In this document: positions 1 through 64,000 of the stretch, one piece after another
Layout of the letters: each line of letters opens with the position of its first letter
How positions within the stretch are numbered: position 1 is the stretch's first letter
From: Planctomycetota bacterium
GTDB lineage: Bacteria; Planctomycetota; UBA8108; SXIK01
DNA: 64,000 nucleotides
Reading direction: 5' to 3'
Assembly (NCBI GenBank): GCA_965223845.1
Contig: CBDCXR010000004.1
Coordinates: 2,720,001 to 2,784,000 of the forward strand
Position numbers and translations under genes: made by a program
The notes under the pieces: model-generated
The model's database searches: none
Seen by the model: only the letters and a program-made list of their open reading frames with translations
What the model was told of the DNA's origin: nothing

Positions 1-254
1 CGGGCTCCTCTGCGAACGGTGGATCACCGAACGCCCGCTAGAACGAGGCTCGATGAAGGATCCGACACGATGGCGGCGCTGGCCATCGCGGCGGTGAATT
101 CCCCCTCGCGGCGTCTCGTGACCTCGGCGTACGGCCTTATCTGGTGGCGATTTACGTCGACGCCGATCCGTCTCGGCGCGGCCGTGTGTCCGCCCGAGCG
201 GCGACGATCGAGGGACCGACTATCGGATCGTGCGCCGGGACGGGAACGCCACGT

Positions 255-1130
255 TCACACCTCGAGCTGAAGCAGCGCTGGATAATCGTCGACCTGACAG
301 CCGATCGTTGCCGGTCCTTCGAGAAGCGACTGCCACTCCGAGCCCGCGAGAGTGGTGATTTCCGGACCGGTGAGCGCGAAGGACTGATCGCCGAAAGCCG
401 CAGAAAGAAAGTGCCCGCAGGTAACGCTCACCACTTCTCCGAGCGCATCGCGTGCCAGCTTCTGCGCGGAGTCGGCTTCGGAGTCGACTCCCATCACGTT
501 GGCCGCGAGTACATCGCAAGCAGACTCGGGTGCGGCGAGCGTCAGCCGACCTCGCCTCGCCCCCTCGAAACGCATCGTCGCTTGGCAGACCGTTCCATCG
601 ACGGCAGCGAGGTCGTCTTTGTCGACGATATCGCAAATCACGAACGCAAGCTTCTGAATCACCGACGCGAAGAGTTGAGCGAACTCATCGCGGACGCTCT
701 CCGGCGACTCGGACTCTCCCCAGTGCTCGTCCACGTCGACGAGACCGTGAACGACGTCCCGCACCATCTCCGGCGTGACCGGCTTCCTCAAGTACTCGCA
801 ACGCGCGAGCGATCTCAGATCTTGGACGCGGTCAGTATTCCCCTCGCTCGTCAGGATGATGATCGGCACGTCGCGCCAGCGAGCGTCCTCGCGCATGCGA
901 TGAGCGAGCATCGCGCCGTCCATGATCGGCATGTTGAGGTCGACGATCGCCAGATGGATTTCGTTTTCCTCGAGCCGCGCAAGCGCGTCCCGACCGTCCT
1001 CCGCCTCGACGATCTCGCCGATCGGCAGCCCGATCAGCCGAAGCGTCTTGCTCAACATCGACCGGATGATCCCGGCGTCATCCACGATCAATACGTTCAG
1101 GTCTCTCGATTCCATCGCTTCACCTGCCAT
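255..1130 (-). CDS. CheY-like receiver fused to a CheX-like domain
   Basis: N-terminal receiver: LIVDD, phospho-Asp in AIVDLNMPIMDG, ILTSEG, LRKP. C-terminal CheX-like fold: ATMRFEGARRGRLTL...LAANVMG...DALGEVVSVTCG. ATG 1130 chosen because it lies just after the cheD stop (1115 is an alternative). Confidence 0.75.
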   Translation of the reverse strand: MAGEAMESRDLNVLIVDDAGIIRSMLSKTLRLIGLPIGEIVEAEDGRDALARLEENEIHLAIVDLNMPIMDGAMLAHRMREDARWRDVPIIILTSEGNTDRVQDLRSLARCEYLRKPVTPEMVRDVVHGLVDVDEHWGESESPESVRDEFAQLFASVIQKLAFVICDIVDKDDLAAVDGTVCQATMRFEGARRGRLTLAAPESACDVLAANVMGVDSEADSAQKLARDALGEVVSVTCGHFLSAAFGDQSFALTGPEITTLAGSEWQSLLEGPATIGCQVDDYPALLQLEV

Positions 1131-1134
1131 CGCA

Positions 1135-1644
1135 TCAAATGACCTTGCTGATTCCGTTCGTTCGCACAATCGTTCTTCCATCCGAGACGCGGATCTTCAT
1201 CGTTCGAGCGCTGCTACCGCCGGTATCCTCACCGGCGAGGAGAATGTTGTTGCGCCACAAGACTCGTCGAAGCACGGCGCAGTTTCGTTCACCGATATTG
1301 AACGGGCATTCGTCGCTGTTCATGCTCGCTCCGCCCGCGACGCGGGCGACGATGTTCTCGCGCTCGACCCCGCAGTCGAACATCGTCTGGAGCAGGCGCA
1401 TGACGCCGAGGTCCGTGAACACACACTCCTCGGCGACAGCGCGCTGCGGATCGAGGGACGACACCGGAAGCATGCAATGGACGAGGCCGGCAATCGCCTG
1501 AACCGGATCGTAGAGCGCGAGCCCGACGCACGAGCCGAGCGAGTACGTCACGAGGGCGTCGTCCCGCGCCGAGCTCGTTCGAAGCTCTCCCAGGGGAACC
1601 ACCGTCCCGCCGGACTGCGTGAGCAGAGATCCAGACACGGTCAC
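1135..1644 (-). CDS. cheD: Chemoreceptor glutamine deamidase CheD
   Basis: LVTYSLGSCVGLALYDP...AGLVHCMLP, VAGGASM, FNIGERN and EDTGG are CheD motifs; chemotaxis gene context. Confidence 0.93.
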   Translation of the reverse strand: MTVSGSLLTQSGGTVVPLGELRTSSARDDALVTYSLGSCVGLALYDPVQAIAGLVHCMLPVSSLDPQRAVAEECVFTDLGVMRLLQTMFDCGVERENIVARVAGGASMNSDECPFNIGERNCAVLRRVLWRNNILLAGEDTGGSSARTMKIRVSDGRTIVRTNGISKVI

Positions 1645-1645
1645 C

Positions 1646-3088
1646 TCACAGGCTGAGGAGCTCTTCCTCCGTAAGCGGGATCACTTGCTCCGGAGAGCGA
1701 GCCGCGGAACGAGCGGCTTTGGTTTCGGCTCCGGATCGCGACTCTCCGACCGCGCGATCGGCCGGCGGGCCCGAGTGCGAGGAGCTCGGCGCCTCGGGAG
1801 TTGAGCCCTCCCCCGCTTCGATGCCGAGGAAATCCGTGAGGCAGCGTATGTGCTCCCCCATCTCACGAACCTGGTCGAAGACGCACTCGGCGATCGAATT
1901 CGCTTGCTGCGACGCCGCGGCGTTCTCCTGGGTCGACTGATCGATCCGCGAAACAGCCTCCGTCACCTGCGTGATTCCCTGCGCCTGCTCCACGCTGGCG
2001 CTCGACACGTGCTGAATCAGCCGCGTCACGTCGAGAGTGCGCTCTTCGATCCGGCCCAGCACCTCGGCCAACTCTTTGCACGCCGCGGCGCCATCGCCCG
2101 CGCTCTGCTTCGACGTTCCGATGAGAGTCGACGTTGTCCTCGCAGCATCGGTACTACGTTTGGCCAAGTTCCTCACCTCCTCGGCCACGACGGCGAAGCC
2201 CTTTCCCGCCTCCCCCGCACGCGCGGCTTCCACGGCGGCATTGAGGGCGAGAAGATTCGTCTGGAACGCGATCCCGTCGATGCTCTGTACGATGTCCCAG
2301 GTTCGGTTGGACGATTCGACGATGTTGGCGATCGTGTCGCTCATCCGAGTCATCGCATCTCGGCTAGCGGCGACCTCGCTCCTCGCGGCGTCCGCCGTTT
2401 GGTTCGCCTCCTTGGCGTTAGCTGCGTTCTGCTGCGTGACCGAAGCCATCTGCTGCAAAGCGGCCGAAGTCTGCTCGAGGTTTCCCGCCTGCTCAACGGC
2501 TCCGCGAGCGATCGAGTGGCTCGTGTGCGCAATCTGCGAAGCGGACTCGTAGACGACGCGCGATGTGGTGGCGAGACCACTGATCGTCTCCTCGAGCTCG
2601 CCTTCCGCCCCCAAGCCGAATCGCCGAAGCACGAAGGCCGTCACCCCGCAAGCCCCTCCGGTCGCAAGCACGAGAAAGAGAAAGCGTGTCCACACCGAGC
2701 CCGTCTCTCGAGCTTGTACGAGGACTCGTCCGAGCGTTCGCCCATCCGCGTCGGTGATCGGAGCCGCGGCACCTCCCTCCGCCGTCGAGTCCCACGTTCC
2801 GAACGTGGCCACGGGGCTCCCCGCTGACTCCACGCGAACGGAAATCTCGCTCCGCCCATTCAGCACGGCACTCAAGTAGCTCTCCGCGGCGTCTTTGCCG
2901 TCGCCGAAAATCGGAGCGAGAGTGCCGGCGAGCCCGTCGGCCGCGACTCCGAGGGCCGCATGCGCCGCTTTTGAATCGCGCCCAGAAAATGCGGGCGCGA
3001 GCAGCAGCGCGAGGAAACAGCTTCCTCCGACACAAACGAGAGCGGTGCGACTCACGCGACGTCGCAGGCTGTTTGGATTGATGACCAT
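1646..3088 (-). CDS. Methyl-accepting chemotaxis protein
   Basis: Hairpin tip [40 protein letters not shown]; two hydrophobic segments flanking a short periplasmic region. ATG 3088 has GAGG upstream; the longer ORF overlaps cheW. Confidence 0.93.
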
Positions 3089-3098
3089 GCCGACCTCG

Positions 3099-3686
3099 CT
3101 ATTCGTGCGCCGATTCAAGGCTCGGGGAGTTGGCCGGGAGAAACTCCGTCGCGTCATCATTGTTGCCGCTAGCGTCGTCCCACACGGCGTCGACGATCGA
3201 CGAGTGCTGTGCCGCCGAAAGCAGTCGATCGAGATCGAGGAGTGTGAGCACCCACTCGTCGCTCTTCGCCATCCCCTGAATGAAGCCGCAGTCGTCATTC
3301 TCGGCGAGGAGGCGCGGCTTTTCGATGTCCTCCGGCGAGACGTCGATGACTTCACTGACCTCGTCGACGAGCAGACCGACTCGCCCGGAGTCGGACTCGC
3401 CCGAGAGCTGAACGACGATGATGCAGTTGCGTCCTTTTTCCTCGCGCGGACCGAGCTCGAACAGGATCCCGAGATCCACGACGGGGATGATCTTTCCTCG
3501 GAGATTGATCACGCCCCGAACACACGGTGGCGTGCGCGGAACTTCGGTGATGCTCACGCAGCCGATGATCTCCTGCACCCGCAGGATCTCGAGACCGTAG
3601 TGCTCGGCTCCGAGCGCGAACGAAAGGTATCGGTCGTAGCGGCGATCGGCGTGGACCTTGCTCGCCATGCGCTTCTCCTCTGTCAT
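3099..3686 (-). CDS. cheW: Chemotaxis coupling protein CheW
   Basis: [22 protein letters not shown]...[24 protein letters not shown]...[11 protein letters not shown]. Confidence 0.95.
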
Positions 3687-5731
3687 TCGATCCCGCCGTC
3701 TTCGCGGTGCTGCAAAACTCGATGGAGTTGGATCACCCCGGGAACGTCAAGTATGAGACCGACGCGGCCGTCCGGCATGACCGCCCCCCCGGAGACCCCC
3801 GGAACGGCTTGCATTCCCTCGCCCAAGGTCTTCACGACAATCTGTTGCTGTCCGGTTAGATCGTCGGCCAGCAGACCGATCACAGCGCCCTCGGATTCCG
3901 AAATGATGACCGTACCCGCGTCCTCGCGTGCGCCCCCTCCGGAGCATTCGTCCCCGGCGGAGATTCCGAGCACCTCTCGCAAGCGAATCAACGGGATCAG
4001 CTCATCTTGGACCCGGAGAAGCTCGGCTTGATTCGCAACGGTGCTGATGTCTTCGGGCCGAAAGGGCACGGCTCTTCGCATCGACAAGGTCGGAATGATA
4101 TAGTCGTATTTACCTACTCGGATGATCATGCCCTCGATCATCGCGACCGTGAGAGGCAAACGGAGCAGGACCGTGGTCCCGCGTCCGACTTCCGAACGGA
4201 TCGTGACTCGGCCGCGCAGCTGATCGACGGTCTCGCGGACGACGTCCATACCGACGCCACGGCCCGATATGCTGGTCACTTCGGCGGCGGTCGAGAATCC
4301 CGGACGGAACACGAGAGCGAGCGCCTCCTCGCGTGTGAGCGATTCGTCGGAGCCAATAAGCCCGCGCTCGACCGCTTTCCGATGCACGGCGTCGGCATCG
4401 ATGCCTCGACCGTCATCGCGGATTTCGACGAAGATGTTCCCGCCGCGCTGGAACGCGCGAAACGAGATTCGAGCGATGCGACTCTTGCCCGCCGCCTCTC
4501 GCTCGCTCGCCGCTTCAAGTCCGTGATCGATGGCGTTGCGAACGATGTGGACCAGAGCATCCTGAATCTGATCGACGATACTGCGGTCGAGCTCGATCTC
4601 TCCGCCCTCGTGTTCGAACGAGATAGGCTTCCCGAAACGCTTCGAGAGGTCTCGAACCAAGCGGCGGATCTTTCGCATCGTCGCGAGGAGCGGCACCATC
4701 CGGAGCGACATGCCGACTTCCTGCACCTGACGGGTGATCTTTCGGACCGCCATCATCTTCTCTGCCGCGAGATCGTCGTGGTCGCCGTCCGCGACGGAAA
4801 CCGCGACGACGAGCTCGCCGATCGAGTCGAGAAGAGAGTCGAGTCGCCGGGCGTCCACCTTGACCGAGTGGTCGTCCGAGCGGTACGACTCGCGAACGGC
4901 AGCCGTAGCGGCATCCAGCGACTCTAGGTCACCGGCCGACCGGTCGCGTACGCGCGCTTCCGCGGCCACGCGGCTCACGCGCCCCATCAGTTCGGCGAGG
5001 TCGTTAGATGAGACGACACGCCCGCCGGTGGCGCCGGCCTCGGTCGTGAGGGACTTCAATCGGTCGCACACCTCGAAGAGAACGTCGACCACCGCGTCGT
5101 CGCAGCGCGCCTTGCCATCGCGAAGATCCTGGAGCAGATTCTCGGTGTGATGCGTGAGCTGCGAGATGGAGTCGAGCCCGAGAAACGCGGCGACCCCTTT
5201 GATGGTGTGGATCGAGCGAAAGAGGCCGTTCAGGCTCTCCTGGTCGTTCGGCGACTCCTCGAGGTTGAGGAGGCAGGAGGCGGCGAGATCGAGATGCTCG
5301 GACGCTTCGGAGACGAACTCATCGAGGAACTCGGCGTTGCCGTGGAGAAAGGAGTCTCCGGCCCCGTCGCCACCGCGCCGGTCCTCGAGTTGACGGGAGA
5401 CCTCGTCGGCGACCCGAGCGACGGCCGTCTCGTCGACAGTGCCGGTCGCGAGTCCGCGCAGGATCTCGAGCGCTTCGCGCTGCGCCCATCCGGCGGTGAC
5501 CCCGTCGCTCAGTTCGTCGTCGAGCTCGTGCACTCGGGACACCGCGCCGACGAGGCTCACCACCGCGTCGCGATCCGATCGCTCGGGCCAGGCGTCTGCG
5601 AGCCGGCACATCTCTTCGAGCACGTACGTACGCGTCGATGCCCGTTCGAGACTCCGTCCGGTCGTACTGTCGCACAACTTGACGAGAGCGTCGCAAATGG
5701 TCTCGTAGGTGAGGGAAGCCGTTTCGTCCAT
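3683..5731 (-). CDS. cheA: Chemotaxis histidine kinase CheA with N-terminal extension
   Basis: HPt LFRSIHTIKG; HATPase boxes HIVRNAIDHG, DDGRGID, FRPGFSTA, GRGVGMDVV; C-terminal CheW domain. Start uncertain (5731 or 5764). Confidence 0.95.
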   Translation of the reverse strand: MDETASLTYETICDALVKLCDSTTGRSLERASTRTYVLEEMCRLADAWPERSDRDAVVSLVGAVSRVHELDDELSDGVTAGWAQREALEILRGLATGTVDETAVARVADEVSRQLEDRRGGDGAGDSFLHGNAEFLDEFVSEASEHLDLAASCLLNLEESPNDQESLNGLFRSIHTIKGVAAFLGLDSISQLTHHTENLLQDLRDGKARCDDAVVDVLFEVCDRLKSLTTEAGATGGRVVSSNDLAELMGRVSRVAAEARVRDRSAGDLESLDAATAAVRESYRSDDHSVKVDARRLDSLLDSIGELVVAVSVADGDHDDLAAEKMMAVRKITRQVQEVGMSLRMVPLLATMRKIRRLVRDLSKRFGKPISFEHEGGEIELDRSIVDQIQDALVHIVRNAIDHGLEAASEREAAGKSRIARISFRAFQRGGNIFVEIRDDGRGIDADAVHRKAVERGLIGSDESLTREEALALVFRPGFSTAAEVTSISGRGVGMDVVRETVDQLRGRVTIRSEVGRGTTVLLRLPLTVAMIEGMIIRVGKYDYIIPTLSMRRAVPFRPEDISTVANQAELLRVQDELIPLIRLREVLGISAGDECSGGGAREDAGTVIISESEGAVIGLLADDLTGQQQIVVKTLGEGMQAVPGVSGGAVMPDGRVGLILDVPGVIQLHRVLQHREDGGIE

Positions 5732-6047
5732 GCGCGACGTAGGACCGGTGCGGCGAGCGCCCACAACAGAGGGTTCGTCCCCACGCGGTGACGCATCGCC
5801 CTCGGCGAGTACACTCGGTTACAGATCGAGCTTCGGGAAATCGAGAGACGCTGCGCGTCCACTTGAACCCGGTCGTCTCGCCAGCTCCCACGCCGCCCTC
5901 GAGGCCGAAGCGCGCACTGACGAGTCCGAGAGGGGAACGGGACTCGTCACGGTCTCGTTCCTGACTTCGGCGCGTATCGCGACCGAACTGGTGACGGGCA
6001 GAACTTATCAGTCCGCGGGCGAGGCCGGCGGTCTCACTGAAGGCCCG

Positions 6048-6899
6048 TTATCGCCCGCTCGGACCGTCGTACTCGGGCCCGCGGAAGTGCTTGCTCGCGT
6101 CGCGAAGAAAGGTGAGCTCGTCGCCACTCAAGCTGTCGTAGCCGTGGGCGCTGATCTTATCGAGGAGGTGGTCGACCTGCCGACGGATCTCGCGCACGTT
6201 TCGCCGGTGCATCTCTTCCGAGCGCTCGCGGCGCAAGAGAAGCCACTGTTCGTAGCGGGGAAGCGCCCACGTGAACCCCAGCGCGAGTGGGACGCCGGCC
6301 AGCTGCGGAAGGAGGATCGGGCGCAGCTCGACTCCAGCGGCGCTGATCGGAGTCTCGATCAAATAGAGGCCCGCGCCGCCGAGAAAAATGGCCGACCAGA
6401 CGAGATACCGAACCCGCGGCAAGCTTCCCCACCGAACGTCCGGAAACAAAACGCCGGTCGCGACGAGCGAGCCGAGAGCGAGACTCGACGAACCACACGA
6501 ATACCCCCCGCCGAACCAGCCGCCGCTCGCGAGGGTCGCGACGGTCCCGCCCCACGAACAGACGAAATAGAACACGAGGAAACGCGGCGTGCCCCACCTC
6601 GACTCGAGCAGGCGCCCGAGACAGACGACGACGAGGAGATTGACGATGAGCTGGAGTCCGCTCGTGTGGTAGAGGTGCGAAGCGAGCACGCTCTCGAAGC
6701 TCGGCCCCGAGACGCCCTCCTCGGCCGCCTCCACGCTCGGGACGAGCATGACGATCTTCCAGTCGCCGACCTCGGCGACCTGACCGCCACGCCCCTGGAG
6801 CCAGAGAATCAGCGAGACGACAAAGAACACCATGACGAGCGGCGCGCGTGCGAGCCGAGCGGCAGAGCGGCTGCCCGAGCTGTTCTCTGAATGCGTCAC
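6048..6899 (-). CDS. Rhomboid-family membrane protein with C-terminal DUF6576-like domain, probably catalytically inactive
   Basis: Multiple TM segments; LGRLLESRWGTPRFLVFY rhomboid motif; C-terminal VDHLLDKISAHGYDSLS. The catalytic His position reads Gln (PQLAG). Confidence 0.8.
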   Translation of the reverse strand: MTHSENSSGSRSAARLARAPLVMVFFVVSLILWLQGRGGQVAEVGDWKIVMLVPSVEAAEEGVSGPSFESVLASHLYHTSGLQLIVNLLVVVCLGRLLESRWGTPRFLVFYFVCSWGGTVATLASGGWFGGGYSCGSSSLALGSLVATGVLFPDVRWGSLPRVRYLVWSAIFLGGAGLYLIETPISAAGVELRPILLPQLAGVPLALGFTWALPRYEQWLLLRRERSEEMHRRNVREIRRQVDHLLDKISAHGYDSLSGDELTFLRDASKHFRGPEYDGPSGR

Positions 6900-6953
6900 A
6901 GCGGATTCGGCCTCCGCGCCGACTCCCTACGAACCGGTTCGTCCCTCGACACG

Positions 6954-6962
6954 ATTGTAGCA
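6954..6962 (-). promoter_or_regulatory. Extended -10 promoter (TGcTACAAT) upstream of the rhomboid gene
   Basis: Minus strand reads gagTGcTACAATcg about 55 nt upstream of the start; no clear -35. Confidence 0.4.
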
Positions 6963-7200
6963 CTCGCGCCGGCGCTCGGGACGCGCCAAGATCTCACGGC
7001 CCGCACCAGCGTCGCGGAGGCGAGCGGCCGGCACGGCGTCGGATCGCGAGGAAGCGGGGACGAGAGCAGCCCGCTCGCGCCGAGAGACGCCGCGCGGCAT
7101 CCCTTCGGCGTCCGATCGCACCGCCTGCGGCGGACGATCGAGACCCACACGGAACGCGAACCATTCCGAGTCGGGCGATTCTCCCGAACGGCTCGGGCTC

Positions 7201-7398
7201 GAGAAACCCCCGGCCCGGAACAGCGAGCCAAAGGCGAGCCTCATAGGCATGAACGAAAGCCCCGACGCCTCGCGAGGAATCCTCGGCCCCGAGCAGCGAG
7301 CCAAAGGCGAGCCTCATAGGCGTGAACGAAAGCCCCGACGCTCGCGAGAAACCCCCGGCCCGGAGCAGCGAGCCAAAGGCGAGCCTCATCGGGGTGAA
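7201..7398. repeat. Intergenic tandem repeat, ~2.7 copies of a 72-73 bp unit (REP-like)
   Basis: Core cagcgagccaaaggcgagcctcat starts at 7221, 7294 and 7366; the intervening sequence is also conserved. Confidence 0.9.
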
Positions 7399-7447
7399 TT
7401 CGTTCCGGCGAAGCCGGAACGAAGAGGGGGCTTTGCGAAAGCCCCCT
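7399..7447. repeat. Two adjacent perfect hairpins downstream of rpsI (REP-like or terminator)
   Basis: ttcgttccggc-gaa-gccggaacgaa (11 bp stem) and agggggcttt-gcg-aaagccccct (10 bp stem). Confidence 0.7.
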
Positions 7448-7462
7448 AAAAAACCCGCCGCT

Positions 7463-7870
7463 CTACCGCTTCGAGAACTGGAAGCTGCGGCGCGCGCCAG
7501 CGAGGCCGTACTTCTTTCGTTCCTTCTGCCGCGAATCTCGCGTGAGGAACTTTCCCTCTCGCAGGACCTCTTCGTGGGCTTCGTTCGCCGCGAGGAGGGC
7601 GCGGGCGAGCCCGAGCGAGATCGCGCCGGCCTGCCCGGACATCCCGCCGCCCCGCGCATTGACGAAGACGTCGTACGACTTGGTCTCGCGCGTGGCGAGA
7701 AGCGGAGCGCGCACGACTTGACGATCGCGCTCGTCCCCGAAGTAGTCTTTGAGCCGACGCTTGTTCACGTAGATGTTGCCCGTTCCCCCCGCCTTGAGTC
7801 GCACTCGCGCGATCGCGGTCTTTCGCCGGCCAGTGCCCCAGATGTAGGGATCGGTCTTCGCCTTCGCCAT
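7463..7870 (-). CDS. rpsI: 30S ribosomal protein S9
   Basis: GTGRRKTAIARV, GGGMSGQAGAI, LTRDSRQKERKKYGLAGARRSFQFSKR. Confidence 0.99.
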   Translation of the reverse strand: MAKAKTDPYIWGTGRRKTAIARVRLKAGGTGNIYVNKRRLKDYFGDERDRQVVRAPLLATRETKSYDVFVNARGGGMSGQAGAISLGLARALLAANEAHEEVLREGKFLTRDSRQKERKKYGLAGARRSFQFSKR

Positions 7871-7953
7871 GCTGTCTTCGTCTCCGGTTCGAGCCGGTCA
7901 CGCACGCGCGACGACTCGCAAAAGTTTCTGTGAACTGGGACGCCCTCTCGGCC

Positions 7954-8406
7954 TTAGGAGCTCGCCGACCGCTTCCGGGGCACGTCGACCTTTTGCGGGT
8001 TCTGCGCGGCGTGAGGATGATCGTCTCCGCCGTAGACGTGTAGCCGTCGCAGCATGCTGCGACCGAGCTTGGTCTTCGGAAGCATCCGCCGAATCGCGAG
8101 CTCGACGATGCGCTCGGGCTTCTTCTGCTGAATCTCGGTGAAGCTCTCTTCGACCAGGTGGCCTACCCAACCGGTGTGACGCCGGTACACTTTGTTCTCG
8201 CGCTTCGCGCCCGAGACGTTCACTCCCTCGGCGCCGGTGACGACGACGAAGTCGCCGCCGTCGACCCCCGGAGTGAATGTCGCCTTCTCCTTCCCCATGA
8301 GAAGGTTCGCGGCCTTGACGGCGAGATGGCCGAGGGTCTGGTCGCGGGCATCGAGATGATGCCAGGCGCGCACGACATCCTCGTTTCGCATCCTGAACGT
8401 TTTCAT
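7954..8406 (-). CDS. rplM: 50S ribosomal protein L13
   Basis: WHHLDA..TLGHLA...LMGKEKATFTPGVDGGDFVVV, RRMLPKTKLGR, HPHAAQNP; lies upstream of rpsI. Confidence 0.99.
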   Translation of the reverse strand: MKTFRMRNEDVVRAWHHLDARDQTLGHLAVKAANLLMGKEKATFTPGVDGGDFVVVTGAEGVNVSGAKRENKVYRRHTGWVGHLVEESFTEIQQKKPERIVELAIRRMLPKTKLGRSMLRRLHVYGGDDHPHAAQNPQKVDVPRKRSASS

Positions 8407-8519
8407 CGATAGCGTCTTCTGCGATCTCTATGGACGGGGTCTCATCGCCGCCCCGCCGGAAGGGGCGTGGGTCGGCTCTCGGCCGCAGACCGGCCGGAGC
8501 CCCGCGGCGAAGACGGCCA

Positions 8520-8548
8520 ATCGTACAGATCCCGCCCCCCCATTGCAA
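8520..8548 (-). promoter_or_regulatory. Sigma70-type promoter of rplM-rpsI
   Basis: Minus strand TTGCAA-17 nt-TACGAT, about 110 nt upstream of rplM. Confidence 0.65.
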
Positions 8549-8583
8549 CCCGCTCGGACGGGGTCCCCGCACCTCCTGCCGCC

Positions 8584-9309
8584 TCAATCTCCCGGCTGCC
8601 CGAGGAGCCAGAGCGCCGCGGCCACGGCCACCGCCGTCGGAGTCCGGAGGACCGGGACGGGAAGCCGGCGGACCTCCCAGCCGAGGGACTCGGCGGCCTC
8701 CCGTTCGCTCGCCGAGAACCCACCTTCCGGACCGATCGCGACGGTACGGCTCGCCGCCCGACCGGCCGCCGCGTCGAGAAGACTCCCGGCGGGATCGAGC
8801 AGGATCCGTCTCTCCTGCGCCCCGGCGGGTCGAGCGAGCCACACGCGCAGATCTTCGGCCGCTTCGAGCTCGAGCGGCGTCGCTCGGCCGCACTGCTTCA
8901 TCGCCTCGGTGATGACTCGATCGCAGCGCGAGCGCCGCCGGGACTCGTCCCATTTCACGATCGTCCGCTCGGTCCGGAGCGGCGCGACCGCGTCGACACC
9001 GAGCTCGACGGCCGCCCGGAGCGCGGTGTCGAACGCCGCTCCTTTGACGACCGCGATCCCGAGCCGAAGGCCGCCCCCCGCGCGCGAATCGGGGGCATCG
9101 ATTTCCGCCGTGACTCGCACCCGGGCCTGACGCCCGTCCTCGTTCGCTTCGACGACTCCACGGAACACTCCGTTCGGCGCGAGGACCTCGACGCCGTCAC
9201 CGAGCCCCCGGCGGAGGACGGTGACGAGATGACGTCCTTCCGCCGCGGATAGCTCGGCGGTCGAACCGACATCGAGCGGGACGTCGACCGTGACACGCGG
9301 GGTACGCAC
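8584..9309 (-). CDS. rsmE: 16S rRNA m3U1498 methyltransferase RsmE
   Basis: HLVTVLR, AVELGV, EAMKQCGR, IGPEGGFSASE, VLRTPTA (SPOUT motifs). Confidence 0.93.
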   Translation of the reverse strand: MRTPRVTVDVPLDVGSTAELSAAEGRHLVTVLRRGLGDGVEVLAPNGVFRGVVEANEDGRQARVRVTAEIDAPDSRAGGGLRLGIAVVKGAAFDTALRAAVELGVDAVAPLRTERTIVKWDESRRRSRCDRVITEAMKQCGRATPLELEAAEDLRVWLARPAGAQERRILLDPAGSLLDAAAGRAASRTVAIGPEGGFSASEREAAESLGWEVRRLPVPVLRTPTAVAVAAALWLLGQPGD

Positions 9310-9417
9310 GAACGTGAGTCCTTTCTTTTCCGAAGGTCGCGGGTGGCTCGACCCCGTCCGATTCTACTTCGGCCGGTGAACGCGATTCCAAAGACGCGCT
9401 TCGCTTGCGCCGCTCCC

Positions 9418-12030
9418 CTATTCCGTCGGACGGTCGTCGATCGCCTGCCGGATCGCCTCGCGCCGCTCCTCGACGGTCCGCGAGTCGAACCCCGAGAGGA
9501 TCTGCAAGGCCTCGAGCTCGTCGCCGAAACGAACATTGCGCTCGGCGAGCAGCAGCGCGAACGACTCGTCGCGCGCGAGATTCGCGGGAAGATGGGTGGT
9601 GATCGGATCGCGCCCGACGACCGCACGAATTTGCTCGAGGTTTCGCTGCGCGCGATCCGCACCCCCGTAGAGCGATCCCGCGCCCGAATAGAGCGCCTCG
9701 CCGCGCGAGTCCGAATTGACGGGGAGTCCGACCCGCAGACCGACCCACTCGTCGACGCCGCGCGCGCCGCCGAGAAAGAGGGCGAGACGATCGACCGGCA
9801 TTTCGAGCAAGGTCGCGGCCTGGAACTTCCCCGGCGGCGCGCGGAGGGGAGCCTCGAGAGCGATCGGCTCGGCGGAGGCGACGAGGACGAGCTCTCCGGT
9901 CCCGGGCGGGCGAGCGACGAGCACCTCGGGGAAGACCCGCCGCAGCGTCCGTACGATCAAGCGCACGGTGTCCTCCTCGACCTTGTACAGCTGAAGCCAC
10001 TGAACGAGATATCCGCCCGGCCTCAGCACGGCGCGCAAGCGCTCGAAGAACTCGATCGTGAAGAGCGGCGCCGCTCCCGGCACCCACGGCTCGGACGGCT
10101 GGCTCACGATGACGTCCCACTCGCGCCCCGCGAGCTCCGACGCGAGCAACCGACGAGCGTCGCCGAAGTGAAAGGAGCACGGAACGGCGCCGGCGGGAGC
10201 GACGGCGCCGTCGAGAATCCACGCGGGAAGAAACACCTCGACGTAAGGCCGCACGCGCTCGTGACGGAGCACGCGGAGAAACTCCGGCTCGAGCTCGATG
10301 ACATCGACCGACCGCGGCCGATAGGAATCCCCGCAACCCTCGAGCAGCGCGCCGAGGGTCACGCCGCTCCCGAGTCCGATGAGCAGCGCGTCGGCGCCGT
10401 CGCGCCCGAAGCGAATCGAAGCCGCCAACTCACCGAGCAGGATCTGAGTGGGGAGATCCGCGAGGCTCGGCCGCCCTCGATCGGCCGGCACGCTTCCTTC
10501 GACCTTGCCGTTCGACTTGAAGTAGACGGTGTTCTGCTCCGCGACGAGTTCGACGGAAACGACGGCCTCCCGCCCGACCTCGGCGGCGAGAAGCGACCGG
10601 CCCTCGAGCCCGTCCGCGATCGATCGCGACCGCAGGTCTTCCGACGACCACTGGTAGACTCCGGCGAGGAGTCGGCGAAGATCCCACGGTTCCCGTGCGG
10701 CGACCCCGATCCACGCGGCGCAGCCGACGATCGCCGCGGTGCTCGCAACTGTGCAGCGCATCCGGAACGAGCGGTTCCTTCGCGCCGGTGTCTCGGTGCG
10801 CAGCGAGAGAACAGCCCCCGTCAAGGCCAGCGCGACAAGACCAACCAGGCCGGAGTGATACGCCCCTTCGAGGTCGATGACCGCCGCGGCGAGCGGCCCG
10901 CCGGCGAACGCGCCGAGAGCGGCGCCCACGGAGTTGACGGCGTAGAGGCTCCCGACTCGTTCGCGCCAGCGCGCGACGGCGAGCGGGAACAGCGAGCCGA
11001 GAAGACAATTCGGCGCGAAGACGACGGCGGCCGCACCGAGTGTTCCGACGACGAGCGGAGATGCCGCGTCCGTCCGTACGCCGACCAGATACGCAGAGGG
11101 GAGATGCGGCACGGCGAAGTACATCGCCGCGAATGCGAGCGCTACGAGCGCGGGAAGCCCCCAGACAACCCAGCCGAACGCGACGCGCCGAGACAGCAGA
11201 CTCCCAACTCCGATGCCGAGTACGACGCTGCTCGAGACGACCGCGAACGCGTAGACGGTCGTCCCGACGACGAGGACGAGGAGACGCGTCCAGAGGACTT
11301 CCCAGTAGAGGACGACGAATCCGGAGAGAAAGAGAAAGACGGCGGCGATCGCGCGTCCCCTCGGGTCGGACGACCGTTCGTGCTGAGGTCGCACCGGCGG
11401 CTCGGTTCCGCTCCGCGGCCGCACGAACGCGAGCGCCGCCGCTCCGACGCCGCCCTGCAGCGCGGTGCAGAGCGCCACGGCGCCCCACTCGCCCGCGTAG
11501 CGGATCGCGACGAGACCCGTCGCGAGTCCACCGAGCGCGGCTCCAATCGCGTTCACGCCGTAAACGGTGCGGAGCTCGCGATCGACGGAGCGGTCCCTTG
11601 GAAGCGCAGCGATGAGGAGCGGAAACGTCGCGCCGGCCGGTAGCGTCGCCGCAGCGACGACCGCGAGAAGGAGGGCATCGCCACCCGGCAGCGCCGCCAG
11701 CCAGTAACCGGCCGAGAGCACGAGCGATCCGAGAAGCGCCGCTCCGGCCGCGATGACTTCGGCGGCAGCGTACGCCGTGAGCGGGCGAGCGAATCGAGCG
11801 TGCCATCGCTCCGCGATGTACGCGCCGAGCCCGAGTCCGCCGAGGAAGCCGGCGAGAACGGCGGCGATCGCGCTCGATGTCGATCCCAGAACGCGATGGA
11901 GCATTCGCGCCCAGACGACTTCGATCCCAACGGTCGCGGCTCCGCTGAAGAAGACCAAGACGGCAACGATGAGCCAGCGGCGTCCGCGGAGGACCGCGTG
12001 AGACTCGCTCTCTGACGGAGATGCGCTCAC
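9418..12030 (-). CDS. Multi-TM (MFS-like) / spermidine synthase-like fusion protein
   Basis: Two repeats of FLSG...EVxWxRxL...G.T TM blocks and LYAVNSVGAALG; SAM-fold C-terminus LLIGLGSGVT, IELEPE, GDAR, DVIVSQPSEPW...LFTIEFF. Confidence 0.85.
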   Translation of the reverse strand: MSASPSESESHAVLRGRRWLIVAVLVFFSGAATVGIEVVWARMLHRVLGSTSSAIAAVLAGFLGGLGLGAYIAERWHARFARPLTAYAAAEVIAAGAALLGSLVLSAGYWLAALPGGDALLLAVVAAATLPAGATFPLLIAALPRDRSVDRELRTVYGVNAIGAALGGLATGLVAIRYAGEWGAVALCTALQGGVGAAALAFVRPRSGTEPPVRPQHERSSDPRGRAIAAVFLFLSGFVVLYWEVLWTRLLVLVVGTTVYAFAVVSSSVVLGIGVGSLLSRRVAFGWVVWGLPALVALAFAAMYFAVPHLPSAYLVGVRTDAASPLVVGTLGAAAVVFAPNCLLGSLFPLAVARWRERVGSLYAVNSVGAALGAFAGGPLAAAVIDLEGAYHSGLVGLVALALTGAVLSLRTETPARRNRSFRMRCTVASTAAIVGCAAWIGVAAREPWDLRRLLAGVYQWSSEDLRSRSIADGLEGRSLLAAEVGREAVVSVELVAEQNTVYFKSNGKVEGSVPADRGRPSLADLPTQILLGELAASIRFGRDGADALLIGLGSGVTLGALLEGCGDSYRPRSVDVIELEPEFLRVLRHERVRPYVEVFLPAWILDGAVAPAGAVPCSFHFGDARRLLASELAGREWDVIVSQPSEPWVPGAAPLFTIEFFERLRAVLRPGGYLVQWLQLYKVEEDTVRLIVRTLRRVFPEVLVARPPGTGELVLVASAEPIALEAPLRAPPGKFQAATLLEMPVDRLALFLGGARGVDEWVGLRVGLPVNSDSRGEALYSGAGSLYGGADRAQRNLEQIRAVVGRDPITTHLPANLARDESFALLLAERNVRFGDELEALQILSGFDSRTVEERREAIRQAIDDRPTE

Positions 12031-14930
12031 CCACCCTCCTCGAGTCGCGGAATCACCTCGTCGTTCACGAACTTCCTCACGGCTTCCTTCTGCACGTCGT
12101 CCCGCTCGCTCGCGCGCTCGAGGAATCGCGTAAACGCCTCGATCGACTCCTCCCAGCGTTCGAGCGCGGCGAGGGCGTAGCCGCGAGTCGCTTCGAGAGA
12201 AGGCTCGGCAAATCCCCTCGAGGCGGCCTTCGCGCAGAGCTCGAGCGCCTCGTTCGGATCCGTTTGGCGCGTGAGCTCCGCGAGGTCCGCGAAGGCGTGA
12301 GGCTTCGCCGACTCACCTTCCGGGAGCTGCGCTAGGTACTCGCGATAGAAGCGCCTCGCATCCTCGGTCGCGTTCGCGTCGCGCGCGAGCTCGGCGAGCG
12401 CGAGGAGAGTCGGCGCGTTGGCCGGATCGCGCTCGAGTGAAGCGCGGAAATAGCGCTCGGCGTCTCCGCGCTGACCGAGGCGACGGCTGACGCCGCCGAG
12501 ACCCCGGAGGGCGATCGCTTCGTACGAAGACTCCTCGAAACTCTTTGCCTTCTCAAACAGCTCGGCGAACACGCCCCGCGCCGCGATGAGCTCGACTTTC
12601 TCGAGGTGCTCCATGCCGCGCCGGTAGAGGGCGTCGAGTAGCTCTCGCCGCCCCTCGGGCGTGTTCTCAGCCTCATCCGTGCGCCGCCGAATCGCGACCG
12701 TGCGAACGCCTTCGAGCGCTTCTTCGTTCCGCGGATCGACGGCGAGCGCCCGACGGTAGTACGACTCCGCCGCCTCGAGCTCGCCGCGGTTCGTCTCGAT
12801 TCCGCCCAGCGTCACGAGCGCGGGCAGGTACCGCGCGTCGCGCCGGAGGATGCCCTCGAGAACCGCGATCGCGGCGGTGAGCTCGCTCCGCCGATCGAGG
12901 ATCTTCGCCCGCCGCATGAGAAGATGGAGTCGCTCGGGATCGGGAACCGTGCGCGCAAGGACGGAGTCGACCCACGTGCCGGCCACGTCGAGCTCGTCCG
13001 AGTCGATGAGGGAATCCGCGAGCTCGACCGCGACGCGATACTTCTCGCCGGCGTCGTGCGGGAGTGTCTCGTAGGCGCGTCTCATCTCGGCGAGCGCGTC
13101 GTCCTTTCGCCCGTCGAGGGCGGCGATCTTGCTCCGGTAGTAGTGCGCCGCGCCGACGAGTCCGGCTGGACGACCGAGAGCGATCACCTTGGCGAAGGCT
13201 TCGTTCGCGGCCGCGTGTTCGCCGCGCTTGAGCAGCGTCGATGCGAAATCGAAATGCACCGCCGTGTGGTCCGCCGATTCGGCGATCGAGCTTCCGTCCG
13301 TGTCGCGAGAGGAGAGGATTTCGCGGTAGTCGGCAAGTGCGCGATCGAGGAGCTCGGAGCGATCGGTGCCGAGCTCGGCGAGGAGACCGGCTCGAAACGT
13401 GAGCGCCTGGAGCACGTAGCCGCGGTGAAGCGGGACGTCCGGTCGTTCGCGGAAGAGATCGAGCGCCGCGGTGTACTCGTCGATCGCCTCGCGGTGCCGC
13501 GCGCTCGCCTTCAGGGCATGCGCCCGTGCGAGGTGCGCTCGCGCGCAAGTCGGCTGAGCTTCCACGGCCGCGGTCCAGAGGCGAAGCGGCGACTGCCAAT
13601 CGAGGTTTCGCCGGATCGCAAGGGCACCGAGAGTGATCACGAGCGCCGCGCATGCGGCAGTCGCCGCGAGTCGATCTCGCCGGTAGAACCGGGCGAGGAG
13701 AGCCGCGACGACGACGATGACACCGACACTCGGAAGGTACGCAAAGCGTTCGGCGAATCGATCGGGGATCGGAACGAACTGAAGGACCGGCGTGAGCGTG
13801 CCGAGAAACCAGAGCCCCCCGAGTGCCGCGATCGGCGCCCGAGCATTCCGTGAGGTCGACGGCGCACCGTCGCCCGATCGCGGACGAATCGACCGCCAGA
13901 AGGAGAACAGCGAAACTCCGGCGAGACCGAGCCAAAGCGCGAGCGCCGGAAGCGTCGTCAGCGGCGACACGAATCCCTTCGAAGGGAGAATCGCGGCGTA
14001 GCTGTAGTCGACGCTCTGCCCGACCGGAACGAGGAGAAGTCCGAGGTAGCGCGCGACGTAGCGCGGAGCGGAGAGAAGGACGGACTCGCCGGGGTCGCGG
14101 AGCGACGCCGCGATCAACTTCTCGTTTCCGAGCGTTACGGCGATCGATGCGACCGTGATCCCCCACAGCGCCGCGTGGAGCCACCAGCGCCGAGCGCTCC
14201 AGCGAGCCCGGCGCACGCCGTCGACGAGCAGCATCGCGGGGGCGAGAGTGATCACCATCTCCTTCGTGAGCAGTCCGAAAACGAGGAGTAGCGGCGCTCC
14301 TACGAGCGCGGCGATCGAAACGTGCTCGCGTCCACTTCGCACGACGAGAGCTACCGCCGCGAGAAAGAACAACGTCGAGAGGACATCTCGCCGGCCGGAA
14401 ATATACGTGACGGCCTCGGTGTGGAGCGGGTGAACGGCAAAGAGGAGAGCGGCGACGAGCCCCGCCACCGCCGCGGCCGTCGGACGCGCCGACGACGCTC
14501 CCGTACCGATCGTGATCTGCCGGAGAAGCGAAGCGACGAGGACTCCGACGAGGAGCGAGTTGAGGATGTGAAACGCGACGTTTCCGAGACGGAAAAAAAA
14601 CGTCGGAGTTTCGCGGGCCGAGAACTCTCCGTACGTCCAGCGCGAGAGCGTGTAGTCGACGAAATACGACAGGAAACGCAGCGGACGGTAGTTCGGGCGA
14701 AGCTCCTCGTCGTCCCACCGCGTCGAGGTGACGTCGAAGGTCGCGACGAGGATTGAAGGATCCTCGTAGGCTTCGCGAAGTACGTGGTTGTCCCGGACGA
14801 GCTTGACGTCGTCGAAGACGAACGGCGCGTGGAGAACTCCCGCGTACGGGAGGAACGCCGCGGCGGCGATCGTGAGCGCGGCGAGTGTGACCGCTCGGCG
14901 CGGCCAGCGATCGTCGTTCCGATCGTTCAT
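12027..14930 (-). CDS. TMTC-like GT-C glycosyltransferase (protein O-mannosyltransferase-like) with C-terminal TPRs
   Basis: FVFDD, YRPL, FAVHPLHTEAVTYISGR, TKE, AERFAYLPS, RNLDW, followed by many TPR repeats. Confidence 0.85.
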   Translation of the reverse strand: MNDRNDDRWPRRAVTLAALTIAAAAFLPYAGVLHAPFVFDDVKLVRDNHVLREAYEDPSILVATFDVTSTRWDDEELRPNYRPLRFLSYFVDYTLSRWTYGEFSARETPTFFFRLGNVAFHILNSLLVGVLVASLLRQITIGTGASSARPTAAAVAGLVAALLFAVHPLHTEAVTYISGRRDVLSTLFFLAAVALVVRSGREHVSIAALVGAPLLLVFGLLTKEMVITLAPAMLLVDGVRRARWSARRWWLHAALWGITVASIAVTLGNEKLIAASLRDPGESVLLSAPRYVARYLGLLLVPVGQSVDYSYAAILPSKGFVSPLTTLPALALWLGLAGVSLFSFWRSIRPRSGDGAPSTSRNARAPIAALGGLWFLGTLTPVLQFVPIPDRFAERFAYLPSVGVIVVVAALLARFYRRDRLAATAACAALVITLGALAIRRNLDWQSPLRLWTAAVEAQPTCARAHLARAHALKASARHREAIDEYTAALDLFRERPDVPLHRGYVLQALTFRAGLLAELGTDRSELLDRALADYREILSSRDTDGSSIAESADHTAVHFDFASTLLKRGEHAAANEAFAKVIALGRPAGLVGAAHYYRSKIAALDGRKDDALAEMRRAYETLPHDAGEKYRVAVELADSLIDSDELDVAGTWVDSVLARTVPDPERLHLLMRRAKILDRRSELTAAIAVLEGILRRDARYLPALVTLGGIETNRGELEAAESYYRRALAVDPRNEEALEGVRTVAIRRRTDEAENTPEGRRELLDALYRRGMEHLEKVELIAARGVFAELFEKAKSFEESSYEAIALRGLGGVSRRLGQRGDAERYFRASLERDPANAPTLLALAELARDANATEDARRFYREYLAQLPEGESAKPHAFADLAELTRQTDPNEALELCAKAASRGFAEPSLEATRGYALAALERWEESIEAFTRFLERASERDDVQKEAVRKFVNDEVIPRLEEGG

Positions 14931-15613
14931 TCCGCTCCTCGCTCGAGCCGGTAGATACCGGCGATGGCAAACGCTCCCGGAAGCCAGCGGACGAACGGCG
15001 AAGCGATGCTGCGGACGAACGACCAGCGCGGCGGAAAGACGCTCACCGGGACCTCGTCGACAACGCGGAGTCCCGCCGCGGCGAAGAGCGAAGCGGCGGA
15101 GGAGCGATCGAAGTGGCGTACATGGGCATCCGTGTGGCCGCCGAACGGAAGTCGCCCGCAGAGGATGCGAAGGCGGGCGGGGAGGGTGATCTCGTTCGGG
15201 AGCGAGACGACGAGCTGACCGCCGGGCGCGAGGAGCGCCCCCATCTTCGTCAGAGCGCCGAGCGGGTCAAGCAAGTGCTCGAGCACCTCGAGCGCGACGA
15301 CGACGTCGGCCCGATCGGCCGCCACCGCAGTGAGATCGTCGGTCTCGATGTCGGCCCGCTCGACATCGAGACCCCGCGATCGAGCCGCCTCGACCGCGCG
15401 CGAGGAAACGTCGACACCGCGCGAACGGAATCCAGCTCGCATGAAGCTCTCGAGCGTCCAACCCGGACCGCAACCGACTTCGAGGAGGGTACGATTCTCC
15501 GCGTCACCGAGAATCCAGAGAGCGATCGCCGCGCGCTCGCGGCTCCGCGCCTCCGTGCGCGCCGTGTCGCGCTCGACCCAGTACGCGTCGTAGTACTTTT
15601 CGGCGTCAAACAT
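14927..15613 (-). CDS. Class I SAM-dependent methyltransferase
   Basis: LLEVGCGPG, GVDVS, ALEVLEHLLDP, LAPGGQLVVSLPN. Confidence 0.9.
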   Translation of the reverse strand: MFDAEKYYDAYWVERDTARTEARSRERAAIALWILGDAENRTLLEVGCGPGWTLESFMRAGFRSRGVDVSSRAVEAARSRGLDVERADIETDDLTAVAADRADVVVALEVLEHLLDPLGALTKMGALLAPGGQLVVSLPNEITLPARLRILCGRLPFGGHTDAHVRHFDRSSAASLFAAAGLRVVDEVPVSVFPPRWSFVRSIASPFVRWLPGAFAIAGIYRLERGAE

Positions 15614-16862
15614 CGCTCGACACCTCGGCGATCAGCCGCCCGAGTCTCGCCCCGCGCTCGGCAGCGGTCGGTGCCCGGTCCGCGCGCGCCACGGCGTCTC
15701 GGAGGCGCTCGAGCTCGCCCGTACGAAACACGTCGAGAAGCGCCGACGCGAGCGCCGGTGCGTCGTGCGGCGGCACGAGACGGCCCGTCACGCCGTCGTC
15801 GACGAGATCGACGATTCCTCCGACGCGCGTCGCGACGACCGGAAGTCCGCGCGACTGCGCTTCGAGGATGCTGACGGGCGTCCCTTCTGAGTGCGACGGC
15901 AGGACGAATACGTCGGCCGCGTCGTACCAATCGACGAGGTCCCGCTGTGGAATCCGTCCCGGAAGACGGCAGCGCTGCGCGGAAACATCGTCCGCGAGAG
16001 CTTCGAGACACCAAGCGCGGCGCGCCCCGTCTCCGGCGACACAGAGCGTAGTCGAAGGTCGCGCGGCGGACACCGTCCGCCACGCTTCGACGAGCTCGAC
16101 GACTCCCTTCGCCGAATCGACATCGCCGACGAAGAGTAGGACGTCCCGATCGTCCTCGATCTCGAGGCGCGCCCGGGCGTCGCCGCGGCGCGCGCTCACA
16201 CCGCCCGCGAGCTCTCCCGATCCGAACACAGCACCGTCGACTCCCATAGGAAGAAGCGTGATCCGGTCGGACCCTAGCGCGTGATCGCACTCGATGCGAT
16301 CGGCGAGGTCGCGACTCACTGCCGCCACGCGGCGCGCACGCCGGAGCACCCAGGACGCGACGCGGCGGAGCAGACCTCGGCGCGCGAATTGCCGGATGTC
16401 CGATCCGTGCGCGAACACGATGAACGGTCGACGCAGCGCGAGGCTCACGATCGCGGCCACCGGTCCCATCGGGAGTACCCAGTGGGCGCAGATGACATCG
16501 ACGTGCCGTCCGCGGGCGGCTCGGAGCGCGGCCACGATCGCGGAGAGAAGATAGACGGCCTGCAGCCAGATCCGCGGGCGCGAGATCTCCTTCAGGCGCC
16601 GTCCGCCTCCGGGGTAGGCGAACCGCCGGACCGCGATCCCCCGGCGCGTCTCCGCCGCCGCGTCGGTCGCGCGGACTCGCGGAGCGACGACCGTCGCCGC
16701 GGTCACCGTCCCTCCCGGCTCGTCGAGAAGGGCTCGCGTAAGCGTCTCGATGAACACGCCGCGCTCGGGCTCCGAGTCCGCCGGATACGCGGCTGTGAGG
16801 ACGAGGAGTCGGATGGGCAGGTCGGGGGTCCGGACGTCTCCCGGCGTCGACGGAGGGACCAT
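15606..16862 (-). CDS. Glycosyltransferase family 4
   Basis: AHGSD, LFVG..KG, ADVFVLPSHSEGTPVSILEAQSRGLPVVATRVGG. Confidence 0.93.
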   Translation of the reverse strand: MVPPSTPGDVRTPDLPIRLLVLTAAYPADSEPERGVFIETLTRALLDEPGGTVTAATVVAPRVRATDAAAETRRGIAVRRFAYPGGGRRLKEISRPRIWLQAVYLLSAIVAALRAARGRHVDVICAHWVLPMGPVAAIVSLALRRPFIVFAHGSDIRQFARRGLLRRVASWVLRRARRVAAVSRDLADRIECDHALGSDRITLLPMGVDGAVFGSGELAGGVSARRGDARARLEIEDDRDVLLFVGDVDSAKGVVELVEAWRTVSAARPSTTLCVAGDGARRAWCLEALADDVSAQRCRLPGRIPQRDLVDWYDAADVFVLPSHSEGTPVSILEAQSRGLPVVATRVGGIVDLVDDGVTGRLVPPHDAPALASALLDVFRTGELERLRDAVARADRAPTAAERGARLGRLIAEVSSDV

Positions 16863-16865
16863 CGC

Positions 16866-17828
16866 TCAACGCGCCTCGCGCGAGCGTGAGAACGAGGTCA
16901 CTTCCGGAGCAGGGACGTCCGCGCGACCGCGGGAGGAGCGAAAGTGGTACGCGATCAGCTCGCCGAAGAACCCGAGACTGACGAGTTGAAATCCGAAGAC
17001 GATCAGAACGAGCCCCAGCGCGAGCAACGGGAAGCGGCTCTGGATCGACCCCGTCGCGAGGCGGAGGATCGCGAGGTAGAGCGAGATCGCGAATCCGGCG
17101 AGGCCCATCGCCGTCCCCGTCCCGACGAAGAAGCGGCCCGGGCGAGCTTCGTTTCGGAGGAGAAACACGACGACGACGAGATCGATCAATCCCTGGAAGA
17201 TGCGCTCTTTCCCGTAGCGCGATACGCCGTGCTCCCGCGGTCGGTGCTCGATGGCGACCTCGGTCGTTCGGAACCCGCGCCAGTGGGCGAGGAGGGGTAC
17301 GAAGCGATGAAATCCGACGGTGAGGTGAAGCGCGTCGAGGACTTCGCGACGGAACACCTTGAGGCCGCAGTTCATGTCCCGGACGCGGACGCCGCCGAGC
17401 CAACGCGCGACTCGGTTGAAGCAACGCGAGCCGAAAACTTTGAGAAACGGATCCCGGCGCCGGTGGCGCCAACCACCGACGAGGTCGTAGCCGTCGTTCA
17501 GCTTTTCGACGAGGCGCGGAATGTCCTCCGGGCTCTCTTGCAGATCTGCGTCGATCGTGGCGACGAGCTCGCCGCTGGCTCGAGAGAGTCCGGCGGCGAG
17601 CGCGACACTCTTCCCGACGTTCCGCGCGAACGTGATCACGATCGTCCCCTCGTCGGCGGCGGCGAGCGAGGAAAGTACTTCCGCCGTCCCGTCGGTGCTC
17701 CCGTCGTCGACGAACACGAGCTCGCTCCCGGCCGGAAGCGCCGCCCGCAGTCGCCGGTGGAGCTCGGCGAGCGAACGCTCTTCGTTCAGGACGGAGACCA
17801 CGACGGTCAGCGGCGGGGTAGGACTCAT
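16866..17828 (-). CDS. Glycosyltransferase family 2 (ArnC / polyprenol-phosphate sugar synthase-like)
   Basis: FVDDGSTDGT, IDADLQ, RDMNCGLK, FHRFVP, HRPREHGVSRYG; two C-terminal TM segments. Confidence 0.92.
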   Translation of the reverse strand: MSPTPPLTVVVSVLNEERSLAELHRRLRAALPAGSELVFVDDGSTDGTAEVLSSLAAADEGTIVITFARNVGKSVALAAGLSRASGELVATIDADLQESPEDIPRLVEKLNDGYDLVGGWRHRRRDPFLKVFGSRCFNRVARWLGGVRVRDMNCGLKVFRREVLDALHLTVGFHRFVPLLAHWRGFRTTEVAIEHRPREHGVSRYGKERIFQGLIDLVVVVFLLRNEARPGRFFVGTGTAMGLAGFAISLYLAILRLATGSIQSRFPLLALGLVLIVFGFQLVSLGFFGELIAYHFRSSRGRADVPAPEVTSFSRSREAR

Positions 17829-18080
17829 GGAGTGAAACGAACCTTCGTTCGGGCTGCGCGGAGAAGAATTCGCGCGGGACCGGGGCGACCTCCTCGTTTC
17901 ACCCGTGCGAGAAGACGACGAGCCTGGCCAAGGATCGGCTCGACGCCGGAGAGAGCGGCGTCGCGAAGCGCACCACCAGCGATTCTGAATGAATCGTCGA
18001 GGATTCGCGACGAAGAGGCCGACCGAGAGATCTTGAACAGGCTCCTAGGACCGAGCCGCGCCTCCTCAATTCTTCGGGCG

Positions 18081-18806
18081 TCAAACCTCGATCCCGTACT
18101 CCTGCTTGAGGAAGTCGAGCAAGTCCCAGAAGTTCTGCGCCTCGCAGGCCGGCTGACTTTCGCTCTCCTGGTCAGCGTACTTCCCGCGTCGCATCCGCAC
18201 CGTCACCATTCCGATGGAGTTCGGCGGATCGATGTCGTTTATCGGATTGTCGCCGACGTACATGGTCTCGGTAGGCCGCAGATTGAGGTCACTGCAGGCG
18301 CGCTGGTAGATCTTCGGATTCGGCTTCGAGATGCCGAGCTGGTTCGATATGAAGATTGCGTTCGGCGCGATGTAGGGATGGAGGCGCATGCGGACGAGCT
18401 TCTCCGCCTGCTTCACGGCCAGTCCCTCAGTGATGATGCCGAGGGTGAGGTCGTCTTTCTTGGCGAGCAGACGAAAGACCTCGAACGCGTCCTCGAACGG
18501 CGCCAGGTAGCGCATCTTCGTTTCGTGGTACGCGATGACCCCGGCGGCGATGAGGACGGCGATGTTCTTTCCGCGGTAGTGGCGACGGGGAATCCGTGCG
18601 AGCAGCTTGTCGAAGTGCTGCTCGTAGTTCGACGAAAACTCGTGGATCACCTCGTCGAGCTCCTCGAGGAGGAGCTTCTTGTCGACATCGAGGCCGGCTT
18701 CGATCATCGCGTCGAGCGCAGCCGACCGAGCCCGCTCCGAGAACTCGGTGGTCGAGTAGAGCGTGTCGTCGATATCGAAGAAGATTCCTTTGAGCGAAGC
18801 GGGCAT
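18081..18806 (-). CDS. HAD-IA phosphatase, TIGR02253/MJ1437-like
   Basis: FFDIDDTL, LGIITEG..VKQAEKL, SKPNPKIY, YVGDNPINDI. Start set at MPASLK (18806). Confidence 0.88.
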   Translation of the reverse strand: MPASLKGIFFDIDDTLYSTTEFSERARSAALDAMIEAGLDVDKKLLLEELDEVIHEFSSNYEQHFDKLLARIPRRHYRGKNIAVLIAAGVIAYHETKMRYLAPFEDAFEVFRLLAKKDDLTLGIITEGLAVKQAEKLVRMRLHPYIAPNAIFISNQLGISKPNPKIYQRACSDLNLRPTETMYVGDNPINDIDPPNSIGMVTVRMRRGKYADQESESQPACEAQNFWDLLDFLKQEYGIEV

Positions 18807-18939
18807 GCTCCGAGCTTCTCCCGGTCGTCTACGCGCTGCCTCGCCTCCGCCGGCGGATGCGAACGGCTCCGGAATCATATCGGCACAACCGAGATTTCTC
18901 AGCAGCCGAGCGAGCGCGAGCTCGAGCCGCTGCGACGAC

Positions 18940-20394
18940 TCACCGCGACGGCGGCAGCGTCCGCTCCCAGCGTTCGAGGGACGCGATCCGCTCCCGGAGC
19001 TCCTCGGCCCGCGTCGTCGCGAGATCGTCCGTCTCGCTCGGGTCCGCATCGAGATCGTAGAGCTCGTAAGTGCGGTCCGGCCGGCGGACGAGCTTGTACC
19101 GCTCGCCCACGAGCGCGGCCCAGCGGCCGTGCCGGAACGGAATCGATCGCGCGCGAGACGAGATCTCACCGTCGATGAGCGGAAGAAGATCGACCCCGTC
19201 GAAGCTCTCGGCGGGAACGCCGCGAAAGCCGACCGCGGCGGCGATGGTCGGGAAGAAGTCGCTCGTTCCGCACGGCACCGTCGTCACGCGGGGGGCGCGA
19301 ATCCGCTCGGGCCAGATGAGAAGGCCCGGAACCCGAACCCCGCCCTCGTAGAGGCTCCGCTTTCTCGCGCGAAGGCCGCCCGTCGTTCCCGGCGTGCGGT
19401 TCTCCGGTCCGTTGTCCGAGCAGAACCAGAGCATCGTATTTCGAGCGACACCGAGCTCGTCGAGACGGCGGCGCAGCCGACCGATCTGGTCATCCATCGC
19501 CGTGATCGCCCCGAAGTAGTGCTGCTCATCCGTCGACAGCCCAGAGTAGAGCTCGAGGTACTTCCCGCCGGCGACGACCGGAAGATGCGGCGTGTGAAAC
19601 CACACCACCGCGAGGAACGGCTTCCCCGCGGCGACCGCGCCCTCGATGAACGGAACCGCGCGATCGACGATGACGCGAGAGTCGTCGCCGCGGACATTGT
19701 CGGTCGCTTGGATCTCGGGTCCCGTCCAGAACCGCGTGCCGTACGGAGACCCAGGCGCGAGTCCCTTCGCACCGGCGCGGGGATGGCAACCCTCCGCGGG
19801 GACGACGAGGGGATCCCAGGTCGGGACCTTGGACTCGGTCGCGAACGACACATCGAAACCGTGCTCCCACGGCGGGGCGTAGACGCGCTCCGAACCGGGT
19901 CCGCCGCGATTGGCGTCTTTCACCTTCGTCGTGAGCGTTCCGAGGTGCCATTTGCCGAAGAAGCCCGTCGCGTAGCCGAGGCTGCCGAGCGCCTCGCCGA
20001 GAGTGACCTCGCGGTCCGGCATCCGCCCCGCGTTCGCACCCGGGATCCCGAGCCGGAGCGGATGCCTTCCGGTGAGCGCACTGCCGCGCGTCGGACTGCA
20101 CACCGGAGCGGCGGAGTAGAACCGCTCGAAGCGGAGACCCTCGCGCGCCATACGGTCGAGGTGCGGAGTCTTCAGTTTCGGGTGGCCGCGGAAACCGACG
20201 TCTCCCCAGCCCTGATCGTCGCTCATGAGGAGAATCACGTTCGGACGCGCGGAAGCGCGGGGCGCGGCGGAGCTCTCGGCGGGCTCTTCCGCGCCGGCAG
20301 ACGCGCCCAAGAGTATCACCGCGACCGCGACGGTCGACCGGACCATCCGTCGCGACCTGAAACTCAAAGCGGCAGCTTTCGGCGAATCGTTCAT
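18940..20394 (-). CDS. Secreted formylglycine-dependent sulfatase
   Basis: RPNVILLMSDDQGWGD, CSPTRGSALTG signature, GKWHLG, SDNG, LYEGGVRVP; signal peptide. Start uncertain. Confidence 0.95.
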   Translation of the reverse strand: MNDSPKAAALSFRSRRMVRSTVAVAVILLGASAGAEEPAESSAAPRASARPNVILLMSDDQGWGDVGFRGHPKLKTPHLDRMAREGLRFERFYSAAPVCSPTRGSALTGRHPLRLGIPGANAGRMPDREVTLGEALGSLGYATGFFGKWHLGTLTTKVKDANRGGPGSERVYAPPWEHGFDVSFATESKVPTWDPLVVPAEGCHPRAGAKGLAPGSPYGTRFWTGPEIQATDNVRGDDSRVIVDRAVPFIEGAVAAGKPFLAVVWFHTPHLPVVAGGKYLELYSGLSTDEQHYFGAITAMDDQIGRLRRRLDELGVARNTMLWFCSDNGPENRTPGTTGGLRARKRSLYEGGVRVPGLLIWPERIRAPRVTTVPCGTSDFFPTIAAAVGFRGVPAESFDGVDLLPLIDGEISSRARSIPFRHGRWAALVGERYKLVRRPDRTYELYDLDADPSETDDLATTRAEELRERIASLERWERTLPPSR

Positions 20395-20456
20395 TCCGCT
20401 ATCGACTCTCGCCGATGTCGACTCCATCCATCAAGAGACGATCGCGGTCCCGAAAC

Positions 20457-20499
20457 GACGCGACCCCGCGCACTCGCTCGGAGCGCGCGGGGTCGTGTC
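20457..20499 (-). terminator. GC-rich hairpin just after the distal secretin gene
   Basis: cgaccccgcgc...gcgcggggtcg inverted repeat 25 nt past the stop; only a short U-run follows. Confidence 0.5.
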
Positions 20500-20524
20500 T
20501 GATGGAACGGCGCAGGAGATCGAC

Positions 20525-23245
20525 TCAGTCGGCCGGATTGAAGATCTGCGTCTCCTGGTGACGGAGATCGACGATGCGCGCGGTCACGAGGATCACGAGG
20601 CTCCGCTTGTCGGAGAACGTCGCCTTCCGGCGGAAGAGGTTGCCGATGATCGGAATGTTTCCGAGGATCGGAATGTACGACTTCATCTTGCCTTCGTCGA
20701 GGCTCTTGAAGCCGCCGAGCATCACCGTACCGCCGTTCGGCACCGTCACCGACGTGAACGACTGCTGGAGCTTGATCTCGGGGATTCCGATCGGCACCTG
20801 GAACGCGACGTTCGTGAAGCTTCCGAGGCTGATGTTGATCGTGCTGATCACACCGCCGATCAGGGTCGCGAGCGTCGGCCGGACGTCCATCGTGACGTAC
20901 TTCTTGTCGTGCGAGATCACCGGCTCGACGTCGAGGATCACACCCTCCTGAAAGGTCTGCACGACCGGGTCGGCGACCTCGATGATCGCGAAGCCGGTAC
21001 CACCGGACACGAGCTCGTAGTCGGCAATGTACGCACGCTGCGTGATCACCGAGACGTACACGCGCTGGCCGTTCGCCGCGGTGATGATCGGCGCGGTGAG
21101 GGTCCGCACGTCCGCGCGCTCCTGGACGGCGCGGAGAATGGTGTTGATCTGGAACGGCTCGAGCCACGTCTGCTGGACCGTCAGGCCGCCGACGCCGCCG
21201 CCCGCATTGAGCGCGCCGTTCTGGCGGAAGCTGCCGGTGAAGCTGTCGATGATGTGCTGCACGCGGCCGGCCCACCGATCCTGTCCCATGATCAGGGTGA
21301 CGTCGCGCGTCGGGCTTCCTTGCTTGACGAAACCGAGATCTTGACCACCCGTGCGCGCGTCGTTGACGACGTTTCCGAAGGGGACACCGTAGTTGTTCAC
21401 GACACCGAGGGCGCGGGAGTCGATCCCGATGTCCTCGAGGAAGTTGTCGTCGATCTCGATGAACCGCGCCTCGATCACGACGAAGAGGTCCGAGTCCTTC
21501 CGAAGGTTCTCGAGGACGGTCTCGATGCGCGAGTGCATGTCGAGAGTTCCGGTCACGAGGAGGTTCCCCGTGTGGTACTCCATCGTGTTCACTTCGCCCC
21601 ACTCGTCGTCGCCGCCGGTACTCTCTCGGATGAGATCCTGGAGCTGATCGGGATCGAGCTCCGAACCTTCCTCCTCGGACTCCGCGATGAACGAGATCGC
21701 CTCGCCGCTGTCCTGATCGTTCGGTCCGCGAAGGATCAGCTCGGGGCCGGTGAAGTCGCGGATCTTATTGAGGATGTCCGAGACGTTGTAAATCCGGAAC
21801 GTCGTGTCACCCGCGACCGGGCTGTCCGCCGGAGTGATGTAGAGGACGTTGTCGCGGAACGTGTACGCGAGTCCGGCTCGGTCGAGGAGCAGGTTGAGCG
21901 CTTCGCGCGCCGACAGCCCTTGAACCTCGAGGGAGACGTTCGTTTCGTCGAGGCCGACGTCCGGATGGACGCCGATGTTGATCCCGAGGAGATCGCGAAT
22001 CTGGTTCACCACCTCGCCGAGCGGCTCGTCGTCAAACGAGAAGTCGACCTTTTGATCGTTGAGGACCGCCTTGATCCGCGTGATCTCTTCGGACTCCTCG
22101 AACGTGTCGAACTGGAGATCCTTGATCCGCTGCCGCGCGCGGTGCCAGTCCTCTTCGCCCGGGAACACGAACACGTTGTCGTACGGAATCCCGGCAGTCT
22201 TGAACGCCTGGTCGAGGAGCTCGCGATTGCTCAAGCGGTCCTCGATCAACTTCTGCCGGCGCTGCTTCAGCAGCTGATCGTGCGCATCGGCACGCCAGAA
22301 TTGGGCGATCCGGTTGCCGGGATCGAGCTCGAGGATTCGATCGCAGGCTTCGATCGCCTTTCGGTACTGGCGATTCGCGATCAGAGCGTGCGATTTTCTG
22401 AGCAGGATCTGCACGCGGTCGCGGCGGATGCGCTCGGTCCTCTCGAGCTCTTGCAGCGCGGCGTCTTCGGCCGCTGCGAGCTCGGAGGTGCGTCGCTCGT
22501 CGTCCTTCCGCGCGCGCTCGCGCCGCACCGTCTCGAGGAAGTTGCGTGCGCTCCGCGCCGAGCTCGCGTCGAAGTCCGGCATCCGGTCGATGGCGTTCAC
22601 CGCGAGCGCCGTGAGGCGCTCCGCCTCCTCGACATCGCCGGCGTCGAACGCGGCCCGCGCTCGCTCGAGATTGTTGCTGATCTGGGCGCGCTGCTGATCG
22701 TCGCGGACGCGTTCCTTTCGGCGGATGTCGTCGCTCACGGCCCCGATGGTGCCGGTGCGCTCACCGGTGAAAAGAAGCGCTTCGTTGAGACGGGAACGAG
22801 CTCCTTCGAGGCTCGGGTCGAGGTCGAGCGCGCGGCGGTAGTGCTCCGCTGCCTTCTCGTACTCGAGCCGCTCGAAGAATCCGTCGCCGACTTCGGCGAG
22901 GACGCGCGCTTCCTGGCGCCGAATCGAGAGCTGCTCGCGCAGGTCGTCGAGGACGGCTTCGGTCCCCGTCGCGCGCGCCCGCGGTGCCGGCGAGTCTTCG
23001 AGAGCGACTTCCGGCTCGTCGTCGAGCTCGGGAAGTTCCGGCTCGTCGGACGGAGCGGCCGCCTCGACGGATTCATCGGCCGTTTCGCGGTCCTGTCCGC
23101 CCGTCAGGGACATCTGGCGCTGCGCCTTCAGGCGGCGGTCGCGGATCGAGTCGGAGCTGCCGCAACCGACCGCGAGGAAGATCACCGCGAGGAGGCTAAG
23201 CCCCAACGCGGTTCCTCGTTCGGCTCTGAGTTTCTGCGTCCTCAT
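20525..23245 (-). CDS. Secretin-family outer-membrane lipoprotein (GspD/PilQ-like) with TPRs, paralog B
   Basis: Lipobox-like LAVGC; TPR region; N0/STN-like FDDEPLGEVV; VIEARFIEIDDNFLEDIG; secretin signature TSVTVPNGGTVMLGG...IPILGNIPIIGNLF...LVILVTARI. Confidence 0.88.
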   Translation of the reverse strand: MRTQKLRAERGTALGLSLLAVIFLAVGCGSSDSIRDRRLKAQRQMSLTGGQDRETADESVEAAAPSDEPELPELDDEPEVALEDSPAPRARATGTEAVLDDLREQLSIRRQEARVLAEVGDGFFERLEYEKAAEHYRRALDLDPSLEGARSRLNEALLFTGERTGTIGAVSDDIRRKERVRDDQQRAQISNNLERARAAFDAGDVEEAERLTALAVNAIDRMPDFDASSARSARNFLETVRRERARKDDERRTSELAAAEDAALQELERTERIRRDRVQILLRKSHALIANRQYRKAIEACDRILELDPGNRIAQFWRADAHDQLLKQRRQKLIEDRLSNRELLDQAFKTAGIPYDNVFVFPGEEDWHRARQRIKDLQFDTFEESEEITRIKAVLNDQKVDFSFDDEPLGEVVNQIRDLLGINIGVHPDVGLDETNVSLEVQGLSAREALNLLLDRAGLAYTFRDNVLYITPADSPVAGDTTFRIYNVSDILNKIRDFTGPELILRGPNDQDSGEAISFIAESEEEGSELDPDQLQDLIRESTGGDDEWGEVNTMEYHTGNLLVTGTLDMHSRIETVLENLRKDSDLFVVIEARFIEIDDNFLEDIGIDSRALGVVNNYGVPFGNVVNDARTGGQDLGFVKQGSPTRDVTLIMGQDRWAGRVQHIIDSFTGSFRQNGALNAGGGVGGLTVQQTWLEPFQINTILRAVQERADVRTLTAPIITAANGQRVYVSVITQRAYIADYELVSGGTGFAIIEVADPVVQTFQEGVILDVEPVISHDKKYVTMDVRPTLATLIGGVISTINISLGSFTNVAFQVPIGIPEIKLQQSFTSVTVPNGGTVMLGGFKSLDEGKMKSYIPILGNIPIIGNLFRRKATFSDKRSLVILVTARIVDLRHQETQIFNPAD

Positions 23246-23379
23246 GAGAGGTCTCCTTTGGGGTGGCTCGAGCCCGATCGTTCGCGGGCCTCTCGCGCCA
23301 CCGTTCGGTGGGATAAAAATCTAAGCGTTGCTGCGCAAAAACGTGATTCTCTTCGAATGGATACTTTGGAGCCGCCCCT

Positions 23380-23976
23380 TCAGGTGTCGTAGTCGTGCTC
23401 TTCAGCCGTCAGCGACACATCGCTGATCCCGAGGCGCTTGCAGATGTCGAGGATGTTGACAACCGACTGCCACGGCACTTGATTCTCGAAGTTGATCTCG
23501 ACCGGGAGCCCCTTGTCGCTCGCACCGGCACTCTCGAAGCGCTGGTGGCGGTACTGGAGGTACTGCTCGACCTCGCGGAAGTCCGGCGACGCGTAGTCGT
23601 AGCGAACAATGCCGCCCTCCGTCGCGTTCTCCATGCGCGTCTCGGTATGCCAGGAACCGTCGGTCAGCTGCTTCGCGTTGGGATCGAACGGGAAGGTGAA
23701 CTGCTGCCGCGTGTCCCCGTTCATCTGGTAGTTGAGCGTCGTGCAAAGCACCTTTCCGGCTTTGTCCCAAGCGAGGTAGAAGGCCACCTGATCCGAAAGC
23801 ACGGGAGGTGGTCCACTCGAGACACCGCGATCCTTGGGAAGATAGGCCTGGAGCTGCCCCTCGAACGCGATGAACTTCGCCGTGAGGACGAAGAAGATGA
23901 GAAGCTGGAAGATGATGTCGATCATCGGCGTCAGGTCCGGCTTCTGATCTTCCGTCGAACGCTCTCGAAGCTTCAT
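23380..23976 (-). CDS. exbD: ExbD/TolR-family protein
   Basis: PDLTPMIDIIFQLLIFFVLT with the conserved TM Asp; VPWQSVVNILDICKRLGI. Confidence 0.88.
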   Translation of the reverse strand: MKLRERSTEDQKPDLTPMIDIIFQLLIFFVLTAKFIAFEGQLQAYLPKDRGVSSGPPPVLSDQVAFYLAWDKAGKVLCTTLNYQMNGDTRQQFTFPFDPNAKQLTDGSWHTETRMENATEGGIVRYDYASPDFREVEQYLQYRHQRFESAGASDKGLPVEINFENQVPWQSVVNILDICKRLGISDVSLTAEEHDYDT

Positions 23977-24058
23977 GAGAACCTCCCGTGGACGCGCTCT
24001 TCTCTCGCCACTCGCGGCGTTCTAGTTTCTCGTTTCATTGCAATCACTGTACCGCCCC

Positions 24059-24574
24059 TCACTCCGGGTCGATCGACGCGACAATCACGCGGTAGATCCC
24101 CGCCTGCCCGCACGCCCAAAACACGTCGCGCGTGAATTCCGCGCGGACGCCGCGGTCGCCGCGGACGAGCACTTTCAGCTTGGAGAGTTTCTTGCCGCTC
24201 GGCCCCGGCTCGAAGCCGTTTCCGCGACCGGCCGGGGGAGGTTCGCGGTCGTACCGCGCCTCCTCCTTCAGCCGAGCGAGGAGCTCTTCTTTCTTCAGCG
24301 TCTCGCCCCCGAACCGGATCAGCCCGGCCCGCTCTCCCCGGTCCTTCGCGAGGCCCTCGGGGTCGCGGACGATGTTGATGATGAGCGGGGCGGACGTCGC
24401 ACCGCCGCCCTCCTGCTGCTCCTCACCCTCGAGCGCCACCGGCAACTCGACCTCTTCCACCTGGACCGTGATCTTGGTCGTCAGGATGAAAAAGAGGATG
24501 AGGAGGAACACGCAATCGATGAGCGGCGTCATGTCGGGCGTCGCTCGCTCGGGTTCTCGTGTTCGCAGCTTCAC
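24059..24574 (-). CDS. exbD: ExbD/TolR-family protein
   Basis: PDMTPLIDCVFLLILFFILT; VLVRGDR...VFWACGQAGI; GAGG RBS before the GTG. Confidence 0.9.
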   Translation of the reverse strand: MKLRTREPERATPDMTPLIDCVFLLILFFILTTKITVQVEEVELPVALEGEEQQEGGGATSAPLIINIVRDPEGLAKDRGERAGLIRFGGETLKKEELLARLKEEARYDREPPPAGRGNGFEPGPSGKKLSKLKVLVRGDRGVRAEFTRDVFWACGQAGIYRVIVASIDPE

Positions 24575-24608
24575 GGTTCGTTCCTCTCCGTTTCGAATGA
24601 GGTCGGTC

Positions 24609-25382
24609 TCAGGATGACTTGAACCTTCCGACGATCTCTTCGGCGATCCCGCCCACCTCGAGGACGACGTGGACGACGCGGTTCTTGAAGACCGTGTAGA
24701 GAACGGTCATCGGAATCGCGACCAGAAGCCCGAGGAACGTTGTCACGAGCGCGGTCGAGATACCGCTCGCGAGCTCGTTCGGCTTCGGCTGGACTTCCGC
24801 GCCGGCGATCGTGTTGAACGTCAGGATCATTCCGTAGACGGTACCGAAGAGGCCGAGCATCGGGGAGACGGCCGCGATCAGAGCGAGGTAGCCCACCTTT
24901 TGGTGGAGCTTCGTCGTCTCGAGCTCGCCGGCCTCTTCCATCGCCCGCTGCATCTCCTCGTAGCCGTCGTCGACTCGCTCGAGGCCCGACGCGAGGATGG
25001 CCGAGAGGAAGGAAGGATTGGCCTCGCAGACGTGGAACGCCTCGTCGTGCTCGCCGTCGTCGAGAAGCCCTTCGACCTGCTCGAGGACGTCGGGTGGGAT
25101 CAGAGCGTCGCGCTTGATCTGAAACGCGAACGTGATCGCGAGCGAGAACCCGACCACCGAACAAATCAGGATAATGAATCCGATCACGCCACCGTCGGTG
25201 ACGTAGGTGAGGGCGCTCTTCGTCGGCGCCGCGGTCTCCTGCGCGAATACGGTGTCACCGCCCGCGACGAACCAAAAGAGCGCCACGGCGGCGATCGAGC
25301 ACAAAAACGCGCACACCATTCGGCGCGCTCCGATCCCGCCGCGCCCGAGAATGGGCGTGTCGGCGATCCATTTCCGCTGCAT
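24609..25382 (-). CDS. exbB: MotA/TolQ/ExbB proton-channel protein
   Basis: SPMLGLFGTVYGMI...F...LASGISTALVTTFLGLLVAIP. GAGGAG RBS before ATG 25382; N-terminal signal-like segment. Confidence 0.92.
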   Translation of the reverse strand: MQRKWIADTPILGRGGIGARRMVCAFLCSIAAVALFWFVAGGDTVFAQETAAPTKSALTYVTDGGVIGFIILICSVVGFSLAITFAFQIKRDALIPPDVLEQVEGLLDDGEHDEAFHVCEANPSFLSAILASGLERVDDGYEEMQRAMEEAGELETTKLHQKVGYLALIAAVSPMLGLFGTVYGMILTFNTIAGAEVQPKPNELASGISTALVTTFLGLLVAIPMTVLYTVFKNRVVHVVLEVGGIAEEIVGRFKSS

Positions 25383-25439
25383 ATCTGAACTCCTCGTCGA
25401 TCTCTCTGAATTCACGGCCGGCTCAAACCAAGGTTGCAG

Positions 25440-26495
25440 TCAACTCTCATTGCCACGGGCGCGCGCTGCCCACTCCGACGCGCGATCCTTGTTGCCGAGG
25501 CTTTCGTACACTTTGGCCAGCGCTGCTGCCGTTCGGCGCTGGATCGGCCATTCCTTCGGGTAGAGCGCGGCGACGCGCAAAAACCAAATTTCTGCCTTTT
25601 GAAGATTCTCTCGGCCCCCGAGCCCGATGTGCGCCCGACCGACGAGGTAGGTCGCTTCGGCTCGGTGACTGTCGTAACGAAACTCGCGCACGCGCGAGGA
25701 ATCGAAGAACACGGAGTCGAGCTCCTTGATCGCGCGGTCGAACTGCTTTCGCGCGATGAAAATCCGACTGCGAAGAGTGTAGGCTTCGTGCCGGAGAGCG
25801 AACGGGATCGAACGATCGCGGGTAACGTTGTTCAGCGCCCGCGTCGCCGCTTCGTACTGTCCCTCCGCCTTCGACTCGATCGCCGCGCGGGCGCGGCCGA
25901 TCACGGCGCGCGACCCCCACTGGCCGCCGAACTGCTCGAGCGATTTGAAGGTCGTCGCGGCGGCGGAGCCATCGCCGAGAGCGGTCTGGGCGAGCCCGAG
26001 CTCGTAGACGGCACTCGGGAGCCACCAGTCCTTTTCGGCCTCCGCCGCTTGAACGTACTTTTGCAGCTGCGTTACGGCTTCGTTGTGCTTCCCCGCCTCG
26101 GCGAGTGCACGTCCGAGAAGGTACGACGCCTCGAGCTTCTCCCAGTTCTGGCCCCCGCTCGACACGCGCTCGAGCCGTCGCACGGCGTCGGCGTACCGCC
26201 CCGCGGTGAGCGACTTCCGTGCTTCGGACAGATCGCGACTCTGGGCCGCGCGAGTGATCGACGCGACGGTCGCGCCCTTCACGCTCTGCACACTCTTTGA
26301 CCGTCCCTGCCGGAACTGAATCGTGTCCCACTGCGCGCGGACGATCTCCACGTCGTCCAGCGTCTGGCCGTTGAGCTGCTCGATCGTGTCGGCGCGCGCG
26401 CTGACGGCAGCGACCCCGGCGACGATCAACGCTGCGGCGGCGCAGCGGCGAAACCGACCCATCGTGCTTCGGTAATCCATCGTCCTCGAACTCAT
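25440..26495 (-). CDS. Secreted TPR protein
   Basis: Signal peptide (SARA/DT), TPR helices (ASYLLGRAL, AVYELGLAQ, ATYLVGRAH), FLRVAALYP; start overlaps the upstream stop. Confidence 0.8.
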   Translation of the reverse strand: MSSRTMDYRSTMGRFRRCAAAALIVAGVAAVSARADTIEQLNGQTLDDVEIVRAQWDTIQFRQGRSKSVQSVKGATVASITRAAQSRDLSEARKSLTAGRYADAVRRLERVSSGGQNWEKLEASYLLGRALAEAGKHNEAVTQLQKYVQAAEAEKDWWLPSAVYELGLAQTALGDGSAAATTFKSLEQFGGQWGSRAVIGRARAAIESKAEGQYEAATRALNNVTRDRSIPFALRHEAYTLRSRIFIARKQFDRAIKELDSVFFDSSRVREFRYDSHRAEATYLVGRAHIGLGGRENLQKAEIWFLRVAALYPKEWPIQRRTAAALAKVYESLGNKDRASEWAARARGNES

Positions 26496-29431
26496 AGTCC
26501 CTTCTCTTCCTTCGCCCGCTCCAAGATCTGGAGGAAATCACTCTTCTTTCCGCCCATATCCGAGGCGGTTCGGGGCTCGATGATCCGAATGATCTCACCG
26601 AACTTGTTCGCATCGCCCGCCGAGCCGAGGAAGAGCTTCAGCTTCATCAGGGTCAGGGTCCAATCCCAGAAGGTCTGATCAAGCGACTGCGCGAGCGCTT
26701 GGAGCTCCGGGTTCTGCACGGCTTGCGCGGCAACGCTCTTCGACCGAGCCTCCATGAGCGAGCAAGCCCAGTCGTAATACTTCTCCGCGGAGAGCGCTCG
26801 CGAAGTGTTGAGCTTCCCGCTCGTTCGGTAGATCTCACCCAGGTCGCGATAGACGTACGGGTCTTCCTCGTTCCGGCCCTTCCCGGGCGAGAACTCCTTG
26901 ATGTACGCCTTGAGAGTCTTGACTGCGTCCGAGCGATCTCCCTTCGCGCGCTCCACTCGCGCGGCGACGAGGAGATATTGCCGCCGGACTTCGGGCTCCT
27001 TCGCCGAGCGGTGCTTCTTGACGCGGTCGGCGAATTGCCCCGCCGCCTTCAGGAAGGCGGTTCTACGCTTTCGACTCCCGGACTCGACCGCGCCGGCGGC
27101 GAGACGCGACGCGACCATGAGAAGCGCATCGACATCCTTGAGGTCGTCGGCCGAGCGAGGATTGAGCGCGTAGTAGAGGGTGTGGAGTGCGGTCTCGTCT
27201 GCGTTCCCGAGATCGTTGAAGCAGTCCGCGACGTTCAGCGCCGCGTACCCGAGGACTGGTTCGTCCGAGCAGGTCTTTCGGATGGAGGCGAGCTGATCTT
27301 TCGCCTTGTCACACTCGCCGGTGCGAGCGAGGCAGAGAGCGTAGTAGGCGACTCCGGTGCACCGGGAGTCCGAGTCCTCGAGCTCACTCGCGAAGCGACC
27401 GAACGCCGTCGCCGCTTCCGGCCACTCACGCTTCAGGTAGTGCGTTTGCCCGAGGGCGAGAGTCGCCGTCGCCGCGCCCGCCTCGTCGCCGGCCGCGAGC
27501 GCCTTTCCGTAGATGTCCCCGAGACTCGCGACCGCCGCCGCGAGCTCGTCCTCCCACGGGTTCTCCTCGCCTTCGAAGCGGCTCCAAAGCTCGTAGATCA
27601 TCGCTTCCGCGCTCGCCTGCGCGCGCCAGTAGAACGGGACGGCGTTCTTCTTGCCGTCCTTCTCCACGAACTCTGGCACTTCCTGGTAGCGCTTCCGCGC
27701 CTGCTCGAAGCGACCGTCCTTCGCGGCTTGGTCGGCCTCGATCAGCGTCGCCCGATGCGCCTCGAAACCACCACCTTCGAGCCGGTCGAAGAGGGTCTTC
27801 GCCTGATCATTGAGACGAGTCACCTCGGCATGAGCGGTGGCGTTCGGTGTGTTCTGAACGGTCTTCGTCGCGGCCGCGAGGAAATTCCGCGCCGACTTGC
27901 TCGCGAGCTCACTCGAGCCGAGCGCACCGCCGAAAACGTCGAACAGCTCGGCGTAGGCCACCGCGGACTCGTGGAAACGCCCGAGGAGGAAGAGCGCCTC
28001 TCCGATCTCACTCAGACAGATCGGACCGTAGGTCATGAACTCGCGCGGCGACAAGACGCCGAGCGCGGTTTGGAACGTCGTGAGCGCATCTTCCCAGCGA
28101 AGCTCCGCCTTCAGCCCCTGGGCCGCCTGATAGTAGTCCTGTCCCCGAAGAGTCACGCCCTTGATCAGAGCGACGCGCCCGAGCGCCTTCCGCGCGTCGA
28201 TGACGTAGGCTTCGGCGGCAGCGTCACCGTCGTACGCCTCGATGATCTTGTGGATGCTGTCGAGACCCCGCTCGACTTCGCCGTCGCCAGCGAGAGCTAC
28301 CGCGTGCTCGAGGCGCGTGAGGATCGCGAACTGCCGCAGAGTAGGATCGCCTTCGGCGGTCGAGAGATCGAGCTGGTCGTTCTTTCTCTCGGTGAGAACG
28401 AAGTTCTCTATGGCGAGTCGCGCCTTCTGGTAGTCGCCCGCGGCGTTCGCAGCGCGGGATCCGAAGAGAATCGCCTTGATTCGCAGGTCCTTGAACGCGG
28501 CGACGATCGCAGGCTTGTACGGCCGCGCCGAGAGCGGTTCGATGTCGTAGAGAATGCTCAGGTGGTCGTACGCCAGTAGGTTCTGTCCGAGCTCGTAGGC
28601 GATGATTCCGCGCTTCAACTGCGCGTCGTACTCCATCACGTAGAACTCCGAGCGGTTCTCGACGAAGAAGTCCGCAAAGGCAAGCGCCTCTTCGAGCGTC
28701 TTCTTCCGCTCCCCGGAGCCCCGCGGCCATTCGCGTCCGTATCGCGTGTAGAACTCGATCCGGGCGAGCTCGGCCTGGTTCCGAATGACCAGAAGCGCGT
28801 CCGCGGCCTCCGCTTCAGCCCCAGCGATCTTCGCATCGGCGTCCTTGATCTGCGCCTCGATCGCCGGCACTACCTGCTCGGAGAAGGTCTTCTTCGCACG
28901 CGTACGCAGCTTCGTGGCCTGCTCGGGCGTCCTCGAGGCGACGAACAGATCCCGGAGCGCGTTCTGAAGCGTGCTCTCGATCGTTTGCAGTCCGCCGACG
29001 GACGCTCGGCCGTGATCGGGAAACTTTCGCTGAAACTCCTTGAGCGCGGCGGCGAAGCCTTCTTCGTCACCCTTCGCCTTGAGGAGATCGAGCCGGTAAC
29101 TCTCTGTCTGGGCGAGGTCGTTCTCGCTCAGCCCTCGGCTCTCCGCCTTCGCGGCGAGCCAGCGCTCCGCGGTGTCGTAGTAGCGGAGCTCCCGGATGAG
29201 AAAGTCGGCGAACTTGCGATCCTGCTGCGTCCAAGCGCCGCCAAACGGCGTCGTATCGCTCTGCGCGGCGCCGAGGCCACCCGGAGCGGCAAGGAGCGCC
29301 GCAACGACGAGTCCCGCGACCAAGGCGCAGGGTCGAGCCGACGTCCGCCCATAGCGCGGGCGCCGAACCGGAAATGAGACGACGTCAGATCCGACGTCCC
29401 AAACAGCGTGCGCGCGTCGAGTGAGCTTCAT
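26492..29431 (-). CDS. Large secreted all-alpha / TPR-like protein
   Basis: ~980 aa ORF, hydrophobic signal segment LVAGLVVAALLAA, TPR-like repeats. Start uncertain (29503, 29431 or later). Confidence 0.75.
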   Translation of the reverse strand: MKLTRRAHAVWDVGSDVVSFPVRRPRYGRTSARPCALVAGLVVAALLAAPGGLGAAQSDTTPFGGAWTQQDRKFADFLIRELRYYDTAERWLAAKAESRGLSENDLAQTESYRLDLLKAKGDEEGFAAALKEFQRKFPDHGRASVGGLQTIESTLQNALRDLFVASRTPEQATKLRTRAKKTFSEQVVPAIEAQIKDADAKIAGAEAEAADALLVIRNQAELARIEFYTRYGREWPRGSGERKKTLEEALAFADFFVENRSEFYVMEYDAQLKRGIIAYELGQNLLAYDHLSILYDIEPLSARPYKPAIVAAFKDLRIKAILFGSRAANAAGDYQKARLAIENFVLTERKNDQLDLSTAEGDPTLRQFAILTRLEHAVALAGDGEVERGLDSIHKIIEAYDGDAAAEAYVIDARKALGRVALIKGVTLRGQDYYQAAQGLKAELRWEDALTTFQTALGVLSPREFMTYGPICLSEIGEALFLLGRFHESAVAYAELFDVFGGALGSSELASKSARNFLAAATKTVQNTPNATAHAEVTRLNDQAKTLFDRLEGGGFEAHRATLIEADQAAKDGRFEQARKRYQEVPEFVEKDGKKNAVPFYWRAQASAEAMIYELWSRFEGEENPWEDELAAAVASLGDIYGKALAAGDEAGAATATLALGQTHYLKREWPEAATAFGRFASELEDSDSRCTGVAYYALCLARTGECDKAKDQLASIRKTCSDEPVLGYAALNVADCFNDLGNADETALHTLYYALNPRSADDLKDVDALLMVASRLAAGAVESGSRKRRTAFLKAAGQFADRVKKHRSAKEPEVRRQYLLVAARVERAKGDRSDAVKTLKAYIKEFSPGKGRNEEDPYVYRDLGEIYRTSGKLNTSRALSAEKYYDWACSLMEARSKSVAAQAVQNPELQALAQSLDQTFWDWTLTLMKLKLFLGSAGDANKFGEIIRIIEPRTASDMGGKKSDFLQILERAKEEKGL

Positions 29432-29594
29432 TCCTTGATCGATCACTTCGGTCACCGGACCAGCATCTCCCCACGTCTCCACTTCTCTTCGCATCTCTTC
29501 CACCGTTGAAGTCGCGAACTTCCGAGACGCCGCGTGCCCGTCACCGCCGCTCGGGCGATCACGGGCACGTGGCGAAACATCGTCGCGCCGAAAA

Positions 29595-32573
29595 TCACGT
29601 ACCGAAGAGCCTCGCCTCTTCCTCGTGGACTACCGTCACCTTGGCGTTGATCAGAACGAACAGGTTGCGCCGGAGCGTCGAGACTCCACGCCGCCCGAGG
29701 ATCAGGTTGAGGATCGGCATATCGAGGAGGCCGGGCACGCCGATCGACGTCTTCGTCGCGATTTCCTGTTTGAGTCCACCGACCAGCACCGTACCGCCGT
29801 CGGGAACGGTGACGGTCGTCTTGATCTTCGTAACCGAGAGCACGGGCAACTCGACCGGAACCACCGTGAAGTTTCCGGACAGGTTGAGCCGTGCCACGTC
29901 GCTCTCGAGCTGCTCGGCCAGCGTCGGCTGGAGCTCGAGGACGACGTACTTGCGATCGTAGCTGAGCGTCGGTCTCACCTCGAGGATGGAGCCCGAGTTG
30001 AGGACGCCGATCACCGGGTTGATGACCGGGATGACACCCGTCTGGTTGACCTCGAGGTCCTGGATGTACGCGCTCTGCTGGACGACCAGCGTGTGGGAGG
30101 TCTGCCCGTTGAACGCGGTGACCCGCGGGGAGTTGAGGCGCCGCACTTCCTGCTCCTTCGCGACGCCGGTGAGGATCGCTTCGAGCTGGAATCGCTCGGC
30201 CTTGAGAACGTTGAGCTGGTAGACGCCGCCGCCCTCGTTCGTGAGGTTGAACGGATTCACGGCGGAGCCGAGCGGGGTGCTCAGATTGCCGATCGACGCG
30301 ATACGCGCGTTGTAGTCGCCCTGCGGGTTGACGTACTCGTACCCGGGCTGAACGCTCGTCCCTGCGCCGTCGATATCGGGAATCGTGTTCGGGAGGAAGG
30401 TATTGCTCGCACTACCGAAGTCGACGCCGATCTCCTCGAGGAAGTTGTCGTTAATATCGAGGAAGCGCGACTCGACGGTCACCATGACGCCGGTCGACTT
30501 GCGGAACTGCTTGAGGAGCTTCACGAGCTTCAAGTGATTCGCGAGCGTCGTCCGCGCCGCGAGCTTTCCGGCCATGAGGCTGATCCCGGCTTCGTCACCG
30601 CCGCCGCCATCATCCTCATCGCCGCCGCCTTCGAGCTCCTTTCGGATCAGGTCGAGCAGCACGTCCGTCTCGAGCGGCCCCTGCGCTTCGGGCTCCCCAC
30701 CGAGGTCGATGAGGCTCTCGTCGCCGCCCGTCTTTCCCGCGAGCTCGTCGAGCGCGAGCCCCGGAGCCTTGAAGTCCGGACGCGAGCTGATCAGGTCGTT
30801 GATGTCGTAGAACTTGAGGTACTTCCGCACATTCAGGGACTCTTGCGGACCGATCTGAACCGCGCCGTCCTTGATGGCGTATCCGAAACCCGTCCCCGCC
30901 TTCGATCCAATCGTCTGGAGGATGATCTTGAGGATGCTCTCGAGCGGGAGATTGTTGTACTGCGGAAGCTGGATCGTCTCCTCTTCGTGCTCCGCACCCT
31001 CGCGGGTGAGAACGAAGTTGATCGCGGAAATCTCCCGGAGGGTGTTGAGGACGTCCTTGAACGACGTCTCCTGCTCGAAGTTGAGGCTGTGCTTGGCGAG
31101 AAGCTTCGCCTTGATGTCTCGCTCGCTCGCCGTCTCGCTCGCCGCGATCTCGTCTTCGAGGCTGACGACCTTGGGCGCGAGCCGGAACCACTCGTCGCGC
31201 TCCGGATAGCGGAAGATCTGCTGGTAGACGATCGAGCTCTCCTCGATTCCGATCACCGCGAGCTCGTAGTTCTCTGCGTAGGCCTTTCGGAGTCGTTCCT
31301 GCGTCTGCGTCTGCAAGTTGTCGCGCGCGATCTTGAGGCGGAGATTCGCTTCCTTGTCTCGCGCGTCGATGAGGAGAATGCTCTCGTAGAGCGAGACCGC
31401 GCGCTTGTAGTCGCGAGCGTCCTCGGCGGCCCGCGCCTTGCGGCGGAGCTGGCGAAGCTTGTTCTCGACGATGCGGAGGTCCGAGTTTCGCTCCTTCGCC
31501 TTCTGCTCGGCGATCATCTTGCGGAACGCTTCGCGCTCGGCTTCTTCCTGCTCGCTCTTCAGCCGCTCGAGCTGAGCGAGACCGGTCTTGACTTCGGCCT
31601 CGATGGTGTCGAGATCGAGATCGAACGGATAGTTGCGAATGGACTCGAGCACGCGCTCGTAGGCGTCGATGGCCTGAGCGTACTGCTGCTCGTCTTTGTG
31701 CCTCGCCGCTTGCGTCATCAGGCGGTGGATTTCGACCCGCGCCTGTTCCTTCTGCACTTTGTGGGTGTTCACGATATCGCGAATCGTCGCCCCGACTCCG
31801 GCGCCGGAGTCTCCGAGGAGGAGACGCACTTCGTCGAGGAGGCGACCCGCGGCCTCGTTCCCCGGATCGACGGAGACGGCTTCCTCGAGCGCGGCTTCGG
31901 CCTTGAGGAGATCGGCATTCGCGCGGTGGGCTTCCGCCTGACGGACGAGCTCGGCAGCGTGTTCGCGCCGGGCTTCCTTGCCGAGACCGAGCTCGTCGAT
32001 GAGCTGTCCCGGATTGATCTGACGCGTGGGACGGCGCGCGGGACGCGGCGCGGGACGCGTGGGAGCGGGCTCCGGCGCGGGCTCGACGACGGGGGTGTCA
32101 TCGTCGTCGTCGTCGTCGAGGAGGTCGAGATCGTCGTCGTCATCGTCGTCGAGGCTGACGTCACCATCGCCATCGTCGAGGCTGACGTCGTCGTCGTCGT
32201 CGAGCGACAGATCGTCGTCGTCATCCAGATCGAGATCGTCGTCATCGTCTAGACCCAGATCGTCGTCATCGTCCAGGTCGAGATCGTCGTCATCGTCCAG
32301 GTCGAGATCGTCGTCATCATCGTCGTCGAGGTCGAGGAGGCTCTCGATGTCCTCGTCGTCGCTCTCCTGACCCCCTCCGCCGTGAAGACTGCCGCGGTCG
32401 TCGCTCAGCGGCGAGTCCCACTCGCGCGTCTCTTCTCCGAGCAGGATGCCCTGCCGCACCCAATCCTCACTCACGAGCGACGTCTCGCGACGTGGCTGGT
32501 TGCTCGAGCACGCGGCGATGAGCGCCAGCAGAAACCCGACCGCGCAGAAGCTGCTCAGCCTTCTGAAATCCAT
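29595..32573 (-). CDS. Secretin-family lipoprotein with acidic N-terminal repeats, paralog A
   Basis: MDFRR...LIAAC lipobox with AAGGGA RBS; TPR/coiled coil; N0-like FEQETSFKDVL; VTVESRFLDINDNFLEEIGVDF; TTVTVPDGGTVLVGG...VPGLLDMPIL. Confidence 0.88.
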   Translation of the reverse strand: MDFRRLSSFCAVGFLLALIAACSSNQPRRETSLVSEDWVRQGILLGEETREWDSPLSDDRGSLHGGGGQESDDEDIESLLDLDDDDDDDLDLDDDDDLDLDDDDDLGLDDDDDLDLDDDDDLSLDDDDDVSLDDGDGDVSLDDDDDDDLDLLDDDDDDDTPVVEPAPEPAPTRPAPRPARRPTRQINPGQLIDELGLGKEARREHAAELVRQAEAHRANADLLKAEAALEEAVSVDPGNEAAGRLLDEVRLLLGDSGAGVGATIRDIVNTHKVQKEQARVEIHRLMTQAARHKDEQQYAQAIDAYERVLESIRNYPFDLDLDTIEAEVKTGLAQLERLKSEQEEAEREAFRKMIAEQKAKERNSDLRIVENKLRQLRRKARAAEDARDYKRAVSLYESILLIDARDKEANLRLKIARDNLQTQTQERLRKAYAENYELAVIGIEESSIVYQQIFRYPERDEWFRLAPKVVSLEDEIAASETASERDIKAKLLAKHSLNFEQETSFKDVLNTLREISAINFVLTREGAEHEEETIQLPQYNNLPLESILKIILQTIGSKAGTGFGYAIKDGAVQIGPQESLNVRKYLKFYDINDLISSRPDFKAPGLALDELAGKTGGDESLIDLGGEPEAQGPLETDVLLDLIRKELEGGGDEDDGGGGDEAGISLMAGKLAARTTLANHLKLVKLLKQFRKSTGVMVTVESRFLDINDNFLEEIGVDFGSASNTFLPNTIPDIDGAGTSVQPGYEYVNPQGDYNARIASIGNLSTPLGSAVNPFNLTNEGGGVYQLNVLKAERFQLEAILTGVAKEQEVRRLNSPRVTAFNGQTSHTLVVQQSAYIQDLEVNQTGVIPVINPVIGVLNSGSILEVRPTLSYDRKYVVLELQPTLAEQLESDVARLNLSGNFTVVPVELPVLSVTKIKTTVTVPDGGTVLVGGLKQEIATKTSIGVPGLLDMPILNLILGRRGVSTLRRNLFVLINAKVTVVHEEEARLFGT
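32097..32366 (-). repeat. Coding tandem repeat, ~24 bp unit encoding (L/V)x L D5
   Basis: Translation LDLDDDDDDDLDLDDDDDLDLDDDDDLGLDDDDDLDLDDDDDLSLDDDDDVSL... Confidence 0.9.
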
Positions 32574-33370
32574 GACTATCCCTTTCCGGACTCCCGCGAG
32601 GACCGAACGTCCCAGCGGGATCTCGACGCTTGAATGCAGATCACGACCCGCCGCCGGTGTCTCCGAGCGCCGAGCTGGTCGTCTAACTAGCGATGCGAAA
32701 ACCTCAGATCCACGAGTCGGCACGGTGGAACCACTGCGACCAAGAGCCAGAGGGCTGTCGGGCGCCCGAGACGGACGGGGACCACCGATCGAGTCTCTCA
32801 GATCTGTCATGATGAACCTGCTGTAGCCGACGAACGGCACGGTGCGACGCGCACCACCCGTTCGACCGTGGATTGTCCTGAGTTGTGTGATCTAGGCGGA
32901 GGTTCGATCCCGGTTCTCGACGACGACCCGCCCGGACGACGGCGCGAGTTTTGCGCGCCTCGCCGTCCGACGAGGTCCCCGGAGACAACCGCAGGGGCGG
33001 AGTACGGGATCAAAAAAGGAGTGCCACCGGTAGAGCGTTCAGGTGGGGAACGGGGACGCCGAAGGGCCCGAGTGACTCGGGAGACGAACCCCGCGCTCGC
33101 GAACGAAGGATCGATCCGCGAGAGCGACTCGCCGGAGCGCTTCGAGTGCCACCCAGAAGCGAACGGCGAGGCGGTCCGGGTCGAGGCGACCCGAACTCGT
33201 TTCATGTTCCCATTCCCGATTCTGAAAATCTACCTCTTTTCTAACGAACCGTGTTTCTGTCGATCGCAGCTCACCGTTTCGCTCCCGGCGATGCCGAGGG
33301 TTGAAGGTCGAGCCGCGCTGTCATGTTCTTGCCGCAGCACGAATTCGCGTCGCGCCGCGTATGTGAATTC

Positions 33371-34459
33371 CTAATTGCCCCCGAAACCCCGGTTTCCGCG
33401 CCGCGGACGGCGGGTCGGCGCCGGGGAATCGTCGGTCGAAGGCTCCGGCACCGCTTCCACTTCGGCGGGCTCTTCGTCGCCTTCGGTGCCGTCACCGTCG
33501 TCCTCTGAGGCGCCGACGAGGGGCGACCACAGCTCGACCGTGAACGGGCGGTCTTTGCGGGAAATCGGGTAGCGCGCGCCGCGCACGCCCGCGCTGCTAT
33601 CGATGATCGTAACGGACTTCGATGCTTCGTCGATGCGGCGAATCTCGTAGCGATCGTTCCCGAACTTGACGCGCTCGCCGAGCGTCGTGCTCGACTTCGT
33701 CACGACCTCGCCCTTCGCGTAGTCCCAGTACTGATACCGGCACAGAACTCGCGTATCGGTGCCGTCGACCAGCACGTTCGACACGCGGAAGTTGAAGTCG
33801 TAGGGGATCGCCTCCGTCGGCCCCAAGACCTCGGACTCCTGGCGCCGCGCCGCGAGAGGTTCGACGTGTTCGACCGAACGATCCTCGACGGCTTCAGTGA
33901 TGATCTTGTAGGTGTAGGTCTTGCCCGGTTCGACGTCGAAATCCGGATACTGAAAATCGCCGTCCGCTTCGAGCGAGAGCTCACGAAACGAGCCACCCTC
34001 GCCTTCGCTGCGAAGAAGCCGCACCTTCTCGAGGACGATGTTCTCGTTGATCGAGCTCATCTTCCCCTCGACGAGGAGATACACCTTCTTCTTCTGGGCA
34101 TCGCGCAGACAGCTCACCTGAGCCACTGCGGCCGGTTCGTGAACGCTCGCGACGGCTTGAATCTCCTGGGTCCGCTTGATGAGCGCCGGGGCGGCCTCCG
34201 TCAGCCAGCCCGCATCCGTACTGCCGACGCCGGGGTCCCACTGCGAACGCAGAATCCCGACGACATCGACGACGGGATCCTGAAGGAGCGGCTCCTCGGA
34301 TTTCTGCTGGTACGTACGAACTTCCGCATTGAGGTCGTTGCGGATCTTGTCGACGTCCCCGCCGGCAAAGAACGGAAGCGCGATCAGCGCAAGGCCGAGT
34401 ACCGCAGCGATACCGTAGGAGACTTTGTCGATTTGCTGGACTAGGTTCTTTTCGGACAT
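33371..34459 (-). CDS. Membrane-anchored periplasmic protein with Fn3-like domain (PilP/GspC position)
   Basis: N-terminal TM YGIAAVLGLALIALPFF; Fn3-like FQYPDFDVEPGKTYTYKI; acidic/Pro C-terminal tail. Confidence 0.7.
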   Translation of the reverse strand: MSEKNLVQQIDKVSYGIAAVLGLALIALPFFAGGDVDKIRNDLNAEVRTYQQKSEEPLLQDPVVDVVGILRSQWDPGVGSTDAGWLTEAAPALIKRTQEIQAVASVHEPAAVAQVSCLRDAQKKKVYLLVEGKMSSINENIVLEKVRLLRSEGEGGSFRELSLEADGDFQYPDFDVEPGKTYTYKIITEAVEDRSVEHVEPLAARRQESEVLGPTEAIPYDFNFRVSNVLVDGTDTRVLCRYQYWDYAKGEVVTKSSTTLGERVKFGNDRYEIRRIDEASKSVTIIDSSAGVRGARYPISRKDRPFTVELWSPLVGASEDDGDGTEGDEEPAEVEAVPEPSTDDSPAPTRRPRRGNRGFGGN

Positions 34460-34523
34460 GACAACTGGTCCTCAGACAGAGGCCGCGGCCCCTCGTAGAT
34501 GGATTCGTGGGGAGAGCGACGCC

Positions 34524-35519
34524 TCATACGTCATCATCATCATCGTCGTCATCGTCATCATCATCGTCGTCGTCGTCATCATCATCATCGTCGTCGTCAT
34601 CGCCGGCTTCGATCGGATCGTAACCCTTCCAATCGAGAGCACTCAGCTGAAACGCAACCGTGACGACGGCGGGAGAGACGATGCTGTCATACGACGCCCG
34701 TTCGGCTGTCCCGGCGTCGTCGAAGGTCTGTTCCACCTGAAGCCCGATGTACGGAGTGAGCTGCTGGGCGGACTTTTGCGCGGTGAAGCCATCGAGCATG
34801 AAGAGAACGCGGTCGCTCTCGAACAGCTTCGCGAGCGTCTCTTCAACGAGATCGAGCGGCATCTCGACGGTGATATCGAGCGTGATGCGACGGTAGTGCT
34901 CGGTTTCCGTTTCGTCGTCGCCGCTCCGCCCGCCTCCAGTCCGCTCCCCGAAGTTGAGAATCTTCAGGCCGCCGATCTCTAGCGCGGTCAGAGCCTCGAA
35001 CACCTCGCTCACGATCCAAAACTCCCGCATGAAGCGCGGGACCATGTCGTCGGTGATCGCGGAGTCCTCGACGATATCGACCTTCGGGATCTCGTCCCCG
35101 GATTCGCTGTCGACGGTGATTCCGAACTTCTCGCGGTAACTCGACACGATGGCCGAGATTCCCTCGCGGTAACGGGCGGAGAACTCGCCGGCCGACATAT
35201 CGTCAGCGTTCGGATCGAAATACTCGGAGAATTTCGCCTGCCGCCGGTTGTAGAACTCGGCGCCGGCGTTGTGAGCGATGCGCTTGCGCTCGACCCCCGT
35301 CTCCAGCGCGTCGCGGTAGCGTCGCGTCGGCGCGACGTCCGCGCGGTTGTACTTCTTCGCGCTGTCGAGCTCGCGCTGGAGCGCATCGCGTTTCCCGGGG
35401 ATGGAGTCCGACCCGCTCCCGTAGAGGGGCTGGAGGACCAGGAACCACGAGAGCGCGCCGAGAACGACGACGATCGCTCCGAGCGAAATCCAGTAGAGAT
35501 TCTCTTTCAGCTTATCCAT
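34524..35519 (-). CDS. PilO-like bitopic membrane protein with D24 tail
   Basis: N-terminal TM, coiled coil, beta/alpha C-terminal domain; directly follows pilMN. The PilO assignment rests on position and topology. Confidence 0.6.
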   Translation of the reverse strand: MDKLKENLYWISLGAIVVVLGALSWFLVLQPLYGSGSDSIPGKRDALQRELDSAKKYNRADVAPTRRYRDALETGVERKRIAHNAGAEFYNRRQAKFSEYFDPNADDMSAGEFSARYREGISAIVSSYREKFGITVDSESGDEIPKVDIVEDSAITDDMVPRFMREFWIVSEVFEALTALEIGGLKILNFGERTGGGRSGDDETETEHYRRITLDITVEMPLDLVEETLAKLFESDRVLFMLDGFTAQKSAQQLTPYIGLQVEQTFDDAGTAERASYDSIVSPAVVTVAFQLSALDWKGYDPIEAGDDDDDDDDDDDDDDDDDDDDDDDDV

Positions 35520-35579
35520 GCTTCAGACGGTTCCCTTCGGCAGAAGATTTCGCACGAGGACGAGGATCGACGGCTTCGT

Positions 35580-37541
35580 TCATGCGTCGTCGTCATCGTC
35601 ATCATCATCGTCGTCATCATCATCGTTGTAGTATTCGTCGTCATCATCGTCGTCGTCGTCGTCGCCCGCATCCGGGTCTCGGTACTTCTCGGGCAGGACG
35701 TACCACGACGTCAACGCGCCGTAGTACGGCGCGCCGGCTTGCTTCGACTCCTCGTTTCCACCTTCGATCTGCTCTGCGGTCGGATCGTCAACGTAGATCG
35801 CGTTCAAGTTGCCGACGCCGGGCTTGACGACGACCTCCGTCAGATGGGTGAGATCCGCATCACGGATCTGGGCCCGCCCGAGCGCCGTCTCGAGGGGGCG
35901 CTCGAATCGCTCGACAATCGTCTCGTGATCCTGGATCTGGTTACCGCTGCTCTTCACGACGACGAACGCCGAGAACTTGAGCGCCGGCTGCTTGCCGTCT
36001 TCCTTGTTCGATTGTCCGCGCTTCTTCTTGCCGCCGACGTCCTCGGGATAACGGACGGACTCCATCGCCACGTACGGCACCCACATCTTGCCGCTCAATC
36101 CCGCGATGACATCGTCGAGCACCCCTGTGGCGCCCGTCGCGTCTTCCGCCCGGAGCTGCCGGGTCACCGCGTCCTGATTCGGCGTCGACGCGAGCACTCG
36201 CTCGAGCACGCGAATGGCTTCGATCGCGTGATTGCGATGTTTTCCGACTTCGGTCAGCGTCGCCATACCCGAAGCGATCTTCTCGTCCGCCTCCGTGCTG
36301 AACTTCTCGATCTGGGAGTAGACCGACTTCGGCTCCCGGAGCTCGTCCTTAGCGTTTTCGATCGCCGAGGCGATCTGTCCGCGCTTGTGCTGGACGAGCG
36401 CCCACGCGATCAGAATCGCCACGAGGAGAGCGGCCGCCGCGATGAATGCGTGCTTCTTCTTCCGATCGACTTCCTTCTTGACCTTCTCCTCCGTCGGGAT
36501 GAGGTCGACGTCGCACGTCCCGAATCCGATCGCCTGAAGGCCGCCGCCGAGGGCGGGGGCGAACGCCGGCAAATCCGCCTGGAGGAGGCGGACGTTGACC
36601 TCACGGCTCAGCCGCACGCGCCGGATCGATTGGGCGCGCTCGACCGGGACACCGAGGTGCTCCTGGAGGAAATTCTTCAGACCGACCAGCTTCGCGCCGT
36701 TTCCGAAGAGGAATGCTCGGGCGAAGTTCGCTTCCCCGGCCTGGCTTCGGTAGTAACCGATCGACCGGTGGATCTCCTGGACGAGATCGCGGAGTTTCGG
36801 CTGAAGCACGGCGTCGAAAATCTTCTTCGCCTGTTGGGGGTTCCGCCCCATCTGCAGCTTCAGTCGCTCGGCTTCGCTAAACCCGAGCTTGAAGCGCTGC
36901 ATCATCGCCCGAGTGATGTCTTCGGAGCGGTGCGGCAGGGGTCGACTCCAGAACCGCTCTTTGTCGATGAGGACGAGATCGGTGTGCGATGCGCCGAGAT
37001 CGAGAACGATCGCGGGCTCCTCGAGATCGAGGTCATAGGCGGCGAAGTTGAAGAGCGCGAGATTGCTGACCGACAGCATCTCGACGTTGAGGCCCTCGTT
37101 CGCGAAATCGATGAGCGAGTCATCGATGGCCTCGCGTCGAACCGCGAAGAGACTCACGTCGCGCTCTTCGCCGGAGCCGTACTCGCGGTCGACGACGTGA
37201 AAGTCCCAGATGACTTCGTCGAGAGGAAACGGGATCTGCTGCTGCGCCTCGTAGCCGACCATCTCCGCGAGACGTTTCTGGTCGAACGCCGGGATCTTGA
37301 TGAAGCGCATGAACGTTCCCTGGGTGGGGTGAACGACCACCACCGGGTCGCGAACGTCGTTACGCGACTTGAAAATCGCCAGCGCTTCGCGCGCCTGCCC
37401 CGCGTCGAATCCGTCTGCCCCCGCCGTGTAGTCGACCTTGTCGACCGCCAGGATCTCGACGTTGGCCTTATCTCGGCGGAGGTGCACCGCCTTCAGAGAC
37501 GACTTGCCAATATCGACACACCAGATCGTGTGGAATGCCAT
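35580..37541 (-). CDS. pilM: Type IV pilus assembly PilM-PilN fusion with poly-Asp tail
   Basis: Actin-like VDIGKSSLKAV, YEAQQQIPFPLDEVIWDF, LDLGA, EIHRSIGYY, GNGAKLVGL; then VDLIP (PilN INLLP equivalent), TM and coiled coil. Confidence 0.88.
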   Translation of the reverse strand: MAFHTIWCVDIGKSSLKAVHLRRDKANVEILAVDKVDYTAGADGFDAGQAREALAIFKSRNDVRDPVVVVHPTQGTFMRFIKIPAFDQKRLAEMVGYEAQQQIPFPLDEVIWDFHVVDREYGSGEERDVSLFAVRREAIDDSLIDFANEGLNVEMLSVSNLALFNFAAYDLDLEEPAIVLDLGASHTDLVLIDKERFWSRPLPHRSEDITRAMMQRFKLGFSEAERLKLQMGRNPQQAKKIFDAVLQPKLRDLVQEIHRSIGYYRSQAGEANFARAFLFGNGAKLVGLKNFLQEHLGVPVERAQSIRRVRLSREVNVRLLQADLPAFAPALGGGLQAIGFGTCDVDLIPTEEKVKKEVDRKKKHAFIAAAALLVAILIAWALVQHKRGQIASAIENAKDELREPKSVYSQIEKFSTEADEKIASGMATLTEVGKHRNHAIEAIRVLERVLASTPNQDAVTRQLRAEDATGATGVLDDVIAGLSGKMWVPYVAMESVRYPEDVGGKKKRGQSNKEDGKQPALKFSAFVVVKSSGNQIQDHETIVERFERPLETALGRAQIRDADLTHLTEVVVKPGVGNLNAIYVDDPTAEQIEGGNEESKQAGAPYYGALTSWYVLPEKYRDPDAGDDDDDDDDDEYYNDDDDDDDDDDDDDA

Positions 37542-37792
37542 AAAAGCTTCCTCGGGGAGAGCGTTCGGTCAGCCGATACCGCGAGACGACACGGACGTAC
37601 GGACTAGGCCGAGCGCCAGAATCGAGTGCGGGGTCGAGTAAGTGAGGGAACTCGAGCGATTTGCGGACGGCGACAGGCGCTCGGAGATGCCCCGGAAGCG
37701 AAGGATTCGGGAGTGGCTTCGCGGAGGAGAGACGCCTCAGACCAGAAAACCCTAACCGCAAATAACAGGAGAGTTTTTAGCAGAATTCCTGG

Positions 37793-37822
37793 ATCGTAGC
37801 ACACCGTCCGACAGGGTGTCAA
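37793..37822 (-). promoter_or_regulatory. Sigma70-type promoter of the pilM operon
   Basis: Minus strand TTGACA-18 nt-TACGAT with TGn extension, about 250 nt upstream of pilM. Confidence 0.65.
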
Positions 37823-37989
37823 TCCTGGCCGGCGGCGCACGAAACAGTCGATGAGGTCGCGGGTTAGGGCAGAGGCGAGACCTCACCGAAACCTCGCTCA
37901 TCGAACGGCCGAACGACGAAACTCGCGTGCCGAATTCGGCCGTTTCTGCACCCGAATTCCTCCCCTCGGGAGCCGCGAACGAAACACTC

Positions 37990-38748
37990 TCATCCTGCGT
38001 GGAGACCGAGTCGTCCCATGACGAGCTTCAGATCCTCCCACGCGAGCCGCTTGTCTCTCGGCGTACGCAAGAGATACGCGGGATGGAAGGTCGGCAAGAC
38101 CTCGCGCCCGAGGGCGCGGTGGAATCGTCCGCGCAGGCGGCCGAGACTCTCTCCGGAGGCGAGAAGAGCCTGCGCGGCGGTTCGTCCGAGTGCGACGATG
38201 ACCTCCGGATCGACGAGTTCGACCTGGGCGGCGAGGAACCGCGAGCAATGATCGATCTCATCCGGCTCGGGCGTTCGATTCCCGGGCGGCCGGCACTTGA
38301 CGATGTTCGCGATGTAGACGTCTTCGCGAGCGAGGCCCATCGCCCCGATCATCCGGTCGAGAAGCTGCCCCGCGGCGCCGACGAACGGCTCGCCCTGCCG
38401 GTCCTCGTCCGCACCGGGCCCCTCCCCCACGAACATCAGCCTTGCCGCGGGGGCCCCGACGCCGAAGACCGTCTGCGTACGCGTCGAGCAGAGTGGGCAG
38501 CGCGTGCACTCGGCGACCTCGATGCGGAGCGCCGCGAGCTCGCGCTCCGGTTCGGGCGTTCGCGCGGGCGTTCGCGGGTCCCTCGCCGGCCGTGATGCGT
38601 CTTGCCCGCGCGGCGGCGGATCGCTCCGCGAAACGCCCTCCGGCTCGGCCCACCTGACCGGAGGCGTCCAGCCGAACATTCGGTCGATCTCGAGCCGCTG
38701 GCGGACCCCGCGAACGATTCGCTCGAGTGCACTTCGATCTCTGGGCAT
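37990..38748 (-). CDS. Uracil-DNA glycosylase family 4
   Basis: [46 protein letters not shown]. Start uncertain (38748 or 38781). Confidence 0.95.
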
Positions 38749-38821
38749 TTCGGCTTCGTCCTCGATGCCGTCGCCGGCCACCGTTCCGCCCCGGCGGAGA
38801 TCCGCCGAGCCGGAATCGCCA

Positions 38822-40183
38822 TCACCCCGCGACTTCGCCGGCCCACTCGCCGCGCGCCCCCCGATCATCCACCGCCGTGATCCGGACCGGCTGGCATGTG
38901 CCGGGGAAGCGCCTCGCCGCGCGCTCCGACGGCGCCGCAAACCGCACCCTAACGTAGTGCTCGGTGAATCCCTCGAGGAGATCGTCCCCTCCCTGGACGG
39001 CCGCCGCGTCGCGTTCGAGACTCGACGCGGTCGCGTCCTCGTCGTCGCCCTCGACGAGGATCTCCACCGTCTCCCCCACGAACCGCTCCCGAAACTCGCG
39101 GCCGAGCTCTCCTTCGAGCGTCCGCAAGACTCGTGCTCGGCGGTGAATCTCGGGCGGCTCCACGTGCTCCCCGAGCTTTGCCGCGAGCGTCCCCTCTCGC
39201 CGGCTGTACGGGAATACGTGAATTTTGGCGAATTCGAGCTCGCGACACACGTCGAGTGTCGCCGTAAAGTCGCGCTCGCTCTCACCGGGGTGGCCGACGA
39301 TCACATCGGTCGAAATCGCGATCCGACCGCGCCGTCGTTCGAGTTCGGCGACGACCGCGCGAAACTCGTCCACTGTGTAGTCGCGACGCATTCGCTCGAG
39401 CACGCCGTCGGATCCGGCCTGAAGCGGAATGTGCCAGTGCGCGCAGAACGGCGGCTCACTCAGTACGTCGAAGAGGCGATCGTCGAACGTCCTCACACCG
39501 ATGCTGCTCAGTCGGATTCGCCTCAGCTCGGTCGCGCCGGCGATGCGCTCGAGGAGATCCGCGAGCCCGATCGGTGGATCCAGATCGCGGCCGTAGTCCT
39601 GAAGGTGAACGCCGGTTACGACGACTTCCTCGAAGCCGTGCTCGGCGAGACGGCGGATCTCCTCGAGCACCGCGTCGGGGTCGCGGCTCCGGGATCGGCC
39701 CCGGAGAAACGGGATCACACAGAAGCTGCAGAAACTATCACAGCCGTCCTGCACCTTCAGATTCGCCCGCGTCCGCCCCCGATAGCGCGAGATCTCGAGT
39801 CGGAAGATATCGCGATCGCGCTCGGGGAAGGCCTCCCCGGGCTTCCAGCCTCCATCGAGGAAGCTCGCCACCAGGGTCTTCTCTTCGTTGCCGGCGAGAA
39901 CGGCGACCTGCGGAATCGCGCTCAGACGTTCGCGCTCGGACGGCGTCGAGCAACCGACAACGATGATGCGCGCCGCGGGGTTCGTGCGCGCGACTCGCTG
40001 CACGTACTTTCGGCTCTTCACGCCACTCGTCGCCGTAACCGAGCAGGTGTTGACGACGTAGACGTCCGCCGGGACCGTGTACGGCACCTCGCGGTAGCCG
40101 AGGTTCAACACCTCCTCGCGGATGGCCTCGGTGTCATACTGATTGATCTTGCACCCGAGGGTGACGAACGCCGCGGACTTCAT
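38822..40183 (-). CDS. mtaB: tRNA t6A37 methylthiotransferase MtaB
   Basis: [48 protein letters not shown]-terminal TRAM-like domain. Confidence 0.92.
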
Positions 40184-40192
40184 GATCGCCGC

Positions 40193-40221
40193 ACTATACG
40201 GAGCGCGAACGGGGGGCACAA
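40193..40221 (-). promoter_or_regulatory. Promoter for mtaB, near-leaderless
   Basis: TTGTGC-17 nt-TATAGT ending 9 nt before the ATG. Confidence 0.45.
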
Positions 40222-40306
40222 CTGGGCGCCGTTCCGTTCCCGTTCCAGCCGCTTCGTCGGAGCGCACGAGACCACCGGCTGAAGCGTTCGCCGGTGCAGC
40301 CAGTTT

Positions 40307-40804
40307 CTAGGCGCCGAACACCGCACGGAGGGCGCGCTCGACCGGCGCGGTCACGAGCGGCGCGATCGTCCCCCCCTCGGCGGCGATCTGGCGCACGAGA
40401 GTCGACGAGATAAACGCGAACTCCGGTCGGGTCGGAATGAAGATCGTCTCGACCGGAGCCGGGCCGCACAGGCGATTCGTGTGCGCCATCGGGAGCTCGT
40501 ACCCCGCGTCCGCGCTCGAGCGCAGCCCGCGCAAGATCCAGTCGGCTCCCGTCGCCGCAGCGAAATCGACCGTGAGGCCGGAAAACGTTCGCGCCGAGAC
40601 CCCCTCGAGGCCCTCGATTTCGGCGCTGAGGAGACTCAGACGCTCGGACGCGGGAAGAAGACTCGACTTCTCCGGATTGTCGAGCACGCCGACGACGACG
40701 CGATCGAAGAGCTGGGCCGCCCGGGCGATGACGTCGAGATGCCCCCTCGTCACCGGATCGAAGCTCCCGGGGAACACCGCGACTCGCCGCGATCGACTCG
40801 TCAT
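40307..40804 (-). CDS. coaD: Phosphopantetheine adenylyltransferase
   Basis: AVFPGSFDPVTRGHLDV, LRGLR, FISSTLVRQIA. Confidence 0.97.
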   Translation of the reverse strand: MTSRSRRVAVFPGSFDPVTRGHLDVIARAAQLFDRVVVGVLDNPEKSSLLPASERLSLLSAEIEGLEGVSARTFSGLTVDFAAATGADWILRGLRSSADAGYELPMAHTNRLCGPAPVETIFIPTRPEFAFISSTLVRQIAAEGGTIAPLVTAPVERALRAVFGA

Positions 40805-40865
40805 TCCTGTCGCTCCTCGTCTCCCGTTCAGTCCCCGCCGCTCTCGCGATTCTACTGGGCCGCCG

Positions 40866-43688
40866 TCAACGGAACCACTGGGCCCGCAGCATCTCGACCG
40901 GCATGAAGTTCACGTAGTAGGTTCGGTTTCGATCCTCTCCGACGTCCTCTTCGAACGAGAACGAGAGGGCGAAGCGATCGAACACCCGGGTCACCCCGAC
41001 ACGGATCTCGACGTCTCGGCGACGCTCGAAGTCGTGCGCGTAGAACGCGTCGAAGGCCCACTTCGGATTGAGCCAGAACCGTACGTTCCCGTAGAGGACG
41101 TTCGTCCGCCGGCGCGTCAGCCGGTCTCCCACGATGAGGCGCAGAGCGTCCGGAACGAGCTGAATGGAAGCCGAAGCGTCGACGCGTTCGAGGCGGAAAT
41201 CTCGGTTCGGATTCAGCTCCGACCAGTACCGAAACGAGACGCGACGCACGTACAGCGTGTTGTCGAGCCGGAGGAACGAGCTCCGATCGCCGCCGTTGTC
41301 ACGCCGGCGCTGCGGGTAAACGACGACGCTGATATCGCTGTCGAATACACGGTCCGTCGCGTAGCGCGCCGTCGCGAGCGCCTCCCGCTCGCCGAGCCGT
41401 GCCGACACGCTCCGCAGCTCGCCGGGGAGTCGTCGTCGCGAATGGAGCTCGTTCCGAAGCGAGAGACTGAAGCTCTCCTCGAGATCGACGGTGTCGACGG
41501 CGTCGACACCGATCAAGCGCTCGGGCGCGAGATCGTTCGTCGTGACGTTCAAATAGGTGAGACGCGGTACGACGATGTGCTTGAGGCGCTCGATCCCGAG
41601 CTTCTCGCGAACGAGGCTGCCCTCATCGAGCGCGAATACCCGGCTCCACTGCTGGCTGAGTGTGACGCCGGCTCCGAACGTGACGCGATCCTCGTCTTGG
41701 TCCAGCGGATCGAGCACCTCCTCGAACGCGCTGTAACGGCCGAACGCGAACGGGAGCGCGTCGAGATACGGCGACAGCAACCGGAGCGGGTACGACCACT
41801 CGTTTCGCACATCGAAGCGACCGAAGCGACGATCGGGGAGCCCGGTCGCGTCGTCGGGCCGCACACGAAGATGCGCTGCCTGCACCGTGAGGTCGGTGTA
41901 GAGCCCGGTCGAGAAGACGGGCTGCTGAAACACCGAGAAGCGCCCTTCGGGAAGCCGCTCCGTCACGGTCGCGAAGTCGTTCGTTCTCACCTTGGCGAGT
42001 GCGGTGACGGCGAGGTTGTCGCGAACGTTTCGGCGCCAGTAGGCGAGCGTCTCCTGCTCCTTCTCTTCCTTGGCCTCGCGCTCGAAAAACTCCCCGAGAA
42101 ACGCGCGGTCGGAGAGCTTGGAGTACTCCAGATCAAGCAGGCCCACGTACGGAATGGCTTGGCGGTGCCAGATCCGCCCCCAGTCGCGCGACTCCCGCGG
42201 CACCGGAAGGCGAGTGGTGCGGTCCTCGTCGCCGCGGTCCTCGATGCGAAAGTACCGCCCGTCGCCGGTGAAGGACCAGCCGAGCTGCTCGGTCTGCCAC
42301 GGCCCCCACCGGCGCGGCCGGAGCCCGTAGGCTCCGTTCGGTCCCCAGCCGAAGCCACGCCGGTCGTAGTAGACCGTGTCGAAGCCGAGCCGAGCGTTCC
42401 GGTCGAAGCGCTCGAGGCCGGACGAGTCGCCGAGCGGAAAGAGTCGCGCGAGGTAGTTGACGTTCCAGTTGACCCCGAGAAAGGGTCCGAACTGAGATGA
42501 GCTCCCGGGCTCGATCGACCGGATCGGCATGAAGTCGTTCCATCGCGTGTCCCAGTAGCCCACCGGGAGCGGCGCGACGGGTTGATCGAGAATAGACACC
42601 CACGTGCCGTCCGGATCGATGATGAACGCGGGAAGCGTCCCCGTCTCTCGCTCGGCTCGCAGGCGGTCGCGGAGTCGCTCGAGCTCGCCGCTCGCGTCGA
42701 CTTCCGCCCGCGGATCGATGCGGCGGAGCGCAGCGAGCTCTTCCGTGCTCAGATCCGCGGGAAACACCTCGATTTCATCCGAGGCGAGCGCGATGGGCGG
42801 GACCGCGAGCTGCGAATTCGTCGCGCGAACACGTCGCCCGCGAAAGTACTGAAAGCGATGGAGGAGGAGCTCCTCGGCACGCAGGACGAGGGGAGACTCG
42901 TAGAGCGGCCGGTGCGGATTCGAGACGTCGTTGGCCGGCGTGCCTCGGCCGAGCTTCGACTCGATGACGGTCGGGATGTGAACCGCTCTCTCGACCGTCG
43001 TCATCAGACGGACGCCGCGGGCGACGCCGATCCCCGTGGGGTGCTCGAAATAGAGCTCGTCGGCTTCCAGATGGGTTCCCTGTCTCTCGAGGTCCACGCG
43101 GACCCGTCCGCGTGCGTAAGCGGTCACTCGGCGAAACCGCTGTCCGCTCACCGTCGCTGGGGCGACGGAATCGGACGCTCGCGCCCGCGAAGCCTCTTCC
43201 GCGTCCGACTCTCCCGACGCGTCGTCGTCGCGAATGCGATCGGCGAGGTCGGCGAAGACGACGAGCAGGTCGGCCTGAATCCGGACCGGCTCCCCCTCGA
43301 ATGAATAGCGCCAATCGACAGAGCCGACGGCGTATCCCGCGATGCGCTGATCCTCCTCGGTCCGCACGAGCGGGAGGTCGATCACCGTCCGCTCGGCCCG
43401 CGGACGCTGCGCGCCGCGAAGATCGATGCCGAGAGTCTGAAGCGAGATCGACCCGGATGACTCTGGCGGGAACTCTTCGTCGGAGTCGCCCGCCGAAACC
43501 TCCGGCTCGTCGACGTCCGGCGGGATCGTGGGAAGGGGCGCCCCGTCGCCTGCGAACGCCCGCGCGGCGGCCATCGATCCGATGAGCACCACGATTCCCC
43601 CGCGGAGCGCGAGCCGCACCCGGGCGCAGGCACGCTGCGACGTTCGAGCAGCGGCGATCTCGCTCACGCTGTCACCCGATCTCTTCAC
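40866..43688 (-). CDS. lptD: LptD-like outer-membrane protein (LPS assembly)
   Basis: 940 aa; OstA-like N-terminus (ARGRVRV..LEADELYF); beta-barrel C-terminus with SDRAFLGEFFE, ERLPE, KHIVVP. Start uncertain. Confidence 0.65.
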   Translation of the reverse strand: MKRSGDSVSEIAAARTSQRACARVRLALRGGIVVLIGSMAAARAFAGDGAPLPTIPPDVDEPEVSAGDSDEEFPPESSGSISLQTLGIDLRGAQRPRAERTVIDLPLVRTEEDQRIAGYAVGSVDWRYSFEGEPVRIQADLLVVFADLADRIRDDDASGESDAEEASRARASDSVAPATVSGQRFRRVTAYARGRVRVDLERQGTHLEADELYFEHPTGIGVARGVRLMTTVERAVHIPTVIESKLGRGTPANDVSNPHRPLYESPLVLRAEELLLHRFQYFRGRRVRATNSQLAVPPIALASDEIEVFPADLSTEELAALRRIDPRAEVDASGELERLRDRLRAERETGTLPAFIIDPDGTWVSILDQPVAPLPVGYWDTRWNDFMPIRSIEPGSSSQFGPFLGVNWNVNYLARLFPLGDSSGLERFDRNARLGFDTVYYDRRGFGWGPNGAYGLRPRRWGPWQTEQLGWSFTGDGRYFRIEDRGDEDRTTRLPVPRESRDWGRIWHRQAIPYVGLLDLEYSKLSDRAFLGEFFEREAKEEKEQETLAYWRRNVRDNLAVTALAKVRTNDFATVTERLPEGRFSVFQQPVFSTGLYTDLTVQAAHLRVRPDDATGLPDRRFGRFDVRNEWSYPLRLLSPYLDALPFAFGRYSAFEEVLDPLDQDEDRVTFGAGVTLSQQWSRVFALDEGSLVREKLGIERLKHIVVPRLTYLNVTTNDLAPERLIGVDAVDTVDLEESFSLSLRNELHSRRRLPGELRSVSARLGEREALATARYATDRVFDSDISVVVYPQRRRDNGGDRSSFLRLDNTLYVRRVSFRYWSELNPNRDFRLERVDASASIQLVPDALRLIVGDRLTRRRTNVLYGNVRFWLNPKWAFDAFYAHDFERRRDVEIRVGVTRVFDRFALSFSFEEDVGEDRNRTYYVNFMPVEMLRAQWFR

Positions 43689-43800
43689 CCTCGGTCAGCT
43701 CCCGCCAGTCGCGCCGGGCGGCCGGCCGCTGGCTTCCGGCGCGCCGAAGCGAAGCGCGAGCTGTCGCTCGCGCCGCTGGTGCGTCCGCCGGACTCCGGGC

Positions 43801-43828
43801 ATGGTACGTCAGCCCGAGGCCGTGTCAA
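43801..43828 (-). promoter_or_regulatory. Sigma70-type promoter of lptD-coaD
   Basis: TTGACA-16 nt-TACCAT on the minus strand. A divergent TTCCGA-18-TACTAT lies at 43884-43913 on the plus strand. Confidence 0.55.
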
Positions 43829-44091
43829 GGTGACCGGAGCCGGAGCCGCGTGCGCTCCAGAACGTCGCCGCCGAGTAGTTTCCTTCCGAAACGCGCGCCG
43901 GAGGGCGTACTATCCGGTAGCGCAGGGTCGGGTAGAGGGTGCCCACTTTCGGCAAGAAGATTGCACCCGAGTCCATCACCCCGCCACCCGGCGCCTCGTC
44001 GACGGCGGCTCTTCGCGGCTCTCCGCGCGAACCCGGCGCGCTTCGCGCCGCCCTCCCTCCATCTTTGCCCCAACTCCACGGAGCTTCTCTC

Positions 44092-45606
44092 ATGAACGCC
44101 GCACGACGCTGCGTGATCCTCGGCGCGATCGCCGCTTTCGCTTCCGCCGGGCTGCCGCTCACCGCGCAGACTCCGCCTGTCCAAGGCGTGGACAAGACTC
44201 CGGACTGTGGCCAGCTCCACCACGAGATCCTCGAGTACTACCGCGGCCTGCCGACCTCCTTTCGCATGTCGAACGCGGAAGCGGACCGCCTCGCGCTGGC
44301 GACAAACGACGTACTCCTCAAAGCGAAGAGCTATCTCACCCGATGCGCGAAGTCCGTCGACCCGGCGGTCGTCGGAGAGGTCGAGTTCGTCGCCGCGAAA
44401 GCGACGTATCTCCTCTCGAAGCGATACCGAACGCAGGTCTTCGCCGAGCTCAAGGACACGCTCCAGGGAAAAGAGCTCCGGGCCGAGCTCCTTCGCCGCG
44501 TGCGGGACTACCTCGGCCAGGTCGATCTCCTCGCCGAGCGTGCGATCGCGAAGCTGCCGCGAACGCACGAGCTTCGCCCCCGGGCGATGGAGATCGCTGC
44601 GCTCAGCGTTCACGAGGCCGAACGCCCCGTCGACGCCGCGGCGAAGTACCGGCGGTTCCTCCGGGAGCACCCCGGGGACGAACGCGCGCACGCGATGGTG
44701 AACGGTCTCGCCCGAGCATTCCTCGATGCCGAGAGCTTCGACGACGGCATCGCTCTCCTCGAACGCGCGCTCCGCGATCACTACCGCTCGGCGAGCTACC
44801 CGTACTTCGTCGACGCGCTGCGCCGCATGTACGGCGGTGCGGGGAAGATCGACGAGTACCGAAAGATCGTCCGCACTGGACTCATCGTCTTTCCGCTCAA
44901 GCAAAAGAACACTCGGCTCTCCGCCCACCTCCGCAACGTCTTCGAACGCTTCGAGGTGTTCTTCGGCTACTGGAACGGATACGGCGCCCTCGCGGCCGGT
45001 GACTTCGACGGCGCGCAAAAGGCGTTCGAGAAGCACATCGCTGCGGTCAACGCGCTCGAAAAGGCGTACGAATCGAAGGGGCGCGCGATCAAGCCCGAGT
45101 ACGGCATCTATCGAGCTCGTTCGGAGCTCGCGCTCAAGTTCGTGACCGAGCTCAGCGGTCGCCCGGCGCCGCGGGAGCTCGACGCGGCCTGGATCACGGA
45201 CAAGAAGCTGACGATCGGCGAATCGCTCGGGAGCGTCGCCGGGATTCTCTTTCGGGGGGTGAACGACGAGAGATCACAGGAGTTCATGTCGCGACTCTCG
45301 CACGTGTGCAGCGCGGAGCCCGATCTCGCGATGGCGGCGATCCACTATCTCCGCGAGCAGCAGCCGCTCCCGCTGCGCGAGCGCATCCTTCGCGAGGAGA
45401 TCGATTCGATCGACTTCGTCGGGGCGGCCGGCTTCGACCCGGACGACGAGAACCAGGAGATCTTCCGTGCGTACTCCGCGAAAGTCGGAAGCGCGACCTT
45501 CGTCGTCGTCGACCGGACCGGGAACCTCGTCTGGCACATGGAGGATCCCCGCGGAGTCGACGTCGGGCTCGTCACTGCGATCATGAAACGCGTCGGCGAA
45601 AACTGA
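44092..45606 (+). CDS. Secreted TPR protein with C-terminal thioredoxin/TlpA-like fold lacking CxxC
   Basis: Signal peptide; TPRs; RPAPRELDAAWIT...LGSVAGILF and ATFVVVDRTGNLVW resemble TlpA. GGAG RBS before ATG 44092. Confidence 0.7.
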   Translation: MNAARRCVILGAIAAFASAGLPLTAQTPPVQGVDKTPDCGQLHHEILEYYRGLPTSFRMSNAEADRLALATNDVLLKAKSYLTRCAKSVDPAVVGEVEFVAAKATYLLSKRYRTQVFAELKDTLQGKELRAELLRRVRDYLGQVDLLAERAIAKLPRTHELRPRAMEIAALSVHEAERPVDAAAKYRRFLREHPGDERAHAMVNGLARAFLDAESFDDGIALLERALRDHYRSASYPYFVDALRRMYGGAGKIDEYRKIVRTGLIVFPLKQKNTRLSAHLRNVFERFEVFFGYWNGYGALAAGDFDGAQKAFEKHIAAVNALEKAYESKGRAIKPEYGIYRARSELALKFVTELSGRPAPRELDAAWITDKKLTIGESLGSVAGILFRGVNDERSQEFMSRLSHVCSAEPDLAMAAIHYLREQQPLPLRERILREEIDSIDFVGAAGFDPDDENQEIFRAYSAKVGSATFVVVDRTGNLVWHMEDPRGVDVGLVTAIMKRVGEN

Positions 45607-45666
45607 CGGCGAGGCCGAAGCCCCCCGCGCCGGCGCGGCTTCGTCGCGTCGGATCCTCGCGCGGCC

Positions 45667-46383
45667 CTAGCCGCCGATGACCTGCGGCTCGTCGTCCTCG
45701 TACGCGTCTTGCCCGGTGATCTCCACCGAAAGCGACGAGAGGAGATCCTGGATCCGGCGCTCCTTCGAGTTCACCCAGAGAACGTGATCGAGAACGATCG
45801 CCTGCTTCTCGCTCGTCGGGTAGATCACGACTCGCCCAGCTCCGAGAAGGAAGAACTCGAAGACGTCGTTGATCTCCTTCGTCATCTTGAGGTTCGGCGA
45901 GGGGTAGCGCTTCACGTCGCCGAGGAAGCCTTCCTTGTGAAGGATCTCGTTGCTCTTCACGATCCAGTAGTCGAACCGGGTCGTAATGAAGACTCCCGTG
46001 AGGATGACGGAGAGGTAGGTACCGAGCGTAAAGTAAAAGTGATTCGAGACGCGGAGATCGAACGCGAGCACGAAGTCGCGGATGAACTGTAAGACCTGCC
46101 ACCGAGTTCCGAGGTAGAGAAGTAGAAAGAAGACGGCGAGGAGAAAGAAGAAGATCGCGACGGTCTTAAAGCGCGAGAACTCGAACGAGATCACGAGAAG
46201 GTTGAGCGCGAGGACGACGAAGAAGATCTCACCCGCGATCGGCGCCGCTTCGGACTCGATCCCGCCTTCGCTCAGGAGCTGCCAGGTGCCGCAGATGAGG
46301 CTGAAGACGAGGACCGGATAGAGGAACACCACCTTCGGGTAGGACCGGATCGTGATCTGGTCTCGCTGCGGCCGGTCGGTCAT
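45667..46383 (-). CDS. Hypothetical membrane protein (4 TM plus soluble C-terminus)
   Basis: GAGGAG RBS; four hydrophobic helices; coding-like composition. Confidence 0.75.
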   Translation of the reverse strand: MTDRPQRDQITIRSYPKVVFLYPVLVFSLICGTWQLLSEGGIESEAAPIAGEIFFVVLALNLLVISFEFSRFKTVAIFFFLLAVFFLLLYLGTRWQVLQFIRDFVLAFDLRVSNHFYFTLGTYLSVILTGVFITTRFDYWIVKSNEILHKEGFLGDVKRYPSPNLKMTKEINDVFEFFLLGAGRVVIYPTSEKQAIVLDHVLWVNSKERRIQDLLSSLSVEITGQDAYEDDEPQVIGG

Positions 46384-46692
46384 CTCGATCCCGTCTCCTC
46401 TTGGCTGTCGCTACGATCCGCGCCGCGCTCAGGGGCGCGCAGAATCCGCCGGCGCACCGCTCCATGCGGGGGCGGCGCGGGCGCTGAGGTCTCCCCCGTG
46501 ATGACGAGAACCGGCTCCGCGGGTTTCCGCCTTTTTTCGCTGGCCGGCACATTTTCTTCATCCGGTGCCCCAGGTTGAAGCGGCTTCTCGACCTTTTCCG
46601 GATTCTCTCGCCCGCCGGTCCGTCCCGGGGCATTCGCTCGGATTCACCGAGGGTCCGCACTCTTCAGCGGAGCGCGCGGTCAGGCCCTGCAG

Positions 46693-46741
46693 AAAAAAGC
46701 GTCGGGCGGGAAGCGACTCATCCCTCGCTTCCCGCCCGACG
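46693..46741 (-). terminator. Rho-independent terminator
   Basis: 17 bp perfect stem cgtcgggcgggaagcga / tcgcttcccgcccgacg followed by T6 on the minus strand, just after the 46794 stop. Confidence 0.85.
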
Positions 46742-46793
46742 AGCGTTCGCGGCCCTCGACTCTACGCGGCGGTACGAGTCCGCGCGAAGAGAT

Positions 46794-47219
46794 TCAGCGA
46801 AGCCGGACGCCGCAGGAGCCGCAGTCGTAGTAGTCGATCACGCGCCGGTGATAGCCGCGCCGAACGACGATCTTCGAGTAGACCGGACGGCCACAGTCGT
46901 CGTAGCCGACGAACACGGTCCGGTAGACGGGCGCGACCCAGACTCGCTTGTAGTGTGGCCGGCGAACGTGACGGTGACAGTGCCGCTCGTAGACCGGGCG
47001 GTGTCGATGCCGGACGTGACGCACTCGGCGATAGCGCGGTCCGTGGTCGTAGTGACGCACGTGTCGCCGTCCACGACCGACACCGAACTCGACGTGCGCG
47101 CCGCGGCTTCCGATGCCGATTTGGAATCCCCAGCGCGGCTTGTGATCGGCCATTGCGGGCGCAGCGATTCCCAGGACGGCGACGACGATCACGGCGGTCG
47201 ATAACTTGGGGCGGTTCAT
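46794..47219 (-). CDS. Small secreted His/Arg-rich protein
   Basis: GGAGG RBS, signal peptide (APAMA/DH), own terminator; RVWVAPVYRTV...CGRPV...CGSCG. Confidence 0.75.
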   Translation of the reverse strand: MNRPKLSTAVIVVAVLGIAAPAMADHKPRWGFQIGIGSRGAHVEFGVGRGRRHVRHYDHGPRYRRVRHVRHRHRPVYERHCHRHVRRPHYKRVWVAPVYRTVFVGYDDCGRPVYSKIVVRRGYHRRVIDYYDCGSCGVRLR

Positions 47220-47270
47220 GGCGTCCTCCACTCGGAACTAGGCAGCGGGACTGGCTTGCTTCTACGCGTG

Positions 47271-47297
47271 AGACGCGGGGACGAGAGGAATTATTCA
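47271..47297 (-). promoter_or_regulatory. Putative ECF-sigma promoter
   Basis: TGAATA-16 nt-CGTCT on the minus strand, about 50 nt before the His/Arg-rich gene. Confidence 0.35.
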
Positions 47298-47410
47298 CTC
47301 CCGCGTTGCGGCGGCGATGGGCCCGCGTGAGAATCCCGTGCTGCCTGACCCACCCGCTCTCCCGCGCGGAGAGCTCCGCCTTGGCACCGTTCACGAGTCC
47401 GGGCGGGGAT

Positions 47411-49672
47411 ATGAACGAGTCGGGCAGAACGGCACGAGCCGAACACGCAGGCCTGCGCGCGGATCGTCTCGCGCGCTTCGTTTCTTCACACCCCGGACTG
47501 CTTTACGGCACGTCGTTCGCAGTGGGTGCGGCGCTCGAAACCGCGCCGAACGGGCGAGTGCCCTCCGGTGCGGCGGTCCTCGTACTCGCGGTCACGGTCG
47601 GCGCGATCGGCGTCTGCGCGCGCAGTCGTTTTCCATCGCCACGCGTGAGACAGCGGCTCGCTCGCACGGTTGCGATCGGAATGGTCTTCGCGTTCGCGGG
47701 AGCCGGCCGCGTCCACTTCCCGGGCGACAGCAGCCGACCGTCTCCTCCGCGAGCCAGTGCGATCGTTCGCGGAGTCGTCGTCAGTCCCCCACTCACGGAT
47801 GCACCGGGCGGCAAAAGCGGGCTGCCCGCGACGAGCTTTGACCTCCGCACCGAGTCGATCGGCGCGCCGGTGCACGTTCGCTCCCTCCAGTCGATCCCCG
47901 GTGTCCGCGGCGGTGACCTCGTCTCGGTGCAGGGTACGGTTCTCCCCGGCCGTCGCGGCTCGGTGCAGCTCCGGGCAGACCGAAGGGCGAGCGTTCGCCT
48001 CCTTCGCGAGCCCGGAAGTGACGAAGGGAGTGAGCCTACTCGAACCGGGACGCGTCTTCGCGTCGCGGCGTACCGCGCTCTCGGATCCCTCCGTCAACAT
48101 CTCTACGACCGACTCGGGCAGCTCTACTGCGGAGACGATCACGGCGTCCTGCTCGCGCTCCTCCTCGGCGACCGACGCGCGCTCTCCGCTTCGACCCGCG
48201 ACGCTCTCGTCGACTCGGGAACGTTTCACTTCCTCGCGATCAGCGGCCTTCACGTCGGGCTCGTCCTCTGGGCGATCCGCCGGATCCCCTGTCCGCGACG
48301 CGCGCGGCTCACCGTTCGACTGGGTCTCGCTGCAGCCTTCGTCATCCTCACCGGAGGGCAGCCACCCGCAGTCCGCGCCGGGATCTTTCTCGCCGCTCAG
48401 CTCGTCTACGCGTCGCGCGATCGATGGTCGCCGCCGCTCAACGCGCTCGGCTGGACGGCGCTCCTTCTCCTCGGGTTTGATCCGCTTCTCGTTCGCGACG
48501 TCGGCTTTCTGCTCTCCTTCGTCGCGGTACTCGCGATCCTCACTTGGGGACAGCGCCTCGCCGCGGCTGAACCGTCCGCCGAACTTCCCGTCGAGCGACG
48601 CCCGAGCTCGACGGCATGTAGAGTCGTCGCTGGCGCGACCAGTGTACTTCGCCGGGCCTTCGCGGCGTCGCTCGCCGCAACCGTGGCGACGACTCCCGTT
48701 CTCCTCTGGACGTTCGGGCGAATCCATCCCCTCGCACCACTCTGGAACGTCATCGCCTTCCCCTTCGTGGCCGCGGGCCTGTTCGCCGGCGCGGGCAGCC
48801 TCGTCGTTTCGTCGGTTTCGGTCGAAGCGGCGCGACCGCTGGCGGCAGTCGCCGCCGCATCCCTTCGAGTGCTCACCTCGACTCTCGAGTTCGCCGCCGG
48901 CGTCCCGGGGAGCTCGCTCCAGCTCGGGGGCGCTTCGTTCGTCGCGATCGGCGCGGTGTACTTCGTTCTCGTCGCCGGAATCGCGACGCCCGCTCGAAGC
49001 CGAACGCTCGCCGCTGCACTCGTACTCGTCGCCGCCGCGGTGTTCTTAGGACCTCGTCCCGGCGCCGCGCTCCACGTCGTTCCCGGGACGACGCGCGGGA
49101 GCGCCGTCGTCCGCGTCGCCGACGCCGCGACTCTCATCGTCGAGCCGCGGCCCGACACCGCGGATGGAATCGCCCGCGCGCTGGCCGGCCTTCCGCGAGC
49201 TCGTGTCCAGGTCGTCGGGCTCACCTCGCTCGATTCCCGCGTGCTCGACCGCGTCTCGGCGACGCGACACCAGACCTCTGAGCGGAGCGTTCGTCCCCTT
49301 TGGCGCGGCGAGGAGCTACGAGCCCGGCCGACCGCCTCGTTTCTGGTCCTCCAGCCATCGCGCGAGGATCCGGCTTCACGGCGCCGCCTCGTCGCCCGCG
49401 TCGAAACGCCGACTTCGTCGTGCATCCTGGTCGGCGCCGGACCGGACCGCGCGGTCGGTCGCCTCCTCTCCGGCAACGACGATCTCCGCGCGGACCTCCT
49501 CGTCGTCCTCGGGACGATTCGCAGGAGCGAAGTGTGGAGCGAGCTTCTCCGGCGCGTCGAGCCCCGTCGCGTCGTCGTCGCCCGGCGCGATCTCCGGGAA
49601 GAGATCGGATCCGGTCTCTCGTCGATTCTTCGCGTCGACATGGCGAACCCGGACACCTGCGTTCTACCCTAG
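47411..49672 (+). CDS. comEC: ComEC/Rec2 competence protein with degenerate C-terminal MBL domain
   Basis: ALLLGDR...SGTFHFLAISGLHVG, PPAVRAG, GFLLSFVAV; OB-like N-terminal region. Start ATG 47411. Confidence 0.88.
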   Translation: MNESGRTARAEHAGLRADRLARFVSSHPGLLYGTSFAVGAALETAPNGRVPSGAAVLVLAVTVGAIGVCARSRFPSPRVRQRLARTVAIGMVFAFAGAGRVHFPGDSSRPSPPRASAIVRGVVVSPPLTDAPGGKSGLPATSFDLRTESIGAPVHVRSLQSIPGVRGGDLVSVQGTVLPGRRGSVQLRADRRASVRLLREPGSDEGSEPTRTGTRLRVAAYRALGSLRQHLYDRLGQLYCGDDHGVLLALLLGDRRALSASTRDALVDSGTFHFLAISGLHVGLVLWAIRRIPCPRRARLTVRLGLAAAFVILTGGQPPAVRAGIFLAAQLVYASRDRWSPPLNALGWTALLLLGFDPLLVRDVGFLLSFVAVLAILTWGQRLAAAEPSAELPVERRPSSTACRVVAGATSVLRRAFAASLAATVATTPVLLWTFGRIHPLAPLWNVIAFPFVAAGLFAGAGSLVVSSVSVEAARPLAAVAAASLRVLTSTLEFAAGVPGSSLQLGGASFVAIGAVYFVLVAGIATPARSRTLAAALVLVAAAVFLGPRPGAALHVVPGTTRGSAVVRVADAATLIVEPRPDTADGIARALAGLPRARVQVVGLTSLDSRVLDRVSATRHQTSERSVRPLWRGEELRARPTASFLVLQPSREDPASRRRLVARVETPTSSCILVGAGPDRAVGRLLSGNDDLRADLLVVLGTIRRSEVWSELLRRVEPRRVVVARRDLREEIGSGLSSILRVDMANPDTCVLP

Positions 49673-49849
49673 ACTCGAGGAATCCCTCGGCGGACCGGAT
49701 CGATCACGGACGGCCGCGCGCGTGAGACCGCCCTCAGAGACGAAGCCCCGCCTCCCCGAGGGGGTTACAATGGTCGGGCTCGAACTCGTCCTCTCCGGAG
49801 GAGACGCTCGGGCGGAGCCGAACCGAGGGAGATCGGAGAGCCTGTCTAC

Positions 49850-51652
49850 ATGAAACGATCGCTCGCGGGCCTCGCACTCGGCGCGGCCCTTCAGTGGACT
49901 CTGCTCGCCCCGCCGGCGCACGCGGAGGAACCTCGCATCGAGTTGATGGTGACGCCCGGCTATTTGCCGGGCGTTCCGGTCCTCGTTCGATTCGATCGCA
50001 CGACGGCGCCCGGCGTTCCGCTCGCGCGCGAACCGTGGAACGGAGTGGTGGCTTTGAGCTCCGACCGCGCTGAAGTCGAGCTCGTCCCCGACGCGATCGA
50101 GCTACGCGGCGGAATGGGCTCCGCGCTCGTCGCGATCTCCGGCGGCGGCGACTTCACGCTGCGGGCGGAGATCGGTGGACAGAGTGTCGAGCGCGAGCTT
50201 CGCGACCTCACCGGCGAGCCGATCCATTCCGTGCAAGGAACTCTCGACGGCGAAGCGACGGAGTGGAGCGGGATCGTTCACGTGACCGCGGATGTGCAGG
50301 TTCCGGTCGGTCACACGCTGACGATCCGACCGGGGACTCTCGTCGTTCTCGACGGTGTCGCGACCGGCGAAGACGGGGTCGACCTCAACGTGAAGGGAAC
50401 CCTCGAAGCGTTGGGGACCCGCGACGAGCCCGTCTCCTTCACGGCCGCCGCAACCCACGAGCCCTGGGGAGAGATCGACTTCGACGGCGCGACCGGACGC
50501 TTACAGAACGCGCTGATCACCCGCGCTGGAAGCTCGCCGGCCGGCGGCCACACGAGCTCGGGACCCGCGGTGCGGTCTCGCGAGGACAGCACCGTCGAGC
50601 TCGACGGCTGCGTGATCTCGGACATCGCCGGCAAGATCATGACCGCGGACGACAGCGACCTCGTCTTTCGCGACTGCATCCTCGCTCGCGCGATCATGGG
50701 CCCCGAGATCGACGACTCGGCGGCGCTTCTCGAGCGCTGCCTCATCGCGGAGATGCGCGGAGAGGACGACAACGACGGGATTTACCTCCACAGCCAGAAG
50801 GCGGGCCAAGAGCTCACGCTCCAGGACGTCATCGTCGCGGGCGGCGACGACGACGGAATCGACACCCTTCGCTCCACCGTCACTATCGCGGAGTGCGTCG
50901 TTCGCGACTTCGCGGACAAAGGGATCAGCGCATTTTCGTCCGACTTGACGGTCACACAGACGATCCTCGCGGACTGCGACATCGGTGTGTCGAACAAGAG
51001 CGATGATCCCGACGGCTCACTGGTTCGCATCGATCGCTCGACCATAGTGGGGAACCGCCTCGGCATCGAAGCGAACGACAAGTTCGACGAGCCCGAGAAC
51101 GATGTGCGGTTCAAAGTCTCGAGCTCCATCGTTCGCTGCGACACGACGCTCGAGACAGGATTCGCCGACGAGAAGATGCAAATCTCCTACTCGGCGCTCG
51201 GCGACGACTGGCCGGGTGAGGGCAACTTCACCGACGATCCGGAGTTTGTCGACGGCAACGCTTGGGACTTTCGGCTGTCGGCCGGCTCGCCGTGCATCGA
51301 CAGCGGTGATCCCGCCGCGGAACTGGACCCGGACGGAACGCGCGCCGATCGCGGCGCCCTCCCGCGATCGACGGTCGTCGATGCGCCTCGGTTCACCCGG
51401 GGCTCGACGAACGGAGACGAATGGATCGACATCTCCGACGCGATCTCGATCCTCTTTCATCTCTTCGGCGGACGCAGCATTCCCTGCCGCGACGCCGCCG
51501 ATGCGAACGACGACGGGGGCGTTTCCCTCGGCGATGCCGTGTTCTTGCTCGAGGCGATCTTCACGGGCGGCCCCGATATCCCGCATCCGAGCGCTTGCGG
51601 CACGGATCCGACGGAGGACGATCTCGACTGCGCCAAAGAAGCTTGCGCCTGA
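49850..51652 (+). CDS. Secreted right-handed beta-helix protein with C-terminal dockerin-like module
   Basis: Signal peptide; VPVGHTLTIRPGT; PbH-type repeats (DDNDGI, DDDGID, DKGIS); DPEFVD...FRLSAGSPCIDSG; FTRG..NGD..DISDAI...PCRDAADANDDG. Confidence 0.8.
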   Translation: MKRSLAGLALGAALQWTLLAPPAHAEEPRIELMVTPGYLPGVPVLVRFDRTTAPGVPLAREPWNGVVALSSDRAEVELVPDAIELRGGMGSALVAISGGGDFTLRAEIGGQSVERELRDLTGEPIHSVQGTLDGEATEWSGIVHVTADVQVPVGHTLTIRPGTLVVLDGVATGEDGVDLNVKGTLEALGTRDEPVSFTAAATHEPWGEIDFDGATGRLQNALITRAGSSPAGGHTSSGPAVRSREDSTVELDGCVISDIAGKIMTADDSDLVFRDCILARAIMGPEIDDSAALLERCLIAEMRGEDDNDGIYLHSQKAGQELTLQDVIVAGGDDDGIDTLRSTVTIAECVVRDFADKGISAFSSDLTVTQTILADCDIGVSNKSDDPDGSLVRIDRSTIVGNRLGIEANDKFDEPENDVRFKVSSSIVRCDTTLETGFADEKMQISYSALGDDWPGEGNFTDDPEFVDGNAWDFRLSAGSPCIDSGDPAAELDPDGTRADRGALPRSTVVDAPRFTRGSTNGDEWIDISDAISILFHLFGGRSIPCRDAADANDDGGVSLGDAVFLLEAIFTGGPDIPHPSACGTDPTEDDLDCAKEACA

Positions 51653-51673
51653 TCCGTATAGCACCTGCGCTCG

Positions 51674-52819
51674 TCAGCGGTGGCGGGGAGCGATCCGTCG
51701 TGCGATCGCCTGGCGGAACGGTCGGCGGAGAACTCCCACCTCGGTGATGAGCCCGGCGATGTACTTCGACGGCGTCACATCGAAAGCCGGGTTGTAAACG
51801 TTGACCCCCTTCGGTGCGGTTCTTCGGCCGAAGCCGTCCGTCACCTCGCTCGCGTCCCGCTCTTCGATCGGAATCTCGGCTCCGGATCGAAGCGAGAGAT
51901 CGAAGGTCGTGCTCGGCGCTGCAACGTAGAACGGAATCTTGTGCTCGCGCGCGAGGACCGCCACTCCGAAGGTGCCGATCTTGTTCGCGACGTCGCCGTT
52001 CGCCGCGATGCGATCCGCCCCCGTCACGATGCAATCGACGCCGCCGGATCGCATCAGCGACGCGGCTGCGTTGTCGCAGAGGAGGGTGACGTCGACTCCG
52101 ACCGATTGGAGCTCCCAGGCGGTGAGGCGCGCGCCCTGGAGAAGCGGCCGCGTCTCGTCCGCGTAGACGGCGACGGACTTGCCCGCCGCTAACGCGCCGT
52201 AGACGACGGCGAGCGCCGTCCCGGCCCCCCCGGTCGCGAGTGCGCCCGCGTGGCAATGGGTGAGCACGCTCCACCCCGACCGGAGCACCTTCGCGCCGTG
52301 GCGACCGATCGCGCGGCAGAGCTCCCGGTCTTCGGTGTGAATCGAGAGCGCCTCGTCGAGAAGCGCCGACCCAACGCGGGAAGGACGGAACGAATTCGGG
52401 GACGCTCCGTCTAGGACCCGACGCGCCGCGTCCTCCATCCGCCGGAGCGCCCAGAAGAGATTGACGGCGGTCGGGCGCGACGACGCGAGATAGGAACAGA
52501 CCCTCCCCAGCGCGGCGAGGTAGCTCCGCGGCGTCTTCGCCGCGGAGTCCCGCATGCCGAGAACGACGCCGTACGCAGCCGCCACGCCGATCGCCGGAGC
52601 GCCGCGAACCGCGAGGCGCGCGATCGCGTCCCACATCTCCTCGGCGGTGCGAATACGAATCCGCTTGAACCGCTCGGGGAGAAGAGTCTGGTCCGTCATC
52701 GCGACGTGACCGCGCGGACCGCCGACCCAATCGAGAGCGGATGGGGGATCATCGAGGATCGTGCTCGCACGCTCCCGCGAGCTTCGCTTCGAACGCTTGG
52801 CCGTTGTCACCATTTCCAC
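51674..52819 (-). CDS. mtnA: Methylthioribose-1-phosphate isomerase
   Basis: DQTLLP, VRGAPAIG, RPTAVNL, LTHCHAGALAT, ADETRPLLQGARLTAWEL, NPAFDVTP. Confidence 0.96.
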   Translation of the reverse strand: MEMVTTAKRSKRSSRERASTILDDPPSALDWVGGPRGHVAMTDQTLLPERFKRIRIRTAEEMWDAIARLAVRGAPAIGVAAAYGVVLGMRDSAAKTPRSYLAALGRVCSYLASSRPTAVNLFWALRRMEDAARRVLDGASPNSFRPSRVGSALLDEALSIHTEDRELCRAIGRHGAKVLRSGWSVLTHCHAGALATGGAGTALAVVYGALAAGKSVAVYADETRPLLQGARLTAWELQSVGVDVTLLCDNAAASLMRSGGVDCIVTGADRIAANGDVANKIGTFGVAVLAREHKIPFYVAAPSTTFDLSLRSGAEIPIEERDASEVTDGFGRRTAPKGVNVYNPAFDVTPSKYIAGLITEVGVLRRPFRQAIARRIAPRHR

Positions 52820-52908
52820 CTACGCGTCCGTTCCCGCCCGGTCGCGGTTCACGGTCACGCGCTCTCTCCGATCCCGCGCCTCCGTTCCGGCGCCCGTACT
52901 CCCGTCGG

Positions 52909-53406
52909 CTACGCGATCGCTTCCTGCACGCGCCGATCCTTCTCGAGGACCTCCGACTTCATCGCCTCGCGGAAGTCGGCGAGGCGCGCGCGCAGGCCTG
53001 GATCGCCGATCGCGAGGATTCGAACGGCGAGAAGGGCCGCGTTCTTCGCACCGTCGATGCCCACCGTCGCGACCGGAATCCCGGGCGGCATCTGCACGGT
53101 GGAGTAGAGTGCGTCGACTCCGGCGAGCGCCCCGCTCTTCAGCGGGACACCGATCACGGGAAGGTGCGTCTTCGCGGCGACCGCGCCGGCGAGATGAGCC
53201 GCCATCCCGGCGCCGCAAATGATCACCTCGAACCCCTCGGCCTCGGCGCCCTCGGCTTTCTTGAGCGCGATCTCCGGCACGCGGTGCACGGAGTGCACGC
53301 GGAGCTCGCACTCGATCTCGAATCCCTTCAGGGTATCCGCCGCCTTTTGCATGACGGCGAGATCCGAGTCGCTTCCCATCAGAATCAGTACTTTGTGTTC
53401 GCTCAC
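52909..53406 (-). CDS. purE: N5-CAIR mutase PurE
   Basis: MGSDSD, SVHRVP, AGMAAHLAG, STVQMPPGIPVATV. Confidence 0.98.
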   Translation of the reverse strand: MSEHKVLILMGSDSDLAVMQKAADTLKGFEIECELRVHSVHRVPEIALKKAEGAEAEGFEVIICGAGMAAHLAGAVAAKTHLPVIGVPLKSGALAGVDALYSTVQMPPGIPVATVGIDGAKNAALLAVRILAIGDPGLRARLADFREAMKSEVLEKDRRVQEAIA

Positions 53407-53413
53407 GGCACTC

Positions 53414-54322
53414 TCAGCTCCAGCTCTGGCCCGTCAGGCGCTCGTAGATCTCTCGGTAAAGTCGCGACGTCTCGGCGATGACTTCGGCGGGGAGAGACGG
53501 TCCCGGCGGATTCCGATCCCAGTCGAGCCCGCGGAGGTAGTCGCGCACGTACTGCTTGTCGAAGGAGGGCTGCGACCGCCCCGGCGCGTAGCCGTCCGCC
53601 GGCCAAAAGCGCGATGAATCGGGCGTCAGCACTTCGTCGGCGAGGACGATCGGACCCGCACCACCGCTCACGCCGAACTCGAACTTGGTGTCGGCGATGA
53701 TCACTCCGCGCTCGCGCGCGTAGTCGGCGGCGGTTCGGTAGAGCTCGAGGGTGCGATCGCGGAGCTCGGCGGCGCGTTCGGCGCCGACCGTCGCTTCCAC
53801 CTGCGCGAACGAAATCGCCTCGTCGTGCTCTCCTTCTTCGGCCTTCGTCGTCGGCGTGAACAGCGCCGGGTCGAGCTGACAGCTCTCCTCGAGACCGCTC
53901 GGAAGAGGAATCTCGCACACCGAGCCCCGCTTCTGGTACTCCGCCCAGCCGGAACCTACGAGGTACCCTCGCACGACGCACTCGACGGGAAGCATTTCGA
54001 GCTTCTCGACGAGCATCGTACGACCCTCGAGCTGCTCGGCGTGCGGCTGCACGACGTCGGGCATCTCGCGAACGTCCGTCGTGATCAGGTGATTAGCGAC
54101 GCCCAGCTTCTCGAACCAAAACTCCGAGAGGCGCGTGAGTACCTTCCCCTTGTCGGGGATCCCGTTCGGGAGGACGACGTCGAACGCGGAAATTCGGTCG
54201 GTCGTGACGACCAGCAACTGACTGCCGAGGTCGTAGACGTCGCGCACCTTGCCGCGCCGGCACTCGAGACCCGGGATCTCGGTCTCGACGACGACGTTTT
54301 CTTGGTCGGTCGGTTCGTTCAC
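53414..54322 (-). CDS. purC: SAICAR synthase
   Basis: RGKVRDVY, TDRISAFD, ECVVRGYLVGSG, ADTKFEFG, DEVLTPDSSRFW, DKQYVRD. GTG 54322 with GGAG upstream. Confidence 0.98.
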   Translation of the reverse strand: MNEPTDQENVVVETEIPGLECRRGKVRDVYDLGSQLLVVTTDRISAFDVVLPNGIPDKGKVLTRLSEFWFEKLGVANHLITTDVREMPDVVQPHAEQLEGRTMLVEKLEMLPVECVVRGYLVGSGWAEYQKRGSVCEIPLPSGLEESCQLDPALFTPTTKAEEGEHDEAISFAQVEATVGAERAAELRDRTLELYRTAADYARERGVIIADTKFEFGVSGGAGPIVLADEVLTPDSSRFWPADGYAPGRSQPSFDKQYVRDYLRGLDWDRNPPGPSLPAEVIAETSRLYREIYERLTGQSWS

Positions 54323-54457
54323 TTCTACACTCCACAATGCGACCTCGAGTTCGAGGTCATAGGGTTCGAATGAAGAAAGTCGAAAGAGTGAAATCCGCTC
54401 GAGATCGCGCGGTCGCCCCGATCTCGCCGCCGTCGATCGATCGCGCGCCGTAAGCGT

Positions 54458-55138
54458 CTACGCCGGCGGCGGTTTTTCCGGAGAGGTCGGGCGGCGCGGA
54501 CGCGTCGTCTCGACTGCTCGCCCTTCCCGAACGAGCCGATCGAGAAGGGGCTGTCCGATGGTCGGCCCAGCGGGGCTGCGCTGATCGATGAGCTTCGTTC
54601 TTCGTTTCGCCGAGACGGCGGGGCGTCGCGCACCCGTCCCGAGCGAAGGACCCCACATCCTCTGACCGTGACACACCGCCACGGCGAGGGCATCCGAGAC
54701 ATCCTCCGATTCCGGGAGGTCGTCTCGAGAGAGGATTCGTCCGATCATGCGCTGCACCTGGTCCTTCCCTGCCCCCCCGTTGCCGGTGATCGCCTTCTTG
54801 ACGAGTCGCGGGGCGTACTCGAACACGTCCATGCCCGCGATCTGTGCTGCGACGATCACGACGCCGCGGGCCTGGCCGAGCTTGAATGCACTCTGAAGGT
54901 TCTTACCGTGAAAGACGTCCTCGATCGCGAGCACCGCCGGCGCGTGAGCCGCCACGATGTCGCCGATTCTATCGAAGAGCGCGTGGAGCCGAGCGGGCAG
55001 CGAATCCGACGCGAGATGCAGAGCCCCGCAGTCGACGAGATCGACCTGGCGCCGCGCCGCGACGTCCACGACTCCGTAGCCGGCGATGCGAGTGCCGGGA
55101 TCGACCCCGAGGACTCGCACGGACTCGCTCCCCGCCAT
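54458..55138 (-). CDS. ruvC: Holliday junction resolvase RuvC
   Basis: VLGVDPG, AIEDVF, GQARGV, EYAPRLVKKAITGNG, DVSDALAVAVCH; low-complexity C-terminal tail. Confidence 0.96.
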   Translation of the reverse strand: MAGSESVRVLGVDPGTRIAGYGVVDVAARRQVDLVDCGALHLASDSLPARLHALFDRIGDIVAAHAPAVLAIEDVFHGKNLQSAFKLGQARGVVIVAAQIAGMDVFEYAPRLVKKAITGNGGAGKDQVQRMIGRILSRDDLPESEDVSDALAVAVCHGQRMWGPSLGTGARRPAVSAKRRTKLIDQRSPAGPTIGQPLLDRLVREGRAVETTRPRRPTSPEKPPPA

Positions 55139-55246
55139 GCGACTCTCCCACTTCTCTTGCGATGGAGGACCGGAGGAAGATAGCCGACCCGCGACCACCT
55201 TGTAAACTCTTCCCTCGCGCGTCCGGCGATCTTCCGGCGCCGCCGC

Positions 55247-56584
55247 CTACTCCGCCCCGCGGGACTCGTCGCGCTCGCGCCGCCGGTAAAAAACTCGGAG
55301 CGGGAGCTCCTCGAAGCCGAGCGCCTCGCGGAACGCGCCTTCCACGTAGCGGCGGTAGTCCGCGGGAATGAGGTGGGGTTCGTTGACGAAGATCACGAAG
55401 GTCGGCGGCCGCGTCGAAACCTGGGTCGCGTAGAAGATCTTCGGCACCTTGCTCCGGCGCGCGTGCGGAGGGTGGTACTCCTTGATCGCCTCGACGACGC
55501 GATTGAGCTGTCCCGTCCCGATGCGGCGCGACGAGCGCTTGTAGAGGCTCTGGGCGAGATCGATGGCCGACTGAAGATTGCGCGACTGCGTCGCCGTCGT
55601 GGCGACGATCGGCGCGAATCTCAGCCCCGGGAGGGCCTTGTAAAGGTAGTCGGCGTACTCCTCGGTCGTCATGTCCTCGCGGACGAGATCCCATTTGTTC
55701 GCGATGATCACGCAAACCGCCGACATGCGCGAAATCAGCTCGCCGAGCTTCTTATCCGCACGCGTGATCTCCTGGCTGGCATCGAGCAGGAAAAGAACGA
55801 CATCGACCCGCCGGATCGCTTGCTCGGTCCGAACACGGCTGTAGAACTCGATCGATCCGCCGGTATGGCGCTTCCGCTTGACCCCGGCCGTGTCGACGAT
55901 CACGAACTCGCGGCCGTCCTTCTCGAACTTCACGTCGACGGCGTCGCGCGTCGTTCCTGGGACCTCGCTCACGATCACGCGCTCCTCGCGCGCGATCGCG
56001 TTCACGAAGGACGACTTGCCCACGTTCTGCCGCCCGACGACGGCGATGTGCATCACCGGTTCGGGAACGTCTTCTTCGGTCGGCCACAGGTTCTCGGTCA
56101 CCCGATCGAGAAGCCGCGACGTCCCGATCTCCTCCTTCGCGCTCACCGCGATCGGCTCGCCGAGTCCGAGCTCGTAAAACTCCGGCACGTCGGCCTCGTA
56201 GCGAGGCGCATCGACTTTGTTCGCAACGACGAGAACCGGAACCTCACGCGATCGTTCGCGCAGTCGCCGCGCCACCTCGCGATCGAGCGGGACGATGCCG
56301 TCGCGTGCGTCCGTCACGAAGAGGATCAAGCTCGCGCCGCGAACGGCGAATTCGATCTGGCGCTCGACGTGCTCGCTGAGATCATCGCGATCGACGACGC
56401 CGATTCCGCCGGTGTCCATCACCTCCATCGTCACGTCGCGATGCGTCATCACGGTCGAAATCCGATCGCGCGTGACTCCGGGTGTTTCCTCGACGATCGA
56501 GATGCGGCGGCCGGCGAGGCAGTTGAGAAGCGACGACTTGCCGACGTTCGGCCGGCCGACGATCGCGACGAGAGGCAGTCTCAT
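55247..56584 (-). CDS. der: Ribosome biogenesis GTPase Der
   Basis: Two G domains (GRPNVGKS / GRQNVGKS, TRD, DTGG / DTAG, NKVD / NKWD) and KH-like KIFYATQ..PPTF. Start 56584. Confidence 0.97.
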   Translation of the reverse strand: MRLPLVAIVGRPNVGKSSLLNCLAGRRISIVEETPGVTRDRISTVMTHRDVTMEVMDTGGIGVVDRDDLSEHVERQIEFAVRGASLILFVTDARDGIVPLDREVARRLRERSREVPVLVVANKVDAPRYEADVPEFYELGLGEPIAVSAKEEIGTSRLLDRVTENLWPTEEDVPEPVMHIAVVGRQNVGKSSFVNAIAREERVIVSEVPGTTRDAVDVKFEKDGREFVIVDTAGVKRKRHTGGSIEFYSRVRTEQAIRRVDVVLFLLDASQEITRADKKLGELISRMSAVCVIIANKWDLVREDMTTEEYADYLYKALPGLRFAPIVATTATQSRNLQSAIDLAQSLYKRSSRRIGTGQLNRVVEAIKEYHPPHARRSKVPKIFYATQVSTRPPTFVIFVNEPHLIPADYRRYVEGAFREALGFEELPLRVFYRRRERDESRGAE

Positions 56585-57195
56585 GGCTCGCCTCCGGCAG
56601 CAGTGCGCTCGCGGTCGAGCGCCGCGAAGTGGAGAAGCGCGAGGTGCGTCTTCGCGTCGACGACGATCGGCTCCGCATCCGCGGACGGGTGGAGAATCGA
56701 CTCGAGGAGTGAGGCGAGCTCGAACTCCTTCACGCGGAGGCACTCGCCTGGTTCGAGCTCCTGCGGACCGGGCGACAGTTCTTCGGCGATGAAAAAGTGC
56801 ACCCGCTGCGCGGAAGTCCCTGGGATCGCGAACAGCTCCGCGATCGGCGTCAGATTCGCCGCGCGGTAGCCGGTCTCCTCGGCGAGCTCGCGCGCTGCGC
56901 AGTCGGCAGGCGCCTCTCCGGGCTCGATCACGCCGGCGGGAATCTCGTGGATATGGCCGTCGACCGAGTTTCGAAACTGCTCGACGAGGACGACCCCGCG
57001 GCGTCCGTTCGCGCGCGCATGAATCGGCAACACCGCGACCGCAGGCGGGAGGTGAATGACCTCGTGCTCGGCCTCGTGCCCTCCGGGAAGGACGATCTCG
57101 TCGATCGATACGCCCACGACGCGCCCGCGGAACCTCGTCGTGCGCCCCCGTCGGCGGAATTCCCCATCCTCTCGAACGCCCGGATACCGTGTCAC
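56581..57195 (-). CDS. Nudix hydrolase (ADP-ribose pyrophosphatase-like)
   Basis: EIPAGVIEPGEAPADCAARELAEETGY Nudix box; VEQFR; DAKT. Confidence 0.92.
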   Translation of the reverse strand: MTRYPGVREDGEFRRRGRTTRFRGRVVGVSIDEIVLPGGHEAEHEVIHLPPAVAVLPIHARANGRRGVVLVEQFRNSVDGHIHEIPAGVIEPGEAPADCAARELAEETGYRAANLTPIAELFAIPGTSAQRVHFFIAEELSPGPQELEPGECLRVKEFELASLLESILHPSADAEPIVVDAKTHLALLHFAALDRERTAAGGEP

Positions 57196-59054
57196 GATGC
57201 TTCTCCGGCGGCTCCCCGTCGGCGTCGATCGCTCGCATCAACGTGAACGAGGAGGAGGGAGACATCAGCCGGTGTGACTCCGCTGATTCGCGACGCCTGC
57301 CCGATCGAATGAGGCTGGACGCGCGCGAGCTTTTCCCGCGCCTCGAGGCGGAGCCCGGTGATGCTCGCGTAATCGATCGAGGCCGGAAGGCGGCGATCTT
57401 CGAGTCGACGGAAGCGCTCGATCTGACGCTCTTGGCGCTCGATGTAGGCCTCGTACTTCGCGGCGACTTCGATCGCAGCGACGTCTTCGCTCGACAGCTC
57501 GTCCTCGCGCAGTTTCGGGTCGAGCGCAACGAGATCGGCGAACTCTCGATCCGGGCGCCGAAGAATGCGAAGGAGAGACTTCCCCTCGTGCTTCGCCCCA
57601 TCGAGATAGCGGAGCGTCGCCCGAGTTCGCTCGCGCTTTCGCAGCATGCGCTCGAGGTCCGCGGATGAGACGAGGCCGAGTCGGTGTCCGATCTCCATGA
57701 GGCGATCGTCGGCGTTGTCGGCTCGGAGGAGGAGGCGGTATTCCGCGCGCGATGTAAACATGCGATACGGCTCGCGCGGGCACTCGACGACGAGATCGTC
57801 GACGAGCACTCCGATGTACGCTTCGGAGCGCCGGAGAATGAGCGGATCTTCGCCGCGCAGCGCGAGCGCCGCGTTGATTCCCGCCATCAGACCCTGCGCC
57901 GCCGCCTCTTCGTATCCGCTCGTGCCACAGATCTGTCCGGCGAAGTAGAGACCCGCGACGAGTTTCGTCTCGAAAGTGGGGTGAATCTGCGTCGGCGGAA
58001 AAAAATCGTACTCGACCGCGTAGCCGTACTGAAGAACGCCGGCGTGCGCGAGGGCGGGAATGGTCGCGAGGAGATCGTCCTGAGCGTCGCGCGGCAGACT
58101 CGTCGATAGCCCGTTCACGTAGATCCAGTTCGTGTCGAGCCCCTCGGGTTCGAGAAAGAGCTGGTGCCGCGACTTTTCCGCGAATCGGACGACTTTGTCC
58201 TCGATCGAAGGGCAGTAGCGCGGACCGACGCCTTCGATCACGCCTCCGTACATCGGCGAGCGATGGAGCTCGCGGCGAATGACGTCGTGCGTCGCCGCGT
58301 TCGTGTACGCGATGTGACACGGCACCTGACGAAGCCGTAGACTCGTCGTCGAGTGCGAAAAGGGAACCGGTGGATCGTCTCCCGGTTGCTCGGTTGTTTC
58401 GCTCCAGTCGATCGTCTCGGCTGCGACGCGCGCGGGCGTTCCCGTCTTCAGTCGTCCCCGCTCGAAACCGTACTCGTCGAGAAAGTGCGAAAGATCGTAC
58501 GCGGCGTCCTCCCCCACGCGACCGCCCGGCGATTGTTCGCCGCCGCAGTGAAGGAGTCCGCGGAGAAACGTTCCCGTCGTCAAGACCACGGCGCGCCCGG
58601 GTACTTCACTCCCGTCTGCGAGACGCACGCCGCGCGCTCGGGGCCGTCCACCGTCGCCCGCGCGATCGACGAGCAGCCCGTCGACCTTTCCCCGCACGAG
58701 CTCGAGTCCCGGTTGCGAGCCGGCGACGCGCGCCATGTACGCCTCGTAGCGGTGCTTGTCGCACTGGGCGCGCGGCGCACGCACCGCCGGGCCCTTCCGC
58801 GTATTGAGCACGCGGAACTGAATGCCCGCGGCATCGGCCGCTCGGCCCATCTCGCCGCCGAGCGCGTCGATCTCGCGCACGATCTGGCCCTTGCCGAGTC
58901 CGCCGATCGCGGGATTGCACGACATTCTCCCCACGGCACGCTCATCCATCGTGACGAGCGCCGTTCGGAAGCCCATACGGGCCGCGGCGAGGGCAGCCTC
59001 GACTCCGGCATGGCCGCCGCCGACAACGATGATGTCGAACTGAGGAAGAATCAT
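57192..59054 (-). CDS. mnmG: tRNA U34 modification enzyme MnmG (GidA)
   Basis: GGGHAGVEAA, MSCNPAIGG, GPRYCPSIEDK, GYEEAAAQG, EPYRMFTSRAEYRL. Confidence 0.99.
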   Translation of the reverse strand: MILPQFDIIVVGGGHAGVEAALAAARMGFRTALVTMDERAVGRMSCNPAIGGLGKGQIVREIDALGGEMGRAADAAGIQFRVLNTRKGPAVRAPRAQCDKHRYEAYMARVAGSQPGLELVRGKVDGLLVDRAGDGGRPRARGVRLADGSEVPGRAVVLTTGTFLRGLLHCGGEQSPGGRVGEDAAYDLSHFLDEYGFERGRLKTGTPARVAAETIDWSETTEQPGDDPPVPFSHSTTSLRLRQVPCHIAYTNAATHDVIRRELHRSPMYGGVIEGVGPRYCPSIEDKVVRFAEKSRHQLFLEPEGLDTNWIYVNGLSTSLPRDAQDDLLATIPALAHAGVLQYGYAVEYDFFPPTQIHPTFETKLVAGLYFAGQICGTSGYEEAAAQGLMAGINAALALRGEDPLILRRSEAYIGVLVDDLVVECPREPYRMFTSRAEYRLLLRADNADDRLMEIGHRLGLVSSADLERMLRKRERTRATLRYLDGAKHEGKSLLRILRRPDREFADLVALDPKLREDELSSEDVAAIEVAAKYEAYIERQERQIERFRRLEDRRLPASIDYASITGLRLEAREKLARVQPHSIGQASRISGVTPADVSLLLVHVDASDRRRRGAAGEAS

Positions 59055-59159
59055 GGACAGCGCTCCGAGGACAGCCCGCGCTCAATCTACCCGAACTGCA
59101 AAGGAAATGGCGAACGAGGACCGCACTGACCGCCGTCCCCGTCGTGCTCTAGGGAGCGA

Positions 59160-60527
59160 TCACTCGAAGGAGAGCTTCCCGCCGAGCGATTGGAGCACGC
59201 TGAAGTAGTCGGGGTACGACTTCGAGACGACGTGCGGCTCAGCGATGACGACGTCGCGCACGACGAGCCCCGCGAGCGACATCGCCATGGCGATGCGGTG
59301 GTCTCCCCACGTGTCGAGCTCCGCGCCGTGAAGGGAGCTCGGATTCGGCCCGAGCGTTCCTTCGACTTGGAGCCCGTCGGAGAGCTCGACGACTTCCCCG
59401 CCGAGCTTGCGGATCTCGCTCGCAACGGAAGCGATGCGATCACTCTCTTTGTGACGGAGGTGAGCGACCCCGCGCAGTCGGGTACGACCGTGAGCGAAGA
59501 GAGCGACCACCGCGAGCGTCGGAACGACGTCCGGGATCTCGCTGCAGTTGAAATCGCCGCCCTTCAGGATCCCCTGCGGCGGCCGCGGTCCCGTGACGGT
59601 CACCGCGTTGCGCTCCTTCTTCACGCGGCACCCCATCGCGGCTAGGACGTCGGCGCAGCGGGCATCGCCCTGAACGCTTTCCTTTCCGACTCCCTCCACG
59701 CGGATCGTGGCTCCGGTCACAGCAGCAGCGCCGTAAAAGTAGCTGGCGCCGGAGGCATCGCCTTCAACGAAGTACTCCGACCGGCCTTGATAGCCGCGTC
59801 CGGGTGACACCTCGAACGTCGGCTGCGCGTCGTAGCCACGGTGATCGGAGCGTACGCTCACGCCGAAATCGCGCATCAACTCCAGCGTGAGATCGAGGTA
59901 CGGGCGCGATACGAGCTCCCCGGTGACGACGATCTCCACCGGACGGGGAGCGAGCGGCGCGGCCATGAGCAGCGCGGAAATGAACTGGCTCGAGATGTCC
60001 CCCGGCACCTGCACCCTGCCACCGACGATCGCTTGCGCGCCGATCGTGACGGGAGGGCAACCGGTAGGAGCGTCGACATCGGCTCCGAGCGAACGCAGCG
60101 CGTCGACGAGATGGTGAATCGGCCGCTCCCGCATTCGCGGTTCACCGTCGATGACGAAATCGCCGCCCGATGCTGCGAGAGCCGCGGTGAGGAATCGCGC
60201 GGTGGTGCCGGCGTTCCCGATGAAGAATCGCCCCGAGCGAACCGGAAACGCCCCGGCGACGCCGTCGATCGTGACTCGATCGCCCCCTTGATCGATGCGG
60301 ACGCCGAGCTGCCGAAGAGCGTCGATCAGGTAGCGCGAATCATCGCAGTCGAGCACGTTCGAAAGAGCCGTACGGCCGCGCGCGAGCGCGGCAACGAGAA
60401 GTGCGCGATTTGTGATCGACTTCGACCCGGGGAGTCGAACCGCCCCGGCTAGGCTGTCCACAGGTTCGAGTCGAACGGCCTTCGCGCCGGAAGGAATAGT
60501 CGGCGAACCGCCGGATGACTGCGACAT
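59160..60527 (-). CDS. aroA: EPSP synthase
   Basis: PGSKSITNR, GNAGTTARF, RERPI, SSQFISALLM, LRHKESDRI, DHRIAM, VSKSYP. Confidence 0.98.
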   Translation of the reverse strand: MSQSSGGSPTIPSGAKAVRLEPVDSLAGAVRLPGSKSITNRALLVAALARGRTALSNVLDCDDSRYLIDALRQLGVRIDQGGDRVTIDGVAGAFPVRSGRFFIGNAGTTARFLTAALAASGGDFVIDGEPRMRERPIHHLVDALRSLGADVDAPTGCPPVTIGAQAIVGGRVQVPGDISSQFISALLMAAPLAPRPVEIVVTGELVSRPYLDLTLELMRDFGVSVRSDHRGYDAQPTFEVSPGRGYQGRSEYFVEGDASGASYFYGAAAVTGATIRVEGVGKESVQGDARCADVLAAMGCRVKKERNAVTVTGPRPPQGILKGGDFNCSEIPDVVPTLAVVALFAHGRTRLRGVAHLRHKESDRIASVASEIRKLGGEVVELSDGLQVEGTLGPNPSSLHGAELDTWGDHRIAMAMSLAGLVVRDVVIAEPHVVSKSYPDYFSVLQSLGGKLSFE

Positions 60528-60570
60528 GTGGGCACCATGCGAGAGAGCGCGCGAAGAAACCAAGCAGAGG

Positions 60571-60598
60571 ATTATAGGTCGGCGCCCATCGCTGTCAA
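60571..60598 (-). promoter_or_regulatory. Consensus sigma70 promoter of aroA
   Basis: Perfect TTGACA-16 nt-TATAAT on the minus strand. Confidence 0.8.
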
Positions 60599-60844
60599 CG
60601 CGAGGCGCCGAGTCTCACGGTCGCGCGCGGGCCACGAGTCGCGCGCCGGCGGGCGAAGAATCTCATCCGTCCTCCCGGGGCGTGTCTCGAACCTCGCCCG
60701 AACTTGCCGACGATACTTGGAGAAAGCGGTCTTTCTTCTCCTCGAGCGAGCTCCGCGGATTCGCGCGAGCGCTTACGGCCGCCGCGCTTCGTTATCGGAG
60801 GACTCCCGAGAGTCTGAGCGCGCGTCCGTTGTCTAGGAGCCTAC

Positions 60845-61648
60845 ATGGGTCGAACCAGAGAGCGATACGGAGACCCCGCGCGAACTGCCCCCGAGAGCGA
60901 CCGGCGGCGGACGCGCTGGATTCTCACGGCCGGACTCGTCGGGGTCGCCGTGCTTGCGGCACGCGATCTCGCCCAATTTCGTTCCGCGTACGCGGAGCGA
61001 GCCGGACGCGTCGTCTTGGTCGCGGTCGTGGCGGTCTCGGACCACGAGTTCGACTCAAACGCAGGCGCTCGTTGGCGAGAGGATCTTCGTGTTTCCGCCA
61101 CGGCGGAGCTCGTGGAACGATGGTTCGACGCCGAGTACGAAAAACATCGCGCGGGCGAGGCGTCTTCGCTGAGGATCGCCGTTCATCAGACGACGGTCGT
61201 CCTTCCGGCTGCGGCGCCCCCACCATCCCTCCGGCATCTTCGGCAAACGGCGGCGGTCGAGACCCGCGGGGACGACGTCGTCGTCTACGTGGTCTACTAC
61301 CCCGATCGGGAGCGCGAGCGGTTCTCCGGAAGATCTCACGCGTCGGCTCGGGACGGCGAGGCGGTCGTGTACATCCCGCGCGACGAAGCGACGATCGGGT
61401 TCTACGAAGCGCTCATCGCTCACGAGATCTGTCATCTGCTCGGCGCGACGGACAAGTACGGTCCGCGCGGCGCGGAGTATCCACACGGATTCGCCGCACC
61501 GCTCCGCTCGCCTCTCTATCCGCAGGAGCGCGCCGAGATCATGGCGCTCGGGATTCCGCATTCGCGGTCGTCCGAGTCGATCGTCTTCGGACTCGAAGAC
61601 TGCGTCGTTGGCCGGGAATCGGCGCGTGAAATGGGCTGGCGTCGGTGA
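60845..61648 (+). CDS. Membrane-anchored metzincin-like zinc peptidase
   Basis: N-terminal TM; AHEICHLLGATD (HExxHxxGxxD); AEIMA Met-turn. Confidence 0.75.
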   Translation: MGRTRERYGDPARTAPESDRRRTRWILTAGLVGVAVLAARDLAQFRSAYAERAGRVVLVAVVAVSDHEFDSNAGARWREDLRVSATAELVERWFDAEYEKHRAGEASSLRIAVHQTTVVLPAAAPPPSLRHLRQTAAVETRGDDVVVYVVYYPDRERERFSGRSHASARDGEAVVYIPRDEATIGFYEALIAHEICHLLGATDKYGPRGAEYPHGFAAPLRSPLYPQERAEIMALGIPHSRSSESIVFGLEDCVVGRESAREMGWRR

Positions 61649-61701
61649 CGAGGGCGCCCGGGCGAAACTTCACCGAAGGATGGCGCCCGACGGCGCAGCG
61701 A

Positions 61702-63057
61702 TCAGTTCGCCGGGACGAGCGGGAGATCGTGATGGACGTCCGCGTCGAGCTCGCCCGGCAGAAACTCGAGCTCACACACTCGACAGCGCAGGCGACGCGG
61801 CGGTGCGGGTCGCGAGGGCGATTTCTCTCCGTGGCTCGTCGACGTTCGAGTCGGTCTGCTCTCGACCGGTGGATCCACCGGCAGCGCGTTCTCCACGGGC
61901 TCGCTCTCCGCGCTTTCCGCCGCGTCTCGCCGCGAGCTCGCGTCGGCTTCGAGGACCGTCGCGACACCGGGCGGGAGCCAAGATTCACGGGTGGCCCACG
62001 CGGCGGCGCCCGCCGCGGCGATCATCAAGAGCGCGGCAACCCGCTTCCATCGATGCCGTGGTCGGCGAACGAGTCGCGTCGACGCGGTCGCGTCTCCATC
62101 GAGCACCGCGAGGACCTCGCCCGCACTCTCGGGCCGGCGCACGGGATCCTTCTCGAGCAGACGAAACACGACCCCCGTGACGCGCTTTGAGACGCGCAGT
62201 CCCGGCGCGACCTTGTCGAAAGTCGGCGGTTCGTCCGTCAGGTGCTGCACGAGGATCATCCGCGACGTGCGGCCGGTGAACGGCGGATTGCCGGTCAGCA
62301 TCTCGTAGAGAATGATCCCGAGTGAATAGAGATCGCTCCGAACGTCCACCCGCTCCCCGGACGCCTGCTCCGGCGACATGTACTTGGGCGACCCGATTGC
62401 ACAGCCCTGCGTAAGCTCGTTCGTCGCTTCTTCGTCGCTCAAGACCTTGGCGATCCCGAAATCGAGGATGCGCACGGTGTCCCGATCTCCCTTCGCCTCG
62501 ACGAGGATGTTTTCCGGCTTGAGATCGCGATGGACGATCCCGAGCTCATGGGCGATGCGGAGACCGGAGAGAAGCTGAGTCGCGATGCCGATCACTCTCG
62601 CCGGGGGCAGAGGACCGCTCGCTCGGATGAGGTCGCGCAGACTGCGCCCCTCGAAAAAATCCATGGTAAAGAAGAGAAGGCCGTCCTGCGTCACGCCGAA
62701 GTCGCGCGTCTGGACGATCGCCGAATGCGTGAGCCGCATGACGACTTCGACTTCCTGAAGGAAGCGTCGACGGAAGGCGTCGTTCGCCGAAACGTCGGGG
62801 CGGAGCACTTTCATCGCGAAGAGATTGTTCTGCGAAAGGAGCTTGTGCCGCACTTTGTAGACGACACCCATGCCGCCCCGGCCGAGCACCGAGAGGACTT
62901 CGTACTTCCCGTTGATCACCGATCCGAGAAGACCATCGCGCTGGACGGCGGTCGCCGAACCGGTCGATCGCCCACACTCCGCACACGAGATCGCTCCCGG
63001 CGGAAGCGGCGTCGAGCAGGCGCTGCAGTTGGTGGTGTTCGGGTCGCTCTCGCTCAC
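61702..63057 (-). CDS. Ser/Thr protein kinase with N-terminal zinc ribbon and a TM segment
   Basis: CSAC...CAECG; GRGGMGVVY, AMK, HRDLKPEN, DFG, YMSPEQ, DLYSLG; TM; C-terminal CRVC...HH. Confidence 0.93.
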   Translation of the reverse strand: MSESDPNTTNCSACSTPLPPGAISCAECGRSTGSATAVQRDGLLGSVINGKYEVLSVLGRGGMGVVYKVRHKLLSQNNLFAMKVLRPDVSANDAFRRRFLQEVEVVMRLTHSAIVQTRDFGVTQDGLLFFTMDFFEGRSLRDLIRASGPLPPARVIGIATQLLSGLRIAHELGIVHRDLKPENILVEAKGDRDTVRILDFGIAKVLSDEEATNELTQGCAIGSPKYMSPEQASGERVDVRSDLYSLGIILYEMLTGNPPFTGRTSRMILVQHLTDEPPTFDKVAPGLRVSKRVTGVVFRLLEKDPVRRPESAGEVLAVLDGDATASTRLVRRPRHRWKRVAALLMIAAAGAAAWATRESWLPPGVATVLEADASSRRDAAESAESEPVENALPVDPPVESRPTRTSTSHGEKSPSRPAPPRRLRCRVCELEFLPGELDADVHHDLPLVPAN

Positions 63058-63066
63058 TCTCGCGCC

Positions 63067-64000
63067 TTACTCTGCGGACACTTTGTCGCGCTGTTCCTGC
63101 GCGTAGAACTGCCGGCCGTCGCGAGCGAGGCGATCGAGCGCTTCTGACGGAGCGAGACGATCGATTCCGAACGACCGCAGAGCCTCGGCGACCGTTTTCA
63201 CGCCGATGGCATCCGCGTAGCGAAGCGGCCCGCCGCGGAACGGCGCGAATCCCGTCCCCATCACCATCGCGAAGTCGAGGAGCGGTGCGGACGCGACGAC
63301 GCCCTCCTCGAGTGCGCGGGCGGCTTCGTTGATCACGGAGTACACGAGCCGCCGAACCCAGAGATCCGGATCGTCGGCATTCGGCCCCCGGCCGGCGGCG
63401 CCACCAAAGCGAAGCGCCGCAGGATTCGGATCGGAGCGCGTCGATCCCTTGTACCGGTAGAAGCCGCTCTGGTTCTTCTTCCCGAGGAGGCCGCCTTCGT
63501 CGAGGAGCTGCGTCATCACCGGCGCCGGAGTCATCCGGTCGCCGAAGGCTTCGTGCAGCGTGTGCGCGACCTTCGCAGCGACGTCGAGTCCGACTTCATC
63601 GATGAGCTCGAACGGCCCCATCGGCATGCCGAAGCGACGGAGTGCACGGTCGATCGACTCGATCGAATATCCTTCGCTGAAGAGGTGCGCGGCCTCGTTC
63701 AAGTAGCTTCCGAGTATGCGGTTGACGAGGAATCCCGGCCGGTCTGCTACGCGCACGGGAAACTTCCCGAGCTCGCGAGCAAACGCTTCGGCTCGTTCCG
63801 TCGCGTCTTCCGACGTTTGCTCGCCGGGAATCACCTCGATGAGCGGCATGCGGTGCACGGGATTGAAAAAGTGAAGCCCGACGAGCCGTTCGGGACGCGC
63901 GAGCTTGCTCTGCATTTCGGTGATCGAAAGGGCGGACGTGTTCGAGCAGAGGAGTGCGTCCTCGGCGACGTGCTCTTCGAGCTCGCCGAAGACGGCTTGC
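63067..64000 (-). CDS. fadB: Fatty-acid oxidation complex alpha subunit (3-hydroxyacyl-CoA dehydrogenase part), 5'-truncated by the window
   Basis: Frame is open to the window edge (CSNTSALSI); GLHFFNPVHRMPLIE, PGFLVNR, GMPMGP, GFAPFRGGP. Confidence 0.88.
   Translation of the reverse strand, partial: QAVFGELEEHVAEDALLCSNTSALSITEMQSKLARPERLVGLHFFNPVHRMPLIEVIPGEQTSEDATERAEAFARELGKFPVRVADRPGFLVNRILGSYLNEAAHLFSEGYSIESIDRALRRFGMPMGPFELIDEVGLDVAAKVAHTLHEAFGDRMTPAPVMTQLLDEGGLLGKKNQSGFYRYKGSTRSDPNPAALRFGGAAGRGPNADDPDLWVRRLVYSVINEAARALEEGVVASAPLLDFAMVMGTGFAPFRGGPLRYADAIGVKTVAEALRSFGIDRLAPSEALDRLARDGRQFYAQEQRDKVSAE

Follow-up and report, generated by a model that had tools for sequence, protein, structure and literature searches.

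A type IV pilus-like scaffold, two secretins and an ExbB-ExbD-ExbD motor in a conserved planctomycete locus: a candidate apparatus for the import of large polymers

Introduction

The described systems closest to the locus reported here are the alignment and secretin complex of type IVa pili (T4aP; PilMNOPQ), the GspL/M/C/D components of the type II secretion system (T2SS), the TonB-ExbB-ExbD and Tol-Pal systems, and two kinds of loci from the PVC superphylum. PilM normally works with cytoplasmic ATPases, and every characterised secretin system known to us moves material outwards. Motors of the ExbBD type are known above all from import and from work on the envelope. In the Agl-Glt gliding machinery of Myxococcus, one TolQ-like and two TolR-like proteins (AglRQS) are accompanied by TPR proteins in a GltC/D/E pattern, and secretins are not known to take part.

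A TPR-tolQ-tolR-tolR system with a vWA protein occurs in Planctomycetes and Verrucomicrobia, according to the paper describing it (Mol Biol Evol 2025, PMC12204202). In it, a TPR gene is joined by a single TolQ/ExbB gene and two dissimilar TolR/ExbD genes, and an inner-membrane-tethered vWA 'force transducer' lies downstream; a text search of the paper returned 0 occurrences of 'secretin'. In Akkermansia, the accumulation of mucin products inside the cell is reported to need the MUL genes, described as coding for pili and for a complex of periplasmic proteins, in a review, an article (ISME J 2026) and a preprint (bioRxiv 2025.12.30.696933). The review names MUL1 as needed together with MUL2 (Amuc_1098-1102), and the article takes MUL2 to be a system for attachment or a pilus.

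Here we describe a ten-gene locus from a Planctomycetota bacterium in which a pilus-like scaffold, two secretins and an ExbB-ExbD-ExbD motor are encoded together. A full-text literature search found no paper describing this cluster.

Organization of the locus

The window, that is, the whole stretch of DNA analysed, covers 64,000 nucleotides of contig CBDCXR010000004.1 (C4:2720001-2784000). An initial annotation had assigned ten co-oriented genes to positions 20525-37541 of its minus strand, and a Pfam scan, complemented by predicted folds for genes 2 and 3, agrees with it on coordinates, orientation and identities. In order of transcription, the features of the locus and its downstream flank are:

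37793..37822, minus strand: sigma-70-like promoter consensus ~250 nt upstream of gene 1 (TTGACA-18-TACGAT, 10/12 matches, TG before the -10)
35580..37541, minus strand: gene 1, PilM-PilN fusion of the Amuc_1101 family, 653 aa (Pfam PilM_2, E 3.9e-35)
34524..35519, minus strand: gene 2, bitopic PilO-like protein with a predicted Amuc_1100 fold, 331 aa (AlphaFold model, pLDDT 75.8)
33371..34459, minus strand: gene 3, 362 aa, bitopic; predicted Fn3-like (103-221) and PilP/GspC-HR-like beta (221-300) domains (model pLDDT 69.5)
32574..33370, minus strand: ~800-nt interval that separates gene 3 from the likely secretin A start and holds no convincing ORF
29595..32573 (long ORF to 32840), minus strand: secretin A (Pfam Secretin, E 3.5e-18; lipobox LIAAC)
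26492..29503, minus strand: large TPR protein, predicted periplasmic, 1003-aa ORF (signal-like segment at residues 59-77)
25440..26495, minus strand: small TPR protein, predicted periplasmic, 351 aa (Pfam TPR_19, E 2.6e-9; NCBIfam YbgF, 39 bits)
24609..25415, minus strand: ExbB/TolQ-type proton channel subunit (Pfam MotA_ExbB, E 1.4e-31)
24059..24574, minus strand: ExbD/TolR paralogue 1 (Pfam ExbD, E 5.2e-16)
23380..23976, minus strand: ExbD/TolR paralogue 2, its periplasmic part being longer (Pfam ExbD, E 4.9e-16)
20525..23245, minus strand: secretin B (Pfam Secretin, E 2.1e-25, TPR_2 and STN; lipobox LAVGC)
20457..20499, minus strand: terminator-like hairpin after the secretin B stop (15-bp GC stem, MFE -57.6 kcal/mol, z -5.5)
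18940..20427, minus strand: secreted type I sulfatase, CSPTR motif at residue 110 (Pfam Sulfatase, E 1.4e-50)
18081..18810, minus strand: HAD hydrolase of the TIGR02253 family (171.2 bits, cut-off 169.75); the ORF extends to 19169

Intergenic gaps run from -4 to 134 nt, the negative value being the overlap of the small TPR start with the large TPR stop; the exception is the interval between gene 3 and secretin A. The most likely start of secretin A is the lipoprotein signal MDFRR...LIAAC near 32573, at residue 90 within the long ORF that reaches up to 32840; the identity given by the initial annotation stands. This start leaves the ~800-nt gap, a possible internal promoter region with a second transcription start, which may split the operon; no Rfam family was found in it.

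The annotated promoter exists and is the sole such site in 20000-38200 (~18 kb), yet shuffled sequences give 2.0, so the candidate is well placed but statistically unremarkable, and only its location speaks for it. The downstream hairpin is real, with none of 200 shuffles matching its stability. Beyond it, the HAD gene follows the terminal secretin on the same strand at a distance of 13-263 nt in 19/26 loci of relatives. In this genome the sulfatase gene separates secretin B from the HAD gene; it may be an insertion and is treated as a neighbour only, its membership in the system not being indicated. On the other side, 9 kb upstream of the locus, lies a ComEC gene (46565-49672, plus strand; Pfam Competence, E 7.3e-48).

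By Pfam, neither the ten genes nor those scanned on the flanks have a pilin, prepilin peptidase, ATPase, PilC, TonB or receptor domain, in keeping with the initial annotation, which had remarked on these absences; TolA, TolB and Pal genes are likewise missing from the locus. Genome-wide there are 11 T2SSE ATPase, 12 T2SSF (PilC/GspF), 3 TonB_C and 5 TonB-dependent receptor matches, none of them inside the window. A canonical, self-contained pilMNOPQ set stands apart at C4:742-748 kb, and two sets of ATPase and PilC genes (near 1.54 Mb and 7.54 Mb) are without a secretin match in their vicinity. The lack of an ATPase thus applies to the locus only, and the two secretin-free sets could serve its scaffold in trans. 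The motor is not required by other systems of the genome, where canonical TonB-ExbBD-receptor sets are self-contained: the three TonB genes adjoin three of the five receptors, and two of them adjoin an ExbB of their own.

Scaffold and secretins

The first three genes and secretin A follow the M-N-O-P-Q order of T4aP. Gene 1 encodes a cytoplasmic actin-like domain, a PilN-type L-x-P motif, a TM helix (365-383) and a periplasmic part. It scores 156.9 bits against TIGR01175 pilM (cut-off 133) and 249.7 bits (E 7e-74) against Amuc_1101_fam, which is below the equivalog level (cut-off 650), and the canonical PilN of the same genome aligns to positions 347-456 of its profile, INLLP-type motif included. 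These comparisons make gene 1 a genuine fusion of PilM and PilN that belongs to the Amuc_1101 family. Genes 2 and 3 each have an N-terminal TM anchor and contain no Pfam family, and their former labels, 'PilO-like' and 'Fn3', agree with the predicted folds. Searched against the PDB with Foldseek, the gene 2 model has crystal structures of Amuc_1100 as its ten best matches (E 9e-6 to 2e-4), and PilO (3jc8_Oa, 2rjz) comes next; hhalign aligns the gene 2 profile with an Akkermansiaceae protein of the Amuc_1100 family (probability 91.9%, E 7e-7). The model thus places gene 2 in the Amuc_1100/PilO fold. For gene 3, Foldseek gave no match at E<=1e-3. VIA-align returned middling Z values, namely 9.4 for Fn3 domains, 8.3 for the HR domain of GspC in its complex with GspD (3oss_C; rmsd of 2.2 over 63 residues, for a chain of 65) and 7.9 for Myxococcus PilP (3jc8_Pa), and the predicted fold accordingly reads as an Fn3 domain joined to a PilP/GspC-HR-like domain.

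The two secretins are full-length paralogues in a clade of their own. Secretin A consists of a lipoprotein signal, a poly-Asp acidic linker, a TPR-like helical region, an N0/STN-like region and the secretin domain; secretin B has a lipoprotein signal, TPR, STN/N0 and secretin domain. They are collinear (28% identity over 865 columns, E 2e-76) and closest to each other in a tree that includes the six other secretins of the genome (SH-like support 0.973), the clade of all cluster secretins having a support of 0.925. Both show PilQ-type similarity, and secretin B also matches HofQ. Compared with T4aP and T2SS, the locus shares the PilM domain, the PilN motif with its TM helix, the PilO fold, the PilP/GspC-HR-like domain and the secretin. 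The differences are the fusion of M with N, an additional Fn3 domain in the P-like protein, the lipoprotein nature and TPR regions of the secretins, and the absence of pilin, ATPase and platform genes from the locus.

The nearest relative of this half is MUL2. In an Akkermansiaceae genome (G301), one locus (L089) encodes the families Amuc_1102_rel, 1101, 1100, 1099 and 1098 in that order, and the present locus repeats the sequence of a PilM-PilN fusion, an Amuc_1100/PilO-like protein, a further bitopic protein and a TPR-secretin. Besides the gene 1 and gene 2 matches, secretin B matches Amuc_1098_fam over residues 412-893 (112 bits, E 2e-32), although its score, like that of gene 1, falls far below the NCBIfam equivalog cut-off (750 for secretin B). 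These similarities assign the scaffold half to the Amuc_1098-1101 (MUL2) lineage. Unlike MUL2, the locus has no Amuc_1102-like gene, no similarity in sequence could be detected between its gene 3 and the Amuc_1099-like protein, and it adds a second secretin and the ExbB-ExbD-ExbD-TPR block.

The motor block

The channel motifs of TM2 and TM3 of ExbB are conserved across 26 orthologues, and the proton-relay aspartate D20 in the TM helix is invariant in both ExbD paralogues (28/28 sequences for paralogue 1, 27/27 for paralogue 2). The TPR proteins are less sharply defined. The large one has a single Pfam match, TPR_6, which lies below the cut-off (E 0.0062); its atlas neighbours are planctomycete TPR proteins, and it weakly matches YbgF/CpoB and PorW. 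They nevertheless appear to go together with the motor, to judge from gene order: two other cassettes of the same genome read large TPR-ExbB-ExbD, and loci in Verrucomicrobiota read ExbB-ExbD(-ExbD)-large TPR.

As in TonB-ExbB-ExbD and Tol-Pal, an ExbB/TolQ subunit is paired with ExbD/TolR proteins retaining the conserved channel residues, and the STN domain is common to secretins and TonB-dependent transducers; here, no TonB/TolA-like transducer was found within the locus. The block also resembles the TPR-tolQ-tolR-tolR system, sharing with it the TPR gene, the single ExbB and the two different ExbDs. Whereas a vWA protein lies downstream in that system, a secretin does so here; the locus has no vWA protein tethered to the inner membrane, and no conserved His or SHLS-type motif was found in the TM helices of genes 1-3.

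A further parallel in composition is a second locus of the Akkermansiaceae genome (L092), ExbB-ExbD-ExbD-1100-aa TPR-Mul1B_fam (252 bits against a cut-off of 75), through which MUL1 is seen here. Judged by its gene content, the motor half has the same composition: one ExbB, two ExbDs, a TPR protein of ~1000-1100 aa and a protein of ~320-400 aa. There the TPR genes follow the motor, here they precede it, and the Akkermansiaceae motor and secretin loci are not linked to each other. Homology between the two smaller proteins is not indicated (small TPR against Mul1B_fam, 17.2 bits; hhalign probability 1.3%), and the large TPR profile does not match the 1100-aa TPR protein.

Conservation among relatives

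Linkage was measured in a sample of 301 Planctomycetota genomes from three anchors: the large TPR protein, PilMN and ExbB. The large TPR protein occurs in 28 genomes, and 20 of its 27 non-self matches were fetched. Nineteen of these loci keep the gene order of the window for as much of it as their contigs cover, and one is unrelated; all ten genes are present in eight, and two lack a second secretin within 4.8 kb or more. PilMN is far more widespread (228/301). Among 40 PilMN loci, one or two per family, 19 have a secretin and ExbB-ExbD-ExbD, co-oriented, within 20 kb; in 21 the fetched stretch holds no ExbB (some being cut by contig ends), and 12 of these also lack a co-oriented secretin. Around the cluster-type ExbB (180/301 genomes), co-oriented secretins stand on both sides in 10 of 20 loci, on one side in five and on neither in five, and the motor lies between two paralogous secretins in at least ten sampled loci from eight families.

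The initial annotation had taken the position of the motor between the secretins as an argument against chance adjacency, and the 15 ExbB loci with co-oriented secretins and 19 collinear TPR loci support it. Synteny is thus conserved across many Planctomycetota families, and the gene neighbourhoods indicate a conserved unit, not a chance one. Unlinking of the TPR-exbBDD block, which would speak against such a unit, is also seen in part of the sample: besides the PilMN loci without ExbB, the parts are dispersed in four genomes (G008, G070, G156, G172). In two others (G027, G077) the PilMN locus is motor-free and secretin-TPR-ExbBDD-secretin stands elsewhere, and in G066 both secretins sit with ExbB, 1.45 Mb from PilMN. 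Nor does the conservation of the whole extend to Verrucomicrobiota, where 105 of 121 sampled genomes have the PilMN fusion and none of 20 PilMN-secretin loci carries ExbB or ExbD. On these genomic grounds the PilM module is considered separable from the secretin-motor core.

Possible functions

The locus is a real, conserved system, and there is about an even chance that it encodes one envelope-spanning apparatus of PVC-superphylum type in which a proton motor works the secretins, probably to import a large polymer. The PilM-PilN fusion, the Amuc_1100-like PilO and the Fn3 protein with its PilP/GspC-HR-like domain would form an inner-membrane scaffold built like the T4P alignment complex and docked onto the N0 domains of the outer-membrane secretins, which would form the pore or pores. 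In the motor, ExbB (probably pentameric) would surround a heterodimer of ExbD1 and ExbD2, with the two soluble TPR proteins alongside in the periplasm. Proton flow through ExbB-ExbD1D2 would be turned into mechanical work there and passed by the TPR proteins, the scaffold or both to the secretin N-domains, opening a gate or ratcheting the polymer through, most likely inwards, into an enlarged periplasm. In this scheme we infer the physical contacts, the ExbB:ExbD stoichiometry, the transport direction and the cargo.

Alternatively, two or three independent systems may stand side by side: a PVC-type pilus or pseudopilus machine (PilMN, PilO, PilP-like protein and secretins), driven in trans by ATPase, PilC and pilin genes located elsewhere, and a Tol-like TPR-ExbB-ExbD cassette for outer-membrane maintenance or another client, their adjacency reflecting shared regulation of envelope genes or inherited order. 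The ATPase and PilC genes elsewhere in the genome, the motor-free Verrucomicrobiota loci, the dispersed genomes and the weak YbgF/CpoB matches of the TPR proteins all fit this account, as does the fact that the two other TPR-ExbB-ExbD cassettes adjoin PD40 (TolB-like) proteins and not secretins. We consider it rather unlikely, since the motor stays with the secretins when PilMN is elsewhere (G066, G027, G077 and 15/20 ExbB loci), the block recurs between paralogous secretins, the arrangement is conserved across many families of the phylum, and TolA, TolB and Pal are missing from the locus.

A single machine could also work outwards, in proton-motive force (PMF)-assisted export or assembly of surface fibres or polymers, such as the fibres of crateriform structures. 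This would agree with the outward transport of characterised secretin systems, with the pilin-like Amuc_1102-family gene of the Akkermansiaceae MUL2 locus, with the reading of MUL2 as an attachment or pilus system and with the fibres from crateriform structures discussed in another review. The locus itself, however, contains no pilin-like gene, a weak search with an Akkermansiaceae query found no Amuc_1102-like gene in the genome, ExbBD-type motors point towards import and envelope work, and the Akkermansia phenotype in the review on the MUL genes concerns accumulation inside the cell, all of which make export improbable.

Surface motility, also proposed initially, is very doubtful: one ExbB, two heterologous ExbDs and TPR proteins recall AglRQS and GltC/D/E, but the ten genes include no Glt-type component other than TPR proteins, Agl-Glt is not known to contain secretins, gliding is to our knowledge not a planctomycete trait, and the closest relatives found are Akkermansia MUL-type loci. 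A competence conduit, with the secretins as outer-membrane DNA channel for the nearby ComEC, is just as hard to credit despite their PilQ-type and HofQ matches, since ComEC lies on the opposite strand beyond UDG, radical SAM and cytidylyltransferase-like genes and the locus has no pseudopilins or ATPase.

Two papers describe the uptake mechanism of planctomycetes as unknown. If the secretins are indeed worked inwards by the ExbB-ExbD motor, the locus would be a candidate for the machinery behind large-polymer uptake in these bacteria.

Organization of the cluster

Pfam assignments bear out the ten-gene order given in the initial annotation; all ten genes are on the minus strand, between 20525 and 37541. 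PilM_2 is found in gene 1 (PilMN), Secretin in genes 4 and 10 (secretins A and B), the latter also containing TPR and STN domains, MotA_ExbB in gene 7 (ExbB), ExbD in genes 8 and 9 (ExbD1 and ExbD2), and TPR repeats in gene 6 (small TPR). Gene 5 (large TPR) shows a single weak TPR_6 match (E 0.0062, below cut-off), and genes 2 (PilO-like) and 3 (Fn3) are without any Pfam family. Intergenic distances range from -4 to 134 nt, except ahead of secretin A, where ~800 nt (32574-33370) between gene 3 and the probable secretin A start hold no convincing ORF. The window, this stretch included, gave no Rfam or tRNA match. The promoter-like site and downstream hairpin annotated earlier are both present; statistically, the hairpin stands out (z -5.5) and the promoter-like site does not. 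On the upstream side of gene 1, a 450-nt gap is followed by a UDG-family gene. A ComEC competence-channel gene (46565-49672, plus strand; 1035-aa ORF) is found on the opposite strand, 9 kb upstream of the cluster.

Secretins and motor

Both secretins carry lipoprotein signals in a hydropathy scan. The start of secretin A probably lies near 32573, because its signal begins at residue 90 of a long ORF. Secretins A and B are 28% identical over 865 aligned columns. In a FastTree phylogeny of 102 secretins (C-terminal 430 residues), they fall into an A clade of 21 tips and a B clade of 12 tips, each with support of 1.0 and joined at a node of 0.973. The planctomycete cluster secretins form one clade (support 0.925) that excludes the six other secretins of the genome and the verrucomicrobial secretins linked to PilMN. 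One secretin match, in locus L029, sides with a different secretin of the genome. C-terminal to the lipobox, secretin A contains a linker of ~100 residues, almost purely Asp with scattered Leu, which may serve as a long tether or in cation binding; the acidic stretch of secretin B is shorter.

Acidic linker of secretin A
~32100-32400, minus strand: acidic linker, long-ORF residues ~150-245

The motor genes retain conserved channel residues. The membrane aspartate is invariant in both ExbD paralogues (28/28 and 27/27 aligned orthologues), and the TM2 and TM3 motifs of ExbB are kept. In some lineages a single ExbB is followed by three or four ExbD genes (L007, L022, L028, L037, L043, L118, L127, L131, L136). 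The N-termini of the two TPR proteins resemble signal peptides and lack a lipobox cysteine (hydropathy scan), and the protein-atlas neighbours of the large one are solely planctomycete TPR clusters. Predicted as a complex with the small TPR, the periplasmic parts of ExbD1 and ExbD2 scored 0.00 in two runs, a result that counts neither way.

Large TPR proteins go with the motor and not with the secretins. The genome holds two further motor cassettes composed of a 1194-aa TPR protein, ExbB, ExbD, and a PD40-repeat protein of 1314 or 1366 aa, and verrucomicrobial genomes encode ExbB-ExbD(-ExbD)-large TPR in several copies. This association with motor cassettes argues against a simple secretin-pilotin role. 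The PD40 (TolB-like) proteins of the two paralogous cassettes also contain a weak squalene-hopene-cyclase-like region, and the cassettes may represent Tol-like systems with an unusual make-up.

Paralogous TPR-ExbB-ExbD-PD40 cassettes in the window's own genome (G000)
G000:C4:1454000-1473999: first cassette (L095)
G000:C4:2005500-2025499: second cassette (L096)

Linkage across Planctomycetota

Linkage was measured in 301 sampled genomes of the phylum from three anchors, the large TPR, PilMN, and ExbB. The large TPR was detected in 28 genomes, and 20 of its 27 non-self matches were fetched as loci. Nineteen of these are, to the extent that their contigs allow, collinear with the window, eight of them showing all ten genes; L017 and L020 lack a second secretin for at least 4.8 kb downstream, and L019 is unrelated. 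As a probe of distribution the large TPR was set aside in favour of PilMN and ExbB because it diverges too fast (28/301 genomes). In four genomes of one genus (L002-L005), all contigs stop ~550 nt past ExbD2, where the second secretin would start, and this shared endpoint suggests a repeat or other assembly-breaking sequence.

PilMN was detected in 228/301 genomes, from which 40 loci were picked irrespective of content, each family giving one or two. A secretin and ExbB-ExbD-ExbD are present, co-oriented and within 20 kb, in 19/40; nine have a secretin without ExbB in the fetched stretch, twelve have neither, and seven of the 40 end early at contig boundaries. Cluster-type ExbB was detected in 180/301 genomes. 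Twenty ExbB loci were examined, ten from genomes with a motorless PilMN locus and ten from families without a strong PilMN match. Co-oriented secretins stand on both sides of the motor in ten, on one side in five (three at contig ends), and on neither side in five.

These counts divide the synteny of pilM, secretin, TPR, and exbBDD genes envisaged by the initial annotation. The secretin-motor linkage recurs (15/20 ExbB loci), whereas the pilM module is separable. In genomes G027 and G077, the PilMN locus is motorless and secretin-TPR-ExbB-ExbD-ExbD-secretin is sited elsewhere; in G066, two secretins adjoin ExbB and PilMN is 1.45 Mb away. Cluster parts are dispersed in G008, G070, G156, and G172. 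As the secretins stay with ExbB where PilMN is elsewhere, the conserved core is secretin-motor-secretin. The window's lineage and many others add the PilMN/O/P-like module to this core, yet the module can be separated from it.

A scaffold related to the Akkermansia mucin-utilisation loci

Gene 1 begins with a PilM domain (PilM_2, E 3.9e-35; TIGR01175 pilM, 156.9 bits, exceeding the cut-off of 133), C-terminal to which the hydropathy scan places a single TM helix. The genome's separate, canonical PilN aligns to positions 347-456 of the gene 1 profile (domain E 2.6e-9), starting just past the PilM domain and spanning an INLLP-type motif, the TM helix, and a coiled coil; pairwise BLAST alone finds no similarity between the two. 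L-x-P-x-E is kept among 26 orthologues. On these alignments, gene 1 is a real PilM-PilN fusion. Its nearest NCBIfam family is Amuc_1101 (NF045709; E 7.3e-74, 249.7 bits), a score that makes homology clear though it falls short of the equivalog cut-off of 650.

Genes 2 and 3 encode proteins with N-terminal membrane anchors (hydropathy scan), and sequence searches of the PDB with both gave nothing better than E 0.35. An AlphaFold model of gene 2 built from 23 orthologues (pLDDT 75.8) was compared with the PDB by Foldseek. Crystal structures of Akkermansia muciniphila Amuc_1100 take the first ten places (E 9e-6 to 2e-4), ahead of PilO from Myxococcus and Pseudomonas (3jc8_Oa, E 6.9e-4; 2rjz, E 7.6e-3). 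The gene 2 profile also matches an Akkermansiaceae Amuc_1100-family protein with an hhalign probability of 91.9%, and there is no match to the NCBIfam Amuc_1100_fam at E<=1. In the gene 3 model (pLDDT 69.5), there are a TM helix and two beta domains, one of them Fn3-like (Z 9.4); with the whole model, Foldseek returned nothing at E<=1e-3. In VIA-align, the second beta domain (residues 221-307) resembles the HR domain of GspC bound to GspD (3oss_C; Z 8.3, rmsd 2.2, 63 residues aligned of a 65-residue chain) and Myxococcus PilP (3jc8_Pa, Z 7.9), a likeness to PilP/GspC for which no sequence match was found. Because these Z values are middling, the modelled domain is probably, and not provenly, of PilP type. 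With a PilMN fusion, a PilO fold, and a probable PilP-like protein in genes 1-3, genes 1-4 therefore read M-N-O-P-Q.

Fusions of PilM and PilN also occur in 105/121 sampled Verrucomicrobiota. A secretin follows ~2 kb after PilMN in all 20 loci fetched, and neither ExbB nor ExbD lies within the fetched 20 kb of any of them. The verrucomicrobial secretins and those of the planctomycete cluster occupy separate clades of the tree. L105 and L114, two of the 20 loci, carry two tandem secretins but no motor, so that secretins can be paired in the absence of an ExbBD block.

In an Akkermansiaceae genome (G301), the Amuc_1102_rel, Amuc_1101, Amuc_1100, Amuc_1099, and Amuc_1098 families are encoded in this order at one locus (L089), as matched by NCBIfam. 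Another (L092) encodes ExbB-ExbD-ExbD, an 1100-aa TPR protein, and a Mul1B-family protein (252 bits, cut-off 75). The first corresponds to the mucin-utilisation locus MUL2 (Amuc_1098-1102) of Akkermansia, and the second is of the type of MUL1, which holds Mul1B and ExbBD genes. According to the available portions of later papers, MUL2 is important in mucin acquisition, and the accumulation of mucin products in the cell depends on MUL genes that encode pili and a periplasmic complex (review; ISME J 2026; bioRxiv 2025.12.30.696933).

On the scaffold side, gene 3 takes the position of Amuc_1099 in the gene order; it matches neither the Akkermansiaceae Amuc_1099-like protein in hhalign nor any NCBIfam family. 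Secretins B and A score 112 and 49.9 bits against the Amuc_1098 family (cut-off 750). MUL2 differs in having an Amuc_1102-family pilin-like gene upstream of PilM, where the window has the UDG-family gene; a search of the genome with the Akkermansiaceae protein, a weak and hence uninformative query, found no Amuc_1102-like gene. The scaffold half belongs to a lineage already named (Amuc_1098-1101 families) and genetically studied in Akkermansia. On the motor side, the window and L092 both combine ExbB, two ExbD, and a large TPR. The small TPR matches Mul1B at 17.2 bits (cut-off 75) with an hhalign probability of 1.3%, which is no support, so the motor halves have a common composition and their orthology is not demonstrated.

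Genes beside the terminal secretin

A HAD hydrolase of the TIGR02253 family is encoded on the same strand 13-263 nt downstream of the terminal secretin in 19/26 loci with at least 1 kb visible there. It was found in 23 loci in total, and identities of 42-72% across them rank it with the best-conserved genes of the comparison; it may be an eleventh conserved cluster member or simply old synteny. Between it and secretin B, the window has a sulfatase gene and the hairpin. In other families, a ~2-kb gene between ExbD2 and the terminal secretin is PF00884 sulfatase-like in six of seven loci tested; that of L131 has no Pfam match. Three of the six proteins have C-terminal TPR repeats and none has C-x-P-x-R at the expected place. 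This gene may be a further, lineage-specific component. The window sulfatase is probably not its orthologue, as it contains the CSPTR signature that the in-cluster proteins lack.

Features beside the terminal secretin
18081-19169, minus strand: HAD hydrolase, TIGR02253, in the window
L001, L007-L011, L013, L015, L032, L033, L043, L052, L054, L122, L128, L129, L131, L134, L137: HAD hydrolase also present
18940-20427, minus strand: secreted type I sulfatase, CSPTR signature, in the window directly after the secretin B hairpin
L128:11885-13549, L129:7085-8761, L130:6673-8568, L134:11764-13773, L132:6808-8805, L022:3611-5665: sulfatase-like genes between ExbD2 and the terminal secretin

Proposed apparatus and alternatives

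The best-supported explanation of the cluster is a single apparatus, in which a PMF-driven motor would be coupled to the secretin pair and the pilus-type scaffold; the coupling itself we infer from gene linkage only. The main alternative, that the modules work independently and the scaffold is served in trans by an ATPase and PilC set, is substantial. The cluster has the PilM domain, the PilN motif and TM helix, and the PilO fold in common with PilMNOPQ of the type IVa pilus, whereas the partners of that system (PilB/PilT ATPases, the PilC platform, and pilins) are found in neither the cluster nor the window. All ATPase and T2SSF (PilC) domain matches in the genome lie outside the window, and two ATPase and PilC sets with no secretin match nearby could act on the scaffold in trans.

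TonB systems comprise TonB, with its SHLS TM helix and C-terminal domain, and a TonB-dependent receptor; the cluster contains neither, and the TM helices of genes 1-3 have no conserved His of the TonB/TolA kind. All matches to TonB_C and TonB-dependent receptors are outside the window. Of the five TonB-dependent receptors in the genome, three adjoin its three TonB genes, two of which also have an ExbB of their own alongside, so that the cluster motor is not needed by these systems. In the PVC group, TPR-tolQ-tolR-tolR cassettes are followed by vWA 'force transducers' (2025; PMC12204202). The motor cassette type has thus already been noted there, going by the available part of that paper, with an inner membrane-tethered vWA protein after the motor where the window has a secretin; Pfam finds no vWA domain in any of the ten cluster proteins. 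The Myxococcus Agl-Glt gliding machinery shares solely the pattern of one TolQ with two TolR and the TPR proteins, and a gliding machine has a low probability, as does a competence conduit for DNA uptake.

For a single coupled apparatus, the likeliest role is to import large glycans or glycoproteins, as suggested by the Akkermansia analogy and by the lack of an explanation for how planctomycetes take up polymers. Whole polymers enter an enlarged periplasm in these bacteria, by a mechanism and players described as unknown in the available text of papers from 2024 and 2025.

Implications

The secretin systems known to us all export, powered by cytoplasmic ATPases or by self-assembly, and we know of no characterised secretin system driven by an ExbB/ExbD motor. 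A bolder proposal, less likely than not, is that the cluster encodes a secretin-based importer, which would be the first of its kind. In this view, the paralogous secretins would be opened by a proton motor of the form ExbB5-ExbD1-ExbD2, acting via periplasmic TPR proteins and the pilus-type scaffold, and polysaccharides or glycoproteins would be drawn whole into the periplasm. Such a machine would be the uptake apparatus long sought in Planctomycetota and might form the core of the crateriform structures. To the two mucin-utilisation loci of Akkermansia it would stand as a fused ancestral or related form.

No description of a secretin-ExbBD cluster, or of its spread in Planctomycetota, was found in the titles, abstracts, and passages reached by full-text search. 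What appears to be new is the joining of scaffold and motor cassette around a secretin pair, spread over the phylum. The linkage yields a short list of genes for planctomycete knock-outs, namely the secretins, ExbB, the ExbD pair, the TPR pair, and the PilMN/O/P-like scaffold. It adds to a view, now taking shape, of TPR-ExbBD motor cassettes as modules that work for various outer-membrane clients. It also provides a rationale for regarding the two MUL loci of Akkermansia as a single machine in two parts, an idea that bears on mucin feeding by a prominent gut symbiont.

Follow-up and report, generated by a model that had tools for sequence, protein, structure and literature searches.

The closest described relatives of the locus analysed here are the PilM-PilN-PilO-PilP/PilQ systems of type IVa pili, as in Pseudomonas aeruginosa and Myxococcus xanthus, with which it shares a PilM domain, a bitopic partner of predicted PilO fold and a secretin domain, as well as a gene order that runs from the inner-membrane platform proteins to the secretin. 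Unlike in the type IVa systems, however, PilM and its membrane partner form a fusion here, sequence searches detect neither the PilN nor the PilO family, a protein with two β-sandwich domains occupies the position of PilP, the secretin carries TPRs, and beyond it the locus encodes TPR proteins, ExbB/ExbD and a second secretin. A canonical PilMNOPQ-like locus, which is devoid of acidic tails, is present elsewhere in the same genome. To our knowledge, PilN and PilO have not been described with long acidic tails, and in a literature search that reached few subscription journals no article dealt with this locus in Planctomycetes or with tails of PilN, PilO or secretins that are acidic or made of poly-Asp. 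The PilO-like protein finds its best structural match in Amuc_1100 of Akkermansia muciniphila, a member of the PVC superphylum (PDB 6lad, 6laf and 6kny; TM-score on target 0.53-0.58), with 10-13% identity and solved chains of 171-197 residues.

The secretin PilQ of Neisseria carries small basic octapeptide repeats rich in Ala, Lys and Gln at its N-terminus. The secretin described below likewise has a tandem low-complexity array between its signal/lipobox and the folded periplasmic domains, but this array is composed of Asp and Leu, with a net charge of -61 and a 24-nt unit. TonB and TolA contain charged low-complexity periplasmic spacers, and staphylococcal surface proteins contain Ser-Asp repeat spacers (accessible part of PMC3324548). 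All of these are, like the tails described here, repetitive, charged and extended envelope segments whose length and composition vary between lineages, and the Lys/Pro- and Glu/Pro-rich tails of sister genera resemble them in kind; they link, however, two anchored ends, whereas the tails of the PilM-PilN fusion and the PilO-like protein are free C-terminal ends and homopolymeric. Asp makes up 15% of low-complexity residues in myxobacteria compared to a bacterial average of 6%, and acidic regions are found in halophiles, according to the accessible part of PMC6821194. Asp-rich low complexity is there, as here, a lineage habit, and the present runs of 13 to 43 aspartates, as well as the clustering on one machine, are more extreme than the examples quoted in that part of the article, which contains no mention of planctomycetes. 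It is unusual for bacteria to have 13 to 24 aspartates in a row, and here such runs occur on three parts of what appears to be one conserved envelope machine.

Components of the locus and their conservation

The locus lies within a stretch of 64,000 nt of a Planctomycetota genome (hereafter, the window) and comprises the following genes:

35580..37541, minus strand: PilM-PilN-like fusion (PilMN), 653 aa, in which a cytoplasmic PilM domain is followed by a single TM helix, a periplasmic domain and the acidic tail
34524..35519, minus strand: PilO-like bitopic protein, 331 aa, assigned from its AF2 fold and Foldseek
33371..34459, minus strand: third protein ('Fn3-like'), 362 aa, with an N-terminal TM helix, two β-sandwich domains and a disordered tail
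29595..32573, minus strand: secretin A, a TPR-secretin lipoprotein, assigned from Pfam Secretin and a lipobox
20525..29503, minus strand: rest of the conserved locus, without an Asp tract in any gene, i.e. the five entries below
26492-29503, minus strand: large TPR protein (Pfam, ORF translation)
25440-26495, minus strand: small TPR protein (Pfam, ORF translation)
24609-25415, minus strand: ExbB (Pfam, ORF translation)
24059-24574 and 23380-23976, minus strand: two ExbD-like genes, recognized by eye from an N-terminal motif
20525-23245, minus strand: secretin B (Pfam Secretin, E 2.1e-25)

Residues 9-335 of PilMN match Pfam PF11104 (PilM_2) with E 3.9e-35 and 121.8 bits, well above the gathering score of 27, and C-terminally to this domain a hydrophobic stretch preceded by a Lys-rich segment can be recognized by eye. 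Pfam PilN (PF05137) gave no match in the 653-aa protein at E<=0.01; ESM-Atlas features of the C-terminal half give no more than leads to PilN-bearing clusters, with sub-threshold scores of 0.83-0.87, all under 0.9. The PilO-like protein matches no Pfam family at E<=0.01, including the PilO family (PF04350), and a profile of 17 of its orthologs did not find PilO among the PDB sequences. Its AF2 model (pLDDT 73.9) exhibits the architecture of PilO, in which an N-terminal TM helix and a coiled coil precede a ferredoxin-like core with a duplicated αββ unit, and Foldseek matched it to Amuc_1100 (E 7.6e-6) as well as to PilO (3jc8_Oa, E 8.8e-4), 2rjz (E 1.2e-3, TM-score on target 0.57) and 5uvr (E 2.7e-2). 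The assignment of a PilO fold to this protein is supported by these matches.

The maximal ORF of secretin A spans 29595-32840 on the minus strand (1081 aa), with a likely start at Met90, the lipobox Cys at residue 111 and a C-terminal secretin domain (Pfam PF00263) at residues 895-1068 (E 3.5e-18). The third protein was modelled with a pLDDT of 73.6, falling below 50 in the tail. No Pfam family was found in it at E<=0.01, and a profile of its alignment found nothing significant among the PDB sequences. Foldseek returned weak matches to Fn3 and tissue factor (best E 4.7e-3, none at E<=0.001), including titin Fn3 (a weak match, TM-score on target 0.61-0.66), with neither PilP nor GspC among the matches listed.

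PilMN is present in all 41 genomes of the class, and 252 relatives were found across Planctomycetota with an alignment as the query (none with a single protein). PilMN and the secretin occur in order in 30 of 30 loci, with a homologue of the large TPR protein after the secretin in 25. As judged from these comparisons, the conserved core in the examined loci is a PilM-N fusion, a PilO-like protein, a two-β-sandwich protein, a TPR-secretin and usually a large TPR protein, and the predicted machine is conserved across Planctomycetota. Among those window ORFs that were scanned, there is no ATPase, platform protein or pilin.

Sequence, rarity and assembly support of the aspartate tracts

The charged segments of the four proteins are as follows:

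35583..35684, minus strand: C-terminal tail of PilMN, 34 aa, net charge -24, YRDPDAG-D9-EYYN-D13-A
34527..34622, minus strand: C-terminal tail of the PilO-like protein, 32 aa, net charge -26, YDPIEAG-D24-V
33374..33514, minus strand: tail of the third protein, 47 aa, with an acidic part, an Arg-rich tip and a terminal Gly/Phe motif
32097..32381, minus strand: Asp/Leu array of secretin A, 95 aa, with 58 D, 3 E and 18 L, net charge -61
32022..32096, minus strand: Pro/Arg-rich segment after the array, 25 aa, net charge +3

The ORF translations reproduce what a preliminary description of this DNA had claimed for the two C-terminal tails, namely the endings DAG-D9-EYYN-D13-A in PilMN (D13 at 35586-35624, D9 at 35637-35663) and EAG-D24-V in the PilO-like protein (D24 at 34530-34601), with an AG start in both. 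It had also described a shorter acidic tail on the third protein, which is indeed found (a 33-aa acidic stretch of net charge -13, followed by a basic tip of +5), and an Asp/Leu repeat of about 90 aa after the lipobox of secretin A. This repeat is present, 43 residues beyond the lipobox Cys (ORF residues 154-248), and measures 95 aa; it is, however, a minisatellite with a 24-nt unit according to TRF. All three regions, the two tails and the secretin array, are predicted to be periplasmic, as had been claimed: the tails of PilMN and the PilO-like protein each lie C-terminally to a single TM helix, with Lys/Arg before the helix. The PilO-like tail is disordered in the AF2 model (pLDDT <50).

The earlier statement that mixed GAC/GAT codons distinguish the tracts from pure microsatellites also holds: D24 is encoded by 13 GAT and 11 GAC, and neither C-terminal tail contains the long uninterrupted run of a single codon expected of a pure trinucleotide microsatellite, the longest such run in the two being five (GAC x5), with GAC and GAT otherwise interleaved. 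Recent slippage of a pure repeat is disfavoured by this interleaving and by the share of GAT, which is 54% in D24 vs 33% genome-wide. TRF detected repeat periods of 3 and 12 nt in the PilMN tail and of 21 and 24 nt (89-92% matches) in the PilO-like tail. The Asp runs would probably have originated by in-frame duplication of short units of GAY codons, 12 to 24 nt long, after which Asp would have been retained while the codons diverged. We also considered a C-terminal signal composed of poly-D and one hydrophobic residue. The last residue is A, V, I, F or W in five proteins, but in two of these it belongs to the repeat unit, which leaves the signal unproven.

Aspartate tracts are rare in this genome. 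A six-frame census of its 7.93 Mb found nine runs of at least eight Asp, in six ORFs, and only eight of 16,122 ORFs (at least 100 aa long and with GC3 of at least 0.70) contain at least 18 D per 25 aa, three of the eight being located in this four-gene stretch. The chance of three of eight falling within four consecutive genes is ~5e-5, a rough estimate based on a guessed 6,500 genes. Poly-Asp is thus not common across the proteome, and the claim that nothing comparable occurs in other genes stands for the window, but not for the genome, in which there are five other D-dense proteins. The genome's three other PilM loci have no acidic tails.

By eye, all eight D-dense ORFs appear to encode exported proteins or to place the tract in the periplasm, and 12 poly-D ORFs from six relatives mostly possess signal peptides, a lipobox or dockerin-like ends. 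Tracts of (GAY)9 were found in 18 of the 41 genomes of the class, whereas the reversed-pattern control gave eight hits in all, in three genomes. Poly-Asp low-complexity regions form readily in exported proteins of this genome and of the whole class, and such a habit bears on the handling of cations in the envelope and on the tolerance of hard-to-translate sequences in an uncultured class of planctomycetes.

The exact lengths of the tracts have a single source, the assembly, as the short-read contigs (four runs from one sample and study) break inside all three of them: the contigs end at 34523/34609 and 35580/35676, and over 32.1-32.33 kb they are fragmented. These breaks in all four runs, together with 12 extra bases that one contig has within the secretin array, would be expected if the tracts or their lengths were artefacts of assembly. 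We consider this extremely improbable, given that flanking contigs extend tens of bases into each tract from both sides, that the tracts are in frame and end with normal stop codons, that their complex interleaved codons are unlike a collapsed pure repeat, that they are placed in a 7.87-Mb contig, and that the PilMN tail of the nearest genus is of equal length.

Tails of orthologs and the possible role of their charge

Whether orthologs retain acidic tails, a question raised by the preliminary description, has a twofold answer: a charged disordered tail is kept and is mostly acidic, but it is Lys/Pro-rich in four lineages, and poly-Asp itself, whose absence from orthologs that description had named as a refutation, was found in none of the PilMN, PilO-like or secretin orthologs (30 synteny loci, 80 loci and five closer metagenome proteins). 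Of 39 distinct PilMN orthologs, 35 have a tail of net negative charge; the tail of the PilO-like protein is net zero in 10 and positive in three of 39. In the nearest genus, at 55% identity, the PilMN tail has 34 aa and a net charge of -25 (D17 E9), as compared to 34 aa and -24 here, and four of the five closer PilO-like metagenome proteins have acidic tails (-15, -11, -6 and -5), none of them homopolymeric. Altogether, ortholog tails vary between 3 and 57 aa in length and between -26 and +7 in charge, and those of the class's more distant families have just 3-15 aa. Negative charge is not required for the existence of the machine, since the tails are Lys/Pro-rich or near neutral in lineages G001, G002, G005 and G009. 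An acidic insert is present at the same place of the secretin in all four genomes of the family; in the other three it is Glu/Pro-rich or mixed D/E, and family members also have an equivalent Pro/Arg stretch after the insert. The 39 orthologs thus amount to a natural experiment, in which fold and gene order are constant and the tails either retain charge and disorder or turn lysine-rich, and they allow for testing whether disordered periplasmic tails of pilus-like machines are under bulk-electrostatic selection.

What selection appears to maintain is net charge, length and disorder rather than sequence. The PilMN tail of the nearest genus equals the present one in length and charge despite its mixed D/E composition. 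The tail charges of PilMN and the PilO-like protein are correlated (Pearson r 0.70 over 39 pairs), albeit in related genomes that are not phylogenetically independent and with the correlation resting on a few extreme points. With moderate confidence, we regard the tracts as a homopolymeric form, specific to this lineage, of a disordered periplasmic tail that is under selection for its charge rather than its sequence. This form would have originated by in-frame duplication and may act as a non-specific polyanionic brush or cation sink. The PilN- and PilO-like periplasmic domains would carry their tails at the end that faces away from the membrane, and the secretin would carry the array at its N-terminus, where it is tethered to the outer membrane. 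With their number multiplied by the stoichiometry of the ring, tails and array would surround the periplasmic portion of the machine with a hydrated brush of polyanions. Such a brush could hold a cloud of Mg2+/Ca2+, keep the parts extended and soluble, and repel other anionic polymers of the envelope, and it would need no specific binding site.

The same variability of ortholog tails, in both length and charge, can also be read as a lack of constraint: a lineage-wide mutational habit, the in-frame duplication of GAY-rich units, would have inflated short ancestral acidic tips at unconstrained sites, namely the C-terminal ends and the N-terminal tether of the secretin, yielding by-products with no particular function. 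This is consistent with the restriction of the homopolymer to this genome among the orthologs examined, with the internal periodicities of the tails, and with the scatter of poly-D over unrelated exported proteins, five of them in this genome and others in 18 of 41 genomes of the class. Long acidic runs have been reported to be hard to translate (PMC9718836; 10.1101/2021.02.02.429294, both as far as accessible); abortive translation is a cost that would be lowest at the extreme C-terminus, where a merely tolerated expansion minimises it, which counts against a functional reading. If the tails were inert, homopolymer length alone would be no sign of function. We nonetheless find a neutral origin rather unlikely, as three components of one machine are affected while the three other PilM loci and nearly all other genes are spared, the nearest genus matches the tail in length and charge despite another composition, 35 of 39 orthologs have an acidic PilMN tip, and Asp identity was held while the codons diverged.

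A more specific role in binding divalent cations, i.e. Ca2+/Mg2+-bridged coupling of the tails to the secretin array, gating of the channel or mineral nucleation, would fit the very high charge density per chain (-24, -26 and -61) and the shared compartment of all three regions; the pairing of acid with acid, here and in the nearest genus, would require counter-ions, and acidic low-complexity clusters have been linked to coordination of Ca, Mg or Zn (accessible part of PMC6821194). No recognizable Ca-binding fold or motif is detected with Pfam, however, EF-hand, RTX, thrombospondin type 3 and dockerin modules all being absent from the four tract proteins at E<=0.01, sister genera use Lys-rich tails on the same machine, and the locus showed no mineral-associated genes. 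Such a device therefore seems improbable to us.

Parts of the type IVa pilus machine assemble 12-fold. With the same stoichiometry, 12 x (24+26+61), or ~1,300, fixed negative charges would surround the periplasmic conduit, a collar through which divalent cations could link the inner-membrane platform with the outer-membrane secretin, or which could set their spacing. Either would be of consequence in a phylum in which the periplasm can be greatly enlarged, with crateriform complexes like press studs between both membranes (accessible part of PMC5394234). The alternation of acidic and Lys-rich tails among sister genera might then be a coordinated re-tuning of one device. That the tails co-evolve as a charge-matched electrostatic element of an envelope-spanning machine specific to Planctomycetota is, in our estimate, quite unlikely.

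The acidic stretches of the third protein and of the secretin each precede a basic patch (+5 and +3, respectively), and in genus g5 the tail of the third protein is positive (+8 to +14) while those of PilMN and the PilO-like protein are negative (-3 to -13), the signs being reversed in G005 (-29 vs +3 and +7). These features would be expected if the acidic tails of PilMN and the PilO-like protein docked on two basic segments, the Arg-rich one at the tip of the third protein and the Pro/Arg one of the secretin, tethering platform and secretin in a fuzzy complex. Over 33 loci, however, the charge of the third-protein tail shows no correlation with that of the PilMN tail (Spearman -0.14, p 0.43), on which ground we rejected a general rule of opposite charge, and all tails have the same sign here and in most of the class; we deem such tethering very unlikely.

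Disordered spacing across a wide periplasm, another role proposed in the preliminary description, suits linkers better than free C-terminal ends, and applies to the third protein, with its conserved end motif, more than to PilMN or the PilO-like protein. Orthologs of the third protein have low-complexity tails of 39-81 aa, which terminate in a conserved Gly-Phe or Gly-Leu-Phe-Gly in 12 of 13 aligned sequences. In three other genera, runs of D10, D8 and D6 directly precede this C-terminal motif, poly-D having arisen there again, at another component of the machine.

A PilMN-secretin locus with acidic tracts

The tracts considered here, namely the poly-Asp tails of PilMN (a PilM-PilN-like fusion) and of a PilO-like protein, together with the Asp/Leu array of secretin A, are encoded by one locus of the 7.93 Mb genome (65% G+C, four contigs) of an uncultured planctomycete, the window being part of contig C4. 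In window positions, the genes are as follows:

35580-37541, minus strand: PilMN, 653 aa; Pfam PilM_2 match (E 3.9e-35), then a membrane segment, then a periplasmic half
34524-35519, minus strand: PilO-like bitopic protein, 331 aa, without a Pfam match
33371-34459, minus strand: third protein, bitopic, 362 aa, without a Pfam match
29595-32573 (counted from the likely start), minus strand: secretin A, a TPR-secretin lipoprotein; Pfam Secretin match (E 3.5e-18)
20525-29503, minus strand: rest of the locus, with two TPR proteins, ExbB, two ExbD-like genes and secretin B
20525-23245, minus strand: secretin B, a TPR/STN secretin

The ORFs scanned in the window included no ATPase, platform protein or pilin. 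The C-terminal half of PilMN is putatively PilN-like on the basis of its position and topology, feature matches (ESM) being sub-threshold only. In the AlphaFold model of the PilO-like protein (pLDDT 73.9, from an alignment of 17 sequences), the membrane helix is accompanied by a coiled coil and a duplicated alpha-beta-beta core, and the Asp tail has a pLDDT <50. Its closest structural match is Amuc_1100 of Akkermansia (E 7.6e-6), followed by PilO of Myxococcus (E 8.8e-4) and Pseudomonas (E 1.2e-3), with a TM-score on the target of at most 0.57, and because of these matches the name "PilO-like" is valid for a fold, not for a sequence family. The third protein, initially described as Fn3-like, is modelled as a membrane helix and two beta-sandwiches with residues 312-362 disordered, and its matches to the Fn3 fold are weak (best E 4.7e-3).

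The C-terminus of PilMN reads DPDAG-D9-EYYN-D13-A and that of the PilO-like protein IEAG-D24-V. The array of secretin A (95 aa, including 58 Asp and 18 Leu, net charge -61) starts 43 residues past the lipobox cysteine and is directly followed by a Pro/Arg segment of 25 aa, and the third protein terminates in a basic tip (+5) preceded by an acidic stretch of 33 aa (net -13). Translation confirmed the tracts as given in the preliminary description, and so did the codons for the mixed usage noted there: GAC and GAT are interleaved, with no pure codon run longer than five in either C-terminal tail. D24 is encoded by 13 GAT and 11 GAC codons, compared with 33% GAT genome-wide.

The machine itself is widely conserved. 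All 41 class genomes encode the PilMN fusion, and the phylum as a whole yielded 252 confirmed relatives, among them Phycisphaerae, Brocadiia and Uabimicrobium records. PilMN is followed by a secretin in each of the 30 fetched loci, and a homolog of the large TPR protein comes next in 25 of them; by BLAST, a PilO-like protein is recognisable in 22 loci and a third protein in 17, and in most loci without a match ORFs of similar size occupy the respective positions. This class-wide core (PilMN, the PilO-like and third proteins, the secretin and the large TPR protein) looks like an undescribed Planctomycetota machine. As read from the genes and models, its way of working would be close to that of the type IVa pilus alignment subcomplex with its secretin; however, its components fall outside the PilN and PilO sequence families and its composition is different.

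With a modest preference over the alternatives, we read the tracts as a disordered polyanionic brush in which selection would act on charge, length and disorder and not on sequence. The brush would be anchored to the PilN/PilO-like domains at their membrane-distal ends and to the start of the secretin, which is tethered to the outer membrane, and there it could retain divalent counter-ions, keep the parts of the machine hydrated and extended, and repel anionic polymers of the envelope. This function is inferred; what the data show is that the tracts are present, rare, clustered and disordered, which compartment they face by topology, and that charge is conserved. The main rival, that tract expansion is junk tolerated at unconstrained ends, we regard as rather unlikely; a specific Ca2+/Mg2+ device and an electrostatic tether between acidic and basic segments both rank lower than these two. 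Charged low-complexity segments of envelope proteins are of an already known kind, and a literature search, in which subscription journals were thinly covered, retrieved no published description of PilN/PilO-like proteins with long homopolymeric Asp tails or of a secretin with an Asp/Leu minisatellite.

Tails and inserts in related genomes

The preliminary description had asked whether orthologs retain acidic tails, and the answer is divided: the poly-Asp is absent, while a charged low-complexity end is retained. No homopolymeric Asp run was found in any PilMN, PilO-like or secretin ortholog among the synteny loci, 80 phylum-wide loci and five closer PilO-like proteins (33-42% identity, from a search over 5.8 billion protein clusters), and this absence speaks for tolerated expansion. 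Against it stands the nearest genus, where the alignment-anchored tail of PilMN (55% identity) has the same length (34 aa) and nearly the same net charge (-25 vs -24 here) despite a different composition (D17 E9 vs D24 E1), the DPDAG start being common to both. For the PilO-like tail the values are 27 aa and -16 in that genus vs 32 aa and -26 here.

An acidic tip of PilMN is also near-universal, which is another argument against tolerated junk. Among 39 distinct PilMN/PilO pairs with profile-anchored tails, the net charge of the PilMN tail is negative in 35 and positive in four; for the PilO-like tail there are 26 negative, 10 net-zero and three positive cases. The two charges are correlated (Pearson 0.70, Spearman 0.52, n=39), with independence overstated since the genomes are related; the charge of the third-protein tail shows no such correlation (Spearman -0.14). 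In more distant families the tails are no more than short acidic tips, 3 to 15 residues long. Tolerated expansion is again favoured by four sister lineages of the same order, in which the PilMN and PilO-like tails are Lys/Pro-rich (loci L029, L030, L033 and L035 of genomes G002, G001, G009 and G005, respectively).

The acidic insert of the secretin is limited to the four genomes of this family, and in the other three of them it is Glu/Pro-rich or mixed D/E; its position is constant, past a conserved Gly-rich motif and ahead of a Pro/Arg stretch. The third protein carries D10, D8 or D6 in three other genera, immediately before a conserved C-terminal Gly-Leu-Phe-Gly motif, so that poly-Asp arose again, at a different component. 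As seen from the C-termini here (window positions 33374-33415) and in loci L039, L040, L041 and L050-L052, the long low-complexity tail of this protein has a short conserved motif at its end, present in 12 of 13 aligned orthologs; it reads Gly-Gly-Leu-Phe-Gly-Gly-Asp-Asp for distant families and Arg/Lys...Gly-Phe-x for the order of this genome. Such an acidic line with a hydrophobic hook resembles the C-terminal tails of ribosomal stalk proteins, and the tail may bind a partner in this way, for instance the secretin. In G005 the third-protein tail includes 32 Glu (net -29), while the PilMN and PilO-like tails are Lys/Pro-rich; the tail charge changes sign from one component to another and from one lineage to another.

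Poly-Asp elsewhere in the genome and in the class

A six-frame census of the whole genome revealed nine runs of at least eight Asp, within six ORFs. A density of at least 18 Asp per 25 residues is reached by eight of 16,122 ORFs (at least 100 aa, GC3 of at least 0.70, a set that over-counts genes), including the PilO-like protein (24), PilMN (21) and secretin A (20); the maxima for Glu and Lys by the same measure are 17 and 16. The chance of finding three of the eight within four consecutive genes is about 5e-5, a rough estimate with the gene total guessed as 6,500. By these counts the tracts are rare and clustered at the locus, yet not unique, as five further Asp-dense proteins are encoded elsewhere (all on contig C4 where positions are given; locus positions in brackets):

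119404-121233 (L001, 6405-8195), minus strand: secreted Asp/Gly-rich protein, 597 aa, with a D43 run and a dockerin-like C-terminus
HbpS-like protein with E7-G-D12
2198748-2199179 (L004, 6749-7174), minus strand: single-pass membrane protein, 142 aa, whose C-terminal half consists of D6-D10 runs spaced by Leu-Gly
513438-515642 (L007) and 7516764-7519358 (L006): kinase-like and HEAT-repeat proteins

The HEAT-repeat protein is exported and its C-terminus, a repeated D7 plus two residues, closely resembles the array of secretin A; in the kinase-like membrane protein, the C-terminus is an array of ~190 aa with D6 units spaced by Trp-Gly or Ser-Ser. Judged by eye, all eight Asp-dense ORFs have a signal peptide or carry the tract past a membrane segment, and no signal was seen in a less dense ninth protein whose D10 run is internal. 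This scatter over unrelated exported proteins would fit tolerated junk, whereas the presence of tracts on three components of one machine argues against it. Acidic tails are absent from the three other PilM-containing loci of the genome, one of which is a canonical PilM-N-O-secretin row.

No other protein of the genome is as extreme in low complexity as the 597-aa one, which has additional long (D6-x), (G-G-D) and (E-G-G) arrays and adjoins a Spondin_N protein. Genes for mreB, mreC and a PBP2-like protein lie immediately downstream of that for the 142-aa membrane protein. Five poly-Asp tails of the genome (ending at window positions 35583 and 34527 and in L004, L006 and L007) each stop after one hydrophobic or small residue (A, V, I, F and W), which could reflect chance or a piece of the repeat unit, or conceivably a C-terminal recognition signal.

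With Tandem Repeats Finder, higher-order units were identified in all three tracts: D24 shows 21-24 nt, the PilMN tail 12 nt and the array of secretin A 24 nt. Together with the interleaved codons, this pattern fits tracts that grew as short units were duplicated in frame and whose codons then diverged synonymously with Asp retained. The interleaved GAC/GAT argues against a young, slippery microsatellite. Runs of nine GAY codons are present in 18 of the 41 class genomes, compared with only three genomes (eight hits in total) for the reversed-pattern control, and the building of poly-Asp tracts is a lineage-wide habit. By eye, 12 tract-bearing ORFs in six relatives mostly have a signal peptide or lipobox start or a dockerin-like end. 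One relative (G037, contig C51, locus L138) encodes a 755-aa protein with a Tat-like signal and a (Gly-Ser)n array followed by D13 at the end, which adjoins, upstream, a second PilM-like gene of that genome.

In two reports, runs of acidic residues are described as able to abort translation, which is counteracted by the nascent chain filling the exit tunnel (PMC9718836; 10.1101/2021.02.02.429294). The extreme C-terminus would be the cheapest place for such a failure, which may explain why five of the eight Asp-dense proteins carry the tract there.

Assembly support

DNA of the locus was found in four runs, all from one sample and all as short-read contigs, which stop at both borders of each C-terminal tract and break up across the secretin A array. 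The tracts are clearly present, their exact lengths being those of the assembly alone, and an assembly artefact ranks below both the brush and tolerated junk. One contig of run X1 has 12 extra bases (four Asp codons) at position 32306 inside the secretin A array, which may be a length variant of the population or mark a contig of another Asp-repeat gene. The small contig C1 of the genome (15,005 bases) has 48% G+C vs 63-68% in the other three and could be a mobile element, or DNA that does not belong to the bin.
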